NCBI GenBank assembly: GCA_040285855.1
Contig: JAUFOQ010000010.1
Location: 1,178,001 to 1,242,000, forward strand
Source of the DNA: Eukaryota sp. GEM-RC1
Taxonomy: Eukaryota
Direction: 5' to 3'
Length of the DNA stretch: 64,000 nt
A program made the position numbers and the translations under genes. The notes under the pieces are model-generated. The model saw nothing but the letters and a program-made list of their open reading frames with translations, had not been told where the DNA came from and did not search any database. Positions 1-64,000 of this stretch are shown piece after piece; within the stretch, counting starts at the first letter, position 1; each line of letters starts with the position of its first letter.

Positions 1-1197
1 TTCACGTTCAATAATAGGAAAGTGCTCAGAAACATCATCCGCCATATTGGAAAGTCTTCTATTCTTATCACGTTGACACCTTAAACTTTCTAATAATTTC
101 GTCTTCGTATCACGTTTCATTTGCTCAATTCTCTTCTTCTCATCTACTTCTTCTTTAGTAACTTCTTCATACATCTCCTTTTCTCTACTCATTTGCTCCA
201 ACAACTCTCTTCTTCGCTGTTGTTTAGCTTCGTTGAGTTGCTGATCGAGACAAAGTCGGTAACCCTTAGGATCTTGGAGTGGAGTGGATGGACGATTGGC
301 GAAGATATTGGCTTCGTTGGCAGCACGGCAATCATCACAGGTACAATAAATGATTGATGACGTTTTTGATTGGATACACTGAACTTTAGATTGTTGATCT
401 CTGGGTGTTCTTTTCTTGACTTCTACTGACTTCTGATTGACTGTTGTTGACTCTTCTGGAATAGGCAAGTGAGATCTACTCGATGATTGAGCGACAGATC
501 TAGCTGATGATTGGGGAAGAGATCGTGACGATGGAGGAGGCGACAACGCTTGTGATAGAGAAGCTGAAGATACTCGGGAAGAGGTTCTCACAGAAGGAGT
601 AAGAGGCCGAGTGGAAGGAATTGGGATGGTTGTCTTGGGAGTTGGATCTGGAGCAGTAGAAGAGGTGGATGACGTGGTGGATGACGTGACTTTCTTGACA
701 AGAGAAGGAGTGAAGATGAAGGAGGGTTGGTATCTGCGTACGTAGAACTTACCAACTCCGAGGAAAGCAATGGAGATGTTTTGGTTGAGAGAAACGGCAT
801 CAGAGAGACGGTCTACTAGAGTACGAACAATGTCTTGAGCAAATTCTTTCGATGTACCCGATTTAGCAGCTAATACTGAATAGTTGATGTCTTTAACAGG
901 CTTGACATCGGAAGAAGAGCGGCGTAGTTGTTGGAAACGATGTCTGCGTCGGAAAAAAGGATCTAGAGAAAAGGATAAGTCCTTGGCGGAATAGGCGGCA
1001 TTGTTACCAACGTCTAATTTGATATGTGTTACATGGAAAGTACCAAATTTGTGAATATGTATGGATTGGTTTTGTACCAAAGAGGTCTGGATCATGTTGC
1101 TCAGTTGGTCAAAAAGACGACGAACCAGATCCAAACTATTTGGCGGAATCAAAGGATGTTTTGACGTCTCCGCTAGTAGATTCTGAAGAGTATACAT
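1..1197 (-). CDS. CCDC81: CCDC81-like protein (tandem HU-like domains, Ser/Pro linker, CxxC, coiled coil); runs off the left edge
   Basis: Manual translation gives a stop-free frame from ATG 1197 to base 1; it is absent from the ORF track because no stop lies in the window. SIHIHKFGTFHVTHIKLDVGNN and PVKDINYSVLAAKSGTSKEFAQDIVRTLVDRLSDAVSLNQNISIAFLGVGKF match my recollection of the two HU-CCDC81 domains; then YCTCDDC and an E/K/R-rich coil. Confidence 0.7.
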   Translation of the reverse strand, partial: MYTLQNLLAETSKHPLIPPNSLDLVRRLFDQLSNMIQTSLVQNQSIHIHKFGTFHVTHIKLDVGNNAAYSAKDLSFSLDPFFRRRHRFQQLRRSSSDVKPVKDINYSVLAAKSGTSKEFAQDIVRTLVDRLSDAVSLNQNISIAFLGVGKFYVRRYQPSFIFTPSLVKKVTSSTTSSTSSTAPDPTPKTTIPIPSTRPLTPSVRTSSRVSSASLSQALSPPPSSRSLPQSSARSVAQSSSRSHLPIPEESTTVNQKSVEVKKRTPRDQQSKVQCIQSKTSSIIYCTCDDCRAANEANIFANRPSTPLQDPKGYRLCLDQQLNEAKQQRRRELLEQMSREKEMYEEVTKEEVDEKKRIEQMKRDTKTKLLESLRCQRDKNRRLSNMADDVSEHFPIIERE

Positions 1198-2343
1198 GTC
1201 AGAGAGTAAGGGGTGGTTCTTTATTTGGGTTTGTTTTGATGAGGAAATTCTGCTGTGGTTTGTCCATTCATTCGAACCAACATGCCTGTCTTAATTCCTG
1301 GATCTTCCTCAACTTGTTGGGAGTGTTCACCTGAACCTGATTCTAATGCCAACACCGCGACTGCTATCATAGAACAATTCCGTCGGATACTTATAGATCT
1401 TTCTTTTTCTGTCGTCGGATAGCTCAAGACTGTAACGTGGAAACTTGTCCTGAAATGAAGACGACTGCAGAATGGATCTTTCTATGTGCAGCTCACAAGA
1501 ATCCGGCACAATGCTGTGCTCTGGAGTATACAATTCACACTATTGACTCTTCCATACGTTCAGTAGCGGAACTTTCTAGACTAGATTCATCGTCTGGCAG
1601 AATAGACCTCATACGAACTCACGCCCGTCGATTAGTTCGAATCCTGTTACACGCTGCTCATCACCATCCAGATATTCTTGTAGAGTGGGAACAAAAGACC
1701 TTCCTCTGTAAGACATTTTGTGTCTTTTGCCTCCGTTTTGATATAATACCGGCTAAACAGCTCTGTTTCCCTCACATTCCTGAACTAGGTTTGGATTTGT
1801 CTCAGATAATCGCCAGTTTTCAATAACTCTTGTATATTATCATTTGTAGATTTGTTTTGATATCGGTGGGAGTTTTTTTAGTTGTTAATAGATGCCTTTT
1901 CATTTCATGAATTGGCTAAAAATTGTTCATAAATAATAATGTTGATATAGGGTCTTTATAATACTGTATATAGTCTATATACCGCTGAAAACAATGTTTG
2001 TCAAGGTATAAACGTCTACAGAACACACTTATTTCATAGACTCACATTTATGTCTGCTGGTCCGTGAAGAAGTAGAACATACTCCTAAAACTCACTAATT
2101 TGCCAACCAAAGTCTCCTCATCAATTCTGTTTCGGGATTGATGAGACTACTGCAGCAGTATTATAGAGTCATTTTAGATAATTTTGAAAAAAAAACAGTT
2201 TTGTTTACTACAGTTCTATGGCTGCAAATACAATCTCTGTAAGTACTCTCTGCAAAGACACTACTCAGCTAAGATCATTTTACGAAAGACAAAGTGTACA
2301 AGTGATATATAAACAATTCAAAACTTGCAATCCTCAATGACAT

Positions 2344-2921
2344 CTACAATAAGAAATACTTTCCATTTTTGTTACCACCGTCATAACGCTGACAAGTGAT
2401 CGCAGCAGGTTTAACGAAAATACTCTTGTCATGGAAGTAACGTGACTCAAAGTCAAACACTTCAGTAATTTCCAAAGAGCCATCATCTTCAACTTCTCCA
2501 ATAGCAACAGGGATGTTGTTAGATACATAGAAGAAAACTTGGTCTAGTCTTGGATTCGGTTGGACCCAAACTTGGACGTGAAATTGCTTGTACCGAGTAG
2601 TCCCGTTAAACTTCAGCGATGTGGTATATAAGTCAGAAAAGACGAAGAACATGTCATTCGATTCAGCACAGACAGTCATTACACCTGTATCAACTACTGT
2701 TTGAATAAGGCCATCTTGACGCCGAGCTTGTATAAATATGACACACTATCAAACTCACTGAGGGTGGCGTCAATACGAGCTCTGCCTAATCCATCCATTC
2801 TTTGATCAACTTTGAAGTTCATAAGACCTTCTTCAGTATCTAGCATGAAGGAAAAGCTGTCTGGTAGCTGAAATGCATAGACGTACAAGAAAAGTGTGAA
2901 ACAGATGAATATAACTCTCAT
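2344..2921 (-). CDS. Secreted protein, possibly ependymin-related (EPDR/LolA-like fold); one apparent frameshift
   Basis: ORF 2694-2921 begins with a hydrophobic signal-like peptide. Adding one base at the A-run near 2734-2736 joins it to ORF 2344-2679 (YFIQARRQDGLIQTVVDTGVMTVC). LPDSFSF, RARID and terminal DKSIFVKP..C resemble EPDR proteins. Confidence 0.45.
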
Positions 2922-3546
2922 GTCTGGTAGAGTCTAAAATGAAAAATGATTGTGTGGCATTCACTTACAAGGACAACATCTGACAAAGTTATTCATGATT
3001 CCGGTCCTACCGGGACTACTTCGTTTAGATAGACTGACTCTTTAAACAGCACAACACTTATTGTACTGGATCTGTGACAATTTCTCTTTCAAATGCACCT
3101 ACCGGCATAGACACATCCTGAGGTCGGTCTCACAGTCTCGTTTCTCATCATTTCCACTAATTCTCTCTATTAGGCTTTCCTTGATATTATTTCAGGACAA
3201 GGTGTAAAGTAAAGGCCTGTAAATGTCTATCCTGAAGGATATTATGACTCTGATTCTTATTAGTGAGTTCAGGGATTCAATCCTTATTTGATCTTAGTTC
3301 TGCTGTTTCAACTGTCAAAATAGTTTTCCGTAGTTTGAGTACTCTGACTTCGTTTCAAACTTTCCGTAAAATACAGCAAATGTAAAAATAGGGACAGTAT
3401 TTTCGGCTACTACTAGTATTTTTACACATCACTGATCGAGAGAAGATATGCTTTATTTACATTTATACAATTTATAGGTACATCAAGCTTGCAGTTTGAA
3501 AAACATACATTAATCCAATTGAACATATAGAAGGAACACATAAATG

Positions 3547-4941
3547 TCAATTGAGTTGAAATATACCCTCTATATTTACTTTCCGATTAACCGTCAAAGC
3601 CTCTGCCAAAGCCTCGACACCTCTTTCTCCAATAGAGTTTCCAACTAGATCGAAAGTTGTCAATCTACCATTGACTTTTAACGCATCTGCCAGTGTTTTG
3701 GCACCTTTATCTCCAATAGAGTTTCCACCCAGATTAATACTTGTCACTGTAACATTGACTCTTAAAGCTTCTGCCAAAGCTCTGGCACCTTTATCTCCAA
3801 TAGAGTTGTTCCACAGATTAATACTTGTAGCTGTATCATTAACTTTTAAAGCCTCTGCTAATGCTCTAGCACCCCTTGCTCCAATACGATTTCCAGCTAG
3901 GTCAATGCTTGTAATCGTGGTGTTAACTTTTAAAGCATCTGCTAATGCTCTAGCACCTTTATCTCCAATATAGTTTCCACCCACATTAATACTTGTAATC
4001 TTGGTATTAACTCTGAACGCATCTGCCAAAGCTCTCGCACCGTTATCCCCAATGGAATTTCTACTTAGAATAACATATGTAAGTGTGAATTTAGCTTTCA
4101 ACGTCTCTGCCAAAGCTGTAGCACCGTTATCTTCAATTTCGTTGAACATCAGATTGACACTTGTAATTGTAACATTATCTTTTAACAAATCTGACAATAC
4201 GCTAACATCTTCCGCTACAATAGAATTGTGCGCTAAATTGAGACTTGTAACTGTGTTATCAACTTTCAATAATTCAATCAACGGTGAAAACATAGAATAC
4301 CATCCCCTAGGAACAGAAACACGCAAATGAAATTGTTTAAGACGAAGTTGCTCAAAGAATAAAGAAGAGTGGCTGAAAAAGCATAAGTCGCTGTTGTTTT
4401 TTAATTCTAATTCCAAACCTGAGATTTTGTGAGAATAATTGAGCATTTCTTCTTTTTTAAAGAAGCCGCTCACGTAGAAGAATACAGATTGTATATCTGT
4501 TCCAAAGAAAGAAGCAAATGAACAAAGTGGAGGAAGATCTTTTGGAACCACATGGAACGTGTTTGTTTCAAGAAACACCTTGGATGCATGTAGTGCAGAT
4601 TCAAAGAACCGATGGCTTACATAGCCAACTTTCTTAAAGAAAGTATGCATCTTGATCTTCAAAGTAACGAGCACTCGACGAGGTGAAGTACGATTCCCGT
4701 CTAGAGAGTATTTTGACAGATTACACAAGAAACACATATTGATCAAAGTTAGAAGTGTCTGTGGAAAGTACAAGTTATCGGAAGGAGAATCGACAGTCGA
4801 GCACAAAGTCGACGTCGAAAAGGTGTTAGGATTCGAAGATGATATACTAAAACAGGATCCATTACATTCAACAACGTCAGTAAGTGAAACGGTTTCATTC
4901 AATGAACGCCTGCTATCCATTGGATGTTCAGAATGAGACAT
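3547..4941 (-). CDS. LRR family A protein (Ser-rich leader, F-box-like core, 8 x 28-aa LRR)
   Basis: 464-aa ORF with KVNxTxTSIxLxxNxIGDxGARALAxAL repeats; shares FFKKVGYVSHxFFESAL core with six paralogues. Confidence 0.9.
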   Translation of the reverse strand: MSHSEHPMDSRRSLNETVSLTDVVECNGSCFSISSSNPNTFSTSTLCSTVDSPSDNLYFPQTLLTLINMCFLCNLSKYSLDGNRTSPRRVLVTLKIKMHTFFKKVGYVSHRFFESALHASKVFLETNTFHVVPKDLPPLCSFASFFGTDIQSVFFYVSGFFKKEEMLNYSHKISGLELELKNNSDLCFFSHSSLFFEQLRLKQFHLRVSVPRGWYSMFSPLIELLKVDNTVTSLNLAHNSIVAEDVSVLSDLLKDNVTITSVNLMFNEIEDNGATALAETLKAKFTLTYVILSRNSIGDNGARALADAFRVNTKITSINVGGNYIGDKGARALADALKVNTTITSIDLAGNRIGARGARALAEALKVNDTATSINLWNNSIGDKGARALAEALRVNVTVTSINLGGNSIGDKGAKTLADALKVNGRLTTFDLVGNSIGERGVEALAEALTVNRKVNIEGIFQLN

Positions 4942-4977
4942 GTTAGTTTAGGTAGAGGATACTACTATAGTATGTAC

Positions 4978-5361
4978 CAGTGTTTGAAAACCACCCGGGT
5001 GCCACCCGGTGCGTCTGGGTGGTACTGGGCGGATAATCTTTGTCTTACCATCATCTTCAATCCATGACTTCCTCAATACATACTTCGTTGTTCTGAATAC
5101 AATTATTTTAACGGGAGTTATTTCTAGGCTCGGATAGGCTTATATCATCTTATTTATTTATTTTTCAGAGGGTTGTTTTAATCCCAAACCTGTACAAAGT
5201 TCTTCATTGTTAGTTATTTTATATCACACACTGCTAAAATACTTTAAGTTTCATCGTATATGGTGTATAAAGTAGTTATTGCACCAAAACTTTTGTCTCG
5301 TTCTTTAATGCCACACGGTGACCACCCGGGTGGCGTCCAGGTGGAAAATTTTCGAACACTG
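4978..5361. mobile_element. Non-autonomous hAT-like element (CAGTGTT TIR)
   Basis: Ends cagtgtttgaaaa / ttttcgaacactg; subterminal accacccgggtg repeats; flanks ctat-agtatgtac / ctattagtatgtac (imperfect, longer than 8 bp). Confidence 0.75.
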
Positions 5362-5551
5362 CTATTAGTATGTACTTTGATTTTCAGTCCACTAGCAACC
5401 CCCTTTATGCAGTGAACCTTAAAACATAACATGGCCTGCTCGTAGCACGCGTGCTTATATGTATTAATATTGTGTGTTGGCAATTTTTTTTGGGGTACAC
5501 TTCTAACCAGCAGATCAGAATTTGTGATTTGTCCTGTTTTGGTTTGCGTCG

Positions 5552-7175
5552 ATGAAGCATAACACTGAAACAACTACTGATGGTACATCTTCCTTCCACA
5601 GTGAACCTCCTCGATCTTCTTGTAATGTAATAGCTGGCGAAGAACCCTTTGTTTCCACTCTACGCCCAAATCACGAAGAATATGAACTTCCTTCTGAAAC
5701 TCCCTTCACTGCGGAAATCGTGAACGTTGCTTACAGTGCAACAGAAGCCGACATTAGGCAAGCTTTCTCCTCTCTTCCCGTTAAAGAAGTTCGATCTCCT
5801 TCTAATATACCGGGTACGTTTTTTGTCGAATTTCTTGATGTTCAAGGACTCAAGCAATGTTTAGACCAGTACTGGATGTTTATGATCCATGACCGCCCAA
5901 TCCGTACCTATGTAGCCTCTGCTCCTCAGTTTTCTGTTATACCATTGAATACTAGTACCTTCTCTTCTAAACCTAATGCTGAACCTAAACCACTTGAACT
6001 TCGCCCTTTTACATCCCTCCTTCCAATCTCCTTCTAGGTGCTTACGAGTTCCGCAGCCCTTGCTAACTCTCATCAATGTTCACTTGTTGAGACTTATCTG
6101 CAAATCTTCTCTTGAATGGAATAATTATCTGTTTCGTCACCATTTTCTCAACTACTGTCACTTAACGAACGATATCCGTAAATTCTTTAAGAAAGTTGGT
6201 TATACAAGCAAAGGCTTTTTCGAATGTGCTCTACTAGCGACCAAGGTGTTTTTCCAAAGAAACACGCTTAATGTAGTCTCATATGATCTTCCTCAACTTG
6301 TTTCATTTGCTTCTTTCTTTGGAGCAGAAGTTCAATCTGTTTTCTTAGGTGTATGTGAGTCCTGTGATGTTGAAGAATTTCAGAGTTATTCACATGTTAT
6401 TTCAGGATTGGAATTGCGATTAGAGAATCATAATGATTTGGAGTTTTTGAACAAGTCTTCCCTATGCTTTCCACGTCTTAAGGAACTTCATGTTGACGTT
6501 ATTTCTTCTCAAGCTTTGCATTTATTTGATTTGTTAAAGGTTAATGAAACAGTTACATGTGTTCATCTTCGAGACAGCTACATTGGTGGTGAAGGTGTTA
6601 GAGCTTTAGCTGATGCATTGAAAGTTAATACGGCTGTTACAAGTCTTGATCTTAGTGGAAACTCTATTGAAGATAAAGTTGTTAGAGTTTTAGCAGATGT
6701 ATTGAAAGTTAATGCGGCTATTACTAGTCTTGATTTAAGTTATAACTCTATTGGAGATGACGGTGCTAGAGCTTTAGCAGATGCATTGAAAGTGAATACG
6801 ACTCTTATTAGTCTTGATCTGGGTGGAAACTGTATTCAAGATGAAGGTGTTAGAGCTTTGGCAGATGCGTTGACAGTTAATAAGACTCTTACTAGTCTTG
6901 ATCTTAGTGTTAACTCTGTTGGAGATGAAGGTGTTAAAGCTTTAGCAGATACATTGAAAGTTAATGCTTCAATAACCGTCCTTGATTTAAGGTGTAACTA
7001 TATTGGAGATGAAGGTGCCAGAGCTTTTGCTGACGTATTGAAGGTTAACAATTCGGTTACAAGTCTTGATCTGGATGAAAACGCTTTTGAAGATGAAGGT
7101 GCTGGAGCATTGTCAGAAGCGTTAAAAGTTAATAGTACAGTTAAACTAGTTGGACTAAGTTACTTTAATATGTAA
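5552..7175 (+). CDS. LRR family A protein with N-terminal eIF4B/eIF4H-like RRM, 7 LRRs; one apparent +1 frameshift near 6015
   Basis: ORFs 5552-6037 and 5976-7175 are collinear with the uninterrupted paralogue at 49219; removing one C from tccc restores TSSFQSPS. Confidence 0.85.
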
Positions 7176-7380
7176 TTGTAATTTTTTCTTAGTACATTTA
7201 AATATATTTGATATCCTTATTTAAGAACCATAAATCTGAAGTATGTCAATGTAGAACGATAATCACTGACAAATCGAATCAAAATATAAGTTATTATTAT
7301 TATTTACAAAAGGATATATTTCACTGGTTGATCATAAACCTCGTTTTTATAAATGTAAATATTGATTCAGAAAACAACGA

Positions 7381-7569
7381 TATATTTTAATAGGAGCTTC
7401 ATCAAAAATATGTAAAACAGATACAAGTGGACATGGTCATTACATTGCAACTGTTAGGTCTACAGAAAATGCTTATTTGGTGTGGAAAGAATGTGACGAT
7501 AGAGATATTAGTTCAATTACTATAAACACTTATAGTAGAGAAAATTTAGCAATATATGATTTACTGTAG
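7381..7569 (+). pseudogene. Ubiquitin-specific protease (peptidase C19) His-box fragment
   Basis: Manual translation YILIGASSKICKTDTSGHGHYIATVRSTENAYLVWKECDDRDIS fits the USP GHY...W..xDD motif; no Cys-box or start codon nearby. Confidence 0.55.
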
Positions 7570-9151
7570 TACATGGAGATAACTTCAAGACAATAACGTG
7601 TGGATGTTGTGAAATATAGTTTAGTGAGAATAATGAACATATATCGATACACTATATGAATATGAGAATGTTCCCCATCAAACATAATTTACTAGAACCG
7701 GAGATTATTGTTGGAGATGCCTTAGAATGGATACAACCAAGTAAAGAACCAAAAGGAAGTGTTATATTTTCTCCGCCTTGTCTATCTATATTAACTTAGA
7801 TATTTTTCGTGATATTCCTCTTCGATGTACTTCATCTTGTAAGGACATCATGATCCTTTTATTCTGTATTATTCATTTTATTTTGAATTTGAACTAGTGT
7901 CTATGTGTGACTTGCTGGTGGGTACATAATTCCATTCAAGTAATTTGACATGAAGTCTCACTTATAGTTATATATTTTACATAAACACAAACTGTGTGCA
8001 ATTATACTGGGTGGACAATAAAAATTGAAATCTATAAAAATTCCCGATGTGTCATATGGTGATTCTAGATCGAAATTCATCATTATTTAAAGATAACTGT
8101 GAGTTCATTGTGGGTTACAATTTCCATTCCTGTATTGAAACCTTGCTTTTGTAAGGACCTCGACGATACATTCAAGTTGTATCTGTTTGGACAAAACAAT
8201 GTCCAATGATAGTACAGTTAGAAACTTTTTGAAACACAGTGTTTACTGGAGAGCGTGTTGACTTTCATACGCCACTTATACCAAGTAGTCAATTTTAATA
8301 TGCTATTTATCAAGAAGTGAGAAATCGGGTTGGAATCAACATCGTCAATCCACGTAAATCAATGAATGTATTTGTTGTATAGTGTATCGTGTGCTATAAA
8401 GTGCATTTCTATTTAAAATATTAAAAGGGAAATAGTCATAAACACCAATTTTCTTCAACACTTAATTCATAAATACCAACTACCTAATAACACTGCTTCC
8501 ATAACAACAACAGACATCTTCAGAGTGAAAGACATGTATGATACAATGACACAACCGCGTTTATAAATTTTACATTTTTATTTAAAATAGAAACTAGCCC
8601 ACGAAATAGAAGCCCTACAATGTTATTTTCCCGGAATTGAAGCATATATTCTTGACCAGTCCTACGACATATTTGTTAATTTCCGAGTCATTATCACACC
8701 CTCTTTATAAAAACACCCTCTTTACTCTCATTTCTCAAACAACAGAAGATTGAATTCACCGATAGTTTTACTGTCGAAACATATGTCAAATTTATGACAT
8801 TAAATCGATAAAGACAAAAGTGACATTGTTAAGACAAGAGGCTGCTAATTCATAGTTATAATGTAGTTTTAATGTTGAAGCTAAGAGAGAACATGAACTG
8901 CTAATAAAAGAGGGTACTTCATCATTTTCAGGTAAAATTACGAACAATTGGTAAGTCCAAAACCACAACCTTGAAGGTTCTTGGAAGGTGGTTTCAGGAG
9001 CCAAAAAATGTAAACATTTATTGAGTCCTCTTCTTAACATAGACATTTGACGAGTTATTATATTTACACACACACAAGTTAAAGTAATAGACCACGAGCT
9101 GATAGTAAATTACTTCTAAATTTTAAGAAAAAATAATACGATCATCTGACA

Positions 9152-10426
9152 TCATGTCCATGAGTCTTTTGTTTTGAAATTGCAAAACGTTATCAAAAGG
9201 TTAATCTGACGAATTTTAAAGTTACACTGCAGTAATTCTACTAAATGAACTGCACCTACATCACCAATAAAATTAGAACGAAGATTAATCCTGGTGATCG
9301 AAGGATGAACTTTGAATGCTTCAACTAAAGCTCTTGCACCTGTATCACGTATACAGTTGGAAGAAAGATCAATCACAGTAAGAGAACTATGAACTTTAAA
9401 TGCTTCGACCAATGAAATAATGCCCGCATTCCCAATGAAGTTATACCCTAAATTCATCTCAGAAATTGAAGAATTGACTTTTAAAGCCTCAGTAAGTACT
9501 AAGACCCCTGGCATACCAATTGAACAAAATTTTAAATCCATTTTAAGAACCGTGGAATTAACCATCAACATATTGGCTAATGCAATAACACCGTCGTTTC
9601 CAATAGAGTTATTATCAAGAACAAGATTTCTAATTGAAGAATTAACTTTTAACATTTCGGACAACGCTACAGCACCAGTACTGTCGATTGAAATCTTCCG
9701 TAGTTTGAGACAAGTAACTGTGGAATTGGTTGTCAGAGCGTGTGCTAATGAAATGACACCTCCATTACCAATAGAGTTATCACATAAATCAATCTGAGTA
9801 ATTACAGAATTAACCTTCAACACTTCACCTAACACCACAGCACCTTCAGAACTATACTTTAGATTTAGGTGAGTAATTGTAGGATGTGTTTTCAACGCTT
9901 CGGTTAATGTTCTGAAATTGGAATTATCAACATCCACAACAAGTCGTTTAAGATGCAAAAGGTAACAAGGAGAAGATACGTTTAGGAAATTTAAGTCATT
10001 TGGATTCTTCAATTGGACTTTGAGTCCTGCTATAATCTTAGAATAGATGCAACACTTTTCAATTGCAAAAGCCCGTTTTACAAATACAAAGACAGACAGA
10101 ATTTCTGCTTTAAACAGAGAATTGACGGCAGGAAGTAGGGGAAGCTCGACAGAAATCATGGGAAATGTGGTCTCTTTGAAAAACATTTTGATTGCAAGAA
10201 AGGAAGATTCAAAGAAGCGATGACTAGTGAGACCAAAACTGTGAATAAATGAATGGAGTTGCTGTACCAAACAAATAGTTGAGAGAGGACGTACAGGAAA
10301 ACAGGAATCACTATCAAGTATGGGCTTATAAAGACGACGCAGTAAATGGAGATGTATCGCCACTATATGCGGTTGTTCCAAACGGATAGTTTTGGAAGTG
10401 ATGGGAACCGAGATGGAGTCAGACAT
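9152..10426 (-). CDS. Divergent LRR family A protein, about 8 LRRs, short leader
   Basis: 424-aa ORF with IHLHLLR, SHRFFESSFLA core and 28-aa LRRs. Confidence 0.85.
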   Translation of the reverse strand: MSDSISVPITSKTIRLEQPHIVAIHLHLLRRLYKPILDSDSCFPVRPLSTICLVQQLHSFIHSFGLTSHRFFESSFLAIKMFFKETTFPMISVELPLLPAVNSLFKAEILSVFVFVKRAFAIEKCCIYSKIIAGLKVQLKNPNDLNFLNVSSPCYLLHLKRLVVDVDNSNFRTLTEALKTHPTITHLNLKYSSEGAVVLGEVLKVNSVITQIDLCDNSIGNGGVISLAHALTTNSTVTCLKLRKISIDSTGAVALSEMLKVNSSIRNLVLDNNSIGNDGVIALANMLMVNSTVLKMDLKFCSIGMPGVLVLTEALKVNSSISEMNLGYNFIGNAGIISLVEAFKVHSSLTVIDLSSNCIRDTGARALVEAFKVHPSITRINLRSNFIGDVGAVHLVELLQCNFKIRQINLLITFCNFKTKDSWT

Positions 10427-10470
10427 TGGAGGAAGTTGAATAGAGTTGAGGAGATTGAGCTACTTACAGT

Positions 10471-10523
10471 CAGTGTTTGAAAACCACCCGGGTGGCGTCC
10501 GGGTGGAAAATTTTCGAACACTG
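10471..10523. mobile_element. 53-bp minimal hAT-like element, same family as 4978-5361
   Basis: Same TIRs; 8-bp TSD cttacagt / cttatagt (1 mismatch). Confidence 0.8.
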
Positions 10524-10862
10524 CTTATAGTCTTCATGGTGTGTCCCAAACTGATTTCTCTTGCGTCATTCTTCCCAGTTTCATATCAAACAACTAACTA
10601 AAGGAATGCTATCCCCTCTTACACTTTAAAGAGGGGGAGACTCTGGTTTCTTTAATCACCCCTTTTGTTTTTCCTCGTAATGTTTTGCCTGTTGAAGAAA
10701 GCTTCTTTTGAGCTCTTCGTCATCTCCATTAACTTGGTTCATCATTTCGATAACCAGTTGCTCAGTCTCTTCTTCAAAAAAAGACATGAGAGAGTTGTTT
10801 GCAGTGTATGTATATAGGCGGCATCAACTACAGTATCAGTTTGAATTCTTTAGTGTAAAGAC

Positions 10863-12067
10863 CATATTTGGGAAATACAACTTCATGCATCTGTATTAAT
10901 GCAAATACAAATACAACGGATACAGATACACTATTGCTATCACGTGAGTGTATTTCAATTGTATTTCAGGTGGAAACACATGTGTTACTTTGATAAGACC
11001 ATATAAAATAATCAACTATAATACGAAGTGGCAGTGCGAAAAACTTTCTGCGTTTCATTGTTTTCACGCCACAAGTAGTTAAACTTTGGTTACTATAGAA
11101 ACTCAACAAAAACCAAATACTATGATAGAGAGCAGTGTTCGAAATTTCCCACGTGTTTTTTAAAAGACACCGTGTCGGTGTTAACACGCGTGTCCACACG
11201 GTGTCTTTGATGTGTCTTTTGGGTGTTTTTGCGTCTTTTTGCGTCTTTTTTCGAGAAAAAATTTCTGATCAATGGTGCAGAGTTTGACTATCAAAACATT
11301 CTTTTGGGCCAATTCTTGCCTTTATCTGACATCCCATCACTGAATCTTGGATCCTGTGGTTCTGTTGAGTTGAATTGATGTTCTAGGTTTGTTTGACAAC
11401 GGATCATATCAGTATTTTGGCCACTTTCTATTGGCATTGCAGTCTATTGTGGTATAACATATAGAAAAACATTCAAGTCGAACAATACCGAGGGAAATAA
11501 AAGGGTACTTTTGAAGTTTTCTAAGGTAAGGAAACACGTACACAAGCGGATTACAGTTGGTGTTTGTAAACAATTGCATTTAATCAAGCCAAAGATGAAG
11601 TTTCTCCCCTTATTTTTCAGAAAAATTGAAGAAAACTAAATAACATGCCCCTTGACTCTTCATTTCAACGAACACACTATTCTATATTAGGTTGTCAGAG
11701 ACTAATTTGTTGCGCTAATATCCGGGCAGCTGAGATGTAAACAACATAGTGGGAGAGGAGGCAAGTTTCTTTGAGTCAGTAGAAGTCATAACATTATTGA
11801 TGATTTGGAATTTCCTGTACACACACAACTTCACAATTCAATTGTACGTACTTTTGCAGAAGAGACATTGTATTTGGTACTCAAGCAGTATTTTTGAAAA
11901 ATGAATCTGCATTGAATATGCAAATAATTGGAATAAATAAGACTAAATACTGATACTAAAAATACCAAAAAAATAATACAAATAAGGGCTTGGTATTAAT
12001 ACAAATACAAAAAAAATACAACATACAAAATACACAGAAAACATGTATTCTGTATTTCCCATCTATG
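10863..12067. mobile_element. Non-autonomous DNA transposon with 8-bp TSD (hAT- or P-like)
   Basis: TIR catatttgggaaataca / tgtatttcccatctatg; exact TSD gtaaagac at 10855-10862 and 12068-12075; subterminal aaatac repeats; orphan cagtgttcgaaa end nested at 11133. Confidence 0.85.
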
Positions 12068-12895
12068 GTAAAGACCACACGCCTGTAAATTAAAGCAATG
12101 TTGTTCATATAAATTTAAAGATTTAATATTCAGTACTTATAGATTTTGAAAAAGTGATTGTTCTCGTGTGAGCCAAACCACTCATAAACTCTACATGGTT
12201 TCTTATTGGCCTCACAATTGTCAGCACAGATAAACAAAACGTCCTTCAATGTAATTGAGGAACTGGCAGAATGAGCTGACTTACGGAAATGGCTGACACG
12301 TTCTGTTTTTATAGTGGCAATATCTGTAATGTTGATGAAGAAATCATGTGACTGGGACGGAAAGTCGATACACTCACGGATAACGGAGAATATCTGAGAC
12401 CACTCAGCTTGAAACTCAAGAAATAGTGAGTGGTTACTGATGTAAAGTAAAGTAATAAGGTCTGTAATTATATATATTTTTACTATTAAAACAAGATCAA
12501 AAACAAGAGATACTTCTTTATCTGCTCTGAAATAAGTAGATCATCTAGCATCTTTTAAAACAAAATTTGGTTTTGACTCAACCTCCACTAAAGATGAATC
12601 GTTCCTCAGATTTGTCTCCATCATCTAGTTTGATGACGTGTCATCACGTGTCGACACTCCTTCATCAATCTGATTTCAAACATCTCTATTTCCAACAGCT
12701 CTTGTAGGTTCTAGCTAAAGGAAAAATGTCCTTTAATGTAGTCGAAATTAAACTTCAATGACATAAAGACTGCAGAAATACTTTTGAGTTGAGGGTCAGT
12801 TTAGGCCAGAATTCATTGGCTGCAACAAGATCAAGCTTTAAGTCAGATAACTCCGTACGCATCAGACTTGTTGTTTTTGTATGTTAACTTTCCTT

Positions 12896-14260
12896 TCAAA
12901 CGAAGCAAATAGTCAACGAACCTTTAGACTGAGCTCTGGCGAGCTTAATGGAAGATGATAATGACATAAACAGACATGAAGAAGAAGAAAGAAAAATACT
13001 TTCTTTTCTACAAACATTGCTACAACTGTTACATACACAATGTGAAGTTTGAGATAATTTCTTGATTAACTCCTCCATCTTAAGAGGAAATTTTTTTTCA
13101 GGAGCAATAACGAGACAAACAGGAAATGGCCAATTGGATTCATTAGGGTAAGCAAAACCTTGTTCAATCAGAATGTCAAAATATCGGTTGGGTACACCCA
13201 GTTTCTCAAGGTGTTTCTTCCTAAGGGGTTTGCAGACTATGATTGACTCGTCTTTAAGGGGAATCCTCATTGGCTTACATAAAGTACCTTCGGGATGAGG
13301 GTAATCATTAAACACATCGGCAAAATTATGAACAGTATCAATGAGTTCCTGTGTTTTAGATTCAGGTAATTCAATGTGTGTACGTTTGTACTTAAGAATC
13401 TGTTTCAATTTCTAAATCTAGTATCTGCTTACAGTTTTTGGAAGCCATTAATTGAGACTGCAGAACTAATACGTTTAGGGTTTCCTTAACAAAGTTCGTG
13501 TCGAGGCAACGTATTATCTATATACAAAAGTTCGTTTGACCCAAAGTGATCAGTATGTCGCGTATTTTTGGCCCTAAGAAGATTTGAGTAGAAAGACTTC
13601 TTCTTTTAAGCAGAAACGACTTCTCTAAGATAACCGAAACTTCTTAAATTGACAACAGCTGATTGTTGAGAATTTTAGAACGTCAATCAGTGTGGACTGC
13701 TAAAAGAGCTCACTAAAAAAAGGGATCACTGATTCTTTCGGTTGAGACAGTTCCTGTATGCAGACAGTCGTGTTTCTGATATAATCTAATAGTTGCAGCT
13801 GATGAGGGTTGTTTCAAGACAGAAACATAGAGACCGAAGTTACACGATGCTTTAAGACATCATAGATTCAGATTCTTCCTGTCGCTTTGTTTTTAAAGTA
13901 GTGTTTTGCATTCATAGCTTTCGAACAACTGTATTTCTGACCTAAGAGCTTGTATTTATGCGTATTCCTGATTAACACATAAGATGTGTTTATCTGACAG
14001 AACGATTCTGTGTGGCTTAAAGCGACGGCAGGCCTTTCCACACATCCAATGCTGGAGTTTAAGGAAACTAGCTAAGAGAGGAGCAGCTCGAATTAGCGAA
14101 ACACAATCTGGATAACACTGTAACAAAGGAGACCCAGGAATCAGATCAGTTGTTTGTGGAAGGAAAGAAGAACCTCTGAGAACAAATAATGGTAATGATC
14201 AAAACAACTTCTGATCTAAGAAACAGTTCATGAAGGGATGTTCGGGTCCGTACAGCGGAA
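12896..14260 (-). mobile_element. Decayed Ty3/gypsy fragment (RT N-terminus, probable gag remnant); boundaries approximate
   Basis: IELPESK..DVFNDYPHPEGTLCKPMRIPL..FDILIEQGFA..PVCLV aligns with IELPKET..DVFGKPHPDGIKCKPMTIPF..FDDLIEDGFA..PIVLV of the intact element. Confidence 0.7.
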
Positions 14261-15156
14261 GAACAAGTCTCTTCATTATGTTTATTTGACCTGTTAAGAC
14301 TAAGTGATGTTTTTGAAGCTTTCCCTACTTTTAGTAATACAAATAAGTCATATTGAATGTGATTGTAATTGTTGGAAACAAATGTTGAAGACCTCTTTAG
14401 TTAGCTTAATATCATCTTTGTTTTCTCACACAATTTATAAGAATATGGACTTGAAAATTCTTGATATCGTAATTTCTTTAATAGCATTAGTTTTACATGG
14501 GTTTATTTTAGTCGAACAGAGTCAATGAAATTATTCAAAAATTATAATGTTTTGAAAAATATTGGTACTTTGTAGGTGTGTACATTCTTGTTTGAGTGAG
14601 AGAAGAAGGACGTTTTAATCAGCATTCACTTGACAACTCTTGGTCTTGTTAATTATAACAGCGTTGTTCTACTATTTTCGTCTAATTTTGAGACCAAACA
14701 AATGAAAATATATCACGAAACTTTGTGTTCAACAGTATTGTTCACAAATTATTTCAACAAATTTTACTTGCTGTTGAGTATTCTGGCTACATAAAATGGA
14801 GACACTGTCTGTATCTGAGTGAGACGAAGATCTAATGATTTTTAAAGTCATCATTGTATGCAAAAACACTATTGTCTGTAAATGGAAAACAACAAACCAG
14901 TTCAGCAGGTCTTTGTCTGAACATCACCTCCGTTTGCCATGTGTTCAACCATGAAAAATTAGTTCTTTTGTTTGAAAGCCAGAGTTTGAAGGTACTATTA
15001 CAGCATGTACTGTAAAAGTAGACATCCACACCAAACTTGTGGACCACTGAAACCCGTGTAATGTGAATGTGAATGTGAATGAAGCAGATTGACAAACACA
15101 ACACGGTGTGGTCTACAAGATTGATTCACCTCGGATTTCCCTTCACTCTACCTAAA

Positions 15157-16857
15157 ATGTCTAACCCCCAGTCTCCACTCAATAGTAGTCGTCCATCGGA
15201 TGATAGTGTTTCGGTTACTGACGTTGTTGAATGTAATAGAACATCTTCTAGTATCTCCTCTTCCCATCCTAGCGATAGTGCGTCATCCCCTTCGAGCTCC
15301 AATCTGCTGCACTTCCAACAGTCCCTACTTGTTCTCATTCACCTTCATTTTCTACGTCATATGTTAGCACCCCCTCTAGAATGGAATCAGTATGCTCCTC
15401 GTCGTTCTCTCAAAGATTTTATACTCTGGAAGAAAACCATACCTACATTCTTCAAGAAAGTTGGCTATGTCAGCCATCATTTCTTTGAATCCGCTCTACT
15501 CTCAACCAAGGTGTCCTTCGAATCAAAAACCTTTCATGCAACACCTGAAGATCTTCCTCAAATCTCTTCATTTGCTTCTTTCTTTGGAGCAGAGAAACAA
15601 TCAGTTTTCTTACACGTATACAGGAGTTTTAATGTTGACGAATTTCTTAGTTACTCTCATGTAATCTCAGGATTAAAATTGAAACTAAAGTACCACCGTG
15701 ACCTAGAGTTTCTTAACAACTCGGCCTTGTTATTTCCACGTCTTAAGCAACTTCGTGTTGCTGTCCGCGCTTCTATTTCTATGTCGCTTATAGAATTGTT
15801 GAAAGTTAATACTACGGTTACATTTGTTGTTCTGTATGGAAATTTAATTGAAGATGAAGGTGCTAGAGCTTTGGCAGATGCGTTAAAAGTTAATGTTACA
15901 GTTACAAGTATTAATCTTGGTGAAAACTCTATTTTTGATGAAGGTGCTAGAGCTTTGGCAGATGCGTTAAAAGTTAATGATACAGTTACAAGTATTAATC
16001 TAGGTGCCAACTTTATTGGCGATGAAGGTGCTAGAGCTTTGGCAGAGGTGTTAAAAGTTAATGATACATTTACAAGTATTAATCTAGGTGACAACTCTAT
16101 CACATTTGAAGGCGCTAGAGCTTTTGCAGATGCTTTAAAAGTTAATACTGTAGTTACAAATGTTGTTCTGTATGGAAACTCAATTGAAGATGAAGGTGCT
16201 AGAGCTTTGGCAGATGCGTTAAAAGTTAATGATACAGTTACAACTATTAATCTATTTGACAACTCTATTGGTGATGAAGGTGCTAAAGCTTTGGCAGATG
16301 CGTTAAAAGTTAATAGTACAGTTACAAGTATTGGTCTTGGTGTGAACTCTATTACATATGAGGGTGCTAGAGCTTTGGCAGATGCATTAAAGGTTAATAA
16401 TGTTGTTACTAATGTTGTTCTGTATGGAAACTCAATTGGACCTGAAGGTGCTAGAGCTTTGGCAGATGTGTTGAAAGTCAATACTGTAGTTACAAGTATT
16501 GATCTGGGTTCATGTCTTATTGGACCTGAAGGTGCTAGAGCTTTGGCAGATGTGTTGAAAGTCAATAATGTAGTTACAAGTATTGATCTGTGTTCAAACC
16601 ATATTGGACCTGAAGGCGCTAGAGCTTTGGCAGATGTGTTGAAAGTCAATACTATAATTACCAGTATTAATCTAGGTGACAACTCTATTGGTGATGAAGG
16701 TGCTGGAGCTTTGGCAGATTCGTTCAAAGTTAATGATACAGTTACAAGTATTAATCTTGGTGAGAACTCTATTACATATGAAGGTGCTGAAGCTTTGTCA
16801 GATGCGTTAAAAGTTAATAGCACAGTTAAAATAGCTGGAGTCCATCAACTCAATTGA
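15157..16857 (+). CDS. LRR family A protein (Ser-rich leader, 12 LRRs)
   Basis: ORF 15079-16857; start moved to ATG 15157 (MSNPQSP) by comparison with paralogues at 4941 and 35056. Confidence 0.9.
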   Translation: MSNPQSPLNSSRPSDDSVSVTDVVECNRTSSSISSSHPSDSASSPSSSNLLHFQQSLLVLIHLHFLRHMLAPPLEWNQYAPRRSLKDFILWKKTIPTFFKKVGYVSHHFFESALLSTKVSFESKTFHATPEDLPQISSFASFFGAEKQSVFLHVYRSFNVDEFLSYSHVISGLKLKLKYHRDLEFLNNSALLFPRLKQLRVAVRASISMSLIELLKVNTTVTFVVLYGNLIEDEGARALADALKVNVTVTSINLGENSIFDEGARALADALKVNDTVTSINLGANFIGDEGARALAEVLKVNDTFTSINLGDNSITFEGARAFADALKVNTVVTNVVLYGNSIEDEGARALADALKVNDTVTTINLFDNSIGDEGAKALADALKVNSTVTSIGLGVNSITYEGARALADALKVNNVVTNVVLYGNSIGPEGARALADVLKVNTVVTSIDLGSCLIGPEGARALADVLKVNNVVTSIDLCSNHIGPEGARALADVLKVNTIITSINLGDNSIGDEGAGALADSFKVNDTVTSINLGENSITYEGAEALSDALKVNSTVKIAGVHQLN

Positions 16858-17279
16858 TAGTAGTCAACATGTATTAGGTGTATATATATAAACCCGTTCT
16901 AAATTTTCTTTTCAAAAGTAGAGAATTTCAACTACACTTTAAGAATTAATAGTATTCTTTATTCATTTTTCTCCAGCCATCAAATGATATGATGGACCAA
17001 ATCACTAGTGGGCTGATCCAACATGTAAAAGTTTACTACTTCTCAAGTTCTCATGATTGCTGTTTTGGACACTTAACTTCTATCAAAACAGTCAAAAACA
17101 CTGTTTCTACATGAAATTTGTGCAGATGTAGCATCAAAACCGCAGATGTTGGTCTTTGTGCACGATGGTTCAACATACAGTAAGAGGAGAACCTTTGTAT
17201 AGGAAAGAACCTGTCTAGATGTAAGAGGGAAAATAAAAACCTAATATGAAATTACACAAATCTACAACTACAAAACTGC

Positions 17280-20013
17280 CTTTTCTTCTTATTGAGTAAT
17301 TCATATTATATAAATAAACTAATGAGATGTACGATCTCTTGTTTTCATACGGTGTTGGTTGCGAGCTACAACAGGGGCTTGTGTTGTTGAGCTTTCCAGG
17401 CGGCGTCTAGTTTGGAATTAGCACGGGCAGTTTAATGACCTCTAGCTTGAGAAGGATCGTCGATATACTTTTTGCGGAAAGCGTAGTAAGCAGCGGTATT
17501 TTCTACAGAGCGGCCTTCCAGGTGGTAGTACCGTCTAGCCAGAGGACTACAGGTACTTGGGATCTTGAGGAGTGGTCAAGTCATGATCAATAAGTTTGTA
17601 GATGGCAACTTCTTCGGAGTTTGTTGCGCCAAAGGCTTGTAAAACGTTTTCAGAGTGGTTAGTGTGGCATTTCTTGACGTGGTAGAGATGAACATTTGAC
17701 AGAAATTCCTGTGATTAGATTACGGATTAGGCGATTCGAAGGGTGATAGAAAACGACCTCAACTAAGTTAGGGCCAGTCCACTTTCCATTGCTCTTGGAT
17801 GGGTGTTGACTAAGCTTTAAGACGAAACCACCTGATTGGATATCATCGATGAGCTTCTTGTTAGTGGCACATTTTCTGAATGAAAGGGATCTGCTGTTGA
17901 GATTAGAGGAGTTTTCTGCATCTTTCTATTTGTTTAGAATGGTTGAGGTCTTTTGTTTCCAGGACGTCCAATTAAGAGTTAGAGAATAAGTGGTCATCTA
18001 GCGTACAGTTCTGGATGATTTGAAGGGGAAGTTGTGTGGGGTTAGTTTTTGAACCGACAATTAGTTCGAAAGAAGTAAAATTTGTGATTGAACTAGAATG
18101 TAAGTACTGCAGCTAGAATGGGATTGGAGGTCGATAAGCAGACGGGGAAGAGTTTGCAGGACATCACGGTGTCTCCTTTCTACTAACCCGTTAGATTGAT
18201 CAAAATATGGGGCGAAGAACTTCTTTTCAATGTTACTGAGCTTTTGTTAACAGCGTTAGCAAATTCAGAGTTCGTTGTCACTTAGGATTTGCGACAAAAT
18301 GCCATATTTACCGACCCCGTTTCAGAGGATGGTGTAGTTTACTTCCTGGGCATTAGGGATTTTCAGAGGAACCAGTATTGTGAATCTGTAGAATGAGCAG
18401 ACGAATACTAGGATTTATTTGATGTTTGCTGAGTCCGGGGAGATCAAGCCAATTACGTCAGCGTATAGGCATTGGAAGGGGCGGTCTGACCAAAGATTTC
18501 CAGAGTAGGGGAGTTTCAATTTAGGAGCAGGCGCGGTCTTTTGATAAGGAATGCAATTTTTTACGTGAGATTTCAAAAGTCTTGTTTCTTGAAAGCGGTA
18601 TTAGAAGAACTAGGATTAGTAGTGAAGACTTATGGGGGAGCAGTCACACATTGGTCCAAGGCACTTTCGGCAGAGATGAACTTGCGGTGTTATTCATCTA
18701 GTCTAATATAGACTCCATTAGAGTTCAAAAGTCCAAGTTTGGTGAGAATGTCACAGCCAATTAGGGGGTTCGTTGCGGCCGGGCAGGATGGGCACAGTAG
18801 ATTTTAGGTGGACCTTTTTGGCTGGTTCGTCAAAGAAGAAGTTAAGGTAACCACAGGCAAGTCCAGGAGAATAAATCATAGATTGGTTGACTAAAGATTC
18901 GGGAATTTCGTTGTTCGTAATCTCCATCTTGGTGGCAGAGACATGGCCGTGTATGAAACATGAAGTTTTTGCAGGTGTAGCGATCGTGCTTTCTACAGGA
19001 ACACCATTAATAGTAAAATGAACTTTTAGAAAATTGTTAAAATATGAAAGTTTGGAAATGGAAGGGTTGAAGTAGAAGTTGTGGAAACTGCATTCACAGA
19101 ATTTCTTTGTGCATCATCAATATTCAAAATCTACAGGGAGACGTAAAGGGATGTGATCCACGAGCTGAGGTTCTGGAATGACAGTATTCACGGCGTTGAC
19201 TTGTTGTTGCCTAGTGGCACGAGTATTCGGACGGCGGTTGGTAGTGGGGTCTCTTGAGTTCCGACGATGAGGAGGCTGGTTTCTAGGAGCGTTTTGAAGG
19301 GCGTTTTTACGAGCGGGGGTCCAGCGAAGCGGCTTTGTTGAGCGGAGAACTGTGGAGTAGATAAAGGGCGATGATATCTGGTAGCGCAACAACTGGGGTC
19401 TAAAAAATCGGCTTTGACATGTCTAGGTTCTTAAAAGTACGCGAAAATGAGGCGAGAAGAGGGAAAAGGAGGTCCAAAGGAACGATCGGAATGGTTACGA
19501 GGGCGACGGTTATTGGGATGACGAGTGCTAGGAATTGGTTGAGATGAGAGATGTTCTTCAAGGGAGTAGGACAATTGAATGGTAGCAACAAGTTGGCGAG
19601 TTAGGCTGAGAACTTCTTCATGAAAAGAAATACATCTATTCTTGAAAGAATAAAAGACACGGGAATAGACAGAGGAAGGTGTGATTCATCGGATGAAGCA
19701 GGAAAGCAAGAGGTCTTCTTTGTAAATGAGATGAGAAATTTGTTTCTTGAGGTCTTGAAACATCAGACTGTAATCAGCTTGACGCATGGAGAATTTTCTG
19801 ATGGAAGCATTCATGGAGATCTTGGCAAGCAGTCGGTAGGTGAGAACTTCATCATGTATGAGAGAGTTGGAATAGATCCAGGCTAGGAGCTTTTCGTTGT
19901 CCTTTTCAGCTTCGGGGCAAAGGAGAGGAATGGCAGACATGAAGCGAGGACTGATGAACAGTCGGATAAAGGGCACGAGACATCTCATTTCTGGCGCAAT
20001 ACACATGCAAACA
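17280..20013 (-). mobile_element. Decayed, internally deleted Ty3/gypsy element (gag, protease, integrase remnants; RT not seen); boundaries approximate
   Basis: Minus-strand fragments SNGLVERRHRDV (~18190), LWSDRPFQCLYADVIG (~18470), INGVPVESTIA..TSCF (~18990), FIRLFISPRFMSAIPLLCP (gag-like); purine tract near 17281-17290; many stops. Confidence 0.75.
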
Positions 20014-21198
20014 TAGAGCTGTCAAACGGTTCGGCTCAAGCCGTAAACCGAACGACTTGAGCCAAACCATATCGAAATTTGGTTCGCCTTACTCAAATGG
20101 CTCAAGCCAAAGCCGAACAAGTTTGGATTTCTCCAAGCCAAACCATTCGGCTCAAGCCGCGGCTTGAACTTACTTCGAAGAAATGAACAAGTTGACCAAG
20201 TTCATTGCATACATCGATTCATAAGACGTACAAACAAATACAAAAAGGAATAGACAAACCGCTAGCACACTCATAATTGTGATCATTACTGATAAAATTG
20301 GTTCCAATCTTCAGAATCTTCCTTATATTAGTAACTCTTTTCCACAGTGAAGGAACGTCATTTCAGTGACCTTAAACTGAATCTTTCAATTTACAATTAC
20401 TCAAAAACTTCTTACAGCATATGTACAATGCTACCAAATTACTTTCAGGCTCGCAGTACATTACAGTTCTCATGATGACTAGTGTCTGAGACAAATTCAC
20501 ATCAAAGATACTCACCCCTTCTGCGTCATCACCTGAATGGCTGAAAAATGCTTGTAACGTTACATGTCTTTTGGTTAACAAGTATCATCCTTTTGTACTT
20601 TTGTGTATGATATGACAACTTTGATATCAATGTTCTTTGATCCACGTTTTGCTTGGATGAATATGGTAGCTACTATGAGAACTGAATCATACTTTCCGAC
20701 ATTTAAAGCAATGTACCATTTAAAGAAGGAAGATCATCTAAACGCTGGTCTAACGTACAGAACAATAGCATTGACGATGACGGTGCTGTTGATAACGATG
20801 TCATTGTTGTTGAAGACGAGAGTAATGTTGATGCTGTCTTTGATGACGATGATTCCGATAAGGAAGTGTTTTTAGAATCTCTTCAAAGTCAATTACAGCT
20901 ATGAATTAGTTGATTGTAGTGATGACGAAAACGATGAATATGCTCCTTCTTTAGATTCATAAGACCTAAAGGTGCTCATCAACCTTTGTACTATAAAATC
21001 AGTAGTTTTTGAGGAGTTTCTACAATAAAAACAACTATTCAAATTGATTTTTTTATCAAACCGAAAAAATATCGGTTTGGCTCGGCTTCAAGTGGACTTG
21101 TCACTTTGGTTCGGCTTACTCAAATGGTTCAAGCCAAAGCCGAACCAGTTTGGAATTTTACAAGCCAAACCATTCGGCTCAAGCCGTTGACAGCTCTA
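20014..21198. mobile_element. Non-autonomous hAT element
   Basis: TIR tagagctgtcaa / ttgacagctcta; exact 8-bp TSD tgcaaaca at 20006-20013 and 21199-21206; subterminal ggctcaagcc repeats at both ends. Confidence 0.92.
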
Positions 21199-22943
21199 TG
21201 CAAACATAAACACCGCAAAAGAACTACATGTAATTAATTTCAACATCAGCTTGTGTTTATCATTTGTAAATAGTTCATATCTTCATCAAAGTTACAGCTC
21301 AAGGAAATTTAGAACGGGTTCAGGATAAAATCCCATTAATTCAAAACCATATTCTTTACAAATATTTGATACATATGTCAGGATTGTTTAGTTCATTTCA
21401 ATATTTGGATTAGTAATATCAATATCCAATGCTCGTTGTTGAATCATTTCATGACACCATTCACAACATAAATCACCACCAACATCATATGTTGGGCCAT
21501 CTTCACCCAAATTATGTTTACAATAAACTATATGCTTTTTAGGTAATATAAATTATCTTTTAATTTTTGGAAACTTGGATCATGCTTTTTCTTCATCAAC
21601 TTTTACGTAATCAATAAATTCACCTACCATTTCAAAATCACTATCAATTTCTGGATAATCAATCTTAATTGTGCCAATTTCAAATGTTATTTGTTTTTGG
21701 TAGGATGTTTTGGATTTATTATCGTTGGATTAATTTCATTTTCTTTATCAATATAATTAACCAAAATTCTAAAAGTTTTTAGATACGTTAACAAAACATC
21801 AACATCCTAATATAGCATTTTAAATTTATATAAATCTTGATGAGATTTTAATACATAATAACCAACTGTTTTTACAAATTTAGATTCATGGATTATATGA
21901 TCTTCAGGATTTTTTTGATTTAAATCACTTTCATTAATATAGCGATTAACCTATATGTCTGTACCTTCTTCAATGAGTGGAATTATAAATTCATATTTAA
22001 AAAATTGCTTTCGTCTGTAGTGGGTAGATTGAGTGTGTAGGTACCGCTGGACAATTCTGATTGTAGGAGCTTTATAACCGCTGCAGCCAATCCCAATTCA
22101 TACTCAATTTTGTCTGAATATAGGCAATATATACCAATACATTGTTTTTCTTCAAGTAAATAAATGAACAGCAGTTTTTTATTTAATATTTTCCGTCTAT
22201 TTAAATGTATGTTGTAAAAGGTATTATTTCATTATCCTCATCAAATTTAGCATGAAACAATGTCATGGAAAATCGAGGAACGGTTGATAGAGAAGGAAAG
22301 AAGGATCGACAGATGTTTGAAGCGAAAAATTGGTTACTAAAGCGAGGTGGTACTAAACCGCGGGAAGACTGTAGGCGTAAAATATGTTAAACAGATATCG
22401 CAAGTGATTCTAGATTCACATCTATGCAACAATTAATCTGAAAGTTCATTGTAGTATATAGCTGTTCACACGCAACAAAGAAGACAGAATGTAAATGTGA
22501 TCTCTTGTATTCGTTCAAGATTGAGTCATATACATCGTACAAAAATACATACAGAGTAGTAAGAATTGATCGAGGTTGTTCCTCATTTCGAATAAAACAC
22601 CATGTATTGTGTATTTCGACCCCCATAAGCATCACAAATATCACGTCACAAATAACACGTCACAAAAAGTATGAAACCCAAGTACAATGTATGTTTAAAG
22701 CAGTACTTCGATGACTCATCACGTCATCTCCTGTAAAAATCAATCTAAACACAAGTAGCTGTCAGTTGTTCATCCAATACCATAAGCGTTGTGAATCTTA
22801 TAGATGTGATCAACCGCTCAATAACGAGCAGTCAAAATCAAAAACGTCATTATGTAATGTAGAACAATGATATCTTTTAGAAAAACCTGCGAAAATTAAA
22901 ATAGTCTGTGGATTATAATTTCTGATTGACAAACATTTAAATT

Positions 22944-25000
22944 TTAACCCATTTTATTTACCCAAATAATAGAATTAAAAAACAACTTGTGTCCATCAGT
23001 TGAACTAGGCCAATTAAATAAACCACAGTTACCGTCACTTGAACAACTAAAACACCCAAACTCTACAAGTCTACCTCCACCAACTTCTTTCTTTGCAATT
23101 AAAGGAATTCCATAGTTAACAGTAGCTAACAGAGTTGCATTAACAGACTTTTGAGTTTGAAAACCACAGTTAGTAGAGAAACTGTTTACATTAAGAAAAA
23201 TAGGATCATTTGGTAGAGTTTTTACCATGTCACGTTGGGTTTTTTGATTGGTAAGATAACCAAACGAATCCCCAACTCCATTAAAGCAAGAATTACTAAA
23301 TCCTCCTTTAATATAACTTGGACAACTATTAAACAAAACCAAACCCTTACCTTGGTTTAAAAACTGGTCAAGAAATTGACCCGGACAAAGACACCAGAGA
23401 CTTTCAACAACTAAAACATCATAGTTTTCAAGTTCTTCAAAGCTTCGTACTTTACTGGTGAATGAATTAATTGAAAGATTAACATGTCCCCAATTTTCAG
23501 CAAAACCTTTTTTAATTTTGTCAGTGAGATCGCTTACATAATCTTGATACCAAACACAAACTCCAACATTAATTGTTCTTAAAGTAATCTCCCTGCCCAA
23601 GAATTTTCGACCAATTACTTGAATTTCATCTCCAGCAAAATTTTCAAGGACAACTTTTTCCAACCAAATTGTCCTGTTTTGATTTGAGAAATTTTCTAAA
23701 TTAGTTCTCGATAATAAATTACCAGGAATAACTGGAATTTCGGGAACACTTTCAAAAGAGAAATTGTTGATTACTTTTGACAATAATTCTACATTGGAAT
23801 GTTCAACAAAAGTACCAACTAGAGCAAGAAATTCTTCTTCAGTTAGTGAATTAAACTCTAGTTTTGCAAACATTAAATTGGTTAATTCAGGGTTATGATT
23901 TTTAATCCACCTAAAGTGAGAAATTGAAATAGTTTGAGAGTTATTGATGAAATTATTCAATAATTTGAGTTTTAATTCTTGCGGAATTTCAAGTACCACG
24001 AGTTCTTGTAATTCTGAGAAATTGACAGAAAAATCATTGGAAATTTGAGCAATTTTTAATATTTTCTTGGATTTTGAAGACACATCAAACATATCAACAT
24101 CAATTAAATCTTTCTTCACCAATTTGGACATCAATTTCAAATGAAAAGACGTTGCACTTTCTTCAATGAATTCAAAGCTTTCAATAAATGATTGTTTAAA
24201 GCTTTTTAAAACCTCTAAAGCATTTTCAATAAACTCATCGCCTTTGTCTCTCAACTCTTTGTTAAAAGTTAGAGCACAACTAACGGTATTTCCAGTAGTA
24301 AGATCAACAATCTTTTGAGATGATTCTCTAACCAAGTTGTTGATCAAGTCATAAAGAATTGTCTGAGTATTGACGAGAACTTCAGCAACAACCTTTTCTA
24401 CTTCTTCTTTATTTCCAGAGACTTTCGAAGTTGCATTGGACAATGAGAGGTGGAGCTCTTTGACTTGGAGTTCAAAGTCTTCTTTGGCTTGTGAAAGAGG
24501 AATCAATTCCTCACAGTGTTTAGCGTGACCCATTGAAGGTCCACACGAGTCGCATATAGATACCAAACACTTAGTGCAGAAGTGTTCGAGGGGTTTAGAG
24601 AGGTGGCGAGGGCATTTGAAAGAAGAGATTGTGGGTTTTTGGTTGATATGAACAACTGAGTGGGTTCGCAAGGCTTTTGGTCGGTGAATAGCAGAAGAAC
24701 AGTCTTCACAGTAACTGGCATCACAGTCAGCACAGAAAAGAGTGGCAGGAGCTTCTTCACATTCAAAACAGATGGCCGCATCTTGCTTTGAGTTTTTAGC
24801 AATTTCAATAGCGTCACGTAAAGCGATGTTTACACGGAGAGGCGCGGAAGGTATTGGTTCTCGACATACGGGACAAGAAGCCGCTTCTTTTTGTTTTAAC
24901 CATTGCACAAGACATTTGTCACGGCAAAACTGTGGCCACACGGAAGCGTGGTCGGATTCTCCATTAGTTCTTCGCATACGTAACATTCAAGATGAGACAT
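22944..25000 (-). CDS. TRIM-like E3 ligase: RING, B-box, B-box, coiled coil, C-terminal alpha/beta domain; one apparent frameshift in the RING
   Basis: ATG 25000 gives MSHLECYVCEELMENPTTLPCGHSF; one extra base at the A4 run 24926-24929 joins it to CRDKCLVQW..CPVCR, completing a C3HC4 RING. Then CFECE..CADC..CEDC..H..H and CPRH..CTKC..CDSC..H..H. Confidence 0.88.
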
Positions 25001-25019
25001 TGAAGAAGGTTTTTATTAA

Positions 25020-26228
25020 GGAAAAATGTCAAAAACACTCATGTCCCAAATCTATATTTCATAACCACTCAAATGAAATTTGATATTACAAAAACACTCA
25101 TGAACCTTTTCTGATATACATACTTCACAAACAATGACTTTACTTATCTCCCTTCATGATTCACTCCGTCAATCTCCAACATACTTGCTCGGGCTTGAGA
25201 ATCAATCACGAGTCCCTCACAGCATCAAAGATTGTTGCAATTACCCCAGTTGTAACAGCAATTCAGCATGATCTACAAACTACAGCAGCCACCATTAGGA
25301 CAGTTGTTGCATCAAATGGAGCTACGGTTAACTATCAGAATGCTTACCGAGCTCAGAAGAAGATTAAAAAGGACTTGTATGGAAGCTTTGAAGAAGCTTA
25401 TGATGAAATTCAAGCTTACGTTCGGGAACTGCGTGCGTGCTACAATGATCCTATCATTGATCTAGATGTTACAGATGGCAGATAAGATGGCAGATAAGAT
25501 GGCGTAAAACTATGATAAAAATGGGGGAAAGACTAGAAAAGGCAAAGAAAATGCCCTGTATTGTAAAACAAGTGGCAGATGATGTAAGATCTTTATTAGG
25601 TAATGCAACAGCATTTACCATTGTTCCTGCTCAGAACCAACAGTTTGAGGTTCAGGGAGCAGATTCTGCTATTGTTGATGAGATGACGAAGAGCTGTTCA
25701 TGTGGAAAGTGGCAAGAAGACAAAGTCCCGTGTGTACATGCTGTTGCTGTTGCTGTGTTCATGAGAAAACCTCTAGAAGAGTTGATTGGTGAGGAATATC
25801 ATCAATCAACTCTGTTAAAATGCTATGGTACTTTGTTACCTGCTATTAGAGCCAGAAACAGCTGGATGGCTACTGAAGATGAAGTGCAAGAGCAAGTCGC
25901 GCTTCCAGTAGAAAAACGAGGAAGATGAAGGCCACGTACAAGAAGACTTACCAGCATTGGTGAACCAGAGATGAAGAAAGGACGAGGAAAGTACGGATGC
26001 AGTATCTGCAAGAAGAAGGGACATACAATGAAGACATGTCCCAACAAGTAGTAGATGGCATATCGATAGATAGATGAGATAATAGTAATCAAAATATAGT
26101 AAAACAATGACTTGGTTCTATTGATATCAATATTATAGTGGTCTAATGAGTGTTTTTTGTAATATCAAATTCCATTTGAGTGGTTATGAAATATAGATTT
26201 GGGACATGAGTGTTTTTGAATTTTACCC
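25020..26228 (+). mobile_element. Internally deleted Mutator/MULE transposon
   Basis: About 80-bp TIRs (gg..caaaaacactcatgtcccaaatctatatttcataaccactcaaatg); exact 9-bp TSD ttttattaa at 25011-25019 and 26229-26237; SWIM finger CSCGKWQEDKVPCVHA and knuckle CSICKKKGHTMKTC; DDE core missing. Confidence 0.93.
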
Positions 26229-26241
26229 TTTTATTAATCTA

Positions 26242-26678
26242 CACTCTTCACAGCAATTAGTCTGAATCAGAGTAATTATGGATATTCATATTTAGTCTGA
26301 ATGAATATCCCAAACACAAAAACTATCTTGAGCATGAAATCATGTTATGTCTTCATAAATGTTATGTATTACATCAGGATCGTTGTTGGTACCTTAAATA
26401 GAAGTATAAGACCGAACCAATTCAGAAACAGGACTGATCGGCCATCAAATTGCCTCTTTAAAATTCATAAGTGACCGAAATGTCTTTCATGCAAGTGCCA
26501 ATAATGGATGACACGGGCTGTATAGGGCAATTCAACCAAAGTGTCTAGGAAGAAAAGTTAAAAAAAAAGATTTATAACACAGTTTTACTCAAAAATATTG
26601 GACACTCCTAAAGCGGTCAAACAATAATTAGTCTGATTCAGACTAATAAGTGATTCAGACTAATTGTTGTGAAGAGTG
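26242..26678. mobile_element. Tc1/mariner-type MITE
   Basis: TIR cactcttcacagcaattagtctgaatca / tgattcagactaattgttgtgaagagtg with TA on both sides. Confidence 0.85.
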
Positions 26679-27112
26679 TAGATTCATGTACATACTCTTT
26701 CCATTACTGCTGTGAATTTCATTCCAAATGCATAAAGGCATCACCCTTCGCAAAGTCTTTTAAGACGAGCTAACTTCATAGATTCAAGATTCCTGATCTT
26801 TATGGTTTACATGTGAGTCCTTGGGTACATCTGTCTTAGGCTTATTTGGACAAGTTGTTTTGTTATGTCCAGGTTGAGAACATATACGACACTATAATAA
26901 TATACAATCCTTCTTGAAAAATGTTTTTTTTGGCGTTGTTTCGGTCAGAAACGTAAGTTGATGAAAATTTTGTGAATCAAACAGTCTTTTGGCACTACGA
27001 ATAAATAAGAATTAGGAAATAATTGGTTAGAATCTGATCAACACAGCGTTGTAGACATCAATATATTCACACTTTTTAATTTATTGTTGCAAATAAACTC
27101 TTCTGTGTGAGT

Positions 27113-27272
27113 TTGTATGAAATAAAATGATGGTTTATATCTGGGACCTATCGATATTTATTTAATCAGATTCGAAGTTTCGTATGTTATGTGAAACAAA
27201 TCATGTTATGATATCACATTCTGTTTCAGCGCTTTTCATTTTGTACGAATATTCCTCAAGTTTCAATGGCAA
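27113..27272 (+). repeat. Diverged direct repeat of about 38270-38428
   Basis: Shared tgtatgaaa.aaaatgatggttta..gggacctat..tcgaagtttc..tgaaacaa.tcatg..ctgtttcagc..aatggcaa. Confidence 0.75.
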
Positions 27273-27305
27273 CTCGAGTTTTAGTTTGTATTGTTATGTA
27301 CCTGT

Positions 27306-27427
27306 TGTTAGCACAGCAAGTGTTAACACGTGTTCTAGTAGTGAACTGTAGCATTATTTTACTTAGATTATTCTCTCCCCTTATAAAGGTACCGTCCTTT
27401 TCACTTTCAGCCTTAAACAAGGCATCA
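27306..27427 (+). repeat. 5' LTR (122 bp)
   Basis: tgttagcac...ggcatca; identical by eye to 33382-33503. Confidence 0.97.
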
Positions 27428-27470
27428 ATAGCTATTGGCCGTACACTAAGGCCTATCTAACCTAATCTGT

Positions 27471-30400
27471 ATGTCAACCAGACCCCAATCTTCACTTCCA
27501 GCATCACACCTTCTTGCTGATCAGGTACGCTTCGTAGCACCGAAGCTGTCCTCCCTCTCCACGAATGCCGTCGCCCGCTTCGTCCAGGAAGTCTCTCACT
27601 TCCTCCAGGCCTCCGAGCCTGACCAATCCCAAAGTATTCCTTTGACAGAACCAACTGTGTTCCCTTCCGTCTCCGCCTCCATCCCTTCAGCCGCTGAACG
27701 CTTAGCTGAAGTCGAACAGATGATCCATGCCGCCTTAAAAGAATCTCACCTTGAAGGTTTTGACCCTGAAACCTTTGCCGCCTACTGGTCCGCCGCCAAG
27801 AAAGTCACAATCGCCGCCAACGACTCCCCTTCTCCTAAACCCTCTTCAGGAACCTCCATGCCCAGGTTTCTCCAAGATGATGCGGATGCTCTACAACGCC
27901 ACTTAAAGACCTCTAACTTATCTCACTCCTCTTCCTTCCCTCATCAACTTGATGACTGTAATGGCCCTTCGTTCTTCGATGACCCTCCTGTCCCTGAAGA
28001 CTTCCATCGCTTTATCCTCCCAAACATAATCAGCCTAATTCGTATTATGTGTCCAACCGCTCTTTCTAGCCAGGAAAACCTGTGGACTTACCTCCTATCC
28101 ACCATAGCCGCCAAAGACGCCTCAGAAGCCAGAAGATTGCTGAACTCACTCTCAATGAAAACGCCAGGCCGAGAACCACTTACATTCTACATCCTCGACC
28201 TCCAGAAAGCTGCCCAGAGATGCAAGAACTTCCTGAACATCTCCAGGCCGAAACCGCTAATGGAAAGTTTCATTCAAGGCTTCAAGCCCTACGCTTTAAA
28301 AGCAAATTGATGGATGAGTTCAAGATGAACATCATCCAGGATATCGATTCACTAATATCCAGAACGATCGCGCTCAACGAAACTATAACTCATGAAGAAA
28401 CGAACCCCAGACTCCGTAATGCTCAAAGAAGAAGTGATTTTAACTCTAACCCCATCTTTAGAACCAGAACTCCATATCCAAATTCCAACCTCCGAAACAA
28501 AGAACCAGCCGGCGAAAAGAAAAGCTGCTCTTTCTGTAAGAAAGACGGCCACGTTATCGAAGATTGCTTCGATAAGTCGTGTAAGAAGTCGAAACATTAT
28601 GATCCATCAGCTCCGCAAACGAAGAAGCCGTACTCAAATCCAAGGCTTCCAAGACCAACATTTGGAAACGCTAAAAGATCAACTAGAAGCTCTAAAAACA
28701 ATTTTGTCGCTTCCAGAGAGCAATGCTCTGAAAGTCCTTACTCTACCACTATCTCAGATGACGAACCCATAGAGTTCGAGCTAGAACTCCCAAAATTTCT
28801 ATCAAACACCTTCCTTTTGACAAATCCAAGAACGTCAACGCCCAAAGCCTCTGCCGAAACAATGGATGATCCTCTCCCAGTGAGTGTTCCGCTGGAATTA
28901 AGCTCTTCCGTAAAGGAATTGAGCCCAATAACAGGATCGGGTTTCGACCCTTTTCTACCAGTGCGAGATACGCCACAATGGGATGGTGACTCCAAAGTTA
29001 ACGCAGTGGTCAAAGCCGAAGCCAAGTCGAATCAAGGACCTTCCAAGTTACTATCTCTCAAAGTCCTTATAAATAACTCTCCTTTCGAAGCACTGATCGA
29101 CAGCGCTTGTGAAACCTCTTGCTTCTCAGAGGACATCGCGAAAAAAGCCGGATGCTCAATTGCCGCCAGCAGATTCAAGTTCACACTAGCAAATGGTACC
29201 AACATCCAATCCCCTGGAACCGCTAATTGCATACTGAGCTTTGAATTTGATCGTATCCTCTCTCCTTTGGTACACCTGAAATGCCAGATCCCAATTATAC
29301 CAGGAGTAAACCAATTCCTAATTGGATGTGACTTGCTGTCAAGCCTCGGGCTACTAAAGAAAACTCCCTGATGATCAACTTGAACAAAGAACATTCAAAG
29401 ATCACAGGAGCCGAAGCCACCCTGGACCACCTAAGGGTCGACACACCTAGGAAAGGCCTCGTCGCTGCAACGTCCACAACTTTAGACGTATCAGAAAGTA
29501 GAATCGAGCTTCCCAAAGAAACCGAAGAGAAATTGCTGAAAATTCTAAACAAACACAAAGACGTGTTCGGAAAACCCCATCCTGATGGCATAAAATGTAA
29601 GCCAATGACTATCCCGTTTTACAACGAGGGCACAACCTGCAAGAAAGCCCCCAGAAACCTAAATCCTACTAAATTGAGGATCGCCAACGAGATCTTTGAT
29701 GACCTCATCGAAGACGGATTCGCCGAAGAAACCTCAACTGAGTCCAAATTTAGCTCTCCAATCGTCTTGGTAATCTATCCTGACGGTAAGAAACCCAGAT
29801 TAACAGGGAGACTACTCAGGAACTGGAGGCGTGAACGCTTCCACCAAGTCAATTGAAGCCCACCTACCAAAGATATCAGACGTATCTATCTTCCTCTCAA
29901 ATGCCAACTTCATTTGCACACTAGACCTTCCGAAAGCATTTTGGCAAGTCCCGCTAGACCGAGCTGATTACCAGAAAACTACACTAAGCATCCCAGGCCG
30001 TTCAATATTCTTCAAAAGAGCCGCCTTCGGACTAAAGAACGTCCCTGCGTTCTTCCAGAACTTGATGCAAGACATCTTCTCCATGCCTAATGTCTTTATT
30101 TACATGGACGATGTAATCATCGCTGCTTGCACAGAAGAAGAACTGCTTTCCACGTTAAATGCCATACTAACGAAAGCAGCAGAACATAGAGTCCGCTTCG
30201 CCCTCCGAAAATGTGCATTCCTGACCTCAGAAAGCGCCATAAAGATCCTTGGAGCAATTTTCCATAAAAAGAAAAGATCTATAGACCCAGACAGAGTCAA
30301 ATGCATCATCAAGCTGCCTATTCCCTCAACGATAGGCGAGCTGCGCTCCTTTAACGGCTCAATTAACTATATCCGAGACTGGATACCTCACCTGTCGAAC

Positions 30401-33331
30401 TGCCTTCAACCTTTAACGGCCCTAACTAAAAAAGACGAGTCAGATCGCCGATCAGTTAAATCCAAATGGACAAGCTCGCACACGAACTGCTTCCCTAACC
30501 ATCAAGAATCTAATTTGTAACGCCTGCAATCTAGCTCTCCCCGACGCAGACGCAAAAATTGTAATCTCAACAGACGCCTCTGATAAAGCTATTAGCGGAG
30601 TAGTTTGGAAGAAGCTTGACAAGACCCCTACGACCTCTCCGCTAGAAGAACAAAAATTAGAACCAATCAGTTTTTTCTCGAAGACCTTGACGGATAGCCA
30701 AATGAACTGGCCAATAATCCAGAAGGAACTCTTCGCGATAATTTGCACCCTGAACCAGCCCATCATGGCCAACTTCTTGATGACTCGGCAGCTAACGATT
30801 TTCTGCGACCACAAGAACATCGTCTACCTGATTAACCAGCCAGAACGAAATCGGATCGTAACCCGCTGGATTCCCTTTCTATCTAACTTCTCCTTCCAAA
30901 TCATCCACGTCGAAGGTCCAAACAACGTATTCGCCGACCTCCTTTCACGTCTCACGCCCGCTAACCCCAGTTTAGAATCAGAATTACCTGAAACCTCAAC
31001 ATGCTTTAGCTTATTTTCAGTAGAACTCTACGACACTGAATACTACTTTGACGAAACCCCAACAAAAACCGAATGCCCCAAGTGTGGAGAACGCATGCCC
31101 TACTTAACCATGCCCGACCACATACCCTGTGAAGGCCCATACTTCGCATGCAGAAACTGCCTCAACAAACTAGAACCCCATGAAGTCTATAACGATGATG
31201 AACGCAGAGCCCTGCTTCACTTGTACCCGAAAGAAGACACGCCTATCAAAGACTACTGCGGCATCTTCCAGCTAGACAAAGCAGGTCCTCGGAAATACAT
31301 TGAACGCAGAGACGACCATATCAAGGAATTATGCTTCCGCTTCGTAAAGCACAAAGGTCTCATCAGAAGCCTAGAAAAGAAGAACTCTTCACTAAGGAAA
31401 CTAGTAGAACCTCCTGCCAAAATCAAAATAATTGAACCAGAATCGAAAATTCCATGTGCCCACTGCAATCACGGAACCACCGACTTGGAACTATGTGCCA
31501 GCCACCACCAAGTAACAACATATCAAGAACGACTGGTCTGCCACAGCTGCAAGAAATATACAACCGATCAGTTGCTGACAGAAGCCAAAGAAAAACTAAA
31601 GAAAAGAAAAACTAAAAACTCCCACGAGAAGCTCCTATCTTACGATGGCACAGGCCCCCTCGTATGCTATTCTTCCACAGATGAATCCCCTTATGATTCA
31701 AAAGAATCAGAAAACTCCGACTCTGATACCCCTTTACCCAAAAATGCTTCGCACTTCGCTGGTTTGGTCAGCCTCCTAAGAAACCAATCAGAATCATTCC
31801 AGAATGGCTCAAAGAAGAAATAGAGAAAGCCCGCAAAGAAAAAGAAGTCATCGACATAAGCTCTGATGAATATGAAGAAGACCCCTTACCTTCAATCACC
31901 TACTCAGTAAGAACAGTCGAAACTCAAGACACAACCTGGCTTGACACCCTGCGCACCCAACAGCAACTAGAACTAAAAGACTCCAGTGACAGATGCTCCT
32001 GGGACGCCGAAGCTCAAATGTTTGTCACCCCTGATAACAAAATCCTCGTTCCTGAATCTCTAAGAAAAGAGGTAATGTGGAACTTTCACGGATATGCTCA
32101 CTGTGGTCACCCTGCCTTGTGGCAATGTCTCAAAGACATAAAAAACAGCTGCTACTCTTGGCCAACATTAGAAACTGATTTAAAAAATCACATCGACTGT
32201 TGCCACTCATGTCAGAAGACAGCCCCAGCCCCCAAGACGAAAACCCAATCAACCGGATCCCTGTTTGCAATGAAACCGTTCGGCAATATCCACGCCGACA
32301 CTATAGGACCCTGGCCCACAGACAACCTTGGAAACAGGTACGTGCTAGTATTCGTAGACGCCTTTACGAGATACACCATCTTATGTCCCTCAGACAAAAT
32401 CTCCGCTACAAACTCAGCATACTGTCTTATCAACTCGGTATGCGCCAACTTCGGCATACCCGACATGATCCACTCAGATAACGGACCCGAGTTTTGTAAC
32501 GCCACCTTTAAAGCATTATGTGCCTTCCTGAACATAACTAACTCCTTCTCGCTCCCTCACCACCATCAAAGTAATGGCCTGGTTGAGCGAAGAAATCGTG
32601 AAATCAACCAAACACTGGAGAGATTTCTCCTAGACCTGAACGACTTCCAAAACTGGTCGACCCATCTTCCTATGGTGCAGTTGATGATCAACAACCAGCG
32701 CCACTCTGTAACCCGATGCACCCCATGGGAACTGATGTTTGGATCGCCAATCGATCCTAGAAAACCCGCTTCTGACCTGCTAGACCAACTAACCGCCAAG
32801 CCACTTAGAGAAACAGGCAACGTGTTTGTCGATGCCCTCTCTGCAAGAACCACCTACTTGAAAGGAAAGTGGGAAGAAGCAGCCAGAAACCAGCAAAGCC
32901 ATCTGGACAAACTTAGACCTAACTCAAAACCGGTCAAGAACCCCTTTGTCATTGGTGACCTCGTGCTTCGAAAGAACGACCAACCTCAGCGCCTGCATGG
33001 CTCATGGTTAGGCCCTGTTCAAGTGCTGGAAAGCTCTCCCGACTCCACGAAAGTTAAAATTCTAAACTTCGTCACAGGCAACGAACTCACAACCTCCAGC
33101 TTGCTCCTTCGCCTATTCATGGCCCACTCATCCAACAAGGAGTACCTGACCGCCATCGCCGCTATGGACCAACAAGAGTCTATACTTGTGAAGGTGCCTG
33201 ACATCGATCACAGATCTAACAGAGTCCATGTAGAATGGATAGACGGCTCTACATCTATGGAACCTCTCGATGAAATCCGCAAGACCACCGCATGGTCCAA
33301 GGCCAAGCACCTCCACGATGATCCCCTTTGA
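27471..33331 (+). CDS. Gag-Pol polyprotein, probably one ORF broken by about five single-base indels
   Basis: Knuckle CSFCKKDGHVIEDC, protease LIDSAC, RT LDLPKAFWQ and YMDD, RH TDASD..KELFA..CDHKN..ADLLSR, IN HHCC and HADT..SDNGPEF..NGLVER, WLGPV, chromo-like VHVEWIDGSTSMEPL. Confidence 0.9.
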
Positions 33332-33366
33332 AAACACTCGCTGCCCTTAAAGCCATGAGAGGCTTC

Positions 33367-33378
33367 AAGGAAGAAGAG
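33367..33378 (+). other. Polypurine tract
   Basis: aaggaagaagag, 3 nt before the 3' LTR. Confidence 0.85.
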
Positions 33379-33381
33379 CAT

Positions 33382-33503
33382 TGTTAGCACAGCAAGTGTT
33401 AACACGTGTTCTAGTAGTGAACTGTAGCATTATTTTACTTAGATTATTCTCTCCCCTTATAAAGGTACCGTCCTTTTCACTTTCAGCCTTAAACAAGGCA
33501 TCA
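33382..33503 (+). repeat. 3' LTR (122 bp)
   Basis: Identical to 27306-27427. Confidence 0.97.
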
Positions 33504-33691
33504 CTGTCAAAAACATTGATGACTCTTTACTCAATACTCAATACATTAAATCATAGCTACAAGATGTAAATGCAACAAAGGACCGCAGAACTCTGATTGA
33601 AAGTTTATTCAATGTTTCAATTTGGTACTGGTTAACCTGTGATACTGGGTTTTGACTCAATCAGAGAGTATAACTAACCGATTAAGTTGAT

Positions 33692-35056
33692 CTAAATGTC
33701 TAGTTTAACAACGCCAAAGAATTTTGATGTCTCTGCTAGAAGTCTAGCACCTTCATCTCCAATGGGATTATAATTCAGATTAACAGTTGTAATTGTGGAA
33801 TTGACCTTCAACACATCTGCTAAAATTCTAGCACCTTCATCTCCAATAGAGTTGTTCTCCAGCACAAGACTTTCCAATGTACTATTAACTTTTAACGCTT
33901 CTGCCAAAGCTCGAACACCTTCATCTCCAATAGATGTTCTCCTAATGTCGAGACTTTCCAATGTACTATTAACTTTTAACGCTTCTGCCAAAGCTCGAAC
34001 ACCTTCATCTCCAATGGAGTTTCTTCTCAGATCGATACTCGTAACTGAAGTATTAACTTTTAACGCATCTGCCAAAGCTCTAGCACCATCATCTCCAATA
34101 GAGTTGTAGCTCAGATTAACAATTGTAACTACATTATTATCTATTAACACCTGTGCCAAAGCTCTAGTACCATCATCCCCAATAGAGTTGTAACTCAGAC
34201 AAATATTTTTAACTGCCGTATTAACTTTCAACGCCTCTTCCAAAGCTCTAGCACCTTCAAGTCCAATAGAGTTGCTCGCCAGGTTAACAATTGTAACTGT
34301 AGTATTGACTTTTAATGCATCTGCTAAAGTTCGAGCACCTTCATCCCCAATATGGTTGGAGTCCAGATCAATACTGGTAATTGTAACATTAAATTTCAAT
34401 AATTCGATAAATGCCATACAAAGACAACGCTGCACAAACACATGAAGCTGTTTAAGACGTGGAAAAAACAAGGAAGACTTGTTCAGAAACTCCAAGTCAT
34501 TGTCATTCTTTAATTCCAATTCCAATCCTGAAATTACATTAGAATAATTGACAAATTTTTCAACATCAAAGATCCCATGTACATGCAAAAAAACAGACCG
34601 TAACTCTGCTCCGAAGAAAGAAGAAAATGAACAGAGTTGAGGAAGGCCCTTTGGAACGACATGAAACGTGTTTGTTTGGAAAAACACTTTCGTTGCTAGT
34701 AAAGAGGATTCAAAGAAGTGATGGCTTACATAGCCAAGTTTTTTGAAGAATTTGGAAAGATCTCTCTTTAAGTTAAGGAGAGCACGACAAGGATCGTCAC
34801 GATCATAATGAGAAGAATGTTCTAACAAATGATTGAGGAAATGGAGGTGGATCAAAACTAGAAGAGACTGTTGTAAGCGTAAGATACTGGGAGGAGAATG
34901 AGAGGACGGTGGAGCGGTCGATGTATCAGACCTAAGATTCGAAGAGGAGATACTAGAAGAGGATCCGTCACAATCAACACTGTCAAGAATTGAAACGGTT
35001 TGATCTAATGAAAGACTACGATTCAAGAGACGTTCAGATGAGTTATGAAATGACAT
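33692..35056 (-). CDS. LRR family A protein (Ser-rich leader, 8 LRRs)
   Basis: 454-aa ORF with family core and 28-aa LRRs. Confidence 0.9.
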   Translation of the reverse strand: MSFHNSSERLLNRSLSLDQTVSILDSVDCDGSSSSISSSNLRSDTSTAPPSSHSPPSILRLQQSLLVLIHLHFLNHLLEHSSHYDRDDPCRALLNLKRDLSKFFKKLGYVSHHFFESSLLATKVFFQTNTFHVVPKGLPQLCSFSSFFGAELRSVFLHVHGIFDVEKFVNYSNVISGLELELKNDNDLEFLNKSSLFFPRLKQLHVFVQRCLCMAFIELLKFNVTITSIDLDSNHIGDEGARTLADALKVNTTVTIVNLASNSIGLEGARALEEALKVNTAVKNICLSYNSIGDDGTRALAQVLIDNNVVTIVNLSYNSIGDDGARALADALKVNTSVTSIDLRRNSIGDEGVRALAEALKVNSTLESLDIRRTSIGDEGVRALAEALKVNSTLESLVLENNSIGDEGARILADVLKVNSTITTVNLNYNPIGDEGARLLAETSKFFGVVKLDI

Positions 35057-35366
35057 GTTTTGTTGGCAAAGATTCTATATGTAGTTTGGGTCACTTCCAG
35101 ATTTCACAAACCATGATGTTCTAACGTTACGTGTTGGAATTCTGGTGCCTCGTGGTGTTTTTTGTTGGAGTAATTCAGTGATGATATCAATCGCTTCTTC
35201 TTTCTCCATGTTTATCGCTTAAACTTCAAATGCAAAGTACTCCACTGATATTGGTCTCCATTCAGTCTATTCCTTGTTGTTGGCTGTAGTAACCGCGCAA
35301 CTAGAGTTGTGTCTCTTTAAATCCCACCCTCACTCAATCTACATTTACCTGGTACTCTGTTCTCAA

Positions 35367-35528
35367 GTCAGCTTACAAGGGAACTTGCATCTTCATTCTC
35401 AAGGCTCATTCTACTTCCGTTACGTCTGTTTGTTCCTGATCTTGAGTAGAAGGTGTTAACACTGAAGTATAGAGTAAGTTTTATTACTAATTTCATTTCA
35501 TTTGGTGGCGAAAGCAATTTTCATCACT
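35367..35528 (-). repeat. Upstream segment homologous (inverted) to 48770-48910
   Basis: Shared caccttctactc, gtaacgg.agtagaatg and aagttcccttgtaagctgac; both lie about 310 bp upstream of an LRR start codon. Confidence 0.8.
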
Positions 35529-35691
35529 GTGAAGTTTCTTTAATTTATATTAGGGTCATGAACTTATACATCCCTCTCAGTGAACTTCTCTACCCCTTTC
35601 GTACATCATTAAAACACCTACACCCCTTATCTTTGGGTCTACAAACGCTATCATTCATCAACGTAACCTTTCTTTATTTCATATACTAAAA

Positions 35692-36690
35692 TCAAAACCC
35701 TGCTCTAACATCTCTAACATACATCAACTTCATTGTCAATGTTTTCATCACCTGAAGAATCAGTCCAATCAGTGTCACTCCACTCACTAGTGGATCATCT
35801 AGTGCCATCATCATTCCACAAGCTATCGTTCCACTGGTGGTATAGTAATTCAGGAACTTCATTATTAGGAACTTCCTCTGCTTTTCTTGGACGCTTACCT
35901 TTTGACCTTCTCTGAATCGTCTTTTCTGAGGTCTACCTCTTGGTACAGAGACTTTTGGCGGTTCCAAACAATTGACGGTTCTGTATCCGTAAGACTCAAC
36001 TCTTGTTTCAAATTGACTGAAACTATTCCCATTAGATAGGTTCTAAGGTAGTTATCGCTGAAATAGAAAGCTTCACCTCCATCAACAATGTTCTTCTTCA
36101 TAGCTAATATGGCTGCAACAGCATGTTCACAAGGATAACCAGTTTCTTGCCATCTTTTACACGTACACACTCTTTGTGAAACATTGACCATGAAGGTCTC
36201 CAAAGTGGAGTCTTCTTTTACAACCACTTCTACCGTTACATCACGAGTCACTTTGTTAGTACTCAGTGATCTTGCCTTTAAGGCAGAAGCTTTAACCAAA
36301 GACCAGAGCCTTGAAACTACTGCTGTTTCAAAGCTTTCGGCATCTGCAAGTCGGGTTTCATACCAACTAGTTAATTTATCACATATAGAATTGATCATGC
36401 GCACTATTGGCAATCCTCTTGTTCCAAGAAGCCATGCATTTAGACTTTCAATTAAGTTTGAGGTCAACCGTAACGCATACCCCGTACACCTTTGAGGACT
36501 TTCCACGAATTTCCTCCATCACACTGTCAAACTCTCTTACTAAATCTCTTTTAAATTGCTCTTGCTGCGTTCCAAATTAGTTTACTATATTTTGCACCCA
36601 TATTTTTGCATAAGTGACGTACACAGTATGCATGGAAGCTTGCTGGATAGACTTGCAAAAGTCACTTTTCTCTATCTGACACAAAAGTCA
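35692..36690 (-). pseudogene. MULE transposase remnant
   Basis: TSNLIESLNAWL, SWIM CTCKRWQETGYPCEHAVAA, PRGRPQKRR; frameshifted; TIRs not found. Confidence 0.8.
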
Positions 36691-36694
36691 AAAT

Positions 36695-37260
36695 TGTTGC
36701 CAGAAGGCACTTGGAAACAAGGAGTGACAAGAATGTTTATTTTTTAGATACACGTCTGATAACACTAAAGACACGTCACTATACGTAGAAACACTACTTT
36801 TTCTTCTTTTGAAGAGCAGTACGAGGAGGAAGCTTTACCTTGTGAGTCTTAACGTAGAGTTTGCGCTTTTGTTGTCGCGCACATGAGCCAAAGGTTCCCA
36901 TTCTTCTACACCATGAGCAAATCTAACTAGAAACCAAAGGTCGTCTCCTGTTCAAGAATGTGCGAGAATGTCGTCCACGACAAACTCTTCTAGGTCAGTT
37001 GCAGCTAAAGATTGGAGGCGAGAAGAGGGATAGTGTCCTGAGATATGGACAGGGATAAGTTGATATGACGAGACAGTTAAAACTTGATCCATAACGAGAT
37101 GTCTCATCTTGTAGCCTGAAGATCCTACCTTTTCTTCGATGAAAAATGGTCCTCCGCAACCATGGAGTTTTGATTTCTTAGGAAACGTTCTAAAAACCAA
37201 GTCACCAATTTCGAACTTCCTGAATTCCTGTTTCTTAGCAGCGTCTAACTCTTTCTTGTT
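36695..37260 (-). mobile_element. 3' end of a gypsy chromovirus (integrase tail, chromodomain, PPT, ~99-bp LTR at 36695-36793)
   Basis: KLHG..GPF; EEFVVDDILAHS*..WFLVRF..EEWEPLAHV; minus-strand gaagaaaaagtag followed by tgttt...gcaaca. Confidence 0.75.
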
Positions 37261-37289
37261 CTGACTATGCAGCGCAGCTTCATTGACAT

Positions 37290-37950
37290 CTTGAACGCTG
37301 TTTGTATTCTGGTCGAGATTGGCTTTGTTAATGTTGTGTGGATTAACTTTTACCGAAAACGTGATCTCTTTTTAATGGTTAGACTTGTTTGTATATAGAC
37401 ACATAATGATTGACATACATACATTTAATGCTCATTTTAGAACTTAAATGATGAGTGATGTTTCTTCTCTTAACTGGGTATAGCTTTTTTGCTCACTGAT
37501 GTCGTCATCAAACTTAAGATGTTGAACATAGCTTTGTTCAATTCTGTCAATAAATTGCAAATTTCATACATTTTGTCAGTTATTGTTCACGTTACATTGA
37601 AGTTAAAATCAGTTTCATAATAGATTGAAGACTGTAAGGTTTATTATCAACAAGAATTGAATTGCAACATTTAAGCTTTCGATACGTCGTTATCATTCTA
37701 TCATTCTATCTATCATGGCAAAAGATCAGAAGTGTAGATGCGATCAAAAGTAAACTATAAAACAGGCTCATTATAGAGAGGGGTTTCGTAAGATATCAAC
37801 TCTATTTCATAGTTTGCTTCAGTTACAGTGTTCTACTTTTACTTTTTGATTTGTGATCTTTTCCGATCTTTTATTTAAGATCATTTAGGAAATAGAATGA
37901 ATACCATGTTGTATTTCCTGTCAAAGGTAATCTTATGTTGATCCATTGTT
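37290..37950. repeat. Diverged inverted copy of about 46318-46952
   Basis: gacacataatgattgacatacatacatttaatgctcattttagaacttaaatga matches the reverse complement near 46795-46845; collinear matches continue for about 650 bp. Confidence 0.85.
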
Positions 37951-39479
37951 TGAATCAAGAGAGACGAATAGTATGAAGAATTACGATTCTGATAGGACTT
38001 TCGGTAAAAAAACTAGCTGACGTCTTATATCCTTCAATGAAGAGTGAATTGATGGAATTTTTTAACTAATTCATACTTAAACAATTTTATGATTTTACAT
38101 GTCGTCAGTGTCTCAATACCAGCATCTTTCTATTTGATACAATAAGACACTTGAACCTGCTGGCATTGAGACACTTACTATATCAATGTAACAGAAAGCA
38201 CAAAAACACTTATTCAATATTATATAGACATTGATAAAACAGTACATAAATTGGTATAACAAACAGTTCTGTATGAAAGAAAATGATGGTTTACATTGGG
38301 GACCTATTTCATTTGATCAAAATCGAAGTTTCACACATTTTACATGAAACAATTCATGGTATGGTCTCAAGAGCTGTTTCAGCTCTTATTAAATTCTCAA
38401 TGAAGTGTCCATGGGGTTCAAATGGCAATGGCGGTAGTGATATTCAGTATATGTTTGGTTCCTATTTTTGTTTGTATATTTATCTCATCCTTAAAAGACT
38501 CAAACAACAACTGGATGATTGAGAAATTGTTGCTTATTCGAACGAAATGTGTGTATTTCTATCATTGCTCTTATGTCACCTTTTGTATGATTGCAAATAG
38601 AGCGGATTTGTATGATACTATTGGATTTCAAGTAAACGTACAAATATTTGATTTGCTTACCCAATCACCAGATACATTAATTGTAAAGTTTCTAGAGGTT
38701 CCCTAGAACTGGTCATCATCAAGTTTTAGATTTCTGGGTTGCTGTCTTGGTTTACATGACAACGCTGTCAAAGATTTCAAGTTACATTTGGAGTCAATCC
38801 GACAGGAATTAAATCAAATTAAGGAATTGAAATCGAACAAAAACTGAAATTCTTCATGCTATTTTATTTTGGTAAAGTTACTCATCGTTTTCTTTCACTG
38901 ATTCGTGTCCATATATAACTTATATAGAAGCTTTAACAAAATTCTTAGACTTTTTTATCTTGCAGTTTTGTTTCCAGTGAATGCTACTGTATTGAACACA
39001 CACATTTTCGCAGATCCTCATCTTGGTAGTATTGTTATTACTTCAGCTAAATGGTGGACAATTTCCGCTTTCATCAGTGGTTATAGGCAATTTGTCTTTG
39101 AAATCTGTACACCACATCCAAGTCAAGGAGATCTTCTTGTTTCTACAAGTAATATTTTCTTCCAAAATTTGTGACCAAATGTGACGTTAATTTCGCTTGA
39201 TATTTGACAAACTTGTTTTCGAGCTAATATTTTTCAATTATCAGACTGATGTGTCACTTCTTTGAAATATGCTCGTCAGAAACTCCAACAACACATTTTA
39301 AAACATTGTGATTGTCTTGATTTTGAAGATCAAATTGGTTCGGCTAAAGAATAAGCTCCAACACTCCAAAATTGTTTAATCGATTTTAAAGCCAGTTCTT
39401 CAATTGTAATGATTAATCAAATTCCACAGCTTTATGTTAAATGATCATCAATGGACTACATCATTCAGTCTTCAAAGTC

Positions 39480-39890
39480 TTGTTTCATGTGGCCCTCTCA
39501 TTTACCTAATGGTCTAGAATGTCATGTAGTCAATTTGTAACCTTTTCTCACCTCCTGAGTGGTAACCGTTTCTTTACATATCGAACTTGGATTCCTGATG
39601 CTGTCAGAGATCAAATGTTATGTGTAAGTTCTACAAAATAGAATCTTTGGTTGAGTTATTGTTCAGATCACCTGAGACCGATAACCCCAAAAGAATCTGA
39701 TTCTGATAAGACTGTTGGTAAAAGAAGAGCTGATGTCATCGATCCATCATTCAATGATGATCTGATGGTTGTTGGTGTGATTATTGTGGATGTTTGTAAG
39801 AAAGCTTTTAAAATGCTAAAATTGAAGTATCCCCTTGATTTTTCAGAACTACTTAAATCCGATATTCCCTTGACTGTTCTCAAAAACTAA
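39480..39890 (+). pseudogene. Possible non-LTR retrotransposon 3' fragment (restriction-like endonuclease)
   Basis: KRRADVIDPSFNDDLMVVGV..DVC resembles the R.D...D.V motif; preceded by decayed Cys-rich and AVRD..KIES-like text. Confidence 0.4.
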
Positions 39891-40345
39891 AATGTTTGTT
39901 TTAATGTTATTCATTTTGGTTCTAGTTTTTGTTCTTTTCTCTTTATTGTTGTTCTACATAGGAAAAAAGTTGAGAAAAAAACAACGAGTAAGAAAAACCA
40001 CCTCAATATTCTGGATAAAAATTATCGAGGTGAATATAAACAACCAACAAGAAACCAAATATGTACACAAATGATTTACACAGTTCAAACAAGTAGTTAC
40101 TCAAATGTAATAATTTGAGTTATAAGGCCGGTCTGCTGTGCATCAGGAGTGTGTATAGATAAAATCTTAATTTTCGATAACGATATATCTACTTATCGAT
40201 ATCTTATCGACCCGACAATTCTGAAAGATACATTTATCGACTGTCTCCAACAATATTCCGATAGAATGCGATAAATAAGATCAATTTGTGGATTCAAAAT
40301 ATACCATTATTTTGGTTTCAATGAGTGATTTCTCTGAAACACGTA

Positions 40346-41782
40346 CACCGATTGTTTCAGATACTTCACTTTCACTGGTCACATATCGGAACTAGTCTCA
40401 CTGAGAGCAATTTCTAGTGAGAGTGATTGCTGATTATTTCCCACTTGTACTAGTCTCACTAAATACATACAGTAAACTCTCTCTGATTGCAACCCCTGTA
40501 ATTGAAAACTCTCTGAAATTGCAACAAAAACCCATGCCACCCAGTAAAACGATACCAAATTGAAAATTGAAACAATTGCAACAGTTTTTGAGACCTAATT
40601 GAAACATTGAAGTCAACATTATACGGTATTCTGGTTGTCGCATCTATAGCTAGCTGCCATATATTGATGTTAGTGTGGAGAAAGCGGAAGACGTTGTTGT
40701 GTTTCATAAATCCTACAGTAATCTTCTGGTTTTTCCCATCATCAATTTCAGTATACCGTACACAGTACTGAACATCAACCAAAAGTCAAATACAAATGCA
40801 TACTCGTCATTATTTTGAAGAGGATGAAAATACAGAAACTGTAACTGCAGAACCTTTCCTCCGAAAAAGAACCGAATCAGTGTTTGAGAATTTTCTCCAA
40901 TCGTGTTCAAATACATTAGTTTAATGACTTCACTGCTCTAAATCAAGTGATGATAGATCTGCCAGTAGTGCTGGGGGAAAAGAGGAAGAAACATTGGTTC
41001 ATTTTTTTGTCACCCTTACGAAATATCAACGACACACTTTCTTTGTACCATTGTATAAAGAGTACTATTGATATTAAGTAAAAGTATTTCTAAAAAGCGG
41101 GATGATTAATTTGAGTCAAGATAATAACATTTGTTTAAGTCCCAGCATTCTTGTTAGTTGTATTGTGGATGAGACTTGTTAATTTGCTCTTGCAGACTAA
41201 TTAATAACATATTTGATGTTCTGGAATAAATAAGGATGTTGTATTCAGTTTAGGGTAGCTTTATAGGAACTCTCTGTAATTGAAAACTCTCTGTAATTAA
41301 AACGAAACTCCATTCACCAAGTCGTTTCCATTAGAGAGAGTTTACTGTACATCAATGACACCATTTTTTATGAAAAAAATCTCTCCCATTTAAGTTACCA
41401 TTCTTTTTAACAACTTAACCATGTCCTCGATGCTTCTGTGTTTCTTCACGATTTGTTGAAGACGAGCGGTCAACTTATATTAATGCGAAACTCCAGTACA
41501 TTTTCTGTTGGCCCTTGGAAGATGCTCCGGGCTTTAAAGCTACGAATGAAGATAGAAGAAATGATTTAGAGTTCAGATGGGAATCATATTTTCAAGTCGG
41601 GTTTCAAGTTGATCTTATTAGTATACAAGTTCTTCTAACTGTAAAAGATCATTCAATCAGATGTATTTTTGTTGCATCTTTCTCTTCAAAAACAACCAAA
41701 GTAGTACATATTTGGGAGGTCTCATTTCAGAACTAGTCTTACTGAGACTACATTATAGAGAGACTAATTGAAGCAATCGGTG
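40346..41782. mobile_element. Nested Tc1/mariner-like element
   Basis: ta|caccgattgtttca ... tgaagcaatcggtg|tg; internal actagtct.actgaga repeats near both ends. Confidence 0.65.
40470..41347. mobile_element. Innermost pogo/Tigger-like element
   Basis: ta|cagtaaactctctct ... agagagagtttactg|ta; subterminal ctgtaattgaaaactctctg repeated at both ends. Confidence 0.85.
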
Positions 41783-42338
41783 TGTCCAAAATGTAATAAG
41801 AACTGATAAATGGTGTTGGAAAAATTGTTTGCTGCTGAACAATTCCATGATGACCCATGAGTTGTTCAGAAAAGATCTTGAGGCTATAGGCTATTCCAAT
41901 GTTGCCCACTTCCACTTTATGCTAGCTTATTCTGCCCCCAACCCTCCAGGAGCTGAGCTCACAGATACGCGTGGGGCTTGGAAATGTGTTAAGCATAGTG
42001 AATGTAGTTTGATTAATATAGATATCTTTCGTAATTTTAGTGTATGTCATTCAGTTATCGAAGATATATTTATCGATTCATGTTGCAATAGTCGATATAT
42101 ATAGCAGATATATTGCCTGGCAATATATTTAAGTTGCCTAACAAAAAGATAAATAAAAGATATCGATAATACACACTCCTGCTGTGCACTTGGGCCAAAG
42201 CAGGCTGGCCCAGAACTAAAGTGGACTGGCCGCCATCCCTAGGATAAATCTTTATTCATTGTTTCAATTTGGTACTGGTTGACCAGTGATATTGGGATTT
42301 GTTTCAATGAGAGAGTATAAGTAACCGATTAAGTTGAT

Positions 42339-43674
42339 CTAATATTTTACTTCAACAACTCTATTGACTTTCAGCGCCTCTGCCAAAGCTCTAGCACCTT
42401 CATCTCCAATAGAGTTAGAACTCAGTTCGATAGTTGTAATTGTTGTGTTAACTTTTAACGCCTCTGCCAAAGCTCTAGCACCTTCATCTCCAATAGCGTT
42501 AGACCTCAGATAAACACATGTAACTGTAGTATTAACTTTCAACGCCTCTGCCAAAGCTCTAGCACCATCATTTCTAATACAGTTGTAACTCATATTAACA
42601 AGAGTAACTGTATCATTAACTTTCAACGCCTCTGCCAAAGCTCTAGCACCTTCATCTCCAATATAGTTAGCCTGTAGATCAATAACAGTAACTGTAGCAT
42701 TAACTTTCAACGCGTCTGTCAATGCTCTGACATCTTCATCTCCAATAGAGTTATAACTGAGAGTAACAATTGTAATTGTAGCGTTGGTTTTTAACAATTC
42801 AATGAAAGCAATAAAAATAGAAGAATGAACACGCACATCAAGTTGCTTAAGACGTGGAAAGAACAAGGAAGACTTGTTGAGAAACTCCAAGTCATTGTGA
42901 TTCTCTAATTCCAATTCTAATCCAGAAATTACATTATCATAACTAAGAAATTCTTCAACTTTAAAGCTATCGTACACGTGTAAGAAAACAGATTGAATCT
43001 CTGCCCCAAAAAAAAGAAGCAAATGAAGAGAGTTGAGGAAGGTCATCAGGAATGACATGAAACGTGTTTGTTTGAAAAAGCACTTTGGTTGCTAGTAAAG
43101 CAGATTCGAAGAAATAATGACTTACATAACTAACTTTCTTAAAGACTGGTAATAAATCTTTTTTCAACTTGTAGAGATCGCCGCATCTATATTCATGACA
43201 TTCAAGAATGGACTTGAGCATACTACTCAGCATATGAAAATGAATGAGAATCAGCAAGGACTGTTGAAAGTGTATGCTGTGAGTAGATTGGAACGAGGTC
43301 GTCAAAGGGAGAAGTTCAAGTGGTTTGGGTTCAGTATTAGGTTTAGAAGAGAAGGTACTAGTATTCAATGGTTTAACAGAAGACTGAGAAGCAGAGGCTA
43401 CATGGGTACCTGGCATATTACTAGGAGAACGAACTTCTTTAACGGGAAGTGAGGAGAAAGCTTGAATAATGTCAGCTGCTGTTGCACTGTATGCAACGGT
43501 GGCGATTTCGGCAGTGAAGGGAGCTTCGAAGGGAAGCTCATATTCTTCGTGGGATGGACGTGGATTAGAAACGTGTGGTTCTCCACCAGTTCTAGAACTG
43601 AAGGAACGAAGAGGAGTATCGCACCCTTCAAGGGAAGATGTAACATCAGTACTGTTTCCAGTGTTAGGTTCCAT
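42339..43674 (-). CDS. LRR family A protein with internally deleted RRM, 5 LRRs; one apparent +1 frameshift
   Basis: ORFs 42967-43707 and 42339-43058 join at the A8 run 43008-43015 (FASFFGAE in paralogues); ATG 43674 (MEPNT) matches MEHNT / MKHNT. Confidence 0.85.
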
Positions 43675-45479
43675 CACAGTACACTCTGCAAAAAGGAGGC
43701 AAAACAAATTATAATTGCACTCATTGACCTCTTTTATCTAAAAAAAAGTGAGTCAATAACCGCAGAACAAAGGGTTTTACTGTATTACGAAAACATTGCA
43801 GTTAATAACCCAAAAACCCTTTACAATTTGTAAAAACCTACCAGCAAAAAAACTGGTTATATGTCTTCTTTAATGTGACGTTTTGTACTTAAAATGAGAG
43901 TAACCAAGCAACTATCAATTAGTACTAATTATTGAATTGAAGATGTATACTTGTCAAGTCTTCGACTGTGGACACTGTGTATTTTACCACTTTAAATTTG
44001 AGTCAATGAATCACACAGGGCAGGGGCTCTATAAGAATTGTAAAATAGGTAAGGAACATTCACATTGTTGTCTAATAACAGTTCTTTGTTTGGATACCAG
44101 CCGTCAGAGGCATGTAAGAATTGGGACCATAAGGCACTGTCAAGATCATAAAACATAGGAAAATATCTTGCAGTCAGAAACTCTCGAGTGAAGCGGTTGT
44201 TTCGTCTAACGTGTTTCGAATAAATATGGCCAGCATAAATCTGGCCAGCAGATAAAATCTGCCGATAGAGTACTACAATTGTGCATCAGACCACTGCTTC
44301 AATTTCACACGTGTAGAGAAGAATTCCATGTAAAAAACACCGAGCTGGTGAAGTCCGAAAAATAAATAAAGATCAATTCGTCCCCTTTTGAACAGTAAGA
44401 TGTTTCCTTTCATGAACATTGCCTAGTTGTTGATCAAATTTCATGATAGAGGCGTTGCTATGATAACACATGTTTATGATATAGAAAAGATGCTGAAGGA
44501 TAAAACATCACTATCTACTATATTGGAAGCGAAGCTAACGTTTAAAATAAAGGTCATCAAAAAGACTTTCTGGGTCGTAATAAGGATGTTTTTGGGAACC
44601 AAAGAAAAACAATGTGACCAAAAATGACGGGAAGGAGGAGTCGAATCTATGGGTTAATAACATAATACGAACTAAAAGTAACTGCGTTGCGAAATGACCA
44701 GACACATCACATTAGCAGATATTTTTAGTGTGTATTAATCTATGTAATATATGTTTCTAGATATTGAATATATTAAACATCATCTAAGTGCCTACCACTA
44801 TGAATCTTCGCAAGCTAAGTTTCCTATTACATTGTTGTGTTATATGTTCTTGATCGATAAAGTGATAGCTATAAACAGACGCTATTGATTTGATAAATTC
44901 CTGCATTAGTTTAAAGTTGAGAGTGATGGTTTGCATCTTGTTACGTTGACTTATCTACGACAACCATATAAAATCATCAATAAATGTTATTTACAGTGAT
45001 GGGTGTTATTTTAATGATGACAAGTTTAAGGTTTTTCAGTTTATTACATTTATAAATCACTGTATTTTGTCTAAGGGATTCTGTATCGGTATCAGTGTGA
45101 AGTATCAGTGGTAAGCAGCTTTAAAGCAGTTGTCGTAGACTTATTGATTGGAACAGAAAGTTAGTGAAAGCATTATTAAGATATCCGACATCTTTTGCCA
45201 CAAGGTATAGATCCAAAGTAAATATATTCTATTTACCAGATTTAAGACCCACCTAGACGCCTTTTATTTACTCTTACAAATACAACCTATCATCAGACCC
45301 ACCTAGACTGTACTAATCCAAATTTAATTTCTTGCCGACGTCTCTCGATATTCCTTCTTCACTAAACTATGAATTGTCCTCTTACACGATCCAGCAACAG
45401 TGTTGCAGTTGCCAACAGTCACTATTTATATATATAGTGATTCTGTTGGCGTGGATATTGCTTCGTTTTCCTTTTTCCA

Positions 45480-45914
45480 TATAGTGATCCAACAACTGCT
45501 GAAGAAGTTTTTTGTCTACAATCATTTTTGAAGTGTTATAATATCAAAAAGCTTGTTCTTGACAACTGTACGTTTACTGACGAAGCAATAACTACGTTAT
45601 GTGATTTAATTAGCACCAATAGAACATTGACTTCTATAGACATCAGCGAATGTAGTCTGTGTGATGACGATTTCCAACTAATCATACCCGCACTATCTAT
45701 CAATTCTAGCATTGTAGAGCTTAATTTCAGTCACAACGCTTTAGGTGATTCGAGTGTCAGTCAACTAGTGAACCTAATGAAAGCGAACAGTACAATTAAG
45801 AAGATCAATCTTAGTGACAATACATTCACCATTGAAGGAATGACGACTTTAGCCACATCTTTTAATGAAAATTCTTTCATTACTGAGATCATTTTTAATG
45901 AAGAAAATGAATGA
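45480..45914 (+). pseudogene. C-terminal fragment of LRR subfamily B
   Basis: TAEEV..LQSFLKCYNIKKLVLDNCTFTDEAITTLCDLI matches the super-repeat of 57179-60274; N-terminal part missing. Confidence 0.7.
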
Positions 45915-46317
45915 CAGTCTTTGAATGCTATATATAATTGAATGCCACTGTTTGGCTATTAGCTTGTAATTGGAATAATTATTCATTGATTGATTTTGAT
46001 TGCTTCAACTGTAGTGTTTCTGAGTGAGAAAAGTATATTGTTGTTCAAATTTATACTATTTATTATTTGCTTATGATAAACGAATCATAACTGTTAGTTT
46101 TTGTTCTATTTTCATAACAATAACACTGGCAGAATTATTAACGATTATTACTGAACTTCCAAGTATTAATCTGAACTAAAATATTGTTAAAAATAAAAAG
46201 GATGGAGCTTCAGCACAGACTTTAAACTAAATGTTTCAGGCACAATAAACACAACAAACGTTTTAAAAGATATATACTGTACCACATAATGTGGAGCATT
46301 TACCCGGAGTTTTAAAT

Positions 46318-46952
46318 AATGGCTCAACACAAAGTTCATTTTGATGGGAATTACAACATGGTATCAATTTAATACAAATAAATTTCAAGCAGCGTCACAA
46401 GTACAACTTCAGTATGTAATGAAAATATCGCAACTCAAAAAGTAAATGAAGAACACTGTAACTAAAGTAAACTATAAAATATAAACCCAGTACAGAAAGG
46501 AGGGAGGTCTTGTAAGATTTGGCCCAGACGTCTAAACTCATGATCAGTTGAATATAAGAAACATCGAAGGTCTAAATGTTGCAGATCAATTGTTGTTAAC
46601 AATCAAACTCGTAGACTTCATTTTTATATGAAACTGAATTTCACTTCAATATAACGTGTACAATAAATGGGAAAATGTTAAAAAAAAATTAATTCCTTGA
46701 CAGAATTGCGCTATGTTCAATATCTTAAGTTTCACGACGTCATCAATGAACAAAGAAGCCATAGGTAGTTAAGAGAAGAACCATCACTCGTCATTTAAGT
46801 TCTAAAATGAGCATTAAATGTATGTATGTCAATCATAATGTGTCTTTAGACAAACAAGTCTAACCGCTAAAAAGAGTTCGTTTTTTCGGCGAAAGTTAAT
46901 CCATGCAACATTAACAAAGCCAATCACGACCAGAATACAACCAGCGTTCAGG
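46318..46952. repeat. Inverted partner of 37290-37950
   Basis: See 37290-37950. Confidence 0.85.
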
Positions 46953-47859
46953 TCACTCAGAAACGTTCCATTACAGTCGATGAGTAGAAGTCTCAGAATC
47001 TCGTTCTTATACAGTAGAATCTGCATGGTCTACTTAGGCTCACATATATGACAGTGGTAATGGTAAATGTAATGTACTCACCACTGACTTATTGAAGTTC
47101 TTTTAACGGTTGAAAAGAACCGTCGGATTAAACTTCCGACTCACATTTTTACAATGAAAGCTTGTCAATCAAAGTTGTTCAATTTGTGTCAAGAAAGCTT
47201 CTAAAAATGAACACTCAATTGGAAAGAGTGATCTCCTCTTAATCATTTAGAGACCAGTTTTTGCGAGAAGACCTTTACATACGTTATACGGAAACAACCG
47301 GCCTCAGTTACACTTATGGACACTTGACCTTATAGAGAGCTGTAGATACGAACCAGATTGTTCAAAAATATGTGATCAGTTGTAAGCCGCATGAGTGAGA
47401 CGGTTTATAACTTTTGAAATACTGGTTTGTCTGGATAACAGTGCGAAGAATCTATGACTCCACAGCGGAATAAGCGAAATAGCTGTTTTATTGAATTAGA
47501 CTCTGGAAAAAGGGCGGGGATATACTACACTGCCATCTAATCCCCTCAACAAAATTCAACAAGATATGAATCTTGCATCCGTCTAGTACAAGAGGGCTTC
47601 TACGACCACCACTGATAGAAACTAGACGGGAAGTATCCATGTCTTGTAAAAACTGTACAAACCATCTTGAGTAACTAAATAAATAGGGGAAATATAGTCA
47701 TTTACGTCGATAGCTACAATGAGAGAAATTAAGACTTCTTTTACGTGAACTCCTGGTACCACAACAGGAGATCTACCCTAAGTTGAACATCCATAGAGGC
47801 AGTAGTCCGGATGAGTTTGGAGTCAAGACCAGTTGAAAAAATGTCAAATAAAAAATGTA

Positions 47860-48679
47860 TGACGTTGTTGACTGTGTAATGGTGTTGATAAACAGAAAAT
47901 ATCCACTCCGATAATGGAACAGAGTATTCCAATTAAAGACAGATTTTAGATTTACTCAACGACCTTTGCTCATTTTTTTCAGTCCAAAAATCCACTTCCG
48001 GAACTCTGCTTTAACTAAATTCAATTCAAACATGTGCAAAAGATCACTTGGGCTCACTGGAAGCATATGACAAGATTAAAGACAAATTGTCAAACGATCT
48101 GGAAAAGCTATCCCCAAATTCCGACAACACAGCTCCTGTTTCTTGTGTCTGGATCATATGTATTTGCTTTACATGAAAATGCAAATAAATTACATGCTCC
48201 ATACAAGGGACCATTTAAGATTATTAAATCAATTTCCTCAAATTCATATCTGGTGAAGAATTTGCAAACTTAGGAAACTCACATGCATGTAAGATTACTC
48301 AAGGCTGCCTTTATCTCTGACTTGACTTGGACATTGATACTATTAGCGCCTATGCTGCCCATGATGATGAACAATTATTATTGTTAAAGAAATCCTTAAT
48401 GTTAGCAAAGGAAAAGCCGAAGTCTTATGGATGGATGAGCCCTTAACATTTGAAAAGATCAAATCTATTATGCGTACCGATGCATATAAAAGATTTAAGA
48501 ATTACTGATATGAATTTCAATGATTGTCTGTAGGACAAATCATGACGAAGAAAAAAGTAGTGTTGTTATAGTAGTGTAGAAATTCATATCAGGCTTTTTT
48601 ATCCTTTGTATAAACAGTTTCTGAAACTCTTTATGTTCCTATGAGTTTCAGTACAAGAAGAACCGGCGTATACCCAACA
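47860..48679 (+). mobile_element. 3' end of a decayed gypsy chromovirus (integrase, chromo-like tail, PPT, ~119-bp LTR at 48561-48679)
   Basis: IHSDNGTEY, KLHAPYKGPFKII, IVKEILNVSKGKAEVLWMD; gaagaaaaaagtag followed by tgtt...aaca. Confidence 0.75.
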
Positions 48680-49218
48680 TGGAAGTGAAATTATGCCACT
48701 AAAAAACACACCACAAATGATAACACTAGATAATTAATTACAGATTGTTACTAAACAAAAAAAATTCGGAGTAATGAAATTTGCTTTCACCACTAACTTA
48801 AATTAGTAATTTATATTTGAAAATCATCACCTTCTACTCTAAAACAAACATAAGTAACGGGAGTAGAATGGCCATTGAGAGTGAGAATGTAAGTTCCCTT
48901 GTAAGCTGACCACACTCTAAAAACACCAGTAACAACAGCTATAGAGTATTTGATGATTCCAATGTTTAGTTCATGATCTTCATCTTCCTATCTATCAATA
49001 CATTCACATAGACAGACTGCTTCATCAACAACTCGAGTGAAAATAGAAGATTCGTAGAACCATGATCCAATGACTTAAGAAAAGTGAACAGAAGGCGGAG
49101 GACATGACTGAGACTGAGATTTAGAGAGAGACATTGCTAGTTGCATGACATTTATTTAGGAAAAGAGTCTTTCAAAAGAGTTTAATGAGACATTTCATTA
49201 TCTTGAAGATCTTCCTTG

Positions 49219-51228
49219 ATGGAGCATAATACTGGAGAAAGAACTGTTGTTATATCTCCCTCCAGAGGCCGCGATCCTCCTCATCATTCCTTCAGTTCTA
49301 AAGCTGGCGAAGAACCCCATGTTTCTACCCCACGTCCATCCCACGAAGAATATGAACTTCCCTCTGAGGCCCCCTTCATTGCCGAAATCGCCACCGTTGC
49401 AAACAGTACAACAGAAGCTGACATCAAGCAAGCTTTCTCCTCTCTTCACGTTAAAGAAGTTCGATCTTCTAGTAATATGCTAGACACGTTTTTTGTCGAA
49501 TTTCTCGATGTTCAAGGACTCAAGCAAAGTTTAGATAAGTACTGGATGTTTAAGATCCATGGCCGCCCTATCCGTACCTATGTAGCCTCTGCTCCTCAGT
49601 CTTCTGTTGAACCATTGAATACTAGTACATTTTCTTTTAAACCTAACGCTGAACCTAAACCACTTATCCCTTTGACTTCCTCATTCCAATCTCCTTCCAG
49701 TTGCTTACACTTTCAGCAATCTTTGCTGATTCTCATTCATTTTCATATGCTGAGTAAAATGCTCAAGTCTATTCTTGAATGTGATGAATATAGATGCGGC
49801 GATCTCCACAAGTTGAAGAAAGATTTATTACCAGTCTTTAAGAAAGTTGCCTATTTAAGCCATCATTTCTTGGAATCTGCTCTTTTAGCAACAAAGGTGT
49901 TTTTTAAAACAAACATTTTTCATACCATCCCTGAAGATCTTCCTCAACTCTGTTCATTTGCTTCTTTCTTTGAAGCAAATATACAGTCTGTTTTCTTACA
50001 TGTCAGCGGGAGCTTTGATGTTGAAGAATTTCTTAGTTATTCTCCTATAATTTCAGGATTGGAACTAGTATTAACGAATCATAATGACTTGGAGTTTCTG
50101 AGCAATTCTTCTAGTTACTTTCCACTTCTCAACCAGCTGCATGTGTCTGTTGATCGTTCTATTTCTGTATCATTTATAGAATTATTGACAGAAAATACTT
50201 CAATTACAAGTATTAATCTCAAGGACAACTCTATTGGGCATGAAGGTGTCAGAGCTTTGGCAGAGGCATTAAAAGTTAACACTACAGTTACAAGTATTGA
50301 TCTGAGCAAGAACTTTATTGGAGATGAAGGTGCTAGAATTTTAGCAGATGTGTTGAAAATTAACACTACAATTTCAAATATTAATCTGGGGGACAACTCC
50401 ATTGGTGTTGAAGGTGCTAGAGCTTTAGCAGAGGTTTTGAAAGTAAATACTGAAGTTTCAAGTATTAATCTTTGCAAGAATTCTGTTGGCGCTGGAGGTG
50501 CTAGCGCTTTGGCAGAGGCGTTAAAAGTTAATGTTACTGTCAAAAGTATTAATTTGTGGAAGAACTCTATTGGAGCTGAAGGTTTTGAAGCTTTGTCAGA
50601 GGCGTTAAAATTTAACACTTCAGTTAAAGATATTAATTTGTTTAACAACTCCATTGGAGCTGCAGCTGTTAGAGTTTTTGCAGATGCTTTAAAAGTTAAC
50701 ACTACAATTACAAATATTAATCTGGGGGACAACTCTATCGGAGCTGTAGGTGCTACAGCTTTGGCAGAGGCGTTAAAAGTTAACACTACAATTACCAGTA
50801 TCCACCTCAGTATGAACTCTGTTGGAAATGAAGGTGCTACAGCTTTGGCAGAGGCGTTAAAAGTTAACACTACAATTACCAGTATTGGTTTGATCAAAAA
50901 CTCTATTGGAGATGAAGGTGCCAGATCTTTGGCAGAGTCGTTTAAAGTTAACACTACAATTGCAACTATTAATATGGACTTTAACTCTACTTCTGTTGAA
51001 GGTGCGAGAGCTTTTGCAGAGGCGTTGAAAGTTAACACTACAATTACGAATATTGGCATGGTGAATAATTCTATTAGAGCTGAAGGTGCTAAAGCTTTGG
51101 CAGATGCTTTAAAACTTAATCGTACTGTTTCAAGTATCTATTTGAGGTACAACTCTATTGGATCTGAAGGTGCTAAAGCTTTGGAAGAAGCGTTAAAAGT
51201 CAATAGCATTGTTGAAATAGACTATTAG
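49219..51228 (+). CDS. LRR family A protein with intact eIF4B/eIF4H-like RRM, 12 LRRs
   Basis: Uninterrupted ORF: RRM about 49357-49590, family core, then 12 x 28-aa LRR. Confidence 0.93.
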   Translation: MEHNTGERTVVISPSRGRDPPHHSFSSKAGEEPHVSTPRPSHEEYELPSEAPFIAEIATVANSTTEADIKQAFSSLHVKEVRSSSNMLDTFFVEFLDVQGLKQSLDKYWMFKIHGRPIRTYVASAPQSSVEPLNTSTFSFKPNAEPKPLIPLTSSFQSPSSCLHFQQSLLILIHFHMLSKMLKSILECDEYRCGDLHKLKKDLLPVFKKVAYLSHHFLESALLATKVFFKTNIFHTIPEDLPQLCSFASFFEANIQSVFLHVSGSFDVEEFLSYSPIISGLELVLTNHNDLEFLSNSSSYFPLLNQLHVSVDRSISVSFIELLTENTSITSINLKDNSIGHEGVRALAEALKVNTTVTSIDLSKNFIGDEGARILADVLKINTTISNINLGDNSIGVEGARALAEVLKVNTEVSSINLCKNSVGAGGASALAEALKVNVTVKSINLWKNSIGAEGFEALSEALKFNTSVKDINLFNNSIGAAAVRVFADALKVNTTITNINLGDNSIGAVGATALAEALKVNTTITSIHLSMNSVGNEGATALAEALKVNTTITSIGLIKNSIGDEGARSLAESFKVNTTIATINMDFNSTSVEGARAFAEALKVNTTITNIGMVNNSIRAEGAKALADALKLNRTVSSIYLRYNSIGSEGAKALEEALKVNSIVEIDY

Positions 51229-52478
51229 ATCTACTTAATCGTTAAGTTTTAAGTTGTAGTTATGCTGTAGTGTTAGCATTGAAAGCTATGTTGATCGATA
51301 GACTTGGAGTTTGTGTATTCTATTTTCAGGCAACTGATTTTCACTTGTACCATCAACGGATATTATAAATTATCTTATGAATATTATACATATACCAGGT
51401 ACTAGTAGGATCACGTGTACTTCAGAGTATTTCATAATGCATATAAAATATTCTTTTCTGAAACGGCAAATTTCTTTGGATATTGTTTGGGTATCGTTAA
51501 AGCAGGAAACAGTTATTTCAATTATGTGGACGTATCGGATTCAAACATATAATATCAAACTCCGACAATGACGTAAGAAGGGGCTGAATTACCATCAAAT
51601 CATAATAACTAGAATAAACCAAGTATCACAGTCAGTGTCAAAACTCAGAGGTATTTTAAATTTCGATACAATGGCAACTGATTTTTATGTGCAGTTTCTG
51701 CAGTAACCATAAACATATCCATATGCTAAATTTTCTGATATTACAATAATTGAAAAACAACAAGAAATTCAAGTAGAAAATTTGAGCTTATAGTGTTGAA
51801 CAGATATCACCACTCATGAACAAACAAATTTGTAATGTTTAGGATATACTTTGGATCACATCAGTGTTTATTTATCATTAAGTATTCTAAACCAAACCAA
51901 ATGAAACAAAGTAATATCATCACGAATCAACAATTTCAGGACACTGAGTAACTGTTGTTTCATTGTTTCACCTTTTGACACTGTTAGAACTAAGCTTTCT
52001 TGAATTAAGAACAGAACAGGTGGGATTTCTGATGTCTATTTAAACAATTTCTAGAAGTTAATCGCATGTTTCATTCGAAATACGGTAAGAACCTTCTTTT
52101 ATTTAACTTTTTCTTTGTTTGTTGAAGCAGTAACTCGACAATCACAGTAATTACGTTCAATAGCTTGATTTAATTACTGTAGTTATACTCAAATGAACCA
52201 AGTTTGAATCAGTACGTGAAGAAGAATTTCAAGAACATTTGGTGTCTAAGCAAATTTTTTAATATAGTTGATCTTCAGTTTATCTGTAAGTGTTTTTTAA
52301 CGACAAATTTTATGGATCATTTGTCAAATAAGACTCAGTTCAAGTACAATCCGCAGTTGGTACTCTTGTTGGTTGATATTTTATGGATCACATATGTGAC
52401 TTTATTGCTGTCATTTGTTAGCTTGATTAGACAAAACTGTCCTTAACACATATTAGTTTTTCTTCTTCCAAATATATC

Positions 52479-53365
52479 GTTACCAGATTCAATTTGAGAT
52501 ACAACTCTATTGTAGATGAGCGTCACAGAGATGTTTTAAAAGTTACTGTAAAAATATGAAAAGAATGTTGATGTGAATGTATTCTGTTGGACAAGAATGT
52601 GTCTCTTCTAACCAATTTTTGTTCTTTGTGTGAGAAATTAAGCATAATATACATCATATGAATGCAACGAAAACAGTATACTCCAGGAAATCTAAGGTTT
52701 CAAATCTTAGAAAAATTGACAGCCATATTAAATTAAGTCAGTGTTTCTGAAATTGAACAGTTAATACATCAGTGACATATGATTCAATGATATTGCAGAT
52801 GATGGTGATGAAGCACTGTCAGCCTTGTTGAAAGTCAATTCTATAGTTAACATATGGTGCGAACTTCTAATTGATGCGTAATATTTCATGGGTGAGTACT
52901 AGTCATTTTAACAATCTAGTCGTAATATATGTAGAAGTGTATGTGTTCAATTCCTCAGAAATAATGAGTTTTTTATGATCTATCAATATCACTGTCAAAT
53001 TATAGCCACCCCCGCAGTTTGAACTTGACTGCTGATCTCGTCGTTGATACGGTATTTACATCTACGATAGTGATAATAAACGACACGCTCATATTGTTTT
53101 TAATTGTTTAGTATAAAGATTCAATTCAATTAGTAGAACTGCACAATAAGTTTGTTTGAAACAGCGTAAGGACAGTCAGCGCCGTAATAGACCATGTTGT
53201 CTGTGTTGGGGAAAACAAGCTCTGTCGGTACTGTAGTGTTGTTGTCAATTATAATTGTTTATAACAAATCTGTAGAACTTTTAAGATTTCTACATGTGGC
53301 TTTTTTTTCATCAAATTGAAGAAGAAGGTGCCATAGCCTTGGCAAAAGCGTTAGAAGTTAACATC
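52479..53365 (+). pseudogene. Scattered single-LRR remnants
   Basis: VTRFNLRYNSIVDE (52479), FNDIADDGDEALSALLKVNSIV (52783), QIEEEGAIALAKALEVNI (53312); no continuous ORF. Confidence 0.6.
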
Positions 53366-54450
53366 AAAGTTTGTAGAAGCGGCGTTAACTGAGTTGTTTT
53401 TTGGGCTTTATATGCTATTTTGTGTTAACTATAAATACTAAAGAAATTTGTAAAGTAAACTGTTAACAAGTACTGAAATCATTGTGATAGAAGCAACATT
53501 ACTGGAACCTGTATAATAAATTTAATCTGTAGGTCATTTCAATTACAGGGATTAAATATCTAAAGTAGGCTTGGCTACTTGAATAATTCTTCTTTATTAT
53601 AGTTTAACAGGGTTCCAAAAATCTAATGGTTTCTCAAAAGCATGTGTGTCAACACAATGTCTTCGACCACTGCTGTATTTGTTGTTTTCGCAGTATACGT
53701 AGCAGTTGAAAAAGGATGAATAAACTAAATGATTACAGCGGCCATGGAACGACAAACACGGACGACTAATATGTGTAAAAATTAAACATCAATTCAATCA
53801 GTCACATTGTCTTGATCACCGTAACAGGAAAACTGATTTGTAAACCCTTAGCAATTTCTAATCACTTAGAAATATCTCAAAATGTTGATAAAATATATTT
53901 GTATTCAAATGACGATAATTAGTCCAATCAGAAGTTAAATTGTAATTTTTTCTGTCAGGAAGTAGACAAAAGCTTCAAGTAACTTCGGTATTACTCGCAA
54001 GAACAGTGATGGGTGTAACAATACTGTTTCTAAACAGATTAGGAGTTTTTATCATGATTTAGTTTCGATGTGTCGGGTAATAATGTAGAACCGTGCGATT
54101 GGATATAGTTTTTGGTTGAAAACAAAATTCAGATTATGTTTTTGTATATTATGTTGGTCTTAGACATGTGAATAGAGAAAAGTCGATATCAGTCAGTTTA
54201 TCAGCTGTTGTACTATCGATATGGGTTATCTTTAGTTGTCGTAGTCCTTAAACCATGGGAGTTTTACGTAGAGCTTGGAGTATGTCTCTGTGTCGAAGTG
54301 CGATTAAACTATTGCTAGGTGAGAAGATGTGTATTGATTGATTGTGATGTCGAATTAAATGTAGACGTCATTGAATTAGATTTCCATCTCATGCATTTAA
54401 ACCATTTTTGAAAAAGTACAATTGAATCAGACAACTGTTTGTTTAATATC

Positions 54451-56531
54451 ATGAACTTTGCAAGCCCTGATACCGCATCAGACAGTGGTGATTACTCCAT
54501 CTATTCCTCATCGTATAGTTTACCTTCTGTGGAACATAAAGACTTTCTAGATGTCACCAACTTTTCAACAAATGACGACATTAACACAGAATCTTTGTCC
54601 AAGGAAGATCTTCACCACTGGGTAACAGTCTTTCATCCCCAATTTGCCGAACTAAACGAAGATACAACACCTGTAAACGAATCTTTTGACGATACACTTT
54701 CAGTTCTACATCATTACACTACAGTATCTCTTCTCAAGAACAACATCAATGATCCGAACCTACTTGAAGCTGATATCTCTGACTTATCAAAAGATCACAG
54801 TGTGAGAACATCCTGGGTTTCTAGGCTATTCAATAACTTCTGCTTTCAAAAGCTTAGCAGTGTTCCCTTCTCCAAACGACTTCCCTTCTTTCTTTCCTCT
54901 ATCCACTCTTTCATAACTGCTCACAGAATTTTATCTCAAAATATCGAGTCTAAGAAACAACTAACAAGAGACAACAAACCGGTCTTTCTACCTGAGTCTT
55001 TGTTGATTCAGGCCTTTCAACACGTGATTTGCCATGCACTTAACACACGCGACTTGTATCCACCACCTTCCTTTTCTACACGTTATTCTTCCACGATGAA
55101 CCTTGCCGTCGTCAGTCAACACTTCCTTTTTTCTTTCCTTCAAGGACTCATTATCTCTATCAAAGGAACTTCATCCACTCTGATGAATTTTATTCAAGTT
55201 GTATGTAATTTTAATGATCCTTCATTGGTTAGTAAACGAGTAGTAAACTTGTTGGATCTTGCCGCCAAAAAGACAGTTTTAACAACTAATTCTCTTACTT
55301 CTTCTGCATTTGTTGGCTTTTCCAATGTTAATTCAGTGATTCTTCGGTGCACAGACCCTTTTACTATCCCAAAAGGATTAGAGTTTCTACCAGGAAACAT
55401 TAGTCATTTAGAATTATTACCAGACCCTTCGGTTATGACATATGGTTACGTGATTGATGACGTGACAACTGATGATCTCTTAAATGACGAATTTGCCTTG
55501 GATGAAGTTATTGACGGTCCTTTGTCAATCATTAATTCTCTGCCATTTAACAATCTAAACTCCTTGAGTATGGGATATTACGATAACTATTACTGTCATT
55601 TTCAACATTTACCTCTTCTTGAATCCTTAACGATTCAGACGATGATTTCTGCTGATCTCAGACACTTAAGGAATCTGGTAAGATTGAAGATTGAGTTTGT
55701 TGTTGGTGTTGAAGATGATGAATTTACTATTGATTTATCTGAATGTAAGAAGTTAGAGTTTCTTTTTGCAGATTTTAGAAAGTCTTGGCATACATGTACC
55801 ATTGACATAACCAACAATAGACGACTCCGGGAGTTATATTTGTGTCGACACTGTATTGTTCAAATTAATGATGTTTCCCATAGTGATTGTTTATATCCCC
55901 TTTTAACAGATGTTGGAGTCGATCAGACTGATCTTATTCTACCTTTTTGAAAAGATGCCTAACGTTGAGTATTTAGAAGTAAATACTCTGCATAATCAAG
56001 AATTAGACAGTATTCCTGTCATGAACCACCTAAAAAGACTTTGTATTAGTCCTCGTATTAGGTCACCAGGTTTCTCAATTTCCAATGTTGGTCGTTTTCC
56101 TCGCCTACAACAAATGTCTCTATACGGATATTGCGCTAGTGCTCATTTCATCACAATTGATGAACCCCTGGCAATCAAGGAGTTAACACTATTTGTTGAC
56201 TTTCACAAGGCGAGTTATATACGAATCATTGACAGTTGTCCTTATCTGTTGAGTCTTGTTATTACATTTACAGACTTTTTGTTCACTGTACAGCTATCTT
56301 ACTCAACGGGTACTTGAGAACCCTCAGTTAGTCGTAAAACCCTCTGTATTTTTACCTGATGACGTGACCTCTGAGTTTTACCTTCTTTGTTCAAAGAGTT
56401 TGCTGGCTCAATGTGTTGCTAGTAAGTTGAAGATTTTGTTCATGTTATTTGATAATTATGAATCTGGGTTTTTTACGTGGTTTGATTTATTGAAAAAGAC
56501 CCACTTTTTCCGACAAAGAATGTACTTTTGA
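54451..56531 (+). CDS. F-box-like plus degenerate LRR protein; two apparent frameshifts
   Basis: LPESLLIQAFQHV...MNLAVVSQHF at 54988-55125; LxxLxI repeats (LPLLESLTI, LRNLVRLKI, LRELYL, MPNVEYLEV, FPRLQQMSL); three overlapping ORFs joined near T-runs at about 55945 and 56278. Confidence 0.7.
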
Positions 56532-56766
56532 TATTGAAAATATCTTGAAATTTCCAATGAAGTATAGTAAAAGCGTGAATCAACCGGGAACGGTGTGCTG
56601 TCATTATATAACATCTGCTGAAGAATATATTTGAGAAGAAGTTGGTTCAATGGTATCATATTCTCGTTAATGAGATTATCAATGTTTTATTCTTGGAAAA
56701 GTACAATTATTGTAATAAATAAAACCATTTTCATTATCTTTTCACAAACGTAGAGTTTATAAGCTA

Positions 56767-57112
56767 CAGTCAACGGTTTAATTAGTCTGCATCTGACTAA
56801 TTAAAATCCCGACTTATTTACATACATTTTTAGTAGTCTTTTTTTATTAAAAGTAATTTATGGAACAAAAACACTAAAATAAACATAAATACTAGAATTC
56901 AATATCATTAAAGCAACAATCATTGCCATTAAAACTCACATCAGCTTCATAAACAAGTCAAATCCATCGTTGTTACAGAAATTTAACATAGAGCAGTCAA
57001 CTCCAGACTAATTTCTATAAAAGTGAGATTTAAAAATGTTCCAAAATAAGAATTAATTGGACTATTTCTAGTCCAACTATTTCTTTATCCAGACTGATTG
57101 AACCGATTGGTG
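56767..57112. mobile_element. Tc1/mariner-type MITE
   Basis: ta|cagtcaacggtttaattagtctg ... cagactgattgaaccgattggtg|ta, imperfect TIRs. Confidence 0.6.
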
Positions 57113-57178
57113 TACTCTCCAACCATCAATAAATAAATGTCATTGAATTTTTTTCTCAGTCTCTGCTTTCAATCATAT

Positions 57179-60100
57179 ATGGACAAACGTTCTTGTTTCT
57201 TCTGTAAAGCCGTCGATGCTTGTCTCATTGAAGTCTGTTGCGATCGCTATGTTTGCTCCCTCAAATGCCGAGATCAATGGAGATCAAGTTGTCTCTGCAG
57301 TTCATGTACAATATCTACTTCGACATGTCCATCTGGTTCCGATGTTCTTCCTGACTCCGTTGCCACTTCTTCTCCCCCCTCTCCTTGTTCGATCTCTCCT
57401 TCTTCACAGTTCATCCACTTGCAGCAATCTTTAGTATCTCTCATCAGTTCTCACATGCTTACAAATCTTTGGAACTCTTTTCCTATCTATAAGCAAAACA
57501 ACCGCTCTCGCCACCGTCGTTTAACCAACAAACTGCCTACATTCATCCAACAAGTGGGATATGTTAGTCACCGCTTCTTTGTAGCTGTTTTCATTGGAGT
57601 TAAAGTGTTCTTTGAGTCAAATACACTTTCTGTTGATGTCTACGATCTCCCTTTTCTTCTTCCCATAGCCTGTTACTTCCAAGCAGACGTACCATCTGTT
57701 TCCTTGATTGTGGATCCATCCTGTAAAGTTGAAGAACTTCTTGATCACACTTCAAGAATTACTAGACTAAGGATAAATGATGACGTCACCAATTTGACCC
57801 ACTTACTTGACAGCTCTTCTCCTCTCTTCTTACCTGGACTAAGATGTATTGATTTTACCACAGACTCAGAGTCTGAGTTAACTACCTTCTGTGAAGCTCT
57901 ATTGTTGAGCACGACTATTGTTGAATTAAGTATAACTCAACTACAAGGTTTCTCATCAGACATTGTTTTCACTCTTGTAGAAGTATTTAGTTCAGTTCAC
58001 ACATTTAGAAAGGTTAAACTCGCATCGTTTCAAAAACTTTATGGTGAAGATGAACTCAAGTCTCTGTTTACTGCTTTAATGACAAATACCAAACTTAAAT
58101 CAATTGATTTGAATCTTCCTTATCCAGGTAATTTAACTCTTATGGCTCCTCTTCTGTCAATGCCTGAGCTTCAAACTATCGTGGTACCCCCTTACTATTA
58201 TAATTATTATGATGGACAACCCTTTCCACCAGTTTTTCATGGCCTTAGGAACAATTCTTCTCTACATCAAATAACGTTTGTCCAGAGTGTTATCAATACT
58301 GAAGAAATCTCCCATGTTTTAAATTCTAATTCATCTTTGAAAAATTGGACATTTTACAATGTAGTTTCACGTATTTTCATAATTTTCTGGAAGAAAATTC
58401 TTCATTATTAGAGTTATCACTTTCGCAGCGTCAGGGGTCAAAAAAAATCAAAACATCTTTACAATGGACTAATGGAAATGATTCAAACTAACACTAGTTT
58501 GATGGTGTTAAATCTGGATGTTTCTTGTTTAAGATATCTACAAATTCAAAAAAATCCTCAAAGCACTTGAAGCTAATTCTACTCTTCGGAAAGTTAGTTT
58601 TCCTGGGATACGATTAAAACTGACTTCATTAATTGCAGTTTTTGAAATTTTATCTCCTCTAAAGCTGCGGTCAACTGTAGACATTTCTCCTTATTATATC
58701 GACACTAAAAAAGGTGTGTTTTGTTATTCTTCTCAAGAACTTGTCCGCTTGACTTCCGAAGAAGTCTCAACTTTACAGTCATTTCTAGAGTCTTTTACTA
58801 TCAAACATCTTACTCTTAATAATTGTCGTTTTACCCACGATGTAATAATTGCTTTGTGTAATCTAATTAGGGCCAATAATTCATTGATTTCCATGGACTT
58901 AAGTTACTCTAAACTATCTAATGACAATATCATCAAATTTGTTCATGCACTTGAATTCAATTCTAACTTAAAAGAGTTCTTCTCCATAATATTTGTAATG
59001 AATTTAATCCACTTCTAATTATTTTTAGATGTGCTGCCATTCATCAATCACCAATATTCTTTGAAGTTTCTCCTGCTTCTGTACACCTTTCTATTGGCAC
59101 TATTTGTTATCAAAACAGATTATCTGATGATGATTTAGTCTTACTTTTAGAAGCTTTAAAATCAAATGTTCCTATTAAAAGTGTAGTTTGTCCAGGATTA
59201 AGACGACCAAGTCTAAAAACCTGTTTAACATTACTGGAGATTCATTCCTTAAACAAATCTGTAATCAGTTTTGATTGCTTTCCTCGTTGTATTGACTTGG
59301 ATAATGGAATAGTTGGTTTTTCTCCATCTAAGTCTATTCCGGTAACTGTAGAAGAAATCTCAGCTCTACAGAATCTTTTGGATGTTTTCAATATCAAAGA
59401 ACTTTCCCTCAACAATTGGCGTTTTTCCAGTGATGCAATCACTAAGTTGAGTGATTTAATTAGGCTATCTACTTCATTGACTTCTGTTGACTTCAGTTGT
59501 TGCAATTTATCTCCTGAACAAGTTTTTACATTAATCAGTGCCTTCGAATCCAATTCTTGTTTAAAAACGGTAGACATCTCCAACTGCGGAACTAACTTAA
59601 ATAATCTTTTGGAAATCTTTCAACTAATTTCAACCGAAGAACTGTCACCTAAATTAAAGTGTTTTCCCCATGTTATTGATGTTTCTCTTGGTTATATTCG
59701 TTATGAACATCACGTCACCAGTGATGACTTGGTATCACTTTTAAATGCCTTAAAGTCAAATGTTCCGATTAATCGTGTTGAATGTCTTGGTTTAATTAGT
59801 TCAAAATTTAGTGATCTTCTTGTTCTATTAGAGATTCTTTCCATCAACACGTCAGTTATCGACCTTGACTTCTCTCCTCATCTTTTAGATATCGAAAATG
59901 GAGTGTTTTGTTTTTCTCCCAAAAAAACCGTTACATTGACTTCCGAAGAAATCTATTCTTTGAGTTCTTTTTTACAGAGATTCCGTATGAAAGAGCTTTC
60001 ATTGATCAAATGTCATTTTACCAATACTACTATCACAAATTTATGTGATTTAATTGTAAACAATGATTCATTGATATCTTTTGACTTTAGTAAGATTCGA

Positions 60101-60274
60101 ATATCTGTGCATAATATTTCTTATTTACTTGAAACTCTTAGTAGTAAGACTTCCTTACGTCATCTTAATCTTAGTTATCCCATCCTGGAAGGTAATAGTC
60201 AATCAACTCACGACACAATCGTCAAAGAAGGTCGCTTGGAAAACATGTTTAAAAAAAGTTGCTTCGGTTTTTAA
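57179..60274 (+). CDS. LRR subfamily B protein: Cys-rich N-terminal finger, family core, three ~198-aa super-repeats; several frameshifts (gene or pseudogene)
   Basis: MDKRSCFFC..C..CC...CSLKC....CLCSSC; IHLQQSLV..VGYVSHRFF core; TxEE(I/V)S motif recurs at 58758, 59351 and 59945. Confidence 0.75.
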
Positions 60275-60965
60275 GTGGTGATGCAAGCAATAAATCATTC
60301 AAAAATATGGGATGAGAATAGCACACGTGACTTTTTAGATAAATATTTTTGAAACGATTATTAAGAAGATGAATTAGGAATAATATAGTTTGTATTGTTC
60401 CAAATAGTAATAGTCTATTTTAGTCAGTCAAAAGCACTGTACCGGTACTTTTACCTCAATCACGTTCCTATTATTTTAGATAACATTTGACCTTGACTTA
60501 ATTCATCTGAACATTCTTTCTCATTTATCCAACATTCTCACACTTTCGTGTTATCCTGTTGAAACCTCGTCAATTGTATGATATGTTGAATCAAGAAGGG
60601 GTAGACACAAGCTTGGTTAAGATGGTCAACATTTCAGAAAGATTTTTACAGAAAGATCACATTCTTCAAATTTCAAATCGAAATATTAATTGGAATACTT
60701 TTTGTTATAATGTATGTAGAAAACGGGACAAACAATGGCTATGCGGATTCGCTTTGAATATACATAAATCGGTACCCAAAAAGTAAACCTTCCTACAAAA
60801 ATATGTCTTTACAACAACAAATAAACAATACCAATACTAAATGAAAACGACTTCATCACCACCAGGTAAAAGATTGCATTTTTCAACAATAACCTTCAAA
60901 CCAAACCTTTACAATTTCTCAACTAATCGAGAATAATAGAAAGACATATTCCGATATATTGAAAC

Positions 60966-61712
60966 CATATACTTGTGGATCACAAACACATGTGATCACA
61001 CTGGCCTGTTTTCTGTGATCACACTACTTGTAGTTCAAATGTGATTGTAGCTGAAGTATAATCATCAATATAATTCATATGAATGATAAATCTAGACCAG
61101 ACTCACTTGTTTGTTAACACTGTGATTGTGAATAGTAGATCACATTGTTTTTCCGACATTGTTATCACTTCCCTTTGTGTTCAATGACCAGTTTAAATCA
61201 AGAACCGACTTCGCTACCAACAGTTGCATAGCTGCTGGGAGATTATTTGAACCCTGTTTTATACTTAAGAAACTTAAAATTGAATTTGTACAACAAGTCC
61301 AGTTTAGCAAAGTGACTGATCTCTTTACAAGTTTTGTAGGGTTTGAACAGCTTCATACTGATTCGGTGCATAGATCAAAATGCTTCTGAAATCATTGATT
61401 TCGTCTGCCCCATCAATGAAACTCCAATGGAAAAGATCTTGATTGGTATATGAATCAATTAGCTCACTTTACCTGTCAAAATATTCAGTTTTTGTGATCA
61501 CAAATTGTGGTTGTGATCACTCGTTCACATGTGATGTGTTTGTGATTGTGATCACACTGACAAAAGTAGTGTGATCCACAAGTATTGATGCCTTGTTTAA
61601 GGCTGAAAGTAAAAAGGGACGGTACCTTTAAAGAAGAGGGAATAATCTAGGGAAATAAATGCTACAGTTCACTACTAGAACAGGTGTTAACACTTGCTGT
61701 GCTAACAGTATG
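60966..61712. mobile_element. Non-autonomous DNA transposon with tgtgatcaca subterminal repeats; solo LTR inserted in its right TIR
   Basis: TIR atacttgtggatcac / gtgatccacaagtat(g); flanking duplication attgaaac(ca) at 60958 and 61713 (8-10 bp). Confidence 0.75.
61586..61707 (-). mobile_element. Solo LTR of the 27306-33503 family
   Basis: 122 bp, reverse complement of the LTR with roughly ten central differences; exact 4-bp TSD gtat at 61582-61585 and 61708-61711. Confidence 0.95.
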
Positions 61713-62099
61713 ATTGAAACCACAGTACGGTTTTTTCATTCAGCCAAACAAATGACACATAGTAGAGAAATGTATACTTTTAAATATAGAAGTGAATGTC
61801 AGTGAGCTTTAACACCGTTGCATATTCACGTTTTGATCGATCTAAAGGTGAAAAGACAACAGTCCATCACAAGTAGACATTCATTAATGACGGGATGCTG
61901 TGTCCCGGTGGACTTGTTGCCAATCAATTCTAGATCGAAGAAATTCGACCCTAACAACTGTTCCGTTTCCGAATGGAACCCTTAACCCAGGTGACAGGTT
62001 AGTTCAACTCAGAGGTTCGACTCCTCCTTCCCGTCATTTTATGGTAAACAACAATTCTCTACTTTTATCCCTTTAGCGGGTCCTTTCACCGCCGGTGAC

Positions 62100-62480
62100 C
62101 ACATACATCTGAGAACAATGGTAAATGGATTGGACTCTTCCTCATCGAGTGTCTTTCTCATAACACTTCTAATTGTTTCCTCCGTAACCTTGTTATAGAC
62201 TGCATTGACCAGTGCTACATGTACCACGTCAAAGAAACGCCTTACTAACCATGCAGATAATGCATTATGAGCTTATACCGTCACTGAATTTGACGATTGA
62301 AGCTTATTGACCAAGACCCATCTGATGTTCAGGGTCCAAAGTACGTGGTTGTCTGGTTACACGGTATCCATGTTAAAGCAATCGCTCCAAAAACACCCCT
62401 GCAATCTATACCTACAGTAGGAAGTACATCAACAATCCTCCTAAAACCAAATGTATTGGAGTTTTTCATCTGTTCATTTA
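62100..62480 (-). pseudogene. Possible pogo/DDE_1 transposase remnant
   Basis: IALTWIPCNQTT and NAVYNKVTEETIRSVMRK loosely match the L..IP.N.T and AW..V...TI motifs. Confidence 0.3.
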
Positions 62481-63107
62481 CTTAAGTCCTTTCCAATGGA
62501 ATAATCTATTTGAATTCAATAGTAACCCATACACGTTAGGCTCATTAAATTACATTATCTTTGAATCCCTCTCTAGAACACACTTTACCATGCATACTTG
62601 TTCATTTCCCTAATTCTAATGTATCTTCATGAATTCGTTCTTGTATGAGCAGTTGTTTTGCTCTTTTCCTTTGGTTGTGTTGAAAGGTTGGTCTTTCCTT
62701 CTCCATAGAACCAAGCTGATATCTGGGTATCCTTCTTCCCAATCTTAATCTGTTGTTTACTTTCTCTGGTTCCATCTCTCTTCGGTAGTTTCCTAAATCT
62801 CCGCTATTGGATGTATGTAAATGTTGCTATCGCTTTAAATAACCCCTGAAGCACCTTAGATGGTCGGTAAGTAGAGTAATTGTTCGTTCGTTTGTAGTAA
62901 TGCATTGACTTCGACTATTTGATTGATTGATATACCATATAGTCTCTAATGGATGGAAATAATAATAAAAAAACGATACATTTATACTACAAGTTTGAAC
63001 CAAAGATAAGGGTATTTTCAAAATCTATACTGATCGGTAAAAATAGCGGTTTAAATTCTATCAAAGATAGTACCGTCAAAACTTTGATGGACTTTTGACT
63101 GGTTTGA

Positions 63108-64000
63108 CTAACTCGTTGGAAATATAATTCTGTTATTGGATTCTCTTTTAATACTTGCTCTGGTACGTTTAATTATAGGGTTATTTCCAAGATTAATAAA
63201 TTCAATTGTAGAATTCAACTTCAGTACTTTTGACAAAGCTACAGCACCGTCATTACCAATAGAGTTGCCCCAAAGGTCAATTTTAGAAATGGCAGTTTTG
63301 ACTCTTAAAACTTGAACTAATGCAGTAGCAGTTTCATCTCCAAGAGAATTTCCTCTGAAAATCAGTGCTTTTACATTTAAAGCAGAATTAAGCCGCAGCG
63401 AATCGGTAATTCTTAACAAATCGACATCATGCAAATTACAGTATGATAATCCAAGACTAGTCATAGAAGTACTAACAGTCAGTAAATCACACAACTCGTT
63501 TACACGGTTGATTTTTTTGTTGTGAAAAGGAAAAAGTTCCAGAATCTAGGTCAATACTATGGGGAGAAACTTCAAAGGTTGGTGGAAGCAAGTGACCACA
63601 AAACTGGTCGAAGATGGCTACAAAATACTTGAGAGGAAATTCAGTACCACAAAGAGTCACACGACGGAGATAAGACAAACTACCAAGTGATTTGAGTAAC
63701 GCACAGAAGTTCACGTAATTCATTTGAAGGCAACAAAAGTCAATGACGGAAAAAGCCTAACAAAATCACACAAAGTATTGATTTTAGTGTGGGAAAAATT
63801 ACAACGCAGCAGAGACAACTCGTTCATGTCAAAACCCTTTAATGATGAATGCATAAACAAGACTTCTTCGGAAGTCAATGAGACACTTTCTCGAGGAGAA
63901 AAACAAAGCACTCCGTTTTCAGCATCGGCCCTGTGTGGAAGAAGATCAAGATCAATGACTGACTTTGGAAGACAAAACACCTGTACTAGAGTACAAATGT
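63108..64000 (-). CDS. 3' part of an LRR subfamily B gene; starts beyond the right edge; frameshifts near 63490 and 63720
   Basis: SVIDLDLLPH..ENGVLCFSP..LTSEEV super-repeat followed by 28-aa LRRs (IDLWGNSIGNDGAVALSKVL). Confidence 0.8.

Follow-up and report, generated by a model that had tools for sequence, protein, structure and literature searches.

How single-celled eukaryotes recognize intracellular invaders is largely an open question, and a cluster of related LRR genes in Eukaryota sp. GEM-RC1, a free-living, anaerobic, culturable skoliomonad metamonad, raises it in a concrete form: do these genes encode adaptors that recognize proteins and pass them to the ubiquitin system? We analyzed a stretch of 64,000 nucleotides (the window), for which a preliminary description had proposed such a repertoire. 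We favor, at a probability of roughly 0.5, a tandemly expanded family of likely degenerate F-box-LRR substrate adaptors that would feed an SCF ubiquitin ligase.

The seven type-A paralogues of the preliminary description, their repeat counts, and their layout (N-terminal part, then core, then LRR array) were all recovered by tblastn and repeat counting. They share a core of ~175 aa, 37-59% identical to that of A4 with tblastn E values between 1e-27 and 1e-60, and their arrays of 28-aa repeats comprise 8, 7, 8 (one short), 12, 8, 5, and 12 units in A1 through A7. A1 (3547..4941, minus strand; 464 aa), A4 (15157..16857, plus strand; 566 aa), and A5 (33692..35056, minus strand; 454 aa) are intact and consist of a Ser/Pro-rich tail, a cap, and repeats, with irregular LRRs preceding the regular 28-aa units in A1. 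A public gene model that fuses A5 with a MULE/SWIM remnant (35898..36518, minus strand) is likely an annotation artefact. In A3 (9152..10426, minus strand; 424 aa) the tail is nearly missing, and about eight more divergent repeats follow the cap. An eIF4H/4B-type RRM precedes the cap in A2 (5552..7175, plus strand; RRM at about 5681-5920), which carries a single 1-nt frameshift near 6004-6017, and in the intact A7 (49219..51228, plus strand; 669 aa; RRM at 49351..49590, plus strand). A6 (42339..43674, minus strand) has an RRM with a 90-nt in-frame deletion, as well as a frameshift near 43010, within a T8 run.

Two type-B genes are present, as had been described, but not as they had been delimited. 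The sequence at 57179..60274 (plus strand), with a Cys-rich N-module, a cap, and long irregular LRRs in ~200-aa super-repeats, is one gene broken by four frameshifts at 58340-58980; an intact 1,636-aa paralogue is collinear with it at 69-79% identity, ruling out two separate genes at 57-60 kb. The second is the 3' part of a gene that extends beyond the window (63111..64000, minus strand). A type-B LRR fragment lies at 45441..45911 (plus strand). Searches of Pfam and PDB gave the Cys-rich module no identity. The gene that had been called F-box-like (54451..56317, plus strand; open to 55950, then continuing in another frame) does not keep that name: its 54451-55950 portion had no Pfam match and no other homologue, and its weak cap-like motif matches the family cap at E 0.006, making it at best a distant relative.

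A profile search of 1.84 billion proteins with the core returned 189 clusters at 50% identity, bearing out the expectation of a large copy number. The family has about 200 members, found so far in one protist genome: all 65 named matches and all 30 looked-up representatives (95/95, on 13 contigs) are labeled Eukaryota sp. GEM-RC1, these labels covering 95 matches, with 100 listed and 39 unlisted representatives outside that set. More than 1% of the organism's genes belong to one young LRR family. The clustering and copy variation described for the locus reflect local tandem expansion and variation in repeat number between paralogues; the window's own contig carries 29 of the 67 core matches, and on a quick family tree of 158 rows, a clade of 22 rows, 20 of them placed, has 18 on a single other contig. 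No relatives of the core were found in viral contigs, and genome contigs gave generic LRR matches only, in Nitrospina-type genomes. A horizontal origin from giant viruses was rejected, the matches being limited to the generic repeat.

The AlphaFold2 (AF2) model of A4 (pLDDT 88) comprises a disordered stretch (residues 1-43), helices at 55-70, 84-105, and 107-123, and a solenoid from residue 125; the proteins are accordingly predicted to consist of a three-helix cap followed by a ribonuclease-inhibitor (RI)-type LRR horseshoe, and are likely cytosolic. The 84-bp repeats follow the shared helical cap within uninterrupted reading frames, and Pfam LRR_6 was assigned to 63/65 family proteins. The shared core does not hold up as a domain of its own, since irregular LRRs, continuous with the solenoid, make up two thirds of it in the model. 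In keeping with the proposed lack of NACHT or NB-ARC domains, a P-loop motif was found in 0/198 family proteins, and no such Pfam family was among those listed for window and family proteins. Structure prediction thus upheld a cap in front of an RI-type solenoid, but the cap modeled by itself was of low confidence: when the core alone was folded, residues 1-78 had pLDDT <50, and searches gave no E <0.001 and a best Z of 6.9.

Whether the cap (in A4, residues 55-123; 15319..15525, plus strand) is an F-box bears on the choice between the adaptor reading and its strongest competitor, in which the cap is a mere capping or dimerizing helix bundle, or an F-box past Skp1 binding, and the proteins are stand-alone RI-like binders that sequester or inhibit their targets with no ubiquitin step. 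The cap consists of two conserved blocks flanking a variable insert of ~25 aa, which lies between predicted helices 1 and 2; the predicted helices are longer than usual for an F-box. An F-box begins with Leu-Pro and ends with Val-Cys/Ser-basic-Trp, a signature visible in the 23 Pfam-defined F-boxes that we fetched. Against these, the best-scoring registers of the two blocks were the expected ones, which pair the first helices of cap and F-box and place the near-invariant cap Ser (98%) on the Cys/Ser before F-box helix 3. Position, three-helix order, and register point toward the F-box, as do the ESM Atlas neighbors of the cap, headed by F-box clusters (0.86-0.87; the best named matches, 10/10 in one clan, serving as a lead only), and the persistence of the cap's conserved residues in all subfamilies even though the LRRs behind them change type.

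The statistical tests, by contrast, all fall on the side of the capping bundle. The two-block register score was equalled or beaten by 13/150 column shuffles and 8/150 block shuffles. No Pfam F-box appeared among the families listed (25 of 84) for 65 proteins, among all 11 families for 37 caps, or in 44 further proteins; hhalign of the cap against the F-box set gave a probability of 0.5% and a score of 10.1 (shuffles 7.4 +/- 1.5, max 12.8); an HMM built from the 23 F-boxes found no cap; and profiles of the core and of the cap, run against PDB, yielded 0 matches at E 10. The signature Pro position holds Gln in 80% of caps and Pro in 14%, and the signature Trp is replaced by Phe. The nearest folds to the full A4 model are ribonuclease inhibitor (Z 40, rmsd 2.6, 407 aligned) and the NOD2/NLRP LRR domains (Z 33-38), while F-box proteins were not singled out, FBXL2 (Z 27.8) and FBXL17 (Z 26.9) matching through their LRRs. 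In addition, the relevant passage of PMC7029713 gives Skp1 and Cullin1 as not detectable in Giardia, a member of the sister clade, which also suits a cap without a ubiquitin partner; the 120 matches listed, of 6,684, did not include the Skp1 of GEM-RC1 itself. The F-box-like identity originally proposed is suggested by position, register, and Atlas neighbors, without a significant profile match. We consider F-box ancestry probable and Skp1 binding today slightly less likely than not, and rate the capping bundle as the less likely explanation, although one that deserves to be taken seriously.

The repeats themselves combine a constrained scaffold with two highly variable positions. Over 681 repeats, positions 13-14 reach 3.6-3.8 bits, against 0.1-0.9 at scaffold positions; in the model this pair of residues follows each strand and lies on the face predicted to bind. 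In an analysis of 59 repeats from seven genes with a shared synonymous rate, scaffold sites had an omega of 0.07-0.3, positions 5, 9, and 11 had 0.9-1.2, and positions 13-14 had 1.3-1.6 (p 0.015-0.15, with no correction for 28 sites), the last falling to about 1 with site-own synonymous rates. The repeat scaffold is thus shown to be under purifying selection, but this does not extend to all LRR positions, and of the site-model expectation the hypervariability stands (omega 1.0-1.6) while positive selection at 13-14 is borderline and not established. Repeats are gained and lost inside genes, as 34 of the 59 (12/12 in A4) have their nearest neighbor within the same gene.

These measurements bear directly on genomic drift, the second alternative, under which unequal crossing-over in a repeat-rich genome has multiplied copies that mostly do little, and the variability of exposed sites is relaxed constraint. 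An omega of about 1 at the variable sites under the stricter test is what drift would give, and a core omega of 0.29-0.54 in 20/21 pairs (the remaining pair being saturated) and the many short models fit it as well; drift has also been treated as a serious explanation of the birth-and-death expansion of F-box/BTB families in Parachlamydiaceae, in the part of PMC4209131 concerned with them. Frameshifts in three of the nine family genes with a full or near-full N-terminus-to-LRR span in the window, together with the partial loss of the A6 RRM, point the same way, but homopolymers of 4-8 bases, 6% of coding bases in all, contain 5/7 frameshifts, the pattern expected of long-read assembly errors. 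The strong purifying selection on the scaffold, the focusing of variability on two positions while exposed helix positions are more conserved, and an RRM omega of 0.37 (CI 0.19-0.85; A6 RRM rows excluded as out of frame) count against drift, which we regard as unlikely.

The N-terminal modules had been described as swappable, which overstates the case. The window holds only three kinds (Ser/Pro-rich tail, RRM, and Cys-rich), and family-wide 129/181 N-termini (71%) are short Ser/Pro-rich tails and 16/181 are under 15 aa. A combinatorial receptor system that kept shuffling modules from one core to another could draw on the four folded or semi-folded kinds found family-wide, on RRM distances that track the core poorly (Mantel 0.18-0.32, not significant, vs 0.51, p 0.007, for cap and LRR core), on an A2-A7 dS of 0.28 in the RRM vs 0.64 in the core, and on RING-like rows that form one clade in 0/200 bootstrap trees, but single clades were not rejected (p-AU 0.90 for RRM cores, 0.63 for RING-like cores) and the RRM label clusters on the tree (3 changes vs 9.8 when shuffled), leaving it very improbable. 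Most likely, modules were gained rarely and then inherited, with no routine swapping. The RRM, present whole or as a remnant in 14 family proteins, is more conserved than the core; its profile has eIF4H and eIF4B as all of its top four PDB matches (best E 2.3e-6; for the A7 RRM, phmmer E 8e-4 and profile E 2e-6). Scanning metagenomes with the RRM alignment turned up a single weak match, 34 residues long. The RNA-stacking aromatics of the family's RRM are substituted, and by analogy it may resemble an integrated decoy.

Among the neighbors outside the family, the TRIM-like gene (22944..25000, minus strand; RING, B-boxes, and coiled coil; zf-B_box E 3e-12), whose RING is interrupted near 24929, where a T4 run carries a frameshift, and the USP (ubiquitin hydrolase) His-box remnant (7366..7566, plus strand; Pfam UCH E 5e-4, below cut-off) are both present as described. 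We dismissed them as a sign of ubiquitin coupling, as they are single genes and show nothing. Transposons include a Ty3-type LTR retroelement (27305..33503, plus strand) that encodes protease, RT, RNase H, and integrase and whose two ends carry the same 123-bp direct repeat, as well as a MULE/SWIM remnant (25020..26227, plus strand) with 83-bp inverted ends that are 95% alike; with the MULE/SWIM piece beside A5, they substantiate transposon sequence but not its density, as mappable transposon proteins cover 8.9 kb, at least 14% of the window, in a genome reported to be 48% repetitive. That repetitive fraction, a core omega near 0.4, and the 44/198 models below 300 aa are compatible with relaxed selection and drift.

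On the adaptor reading, tandem duplication would have expanded the family to about 200 in one metamonad genome, and the cap, as a degenerate F-box, would provide the contact to the SCF ubiquitin ligase. The LRR horseshoe would bind varied, probably foreign, proteins through the variable residues after each strand and hand them to the ligase for destruction. That the proteins defend the cell against viruses, endosymbionts, or prey-borne proteins is a tentative extension, and a role for the RRM of one clade as bait, or as a tether of those members to the translation machinery, is more doubtful. Quite unlikely, and built by analogy, is the fullest version, an NLR-free immune repertoire of ~200 degenerate F-box-LRR sensors in which the stripped eIF4H/4B RRM of one clade would bait translation-hijacking viral or endosymbiont proteins; the decoy strategy of plant NLRs would then have arisen anew on a ubiquitin-ligase adaptor in a protist. 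With its variable surface defined and a translation-factor domain captured, the family of this culturable protist supplies concrete candidates for testing. Should the cap bind Skp1, a strongly altered F-box is at work in a lineage in whose sister group some species have lost SCF; if it does not, the family adds to the unexplained LRR blooms of protists.

Birth-and-death expansions of LRR/F-box genes are known, and the family is apparently a lineage-specific variant of them not described before. Caenorhabditis F-box expansions were reportedly treated by Thomas in 2006. As the pertinent section of PMC8665587 has it, these families reached hundreds of copies by species-specific tandem duplication. 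Like plant FBX/FBXL families, they join an adaptor motif that is conserved, at the N-terminus, to a substrate-binding domain that changes fast, as would the GEM-RC1 family. Caenorhabditis and plant F-boxes, however, pass Pfam and bind Skp1, whereas the GEM-RC1 cap fails Pfam, contains the insert of ~25 aa, and mostly lacks the signature Pro; RI-type LRRs of 28 aa, rather than FTH/FBA, form the substrate domain.

Some plant NLRs carry integrated domains, in which a host-protein domain is fused to an LRR protein. The GEM-RC1 family likewise is an expanded LRR family that bears a host-type domain, an eIF4H/4B-type RRM with an altered RNA-binding face, but unlike plant NLRs it has no NB-ARC/NACHT or signalling domain, shows one integration rather than many, and has a putative bait role. 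RI-type proteins with 28-residue LRRs (ribonuclease inhibitor, NOD2/NLRP, axonemal, and giant-virus) share the solenoid (Z 33-40), and viral LRR proteins reach up to 40% identity, but none matched the cap, and so widespread a repeat class is silent on function or donor. The Parachlamydiaceae F-box/BTB proteins are, as PMC4209131 presents them in that part, secreted bacterial effectors, whereas the GEM-RC1 family is host-encoded and no bacterial or viral relative of its core was found in the genome and viral contigs searched. Among protists, the LRR genes of Tetrahymena, in the account given in the LRR sections of PMC6564038, form species-specific expansions of hundreds to thousands of young, clustered genes with retroelements nearby, their repeat number shifting by unequal crossing-over, and a recognition role has been proposed for them without proof. 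The GEM-RC1 family is similarly lineage-specific, clustered, and changing in repeat number, but where the Tetrahymena genes of that account have 90-bp exon repeats with phase-2 introns, those of GEM-RC1 have 84-bp repeats in uninterrupted frames behind a shared cap.

Six-frame translation and self-search of the window identified seven type-A LRR genes (A1 to A7, left to right), each with a common core of about 175 aa and an array of 84-bp repeats. The cluster of LRR paralogues announced in the preliminary description is real, consisting of these genes, type-B genes (a second subfamily with long irregular LRRs) and a fragment (45441-45911), and its type-A repeat counts agree with our recount (8, 7, 8 with one short, 12, 8, 5 and 12). 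Five of the seven (A1, A3, A4, A5 and A7) are intact; a single frameshift interrupts each of A2 and A6, and the N-terminal module of A6 carries a 90-nt deletion. A single type-B gene with four frameshifts occupies 57179-60274, collinear with an intact paralogue of 1,636 aa, and another extends past the window end. Type-B members (57179-60274 and the family protein P0079) contain super-repeats of about 200 aa made of mixed LRR units and reach 1,636 aa; the type-B Cys-rich N-module had no Pfam or PDB match. Seven frameshifts were inspected, one of them in a TRIM-like gene and six in the family. Five fell within runs of 4-8 identical bases, which make up 6% of coding bases, and the other two lay near such a run. 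Since the assembly is long-read based, many of the frame breaks are likely assembly errors.

A search with the A4 core retained 67 proteins out of 577 candidates; all 65 named matches were labelled Eukaryota sp. GEM-RC1, and three agreed with the window at 98-100%. A profile of the seven window cores, searched against 1.84 billion proteins, recovered 189 clusters at 50% identity, 161 of them at E 1e-10. The best 150 clusters included 130 new ones, and 30 of 30 representatives looked up from these bore the same label, a single-organism restriction within a protein library that may contain no sister species. According to the main text of PMC11316075, the organism is Skoliomonas sp. GEMRC, a free-living anaerobic metamonad with a 33.5-Mb genome (21 contigs, 48% repetitive, 14,268 proteins). 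The preliminary description had named a low genome-wide copy number as contrary to its proposal; set against 14,268 proteins, the count places the family above 1% of genes. Members occupy at least 13 contigs, and the family grows locally: the window's contig holds 29 of the 67 A4-core matches, and a single other contig holds 18 of the 20 rows that could be placed from a starred clade of 22 rows.

In an AlphaFold2 model of A4 made with 65 sequences (pLDDT 88), a disordered tail (1-43) is followed by helices at 55-70, 84-105 and 107-123 and then by a single solenoid that starts at residue 125, so that the core, as modelled, is a three-helix cap plus three irregular LRRs. The best fold match was ribonuclease inhibitor (RI; Z 40, rmsd 2.6, 407 aligned); the other best folds came from the LRR domains of NLRs and from axonemal LRR proteins. 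The proteins comprise 105 with at least three regular repeats, 49 long type-B and 44 short forms. None of 198 has a P-loop, in line with the lack of NACHT or NB-ARC proposed in the preliminary description. Hydrophobic stretches (at least 2.0; 7 of 198) and tails passing a crude signal filter (2 of 136) are rare, which makes a cytosolic location likely.

The cap's three predicted helices, its two conserved blocks flanking a variable insert and its place in the protein would fit an F-box. A set of 23 F-boxes, taken from Pfam PF12937 matches in three giant-virus bins (23 of the 24 had a locus), served for comparison, and both blocks scored highest against it in the expected register. ESM Atlas neighbours, as a lead only, placed F-box families nearest to the cap (0.86-0.87) and the longer core at 0.90 to F-box clusters. 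We favour, at a probability of about 0.5, cytosolic adaptors that would bind varied targets through the LRR face and recruit Skp1-Cul1 through the cap, leading to ubiquitylation of the target, with birth-and-death evolution under changing biotic pressure. No F-box was among the Pfam matches listed for the family proteins, nor did core and cap alignments match PDB profiles; hhalign gave the cap a probability of 0.5% against the F-box set, and 13 of 150 shuffles reached its two-block score. The F-box signature Pro occurs in only 14% of caps and is little enriched in type B (9/46 vs 11/96). Skp1 and Cullin1 are reported as not detectable in Giardia in the sections consulted of PMC7029713, and those of PMC8516963 do not mention them. 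The FBXL definition applied here is that of PMC12475580. We call the cap F-box-like and do not class it as an F-box. Stand-alone binders, resembling the RI that the model matches best, are a possible if rather doubtful reading.

Variability, calculated from 681 repeats, peaked directly after the strand, at positions 13 and 14 (3.6 and 3.8 bits); it was 2.6-2.7 bits at positions 9 and 11 (strand) and 5, 19 and 23, and 0.1-0.9 bits at scaffold positions. These variable positions line the concave binding face in RI-type LRRs. A codon model of 59 repeats from the seven window genes gave omega values of 0.07-0.3 for scaffold positions. At 13-14 the values were 1.3-1.6 (p 0.015-0.15 without correction), or about 1 with site-own synonymous rates, estimates that conversion among repeats could bias. 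Purifying selection on all LRR positions, which the preliminary description had named as contrary to its proposal, is not what these values indicate, and they do not establish positive selection. Drift, to which omega near 1 could point, is an unlikely explanation of a pattern that includes a constrained scaffold. Repeats resemble one another more closely within a gene (73%) than otherwise (68%), and arrays therefore grow inside genes.

Among 181 proteins with a cap start, N-termini were short Ser/Pro-rich tails (129), almost absent (16), Cys-rich (13), scored RRM (12), other (10) or a transposon-fusion model (1); two RING-like modules are counted as Cys-rich and a third as short. A broader motif found an RRM or remnant in 14 family proteins. 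Single clades were compatible with the RRM cores (p-AU 0.90, 11 rows) and the RING-like cores (p-AU 0.63), both on short alignments of limited power. Lower dS in the RRM and a weak Mantel correlation hint at module exchange; neither is significant. With 129 of 181 short tails and neither clade rejected, the proposed "swappable" domains find little place, and routine swapping of N-modules is very improbable. A Sina-like RING-type N-module (for P0114, Pfam Sina_RING E 8e-4) occurs in three family proteins encoded on two further contigs, P0042, P0114 and P0026, and would make these E3s on their own.

By its profile, the RRM belongs to the eIF4H/eIF4B type, a new observation here; all four significant PDB matches were eIF4H or eIF4B (best E 2.3e-6). 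Conservation among 12 copies was higher in the RRM (72%) than in irregular LRRs (60%) or cap (55%), and omega between A2 and A7 RRMs was 0.37. At positions that we take to be RNP2 and RNP1, all 12 copies have Lys or Glu for the RNP2 aromatic and a replaced first RNP1 aromatic, which suggests a protein-binding or bait module.

The neighbours include a TRIM-like gene (22944-25000, minus strand; Pfam B-box E 3e-12), whose C-terminal 270-320 aa matched nothing in Pfam or PDB and in part, by eye, presumably resembles a BACK domain. A CCDC81-like gene with two HU domains (1-1290, minus; Pfam E 1e-11, 4e-9) is truncated by the window start, and a Mob1/phocein piece follows (1347-1823, plus; Pfam E 1e-14); a USP remnant and MULE pieces lie among the family genes. 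A Ty3-type element (27305-33503, plus) has identical 123-bp end repeats, as in a recent insertion; its pol has several frame breaks despite these ends, and the end repeat recurs, 91% alike, at 61583-61707 (minus). Decayed LTR-retroelement pieces occupy 17400-19100 (minus), 12899-13411 (minus), 36955-37803 and 46421-48270, with 37292-37683 and 46563-46950 83% alike in inverted orientation. Direct 82-bp repeats at 20078-21186 (93% alike, about 1 kb apart) probably delimit a small mobile element. Two copies of a 49-bp element (94% alike) are present, one upstream of A2 (5321-5369) and one, in the opposite sense to the gene, upstream of A3 (10483-10531).

The family is apparently undescribed so far. 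The literature searched, mostly outside subscription papers, described neither such a family nor an LRR protein with an eIF4B decoy, and the available part of the solenoid survey 10.64898/2026.10.28.762692 does not treat it. The main text of PMC11316075 lacks "leucine-rich" and "F-box", and in five supplementary files none of the six terms sought occurs, a mention in the remaining supplements being possible. Giant-virus LRR proteins have their repeat class in common with the family. In the sections consulted, Tetrahymena is described with young, clustered LRR gene blooms of proposed recognition role (PMC6564038), and Caenorhabditis (PMC8665587) and chlamydiae (PMC4209131) with F-box blooms.

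Follow-up and report, generated by a model that had tools for sequence, protein, structure and literature searches.

Extra domains within the Pol polyprotein of LTR retrotransposons are already known. The Tat, Archon and Chronos elements carry an additional domain (aRNH) beside their native RNase H, which has been gained independently several times (PMC5348765), and other Pol passengers, i.e. chromodomains, a DnaQ-like exonuclease, an SF1 helicase or DNA methylases, are non-essential, some of them having been proposed to act on silencing (PMC6338049). A further accessory protein, the CERV of the Cer1 element of C. elegans, is restricted to its lineage, diverges fast, is needed for gRNA export and combines a zipper, a KRKK stretch and a Cys-rich finger (PMC10309623). 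The locus described here belongs to the genome of Eukaryota sp. GEM-RC1, one of the Skoliomonas lines (GEM-RC1, TZLM3-RCL) of free-living anaerobic soda-lake flagellates (PMC11316075). It lies in a stretch of 64,000 nucleotides (contig JAUFOQ010000010.1, positions 1,178,001 to 1,242,000; hereafter the window), and holds an insert of no known family between RNase H (RH) and integrase (IN). In the literature searched, i.e. the main texts of openly accessible papers, neither this insert nor any skoliomonad retrotransposon was found described, and the word "retrotransposon" has 0 occurrences in the available part of the Skoliomonas genome paper. That literature likewise yielded no Cys/His cargo without a family whose slot has four unrelated occupants.

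A complete gypsy element with a long RH-IN linker

The insert is part of a complete Ty3/gypsy LTR retrotransposon spanning positions 27306-33503 of the forward strand (Table 1). The Pfam matches follow the gypsy order PR-RT-RH-IN, the two LTRs are identical and a 4-bp target-site duplication lies on either side; the element is young. There is no obvious tRNA primer site 3' of the 5' LTR (27428-27450), and ARAGORN predicted 0 tRNA genes in the window.

Table 1. Features of the element and of its insert, in positions of the window.
Feature	Position	Strand	Remarks
5' LTR	27306..27427	+	122 bp, TG...CA, equals 3' LTR; CTGT upstream at 27302-27305
gag (CCHC knuckle) and aspartic protease	27450..29371	+	two frames; gag-asp_proteas E=3e-5
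Reverse transcriptase	29332..30520	+	two frames; RVT_1 E=1e-20
RNase H, C-terminal end ADLLSR	30543..30950	+	RT_RNaseH E=6e-21
Cargo insert, ~320-329 codons, no known family	30951..31936	+	frame change at ~31735
TCFSL, candidate protease site	30999..31013	+	KTFSL in the sister family's 76-aa spacer (about 2% by background rate)
Cys/His cluster 1, CxxC-x11-HxxC-x6-CxxC-x6-H, predicted zinc binding	31074..31181	+	ligands same in 3/3 copies
Amphipathic helix, possible short coiled coil	31296..31403	+	8/12 a/d hydrophobic; helix 122-140 in low-confidence model
Cys/His cluster 2, CxxC-x9-CxxHH-x10-CxxC, predicted zinc binding	31455..31550	+	ligands same in 3/3 copies
Basic patch KEKLKKRKTKNSH, putatively NLS-like	31587..31625	+	sequence
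Acidic Ser-rich spacer, VCYSS to KCFAL, includes frame change	31662..31756	+	sequence
SIM-like motif VIDISSDEYEED, hhXh core and Ser/acidic tail	31847..31882	+	integrase frame
ITYSV, candidate protease site before integrase	31895..31909	+	sequence, position only
Integrase: H2C2, core, C-terminal part	31937..33166	+	rve E=1e-14; Integrase_H2C2 E=4e-10
Degenerate chromodomain-like segment	33167..33328	+	profile of 22 rows
Polypurine tract	33367..33378	+	sequence
3' LTR	33382..33503	+	then CTGT at 33504-33507

A solo LTR of the same family, 91% identical and with its own 4-bp duplication (ATAC), occupies 61586-61707 on the reverse strand, and a decayed second gypsy element related to P0014/P0010 lies at ~17300-20000, also on the reverse strand, its protease nearly abutting the integrase region and RT, RH and cargo being absent; an 82-bp direct repeat pair (20078-20159 and 21105-21186, 93% identical) adjoins it. 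Gypsy fragments of other families were found at 13061-13351, 36895-37371 and 62102-62463 (an RT start and integrase C-terminal parts), and two frames, 25138-25928 and 35895-36518, resemble what we take to be MULE-type transposase fragments with SWIM-like CxCxxW...CxH motifs. A cluster of paralogous LRR genes with 28-aa repeats and a common N-terminal region extends through the window (3547-7175, 9152-10459, 15079-16857, 33692-35074, 42339-43737 and 49207-51228), the element itself standing between a B-box gene on one side and one of the LRR genes on the other.

The sequence-only reading had assigned the element to the chromoviruses, a class assignment that stays unproven, the element having only a degenerate chromodomain-like segment. 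The segment aligns across 22 rows (that of P0003 being misaligned), and its profile, run against 15 outgroup proteins, recovers the C-terminal region of one of the three with a Pfam chromodomain at E=2.7e-4 and a second at 0.056; on the other side, Pfam Chromo gave no match at E<=5 in the window's own C-terminus (E=0.12 in P0014) and no PDB chromodomain matched the window's copy. Chromodomains have been gained more than once in LTR elements and also occur outside chromoviruses (PMC5348765), so that the label is a tentative one.

The same reading had proposed an insert of about 330 residues, with Cys/His clusters, coil, basic patch and acidic spacers, in an RH-IN linker of abnormal length. These were confirmed and found where claimed, the coil as an amphipathic helix that may form a short coiled coil: the end of RNase H and the first integrase helix (WLDTLRTQQ, 31937) are about 329 codons apart, compared with 76 in the sister family. 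Its claim of a frame continuing to the integrase holds for the 261 open codons that follow ADLLSR, a stop-free stretch reached in 1 of 10,000 base shuffles (mean 12.5 stops per shuffle), and fails beyond them. The frame changes at ~31735, in a C/A homopolymer stretch, the original one meeting a stop at 31823, and the final ~60 residues (KCFAL, VIDISSD, ITYSV) are read in the integrase frame. Altogether the gag-pol region changes frame five times, at short homopolymer runs or next to them. In the related copy P0002 the reading keeps to the integrase frame over three residues (FTQ) and then runs into the same off-frame tail as the window copy; both copies covering ~31735 end in this common tail, P0001 ends earlier, and cargo and integrase in a single frame were seen in none. 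The window copy and P0002 shift frame at different neighbouring runs, which fits independent one-base errors. Nanopore reads corrected with Illumina data underlie the Skoliomonas assemblies (PMC11316075), and the frame changes may plausibly stem from homopolymer errors that were left uncorrected in a repeat.

Conservation, composition and searches

Two further copies of the insert, 97% and 95% identical to that of the window, are present in Skoliomonas, and all listed Cys/His ligands of cluster 1 (C42-x2-C45-x11-H57-x2-C60-x6-C67-x2-C70-x6-H77) and cluster 2 (C169-x2-C172-x9-C182-x2-H185H186-x10-C197-x2-C200) are intact in the three. P0001 differs from the window at 6 of 235 insert residues (D/E three times, E/Q, A/G and L/M), all conservative, random missense changes being as conservative with P 0.0008-0.0014, and at 3 of 75 residues in RNase H. 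In P0002, 11 of 261 residues are changed and the spectrum of the changes looks neutral (P about 0.94), which would suit a copy in decay. The insert is constrained as a protein, a conclusion drawn from the one window/P0001 pair. Synonymous codon use scored +0.30 bits/codon in the insert, +0.29 in RH and +0.31 in IN, as against -0.08 to -0.48 in all ten host frames, and the in-frame score of the insert exceeds those of its other two frames (0.12 and 0.19), part of this difference being strand composition. This element-like codon use argues that the insert was not recently taken from the host, and a recently captured host gene was rejected on this ground and for want of a host homologue. The insert is therefore a long-resident, constrained part of Pol and not a fresh host capture.

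No host donor gene appeared among 1.84 billion representatives, where the insert retrieved a single match, from its own family; the same was true of a second search (1 of 744 candidates). Pattern searches gave 46 matches in metagenome contigs and 22 in viral contigs, none of which was confirmed as a relative, phages gave no match and the Atlas no usable one for the whole insert or cluster 1. Pfam, PHROG and PDB returned no significant match, no Pfam or PHROG score being near its cut-off, so that the insert corresponds to no described gypsy domain in these collections. AlphaFold models built on single sequences reached pLDDT values of 32.8 and 55.5 at low alignment depth and were uninformative on the fold, as was Foldseek with these low-confidence models (0 matches at E<=0.001). 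An internal repeat between clusters 1 and 2 was not supported. An aRNH was discarded as well, no RNase H match falling within the insert.

A captured TRAF- or UBZ-like protein had been suggested as the origin of the insert, of which an accessory protein is what stands. The UBZ of Pol eta has CxxC-x11-H ligands with an x3 last spacing; cluster 1 has CxxC-x11-H and ends in x2-C. Its best PDB sequence match is indeed the Pol eta UBZ (E=0.57, with 8 identities over an alignment of 21 residues), and Pfam zf_UBZ ranks second of 15 weak zinc-finger matches (E=0.008, 16.3 bits vs a cut-off of 25.6), RING, C2H2 and ribbon models scoring like it on this cluster. The UBZ binds ubiquitin via its C-terminal helix and D652 (PMC11482926). 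Cluster 1 has Pro at the D652 position and Pro/Gly in the would-be ubiquitin-binding helix, on which UBZ membership was rejected, and judged from these residues a UBZ-like working of the cluster is unlikely. TRAF-type fingers are tandem CxxC-x11/12-H-x3-C units joined by 6 residues. In the insert, the second unit has its His after 6 residues and lacks a closing Cys, which speaks against TRAF membership, and zf-TRAF was not among the 15 matches to the insert at E<=10.

The motifs said to punctuate the insert (TCFSL, VCYSS, KCFAL and ITYSV) do exist, four in its 319 aa and none in the other 1620 aa, but their repetition is no rarer than chance. In a shuffle test that left out the fourth letter, an equally rare three-letter pattern with four matches was found in 500 of 500 shuffles, and in 480 of 500 if two positions had to be chemically coherent; the argument from repeated motifs to protease sites was dropped accordingly. 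Slim independent support comes from a KTFSL in the short spacer of the sister family (about 2% at a background rate of 8 in 31,235 aa) and from the hydrophobic motifs, many of them with Cys, that by eye lie on both sides of the other cargos. No published source for Ty3 cleavage-site sequences was found. Cargo release by the protease is the expectation from general Pol processing.

A variable slot between RNase H and integrase

At the protein level, close relatives come only from the NCBI gene models for Eukaryota sp. GEM-RC1, TZLM1-RC and TZLM3-RCL, and at the slot these models were read as proteins, not as DNA. An integrase search retrieved 35 long proteins, 20 of them skoliomonad, with RH and IN placeable in 17 of the latter. 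The RH-IN spacer is 39-59 aa long in 11 of these 17 Pols and 119-557 aa in the remaining 6, compared with 0-84 aa in outgroups (11 of 15 measurable). The nearest sister family (P0038, P0040-P0042), found by an RH search and 60-63% identical in RH, has a spacer of 76 aa in its four members.

Three further cargo types occupy long spacers: 352 acidic residues with one CxxC-x30-CxxC in P0006; 374 acidic residues in P0014/P0003, the end of which is common to P0010 of another species (E=5e-11); and ~556 residues, aromatic- and His-rich, in P0012, P0013, P0017, P0018, P0019, P0043 and P0044, of which P0013 and P0018 fall short of this length, perhaps through clipping of their gene models. In TZLM1-RC (P0012, P0019 and P0044) this last cargo is aromatic, His/Cys-rich, without Pfam match and present in several divergent copies; it may be a folded protein of its own. 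No alignment of the other cargos with the window insert rises above shuffles (28-217 of 300 reach the score), and no mutual homology is detectable among the four types; a likeness of cluster 1 to the CxxC-x30-CxxC of P0006 was set aside, its score being reached by 183 of 1000 local shuffles.

A tree of RT, RH and IN (LG+G4, 26 rows, one or few per family, leaving out P0003, P0007, P0017, P0020, P0038, P0040, P0042, P0043 and nine outgroups) groups the window with the sister family (support 97/91) and places the skoliomonad elements in their own clade (100/100) against six outgroups. On this tree long and short spacers require at least 2 changes, whose order as gain or loss is not given, the skoliomonad base being poorly resolved, and a single clade of cargo carriers is rejected (p-AU 0.00013). 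A single change of spacer state, suggested by an integrase-only tree, was overturned once the sister family had been added. The RH-IN junction is a variable cargo slot, holding unrelated cargos or a short spacer among relatives.

Near the end of the window's cargo, a VIDI core is followed by a Ser/acidic tail (SSDEYEED) that fits the SIM pattern, with SUMO binding as a prediction. The SIM consensus consists of a hydrophobic hhXh/hXhh core with a Ser/acidic flank, e.g. IIVLSDSD in Daxx, and is degenerate, so that many matches are not real (PMC8616421). The pattern had been spotted by eye before any flank threshold was fixed, which makes the following P values optimistic. Three flank rules were applied to this first pattern; the second pattern allows P or M at the first position. 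With the middle rule the window, P0014, P0003, P0012 and P0019 match, and P0006, P0013, P0017, P0018, P0043, P0044 and all 12 short spacers do not; P0013, P0017, P0043 and P0044 fail under all three versions. Elsewhere the flank rules give 0-2 matches in the other parts of these polyproteins (27,016 aa; 2 with the middle rule) and 0 in 5,096 aa of host protein; the middle rule gives 2 in 20,780 aa of outgroups and the loosest also matches 1 of the 12 short spacers. The second pattern adds P0013 and P0017, loses P0003, leaves P0044 and P0018 without match and has 6 background matches in 27,006 aa. Overall, a SIM-like motif is found in three of the four cargo types, that of P0006 being without it, and in two separate lineages it stands 22-38 aa before the cargo end. 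The window motif alone has P 0.02-0.08 over all tests and 0.04-0.06 in local shuffles, which give the cargo types jointly P 0.004-0.006 (post hoc). In the sister group, Giardia possesses SUMO together with Ubc9 and SP-RING ligases (PMC7029713).

Possible roles of the cargo and known systems

We favour, at a probability of roughly 40%, an element-encoded cargo of ~320 residues that would be cut out by the protease and serve in the nucleus as a zinc-binding adaptor, its docking sites being SUMO-marked chromatin or silencing proteins. An assembly error or decay would account for the frame change at ~31735, the cargo being made in line with Pol, packaged as part of it together with RT and integrase and presumably carried into the nucleus with the cDNA. 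The hydrophobic motifs at both ends may be the protease sites, the two Cys/His clusters are predicted to bind zinc and a nucleic-acid or protein partner, and the basic patch could import the cargo. Its C-terminal SIM-like motif would bind SUMO and either steer integration or shield the new copy from silencing.

A broader proposal, which we regard as somewhat doubtful, is that the RH-IN junction works as a plug-in cassette for counter-defence proteins of fast turnover, released by the protease and repeatedly SIM-bearing. If so, retrotransposons of a metamonad would have in it an arms-race locus directed at SUMO-based silencing, much like the accessory-gene slots of complex viruses.

Two other functions have to be weighed against the SUMO-docking adaptor, both of them unlikely in our judgement. 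The cargo could be a released, nuclear regulator of the CERV or Rev kind, using its Cys clusters and basic patch to bind element RNA and aid the export or packaging of this RNA, and its helix, two Cys clusters and KKRK do resemble the parts of CERV. Against this, no sequence similarity was seen, sister families have no cargo at the slot, and a regulator embedded in Pol would come late and sparse, whereas a spliced mRNA encodes CERV, whose zipper is also found in GAG and which has M and G domains, SUMO going unmentioned in the account of it (PMC10309623). Alternatively, the insert could stay joined to integrase or RT-RH, uncleaved, and as such an extension contact DNA or the intasome and adjust the choice of target, without a dedicated partner among host proteins and with the acidic motif as a spacer. 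This would agree with cleavage motifs not above chance, with the degenerate chromodomain-like part of the element and with the weak likeness of cluster 2 to DNA-binding Dof and C2H2 fingers (E 0.014-0.57); these matches, however, are Cys-driven and under the cut-offs, the relatives show hydrophobic motifs on both sides of their cargos, and four unrelated cargos in one slot suit modular accessory proteins better.

Non-functional filler (an old nested fragment or an expanded linker) or an assembly artefact is very improbable: the lack of homologues outside the family, the neutral-looking changes of P0002 and the five frame changes of the window copy are what it would lead one to expect, but there are three copies, two of them on different records, with ligands intact in all, conservative changes in P0001 and the top codon score in the reading frame. 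Least probable of all is a captured host ubiquitin binder of TRAF or UBZ type countering ubiquitin-based defence, for which the sub-threshold UBZ matches and a CxxC-x11-H...x6-CxxC spacing reminiscent of the TRAF consensus are outweighed by the Pro at D652, the missing donor and codon use that is not host-like.

The known extras at the RH-adjacent place of Pol are recognisable enzymes, and four unrelated family-less proteins or nothing at this place in one protist genus point to a rapid turnover of accessory genes in LTR elements. The slot furthermore offers natural pairs with and without cargo for the study of cargo function. Should the SIM be real, transposon control in metamonads would be tied to SUMO; should it not be, the insert still stands as an ORFan domain with good support, its gypsy element being an ordinary one.

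Among the systems compared, the UBZ of DNA polymerase eta is alike in its CxxC-x11-H spacing, the cargo being without D652 and the binding helix. The SIMs of Daxx, PML and HSV-1 ICP0 have a hydrophobic core and then a Ser/acidic tail, as in VIDISSDEYEED, and ICP0 disarms silencing based on SUMO by combining its SIMs with a zinc finger (PMC8616421); the cargo has no RING, and only the 12-residue motif, with its predicted binding, is common to both. The other Pol passengers have known folds and donors, whereas the cargo of the window has neither. In the aRNH elements the cargo is always a recognisable enzyme, while that of the window is Cys/His-rich and of no family, and in the skoliomonads four unrelated cargos share one slot within one host genus.

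Follow-up and report, generated by a model that had tools for sequence, protein, structure and literature searches.

Short shared tracts and divergent window codons in a leucine-rich repeat gene family of the metamonad isolate Eukaryota sp. GEM-RC1

In plant NB-LRR and receptor-like LRR proteins, the exposed strand and turn residues of the xxLxLxx motif are variable, the paralogues are clustered and recombination takes place within genes. Lamprey VLR cassette assembly and diversity-generating retroelements (DGRs) place a variable binding face on a constant scaffold. The HNWD repeats of Podospora anserina are 80-100% identical and carry four hypervariable codons, and unequal crossing-over together with ectopic conversion has been proposed for them (PMC13449251, PMC12222747); hnwd mutants have directly yielded repeats of chimeric make-up, a conversion of 88 bp and codon pairs not seen before (PMC2873952). 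Brown algal (Ectocarpus) repeats are reported to correspond each to one exon and to be shuffled as exons (PMC3341825).

The LRR genes analysed here lie in the 64-kb window, by which we mean the whole stretch of 64,000 nt under study. They resemble the Podospora HNWD/NWD NLRs (het-d, het-e, het-r; WD40), as described in those reports, in having similar repeats within one exon and a few hypervariable surface codons, in chimeric units that would stem from unequal crossing-over or short conversion, in apparent repeat gain and loss, and in occasional exchange between genes. They differ in repeat class, being RI-like LRRs of 28 residues, in having a metamonad host and in a lower mean DNA identity of the repeats (68-79% in genes A-F versus 80-100%). 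When identity to the own-gene majority was used as a proxy for the HIC threshold (Psim of at least 0.7, Dyrka/Ament-Velasquez) in place of T-REKS, five of seven genes passed (B 0.72, C 0.79, D 0.71, E 0.77 and F 0.73), with A at 0.69 and G at 0.63. Chimeric units and exchange within and between genes, which also belong to the HIC definition, were found as 11 tracts within genes, one tract common to genes D and F, and an extra unit in protein P0041. No Pfam match to a NACHT or NB-ARC family, the central ATPase of an NLR (STAND) protein, was obtained for gene D or among the 25 families listed of the 67 in 45 family proteins, and the same holds for TIR and transmembrane families. These lacks, a different LRR class and more regular repeats set the family apart from the plant NB-LRRs, with which it shares variable strand and turn residues, clustered paralogues and intragenic recombination. 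Like the brown algal repeats, it is a lineage-specific, fast-evolving family of candidate receptors in a non-animal eukaryote; unlike them, it has arrays free of interruptions, and exchange involves pieces of less than one repeat. The variable face on a constant scaffold recalls lamprey VLRs and DGRs, but there are no VLR-like silent donor cassettes within the 64 kb, no adenine-specific changes and no fast turnover of windows in gene duplicates, and the reverse transcriptase present is gypsy-type. The mechanism is not new; the family adds a lineage, for which we found no such description, to those in which LRR repeats evolve in concert while their binding codons vary. Our literature search gave no paper joining Skoliomonas and LRR, and the main text of the genome paper does not contain the word "leucine".

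The gene D array and its family

GEM-RC1 is an isolate of Skoliomonas, a metamonad that is anaerobic and free-living (PMC11316075). Among the proteins named for Eukaryota sp. GEM-RC1 is P0001 (GEMRC1_009687), which the N-terminal region of gene D matches at 100% identity. A profile scan of the 64-kb window listed 59 units, all of them Pfam LRR_6 repeats. Gene D belongs to the RI-like class (Pfam LRR_6, E 2.4e-46; 28-residue beta-alpha repeats with an LxxLxLxxNxL core), and its AlphaFold model is a clean RI-like solenoid with a 28-residue strand-helix period (pLDDT 92) that matches ribonuclease inhibitor and NLR LRRs in Foldseek. The features of gene D and two comparable places in genes F and C are as follows.

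33692..35056, minus strand: gene D, a 454-aa ORF with a family-specific N-terminal region and 8 RI-like LRR units; matches P0001 (GEMRC1_009687)
33728..34399, minus strand: eight 84-nt LRR units, D1-D8, in frame throughout (profile scan)
34016..34034, minus strand: D5 window, DLRRNS
33951..34015, minus strand: framework copy 1, D5 helix and D6 strand, 65 nt
33932..33950, minus strand: D6 window, DIRRTS, a diverged sister to the D5 window in which Thr takes the place of the conserved Asn
33867..33931, minus strand: framework copy 2, D6 helix and D7 strand, identical to copy 1
33848..33866, minus strand: D7 window, VLENNS
50748..50885, plus strand: 54-nt identical tracts of gene F (50748-50801 and 50832-50885), with window HLSMNS (50802-50820) between them and GLIKNS (50886-50904) after them
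16435..16583, plus strand: two framework blocks of gene C with 1 difference in 66 nt, flanking window DLGSCL (16500-16518; Cys at the conserved Asn position)

The other family genes of the 64-kb window are listed below. DNA statistics refer to the 52 units of genes A-F, leaving out the six units of the divergent gene G and one at 63308; DNA-level analysis covers the 64 kb, and the remaining paralogues were compared as proteins (334 units of 48 family proteins).

3547..4941, minus strand: paralogue A, 8 units
5976..7175, plus strand: paralogue B, 7 units
9152..10426, minus strand: divergent paralogue G, 6 units scored, excluded from the DNA statistics
15079..16857, plus strand: paralogue C, 12 units, with identical windows in the non-adjacent units C5/C8 and C4/C11
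42339..43707, minus strand: paralogue E, 5 units, its reading frame split by a T run into ORFs 42339-43058 and 42967-43707
49216..51228, plus strand: paralogue F, 12 units

The split of paralogue E at the T run (42967-43058, minus strand) marks either a pseudogene or a residual long-read error. Degenerate LRR-like ORFs lie at 54439-60274 (plus strand) and 63000-64000 (minus strand). The stretch 57137-58411 has the family N-terminal region and no regular 84-nt array, which indicates that related subfamilies are interspersed.

Family proteins are mostly 300-700 aa long. Word-based searches with N-terminal regions returned 40 and 49 proteins, in which every named match came from GEM-RC1, most of them on one 2.1-Mb contig, and the unnamed matches (2 and 3) were the window's own proteins. 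With matches confined to this isolate in these searches, the family appears to be lineage-specific, and two metagenome scans found no relative. A search with the repeats only gave generic NLRC3-like and RNI-like proteins from fungi, corals and metagenomes, and was not used. For the N-terminal region itself, Atlas feature matches to F-box-like clusters score 0.89-0.91 with only 105-124 of 256 features shared, and F-box is absent from the 25 of 67 Pfam families listed for the family. A model of the N-terminal 160 residues had no Foldseek match at E 0.001 and no VIA match at Z of at least 8, the best hit of the fold searches being to unrelated folds (Z 6.9). An F-box at the gene D N-terminus is a weak lead only. 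In some members an additional RRM-like domain lies at the N-terminus (Pfam RRM_1 in 7/45, best E 5e-05), and gene F (49216-49700, plus strand) appears to have the same segment.

The 64-kb window also contains mobile and other elements. A full-length Ty3/gypsy-type LTR retrotransposon at 27306-33503 (plus strand) encodes protease, RT, RNase H and integrase; its LTRs are identical, about 122 nt long and bounded by TG...CA, it has a 4-nt target duplication, and its coding region shifts frame several times. It ends about 190 nt from the gene D stop, and nothing beyond this proximity was found to link it to the LRR family. On the other side, a SWIM zinc-finger ORF at 35895-36506 (minus strand) is probably a fragment of a Mutator-type transposase, which the public gene model P0001 splices onto gene D; this may be a prediction error. 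Inverted repeats of 77 nt, 94% complementary and 1059 nt apart, at 25018-26230, with more at 26233-26687, resemble a non-autonomous DNA transposon. A B-box zinc-finger protein is encoded at 22944-24986 (minus strand) and an ORF with repeated HU/CCDC81 domains at 1-1197 (minus strand).

Shared tracts and the distribution of variation

The first-pass annotation had pointed to 33867-33931 and 33951-34015 as identical framework DNA. The identity was confirmed, and 65 nt is its maximal extent. The adjacent windows, on the minus strand, read DLRRNS, DIRRTS and VLENNS, and the first two indeed differ at 7 of 18 nt, of which three differences are plainly silent (GAT/GAC, AGA/AGG, TCC/TCT) and four give L>I and N>T. 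A second tract, reported as about 53 nt at 50749/50833, proved to be 54 nt long (50748-50801 against its copy at +84), with HLSMNS and GLIKNS following. In 1000 within-gene shuffles of codon columns, the longest chance identities were 43 nt for gene D and 47 nt for gene F, so both tracts, at 65 and 54 nt, reflect recent shared history. The gene C blocks around DLGSCL (16435-16583) are a third such case, absent from the earlier description.

Nineteen exact in-register tracts of at least 30 nt were found. None covers codons 13-14, 11 end at codons 4-5 and two end at codon 10, these being only the D and F tracts described above. Because raw length favours the conserved framework, tracts were ranked by the rarity of the bases that they share. 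Eleven within-gene tracts then reached at least 15 bits, versus a null mean of 0.87; four of them cover codons 13-14, being 18-28 nt long and starting at codons 8-9, and none spans a whole unit. Between genes, one 42-nt tract is shared, by genes D and F. The distance between two windows is nearly independent of that between their frameworks: the 6 pairs whose frameworks differ at 0-4 sites show 7.2 window differences, and the 525 pairs that differ at 15-20 show 7.7. The rare-base tracts and this independence indicate that units are mosaics of short pieces and that windows are copied too: depending on the pair of units, the sub-unit tracts, 18-65 nt long, take in a framework or a window. In this loose sense only, the 18-28-nt tracts that carry windows between units of one gene are cassette-like. 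Whole units have also been copied with unchanged windows (25 within-protein pairs, for example SLDSNS four times in P0015), and P0041 has one more unit than P0004. A random tract of 30-60 nt looks like a whole framework between two windows only 1-4% of the time. At the protein level, shared ancestry is lower across the window (0.012) than across the helix-strand junction (0.026), and linkage is weakest behind the best conserved stretch, codons 17-21, which is where exchange driven by homology should break it. The proposal that recombination between repeats homogenises the framework while windows stay different is thus supported by the mosaic tracts and the independence of distances, as well as by the sister windows and the simulation presented below.

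That variation is limited to the 19-nt window holds in part. Codons 13-14 are the most variable (3.6-3.8 bits of entropy in 334 units of 48 proteins) and the 334 units contain 290 distinct windows, but codons 5, 9, 19 and 23, inside the supposed framework, vary strongly, and codons 5, 9, 11, 16, 19 and 23 all exceed 2.2 bits in the same 334 units. The equation of the window with the concave strand face likewise needs narrowing: the beta-strand of the model comprises codons 9-11, so the window takes in the strand end and otherwise the loop that follows. Within genes, pS was 0.50 in the window versus 0.275 outside it, mainly because silent diversity in codons 17-27 is very low. The comparison of like with like does not show a silent hot spot in the window, N15 being less variable (0.25) than N4 (0.37), although L12, the most variable silent site (0.73), leans slightly towards one. 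At codons 13-14 pN/pS is 1.29 within genes, a value subject to saturation and recombination and obtained without a codon model. Rare codons are fixed by position across six genes (G21 GGT 46/48, A26 GCA 43/45, N15 AAC 42/49, L12 CTG 22/47), and AAC encodes 42/49 of the Asn residues at N15 versus 77/202 in non-repeat ORFs, which indicates that homogenisation has acted across the whole family, the conserved codons of the window included.

Recent gene duplicates bear directly on window-targeted mutagenesis. Three clusters contain a second near-identical gene, giving 22 aligned units after the last unit of P0004, which lies beside the inserted unit, was left out. In these pairs 1/132 window residues differ, versus 17/482 in the framework and 31/746 in the N-terminal region (48/1228 elsewhere in total), and none of 44 residues at codons 13-14 has changed. 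The deficit of window changes has a Fisher p of 0.08, and the 95% upper bound for the window (0.035) lies below the rate elsewhere (0.039). Departures of windows from the majority affect all four bases (A 0.26, C 0.33, G 0.49, T 0.18), and the D5/D6 changes involve C, G, T and A. The idea of mutagenesis aimed at the window is therefore not supported, as windows are not faster in the three recent duplicates, N15 keeps its rare AAC and there is no adenine-only or CpG bias.

The D6 window and its possible origins

Two arginines at codons 13-14 are found only in D5 and D6 among the 334 units of the 48 family proteins, so that DIRRTS and DLRRNS share one parent window and are sisters, likely from an older duplication. 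Their differences spare D, R, R and S, all four variable residues, and the only replacements are L>I and N>T. The LRR consensus allows I and T at these structural positions, the set at the Asn position being N/T/S/C. In 400,000 trials of seven random substitutions, the four residues were kept in 0.32%, and in 0.03% when a valid repeat was required as well. The D5 and D6 windows thus look old and constrained, and the frameworks between them differ at 0/65 sites; if the windows diverged slowly under selection, this framework would have been reset later. The suggestion that DIRRTS had come by cassette exchange from a foreign donor is not supported: its sister is the adjacent DLRRNS, and a donor search of the 64 kb found none. 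That the D6, C9 or F8 window came from a local donor was also rejected (best match in the 64 kb 14/19, equal to background), as was the D6 window as a D5/D7 chimera, since 7 edits remain whether indels are allowed or not. With a shift of 2 nt in register, 8 nt of the D6 window match the D7 window, as happens in 1/46 adjacent pairs.

D6 and C9 are the only 2 of 40 interior units without Asn15, and their flanking frameworks are also the most alike (P 0.0013, post hoc). The loss of Asn15 needs 2-3 bases in one codon in each of them. A very divergent window may produce the same association by blocking tracts on both sides.

The explanation that we consider probable is that conversion or unequal exchange resets the scaffold DNA and selection keeps the windows distinct, with no need for a mutator or a store of cassettes. 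An older unit duplication would have produced the sister windows D5 and D6, which would then have diverged slowly under selection; a recent in-register event, either a short gene conversion or an unequal exchange with the repeats misaligned by 84 nt, would have reset the framework. Tracts would stop where mismatches are dense and selection would remove events that overwrite a useful window, so that the framework would be the main place where long tracts persist. An unequal crossover between alleles that had long been separate would leave the same picture. In forward simulation, a model of conversion, stopping at heterology and selection against window loss, with no targeted mutation and with parameters tuned afterwards, contained a matching set in which the pattern appeared in 4.9% of interior units (observed 2/40), with mismatches of 0.41 in the window and 0.19 in the framework (observed 0.38 and 0.22). 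Three of 18 parameter sets with selection exceeded 2%, whereas none of 18 without it exceeded 1.6%. The matching set also predicts 6.5% of units with a near-identical framework and a close window, of which 0/40 were seen in the DNA. The simulation shows sufficiency under tuned parameters and is not proof. Further points against this explanation are the 1-4% of random tracts that look like a whole framework, the loss of Asn15 in D6 and C9, the out-of-register match of D6 to D7 and the modest pN/pS at codons 13-14.

Error-prone duplication of units would explain the same facts differently: after a break in the window, repair with a switch of template would copy the framework a second time and put a mutated window at the junction, so that units would be born with new binding faces. 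Among 52 windows, those of D6 and C9, whose frameworks differ at 0-1 sites, rank first and third in oddness, these two being also the only interior units that lack Asn15, and in D5/D6 and C9/C10 together 12/38 window sites versus 2/130 framework sites differ. The out-of-register match of D6 to the D7 window is also in its favour, odd windows occur in 2/5 genes with such triples versus 0/22 units in gene duplicates (p 0.03), and in yeast repair synthesis has been reported to cause mutations and to change templates within about 80 bp (PMC12891019). However, every change in D6 is silent or conservative and none touches the four variable residues, an outcome that random mutation with a valid repeat reaches in the 0.03% given above. 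Seven of 227 protein triples have 0-1 framework differences; the window is identical in four of them, one residue from a simple chimera in a fifth, and the other two are D6 and C9. Over 40 units framework similarity and window oddness are uncorrelated (rho 0.04), and blocking of tracts by a divergent window, as noted above, could mimic the association. We regard error-prone duplication as unlikely.

If a single 84-nt unit had simply been duplicated in tandem not long ago, and very fast positive selection had then changed its window without later conversion, this would fit the geometry of a window-plus-framework copy and the peak of variability at codons 13-14. It is a very improbable account, since all 7 changes lie in the window (P 0.001 even with empirical site rates), three are silent and none alters a variable residue, and windows have hardly changed in gene duplicates whose proteins have diverged by about 4%.

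An artefact of assembly or polishing, in which neighbouring repeats were homogenised or the middle window garbled, has some plausibility in a genus whose published assemblies combine R9 Nanopore reads with Illumina error-correction (PMC11316075). The break in gene E and the several frame changes of a retroelement with identical LTRs make residual errors in repeats plausible. Against this, all 8 units of the D array keep the reading frame, its window substitutions are biased towards silent ones, which sequencing error would not favour, and a 150-nt read covers two distinct windows and should map uniquely, so that an artefact at this place seems most improbable.

A dedicated diversification system, whether DGR- or deaminase-like hypermutation of the window or VLR-like programmed copying of donor cassettes, would suit the 290 distinct windows, the movement of windows in 18-28-nt tracts from codons 8-9 and the low shared ancestry across the window, but it is scarcely credible given the single window change in gene duplicates, the rare N15 codon retained, no A-only or CpG bias, no donor above background in the 64 kb, the presence of 59/59 scored units in ORF-bearing gene copies or one degenerate paralogue rather than a cassette array, a Ty3/gypsy-type element as the sole source of reverse transcriptase among 21 scanned ORFs, and weakest linkage where homology-driven exchange predicts it.

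Significance for the family and its host

Conversion or unequal exchange combined with selection on windows, the reading that we favour, extends the recipe of fungal and plant immune-type receptors to a metamonad and to a family that lacks the ATPase. The family may consist of variable binding proteins, possibly used in non-self recognition, and so provides a candidate repertoire for non-self recognition or for substrate adaptors in an unstudied anaerobe. The finding would gain greatly in weight if the less likely reading held and new units arose by mutation, with framework duplication coupled to error-prone or templated synthesis at the window: more than 50 genes of a free-living metamonad would then have an inbuilt source of novel binding faces.

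Follow-up and report, generated by a model that had tools for sequence, protein, structure and literature searches.

The gene at positions 49219-51228 of the window (the whole 64,000-nucleotide stretch of GEM-RC1 DNA analysed here) lies on the + strand and consists of a single stop-free frame of 669 codons followed by a stop codon. The frame starts with an ATG at 49219 and, according to the ORF list and its translation, spans an RRM through to a series of LRRs; no splicing is required to join the RRM to the LRR part. The product is 100% identical to the database protein P0002 (a predicted protein). Taken together, the ORF list, the translation and the P0002 match define an intact RRM-core-LRR gene. 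An earlier, sequence-only reading of this DNA had placed the RRM and the LRRs in one protein, as the single open frame at 49219 bears out, and the peptides that it quoted all lie in this frame, at 49357-49590 (aa 47-124).

The protein begins with a Ser/Pro-rich leader (aa 1-44, 49219-49350) that is little conserved and predicted to be disordered (pLDDT <50). It is followed by an RRM of the eIF4H/eIF4B type (aa 45-125, 49351-49593), which was assigned from PDB, Pfam, AF2, Foldseek and VIA-align comparisons and includes an N-terminal 'ELPxEAPFxA' extension. A Ser/Pro/Thr-rich linker (aa 126-165, 49594-49713; pLDDT <50 at aa 136-166) leads into a helical core that is lineage-specific and has no family assignment (aa ~166-232, 49714-49914); it was delineated from the alignment and the AF2 model, and in it the motif 'QQSLLxLIxxHLL..LCKS' is conserved and three long helices are predicted (aa 159-186, 190-211 and 215-231, pLDDT 55-69). 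The remainder of the chain is an LRR solenoid (aa 233-669, 49915-51225) made of degenerate β/α units and then of regular 28-residue RNI-type repeats. It matches Pfam LRR_6 with an E-value of 2.8e-34, and β/α alternation sets in at aa 233 of the alignment-based AF2 model, with pLDDT values of 84-97. The AF2 model used was built from a 26-row alignment, single-sequence AF2 of aa 1-344 giving a pLDDT of 42.7. VIA-align also matched aa 158-232 to cullin and channel helices and aa 231-344 to enolase-superfamily barrels (Z 6-7.7 in both cases); we read the former as generic long-helix likeness and the latter as generic β/α likeness.

Copies in the window and in the genome

Three copies, with starts at 5552 (+), 43674 (-) and 49219 (+), have the RRM segment ahead of the core, and tblastn of three free-standing relatives (described below) against the window gives matches at these three loci only. 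The core also occurs without an RRM in five genes (3547-4941, 9152-10426, 15079-16857, 33692-35056 and 57137-58411, from ORFs and alignment). The earlier count of three RRM-bearing copies is thereby retained, while that of four copies without the RRM is corrected to five.

Two of the three RRM copies are disrupted in the assembly, and that at 49219 alone is intact. In the paralogue at 5552-7175 (+), the RRM is complete, with an RRM_1 match, and the frame is broken past it by a 1-nt insertion at 6013, a break that the public model P0012 bridges with a predicted intron. The paralogue at 42339-43674 (-; public model P0011) lacks 30 codons of the RRM, from β3 to β4, through a 90-nt in-frame deletion (junction 43410/43409), and its frame is shifted where the T8 run at 43008-43015 contains one T too many. 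Such a run is a typical site of long-read (nanopore) error. The family may be in partial decay, or some of the breaks may be assembly errors, since the assembly described in the genome paper is nanopore-based, with Illumina error-correction.

The RRM, whole or partial, is carried by 17 of the 58 core-bearing models examined, so that at least 17 gene models, all from GEM-RC1, combine RRM and core. A core-seeded search found the RRM in 10 of 46 core-bearing proteins, and all 46 come from GEM-RC1 or the window, a restriction that holds within the protein collections searched. Complete RRM, core and LRR array are present in the same collinear order in nine database proteins; several database models are short fragments of 104-340 aa, and in P0020 a 'ELPSEAAFTDKIV' remnant alone is left before the core. 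The genes are clustered and interspersed with retroelement and transposase remnants, their number of LRRs varies, and some copies are broken. Every member is a 'hypothetical protein' in the public annotation, and PF00076 is in none of the precomputed Pfam lists. P0045, which had been considered as a 'SWIM-LRR fusion' with a further N-terminal module, is a product of the annotation, which joins a SWIM transposase remnant (35895-36506) to the LRR gene at 33692-35056; P0049 likewise merges 57137-58411 with 59297-60274.

The N-terminal domain is an RRM of the eIF4H/eIF4B class

A phmmer search of the PDB with a 97-aa piece containing the RRM gave six sequences at E<=10, the first two being the RRMs of eIF4H (2dng, E 7.5e-4) and eIF4B (2j76, 0.082). 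A profile of nine paralogues gave 16 sequences at E<=10, with eIF4H at 1.9e-6 and eIF4B at 1.8e-5, 2.5e-4 and 1.2e-3; nucleolin (6.1e-4) falls among the eIF4B matches. All nine paralogue RRMs match Pfam RRM_1 (PF00076) at E<=1, the best at 1.5e-5; the 5552 copy scores 21.2 bits (E 2.7e-4) and the 49219 copy 13.6 bits (E 0.063), under the curated cut-off of 20.7 bits. AF2 predicts a β-α-β-β-α-β fold with pLDDT values of 86-90 (strands 53-57, 78-83, 91-95 and 111-113; helices 66-72 and 98-107). Foldseek returned a list of at least 500 rows filled by RRM structures, with 2dng and 1wi8 in the first two places. In VIA-align the RRM rows have Z-scores of 5.9-7.3, the best being again 2dng (Z 7.3, rmsd 3.1, 77 aligned, 27% identity). 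The best matches are thus eIF4H/eIF4B RRMs by four methods (single-sequence search, profile, Foldseek and VIA-align), which confirms the class proposed earlier; the domain goes with these RRMs and not with an unrelated class.

The RRM consensus has aromatics at position 2 of RNP2 and at positions 3 and 5 of RNP1. The alignment shows that the aromatic of RNP2 found in eIF4H/eIF4B is replaced in the fused RRMs, by Glu in the 49219 copy (E56, 49384-49386) and by Lys in other paralogues. The RNP1 octamer of the 49219 copy (L88-F95, aa 88-95, 49480-49503) is full length, with non-canonical residues at positions 1-3, among them Thr at position 3, and with Asp in place of the RNP1 Gly; Phe at position 5 is the sole RNP aromatic kept. 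The sequence-only reading was right about the Glu, whereas the RNP1 that it called shortened is complete, and it is the β2-β3 loop that is shorter instead, by 5 residues relative to eIF4H in the profile alignment.

The earlier reading took these residues as a sign of weakened RNA binding. Weakened RNP motifs do not set the fused RRMs apart: the RNP2 aromatic is absent from 13 of 13 GEM-RC1 RRM rows, including the free-standing ones, and is kept in all four outside eIF4B/4H-type rows. Its loss is common to the free proteins and is therefore not specific to fusion. Fused and free forms alike have lost two of the three RNP aromatics, from which we predict non-canonical binding, by a pseudo-RRM that binds protein or by an RRM that binds RNA in an atypical way. 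Net charge and pI (pI 4.4-8.1 for fused RRMs, 7.8-9.5 for free ones and 4.7-5.5 for the outside eIF4B-type ones) do not discriminate RNA binders.

Conservation and free-standing relatives of the RRM

No other segment of the fused proteins is as well conserved as the RRM: among eight intact paralogues, its mean pairwise identity of 0.77 exceeds that of the linker (0.61), the first LRRs (0.59), the core (0.57) and the leader (0.45). Within the window, the RRM has a dN/dS of 0.33-0.45, against 0.55-0.71 in the leader, as calculated from three sequences over short segments.

A whole-library phmmer/HMMER search (1.84e9 protein representatives, E<=1e-3) gave 22 matches, comprising 14 GEM-RC1 proteins, three eIF4B/4H-type proteins and five low-complexity or repeat proteins. 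The latter (P0033 and P0035-P0038: a cohesin-domain protein, a mucin-like protein and tandem-repeat metagenome proteins) were rejected. The outside eIF4B/4H-type matches are P0034, P0039 and P0040; all three bear 'LPTxPP(Y/F)(T/V)A(F/Y)(V/I)GNL', and the P0040 cluster has a member that bears the name 'translation initiation factor 4B'.

Three of the 14 GEM-RC1 matches are free-standing RRM proteins, with neither core nor LRRs: P0031 (GEMRC1_010014, 250 aa), P0025 (GEMRC1_007935, with two RRMs) and P0029 (GEMRC1_007552, 128 aa). They are 49-60% identical to the fused RRMs and share with them both the non-canonical residues of the RNP motifs and the α2-β4 block 'GLKQCLDKYWMF.I.GRPIRTYVA'. P0031 differs from the fused RRMs by a full-length β2-β3 loop and a stronger match to eIF4H (2dng, E 3.6e-9, entire RRM covered). 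Its likeness to eIF4H/eIF4B is confined to its RRM, as is the alignment of P0029 and P0031 with P0040 (36-38% identity over the RRM). When P0031 was searched among similar-length proteins, only P0031 itself and P0025 were found, of 182 candidates. In a tree, fused and free GEM-RC1 RRMs fall in a single clade (support 100/100) that contains a free-standing subclade (95/96); the tree is small, has an outgroup of four eIF4B/4H-type rows only, and does not order fused and free RRMs relative to each other. As to whether the fused RRMs nest within the host's own eIF4B/H gene, a check proposed earlier, free eIF4H-like RRM proteins are indeed present in the genome and group with the fused ones, an arrangement in which such nesting would be one possible order.

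Discussion

In this study we describe a gene of Skoliomonas sp. GEM-RC1, a recently described anaerobic, free-living metamonad protist. We tentatively propose, with a likelihood that we place somewhat under even, that in this single-frame RRM-core-LRR gene the RRM is a conserved docking head, which brings the LRR scaffold to the partner of the free eIF4H-like proteins. The RRM would have been captured once from a resident eIF4H-like gene, as a piece reaching from about 10 residues before β1 up to just past β4, and tandem expansion would have followed. The head would take the scaffold to whatever RNA or protein the free proteins bind, the α2-β4 block could be the contact surface common to fused and free forms, and the LRR part may provide a second, variable binding surface. 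That the partner is shared is pure inference, because P0031 resembles eIF4H/eIF4B in its RRM only.

The mechanism would change if the core were an F-box, as its language-model neighbours suggest. The helical core would then be a degenerate Skp1-binding F-box and the protein an SCF-type F-box/LRR receptor, in which the additional N-terminal RRM selects an RNP or an RNA-bound target for ubiquitin ligation, an explanation that we find rather unlikely. In the ESM Atlas, the neighbours of aa 1-335 are animal RRM_1 + F-box + LRR clusters (score 0.85) and those of aa 150-300 are F-box-like/LRR_6 clusters (0.87-0.90, ~100-107 of 256 features shared), both at lead level. The core motif loosely resembles the F-box pattern 'LPxELLxxIFxxL...VCKRW', and the LRRs belong to the RNI/FBXL type. 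However, Pfam gave no F-box (PF00646) or F-box-like (PF12937) match in eight window proteins at E<=1 or in six core segments at E<=10, for which it gave chance-level rows only, and the core profile retrieved no PDB sequence at E<=10. The core helices, predicted with low confidence and 28, 22 and 17 residues in length, are longer than F-box helices, and the structural matches to the core are unspecific helical ones (Z 6-7), Skp2 and FBXL being absent among the matches listed. The earlier suggestion of a targeted ligase depends on an F-box that neither Pfam nor the core profile detects, and a ligase role of these LRR proteins is speculation.

The RRM was also suggested to be an integrated decoy like those of plant NLRs. 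The captured eIF4H-like domain would be a bait that mimics a translation factor attacked by viruses or bacterial effectors, its binding or modification being sensed via the LRR part. The fused RRM is 49-60% identical to free-standing RRM proteins of the same cell and keeps their non-canonical RNP residues, as expected of a mimic. The present family is expanded and clustered, with a variable number of LRRs and with broken copies, a pattern that immune-receptor families can also show. RRMs are counted among the rare domains fused to plant NLRs (PMC11734081). The proteins themselves, however, are not NLRs: at E<=1, Pfam finds no NACHT, NB-ARC, TIR, CC, CARD or signalling domain in the eight window proteins, only LRR families and chance rows. 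With neither a NACHT/NB-ARC switch nor a recognisable signalling domain, there is therefore no known route of signal transmission. Furthermore, P0031, the factor to be mimicked, is a putative eIF4H/4B by its RRM alone, and the same observations fit a bait and an ordinary targeting domain. We regard the bait as quite unlikely. Its extension, in which a protist lacking NLRs built effector traps from LRR-only proteins, the RRM of its own eIF4H-like translation factor being captured and the fusion multiplied, as a bait to guard translation initiation against viruses or bacterial effectors, so that the integrated-decoy principle would have been invented independently outside plants, appears less probable still.

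It is equally improbable, in our estimate, that the RRM is a functionless passenger, carried along neutrally in a young tandem expansion that is decaying and in which many copies are pseudogenes. This would agree with the disruption of two of the three window copies, the fragmentary database models of 104-340 aa, the 'ELPSEAAFTDKIV' remnant of P0020 and the retroelement and transposase remnants among the cluster genes. On the other hand, conservation across the eight intact paralogues peaks in the RRM (0.77 versus 0.45-0.61), whose dN/dS is less than 1 and lower than the leader's; nine database proteins retain complete RRM, core and LRR array, and the T8-run frameshift lies at a typical long-read error site. 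Finally, public annotation does merge unrelated neighbours here (P0045, P0049), but two separate genes with independent products, or an annotation artefact, are very improbable in view of 669 codons without a stop between RRM and LRRs in the 49219 copy, no requirement for splicing, and the same collinear order in nine database proteins.

The docking-head proposal concerns a new combination of domains, an eIF4H/eIF4B-type RRM with RNI-type LRRs. Fusions of RRMs to LRRs are rare, and, to our knowledge, none that places an RRM of the eIF4H/eIF4B type on an RNI-type LRR protein has been described. The text of the genome paper contains none of the terms 'LRR', 'leucine-rich', 'RRM' or 'gene family'. 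The family also offers a traceable case of domain capture, as it is apparently limited to one metamonad, whose genome also contains a gene family that could plausibly have been the donor. If the RRM is a bait or a targeting head, LRR expansions of protists would be linked to translation control or innate defence; if it is neither, the fusion would be an ordinary lineage-specific domain shuffle.

Comparison with known systems

The N-terminal half of NXF1/TAP (3rw7) similarly contains an RRM and then LRRs in one polypeptide, without meaningful structural or sequence similarity to the proteins described here: 3rw7 is the one structural row concerned among the matches listed, placed by Foldseek at rank 43 with a probability of 0.20 and TM-scores of 0.18/0.24. 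In NXF1/TAP, the LRR part is a four-repeat cap and NTF2-like and UBA domains follow the RRM-LRR part, whereas the LRRs here are long RNI-type arrays and Pfam reports neither NTF2-like nor UBA domains for the RRM-LRR proteins.

Plant NLRs with integrated domains resemble these proteins in having a host-protein-like domain on an LRR protein and in forming expanded, clustered and partly broken families; they differ from them by their NB-ARC/NACHT and their TIR, CC or CARD domains. The animal RRM + F-box + LRR and fungal F-box-like + LRR_6 clusters of the ESM Atlas likewise run from an RRM through a short helical module to RNI-type LRRs (scores 0.85-0.90, ~100-130 shared features, at lead level), but the module found here contains no HMM-detectable F-box.

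The RRMs of eIF4H and eIF4B (2dng, 1wi8 and 2j76) share with that of GEM-RC1 the fold, the N-terminal 'ELPxxPP(Y/F)TA' extension before β1 and the pattern 'YVEF.D...LK.AL ... R.IRV.VA', while the fused RRM carries in addition a 'YWMF' segment before β4. eIF4B and eIF4H act with eIF4A through regions outside the RRM, namely Gly/Arg/Asp-rich and C-terminal ones. In place of any such part, Pfam and AF2 reveal here a Ser/Pro linker, a helical core and an LRR array.

Results

The gene under study is read in one frame from the ATG at 49219 through 669 codons, with no interruption, to the stop at 51226-51228 (+), and the peptides that the sequence-only reading had placed at 49357-49590 are all present in it as residues 47-124. 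Its N-terminal module, an RNA recognition motif (RRM), occurs as proposed in the paralogues at 5552 (+) and 43674 (-) as well, while a tblastn search of the window with three related proteins returned the module at no locus beyond these three. The core-bearing genes that have no RRM number five (3547, 9152, 15079, 33692 and 57137), not four as first counted, and the window cluster comprises eight genes in which a conserved core is followed by RNI-type leucine-rich repeats (LRRs). Another core-LRR protein, P0020 (GEMRC1_000192), retains of the RRM module just its beginning, ELPSEAAFTDKIV, in residues 1-30 immediately before the core, a remnant that suggests secondary deletion of the RRM in some paralogues. 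The divergent core-bearing gene at 57137-58411 (+) begins with a Cys-rich segment, 'CFFCKAVDACLIEVCCDRYVCSLKC...', which matched no Pfam family, and the public model P0049 fuses this gene to the next LRR-like frame, 59297-60274 (+). Protein P0017 has another Cys-rich N-terminus; the two may be additional modules attached in front of the core.

The window has about 35% G+C and is of eukaryotic origin. Database proteins that match its frames exactly or almost exactly carry the label 'hypothetical protein GEMRC1_... [Eukaryota sp. GEM-RC1]'; the taxonomy has this name as an unclassified eukaryote. One source describes Skoliomonas sp. GEM-RC as an anaerobic free-living metamonad from a soda lake, with a genome assembled from Nanopore reads and error-corrected with Illumina reads (PMC11316075). 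Around the cluster's genes lie a disrupted Ty3/gypsy-like retroelement, the remnant of a SWIM transposase and a small number of unrelated genes. The retroelement (27471-33331, +; 45% G+C against about 35% in the flanks) consists of several overlapping frames, with Pfam matches to reverse transcriptase (29831-30520, +) and to integrase core plus H2C2 (32018-33331, +); a fragment at 12896-13408 (-) was judged related by eye only. The SWIM zinc-finger frame (35895-36506, -), probably left by a MULE-type transposase, lies upstream of the LRR gene 33692-35056 (-), and the public model P0045 (GEMRC1_009687), in which a predicted intron links the two, is probably a chimeric annotation. A 680-residue protein at 22944-24986 (-) has a RING-like Cys motif followed by two B-box zinc fingers (Pfam E 3.1e-12) and then a long stretch with no Pfam assignment, and a frame leaving the window at its start (1-1197, -) encodes two CCDC81-type eukaryotic HU domains (Pfam E 9.9e-12 and 4.4e-9). 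Antisense frames over the LRR arrays, 50115-51059 (-, 314 aa) and 15657-16823 (-, 388 aa), were set aside as shadows of the repetitive coding strand and not as gene evidence.

A 97-residue piece retrieved six PDB sequences at E<=10, headed by the eIF4H RRM 2dng (7.5e-4) and then the eIF4B RRM 2j76 (0.082), and a profile built from the RRMs of nine paralogues (alignment A2) found 16, with eIF4H (1.9e-6), eIF4B (1.8e-5 and 2.5e-4), nucleolin (6.1e-4) and eIF4B again (1.2e-3). Pfam RRM_1 matched all nine at E<=1 (best 1.5e-5), the 49219 copy scoring 13.6 bits, under the 20.7-bit cut-off. In the AlphaFold2 model of residues 1-344, made from an alignment of 26 family rows, residues 53-117 form a β-α-β-β-α-β fold (pLDDT 86-90); a disordered Ser/Pro linker, three long predicted helices (residues 159-231, pLDDT 55-69) and a confident β/α solenoid follow, the last running from residue 233 on into regular LRR_6 repeats. 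Foldseek against the PDB ranked 2dng (E 1.6e-3) and 1wi8 (3.9e-3) first and second, with E-values weakened by the use of a multi-domain model of 344 residues as query and with no row at E<=0.001. Moreover, 2dng was the top RRM row of VIA-align over 48,161 chains (Z 7.3, rmsd 3.1 Å, 77 residues, 27% identity), and an eIF4H-like cluster came first, with a weak TM of 0.28/0.37, in the ESM Atlas structure search. With eIF4H and eIF4B leading the sequence and structure matches, the class first proposed is right, and the RRM does not group with an unrelated RRM class.

Aligned to eIF4H, RNP2 'AYVGNL' corresponds to 'AEIATV' in the 49219 copy and 'A(E/K)IVNV' in the paralogues, and RNP1 'KGFCYVEF' to 'LDTFFVEF' and, in most paralogues, 'PGTFFVEF'. 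The glutamate noted at the RNP2 aromatic position is indeed there, but RNP1 is not shortened; it is the loop before it that is five residues shorter in this alignment. Against the RNP consensus, two of the three stacking aromatics have been lost in the fused RRMs. The free-standing GEM-RC1 RRMs share this loss ('TARIVNA', 'TAKIINA'), and all four outside eIF4B/4H-type rows retain 'A(Y/F)(V/I)GNL' and 'KGFGYVEF'. Since the loss is common to free and fused GEM-RC1 RRMs, it is older than the fusion or, at the least, independent of it. The α2-β4 block 'GLKQCLDKYWMF.I.GRPIRTYVA' is nearly invariant across fused and free proteins.

A phmmer search with the N-terminal 144 residues against 1.84 billion representatives (E<=1e-3) gave 22 proteins: 14 from GEM-RC1, three of eIF4B/4H type matched through the RRM (P0034, with two RRMs, 2.3e-9; P0039, 5.6e-4; P0040, 9.7e-4, whose cluster has one member named 'translation initiation factor 4B'), and five rejected as RRM relatives for their low-complexity or repeat similarity. 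Three GEM-RC1 matches are free-standing, with neither core nor LRRs: P0031 (GEMRC1_010014, 250 aa), P0025 (GEMRC1_007935, 348 aa, two RRMs) and P0029 (GEMRC1_007552, 128 aa). P0031 matches the eIF4H RRM over the whole domain (E 3.6e-9), has no loop deletion and is 49% identical to the fused RRM, and thus bridges the fused RRMs to eIF4H/4B. P0029 and P0031 align with P0040 at 36-38% identity across the RRM and nowhere else, and P0031 is a candidate eIF4H/4B homologue by its RRM only. Shortly C-terminal of the RRM, the three free proteins carry 'WRG...(V/E)PS' or 'LRGVSEPL', by eye loosely like 'WRR.GPLP' of the eIF4B-type P0039 and P0040; BLASTP gave no alignment of this motif between the two groups.

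In a maximum-likelihood tree of 22 RRM segments (14 fused or fragment, four free-standing, and a small outgroup of four outside rows limited to phmmer-returned proteins), all GEM-RC1 RRMs form one clade (100/100), within which the four free-standing rows are a subclade (95/96); the fused rows have no resolved order, so that sister and nested placements are indistinguishable.

Discussion

A single reading frame here joins a conserved eIF4H/4B-type RRM to a helical core and an LRR array. Within the databases searched, the family is found only in GEM-RC1, which also has free proteins with an RRM of the same type. We tentatively favour the reading that the RRM is the docking head of an LRR scaffold. 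The RRM would have been captured once from a resident eIF4H-like gene, with tandem expansion afterwards. We predict that the domain binds in a non-canonical way, because free and fused proteins alike lack the canonical RNA-stacking residues and conserve the α2-β4 face; it would bind one and the same partner in both contexts, and when fused would dock the scaffold onto that partner, the LRRs providing a second, variable binding surface.

It is less likely, in our view, that these are SCF-type F-box receptors carrying an RRM, a relative of the earlier suggestion that a ligase is targeted to RNA. By protein language model, residues 1-335 have RRM + F-box + LRR clusters from animals as neighbours (0.85), and residues 150-300 have F-box-like + LRR_6 clusters (0.87-0.90), all lead-level scores. 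The motif 'QQSLLxLIxxHLL..LCKS' is conserved in the core; a profile built from six cores of the window had no PDB match at E<=10, and Pfam found no F-box in the core at E<=10. The idea of a ligase thus has a lead but fails the profile test. Searching 5.8 billion proteins with the core as seed gave 46, every one from GEM-RC1 or the window, and ten of these have an RRM; pooling all searches gave 58 core-bearing models, 17 with a whole or partial RRM, in a sample that favours RRM bearers through two RRM-seeded searches.

We consider it improbable that the RRM is an integrated bait, as the sequence-only reading had proposed. eIF4H and eIF4B are both binding partners of the herpesvirus host-shutoff protein. 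The Pfam scan of the window proteins found no NACHT, NB-ARC, TIR or CARD, and the core-LRR proteins are therefore not NLRs. For decoy and ligase alike, defining parts of the systems invoked appear to be missing.

Slightly more doubtful still is the reading that the RRM is a neutral passenger and its family is decaying. Of the three RRM-bearing window copies, just the one at 49219 is intact: copy 5552 carries one inserted nucleotide at 6013, directly past the RRM, and copy 43674 has an in-frame 90-nt loss within the RRM (junction 43410/43409) and one T too many in the T8 run at 43008-43015, a homopolymer change compatible with long-read error. The public models P0012 and P0011 span the frameshifts of these two copies with predicted introns. 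Among eight intact fused proteins (28 pairs), mean pairwise identity is 0.77 in the RRM, 0.61 in the linker, 0.59 in the first LRR-like units, 0.57 in the helical core and 0.45 in the leader, and dN/dS among the three window copies, from few sites in three sequences only, is 0.33-0.45 for the RRM and 0.55-0.71 for the leader. To judge from these comparisons, the RRM is constrained and no decaying passenger. That the RRM and LRR parts are separate genes is very improbable indeed, both lying in the uninterrupted 49219 frame.

The RRM-core-LRR arrangement combines its domains in an apparently new way, in a protist that has been little studied. The integrated domains of plant NLRs offer an analogy, although their defining NTPase is absent from the GEM-RC1 proteins; one study lists the RRM among rare NLR-fused domains in Fabaceae (PMC11734081). 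The closest relatives of the fused domain are the RRMs of eIF4H and eIF4B, and among architectures of solved structure the RRM-LRR half of NXF1/TAP comes nearest, which is alike in domain order only (Foldseek probability 0.20).
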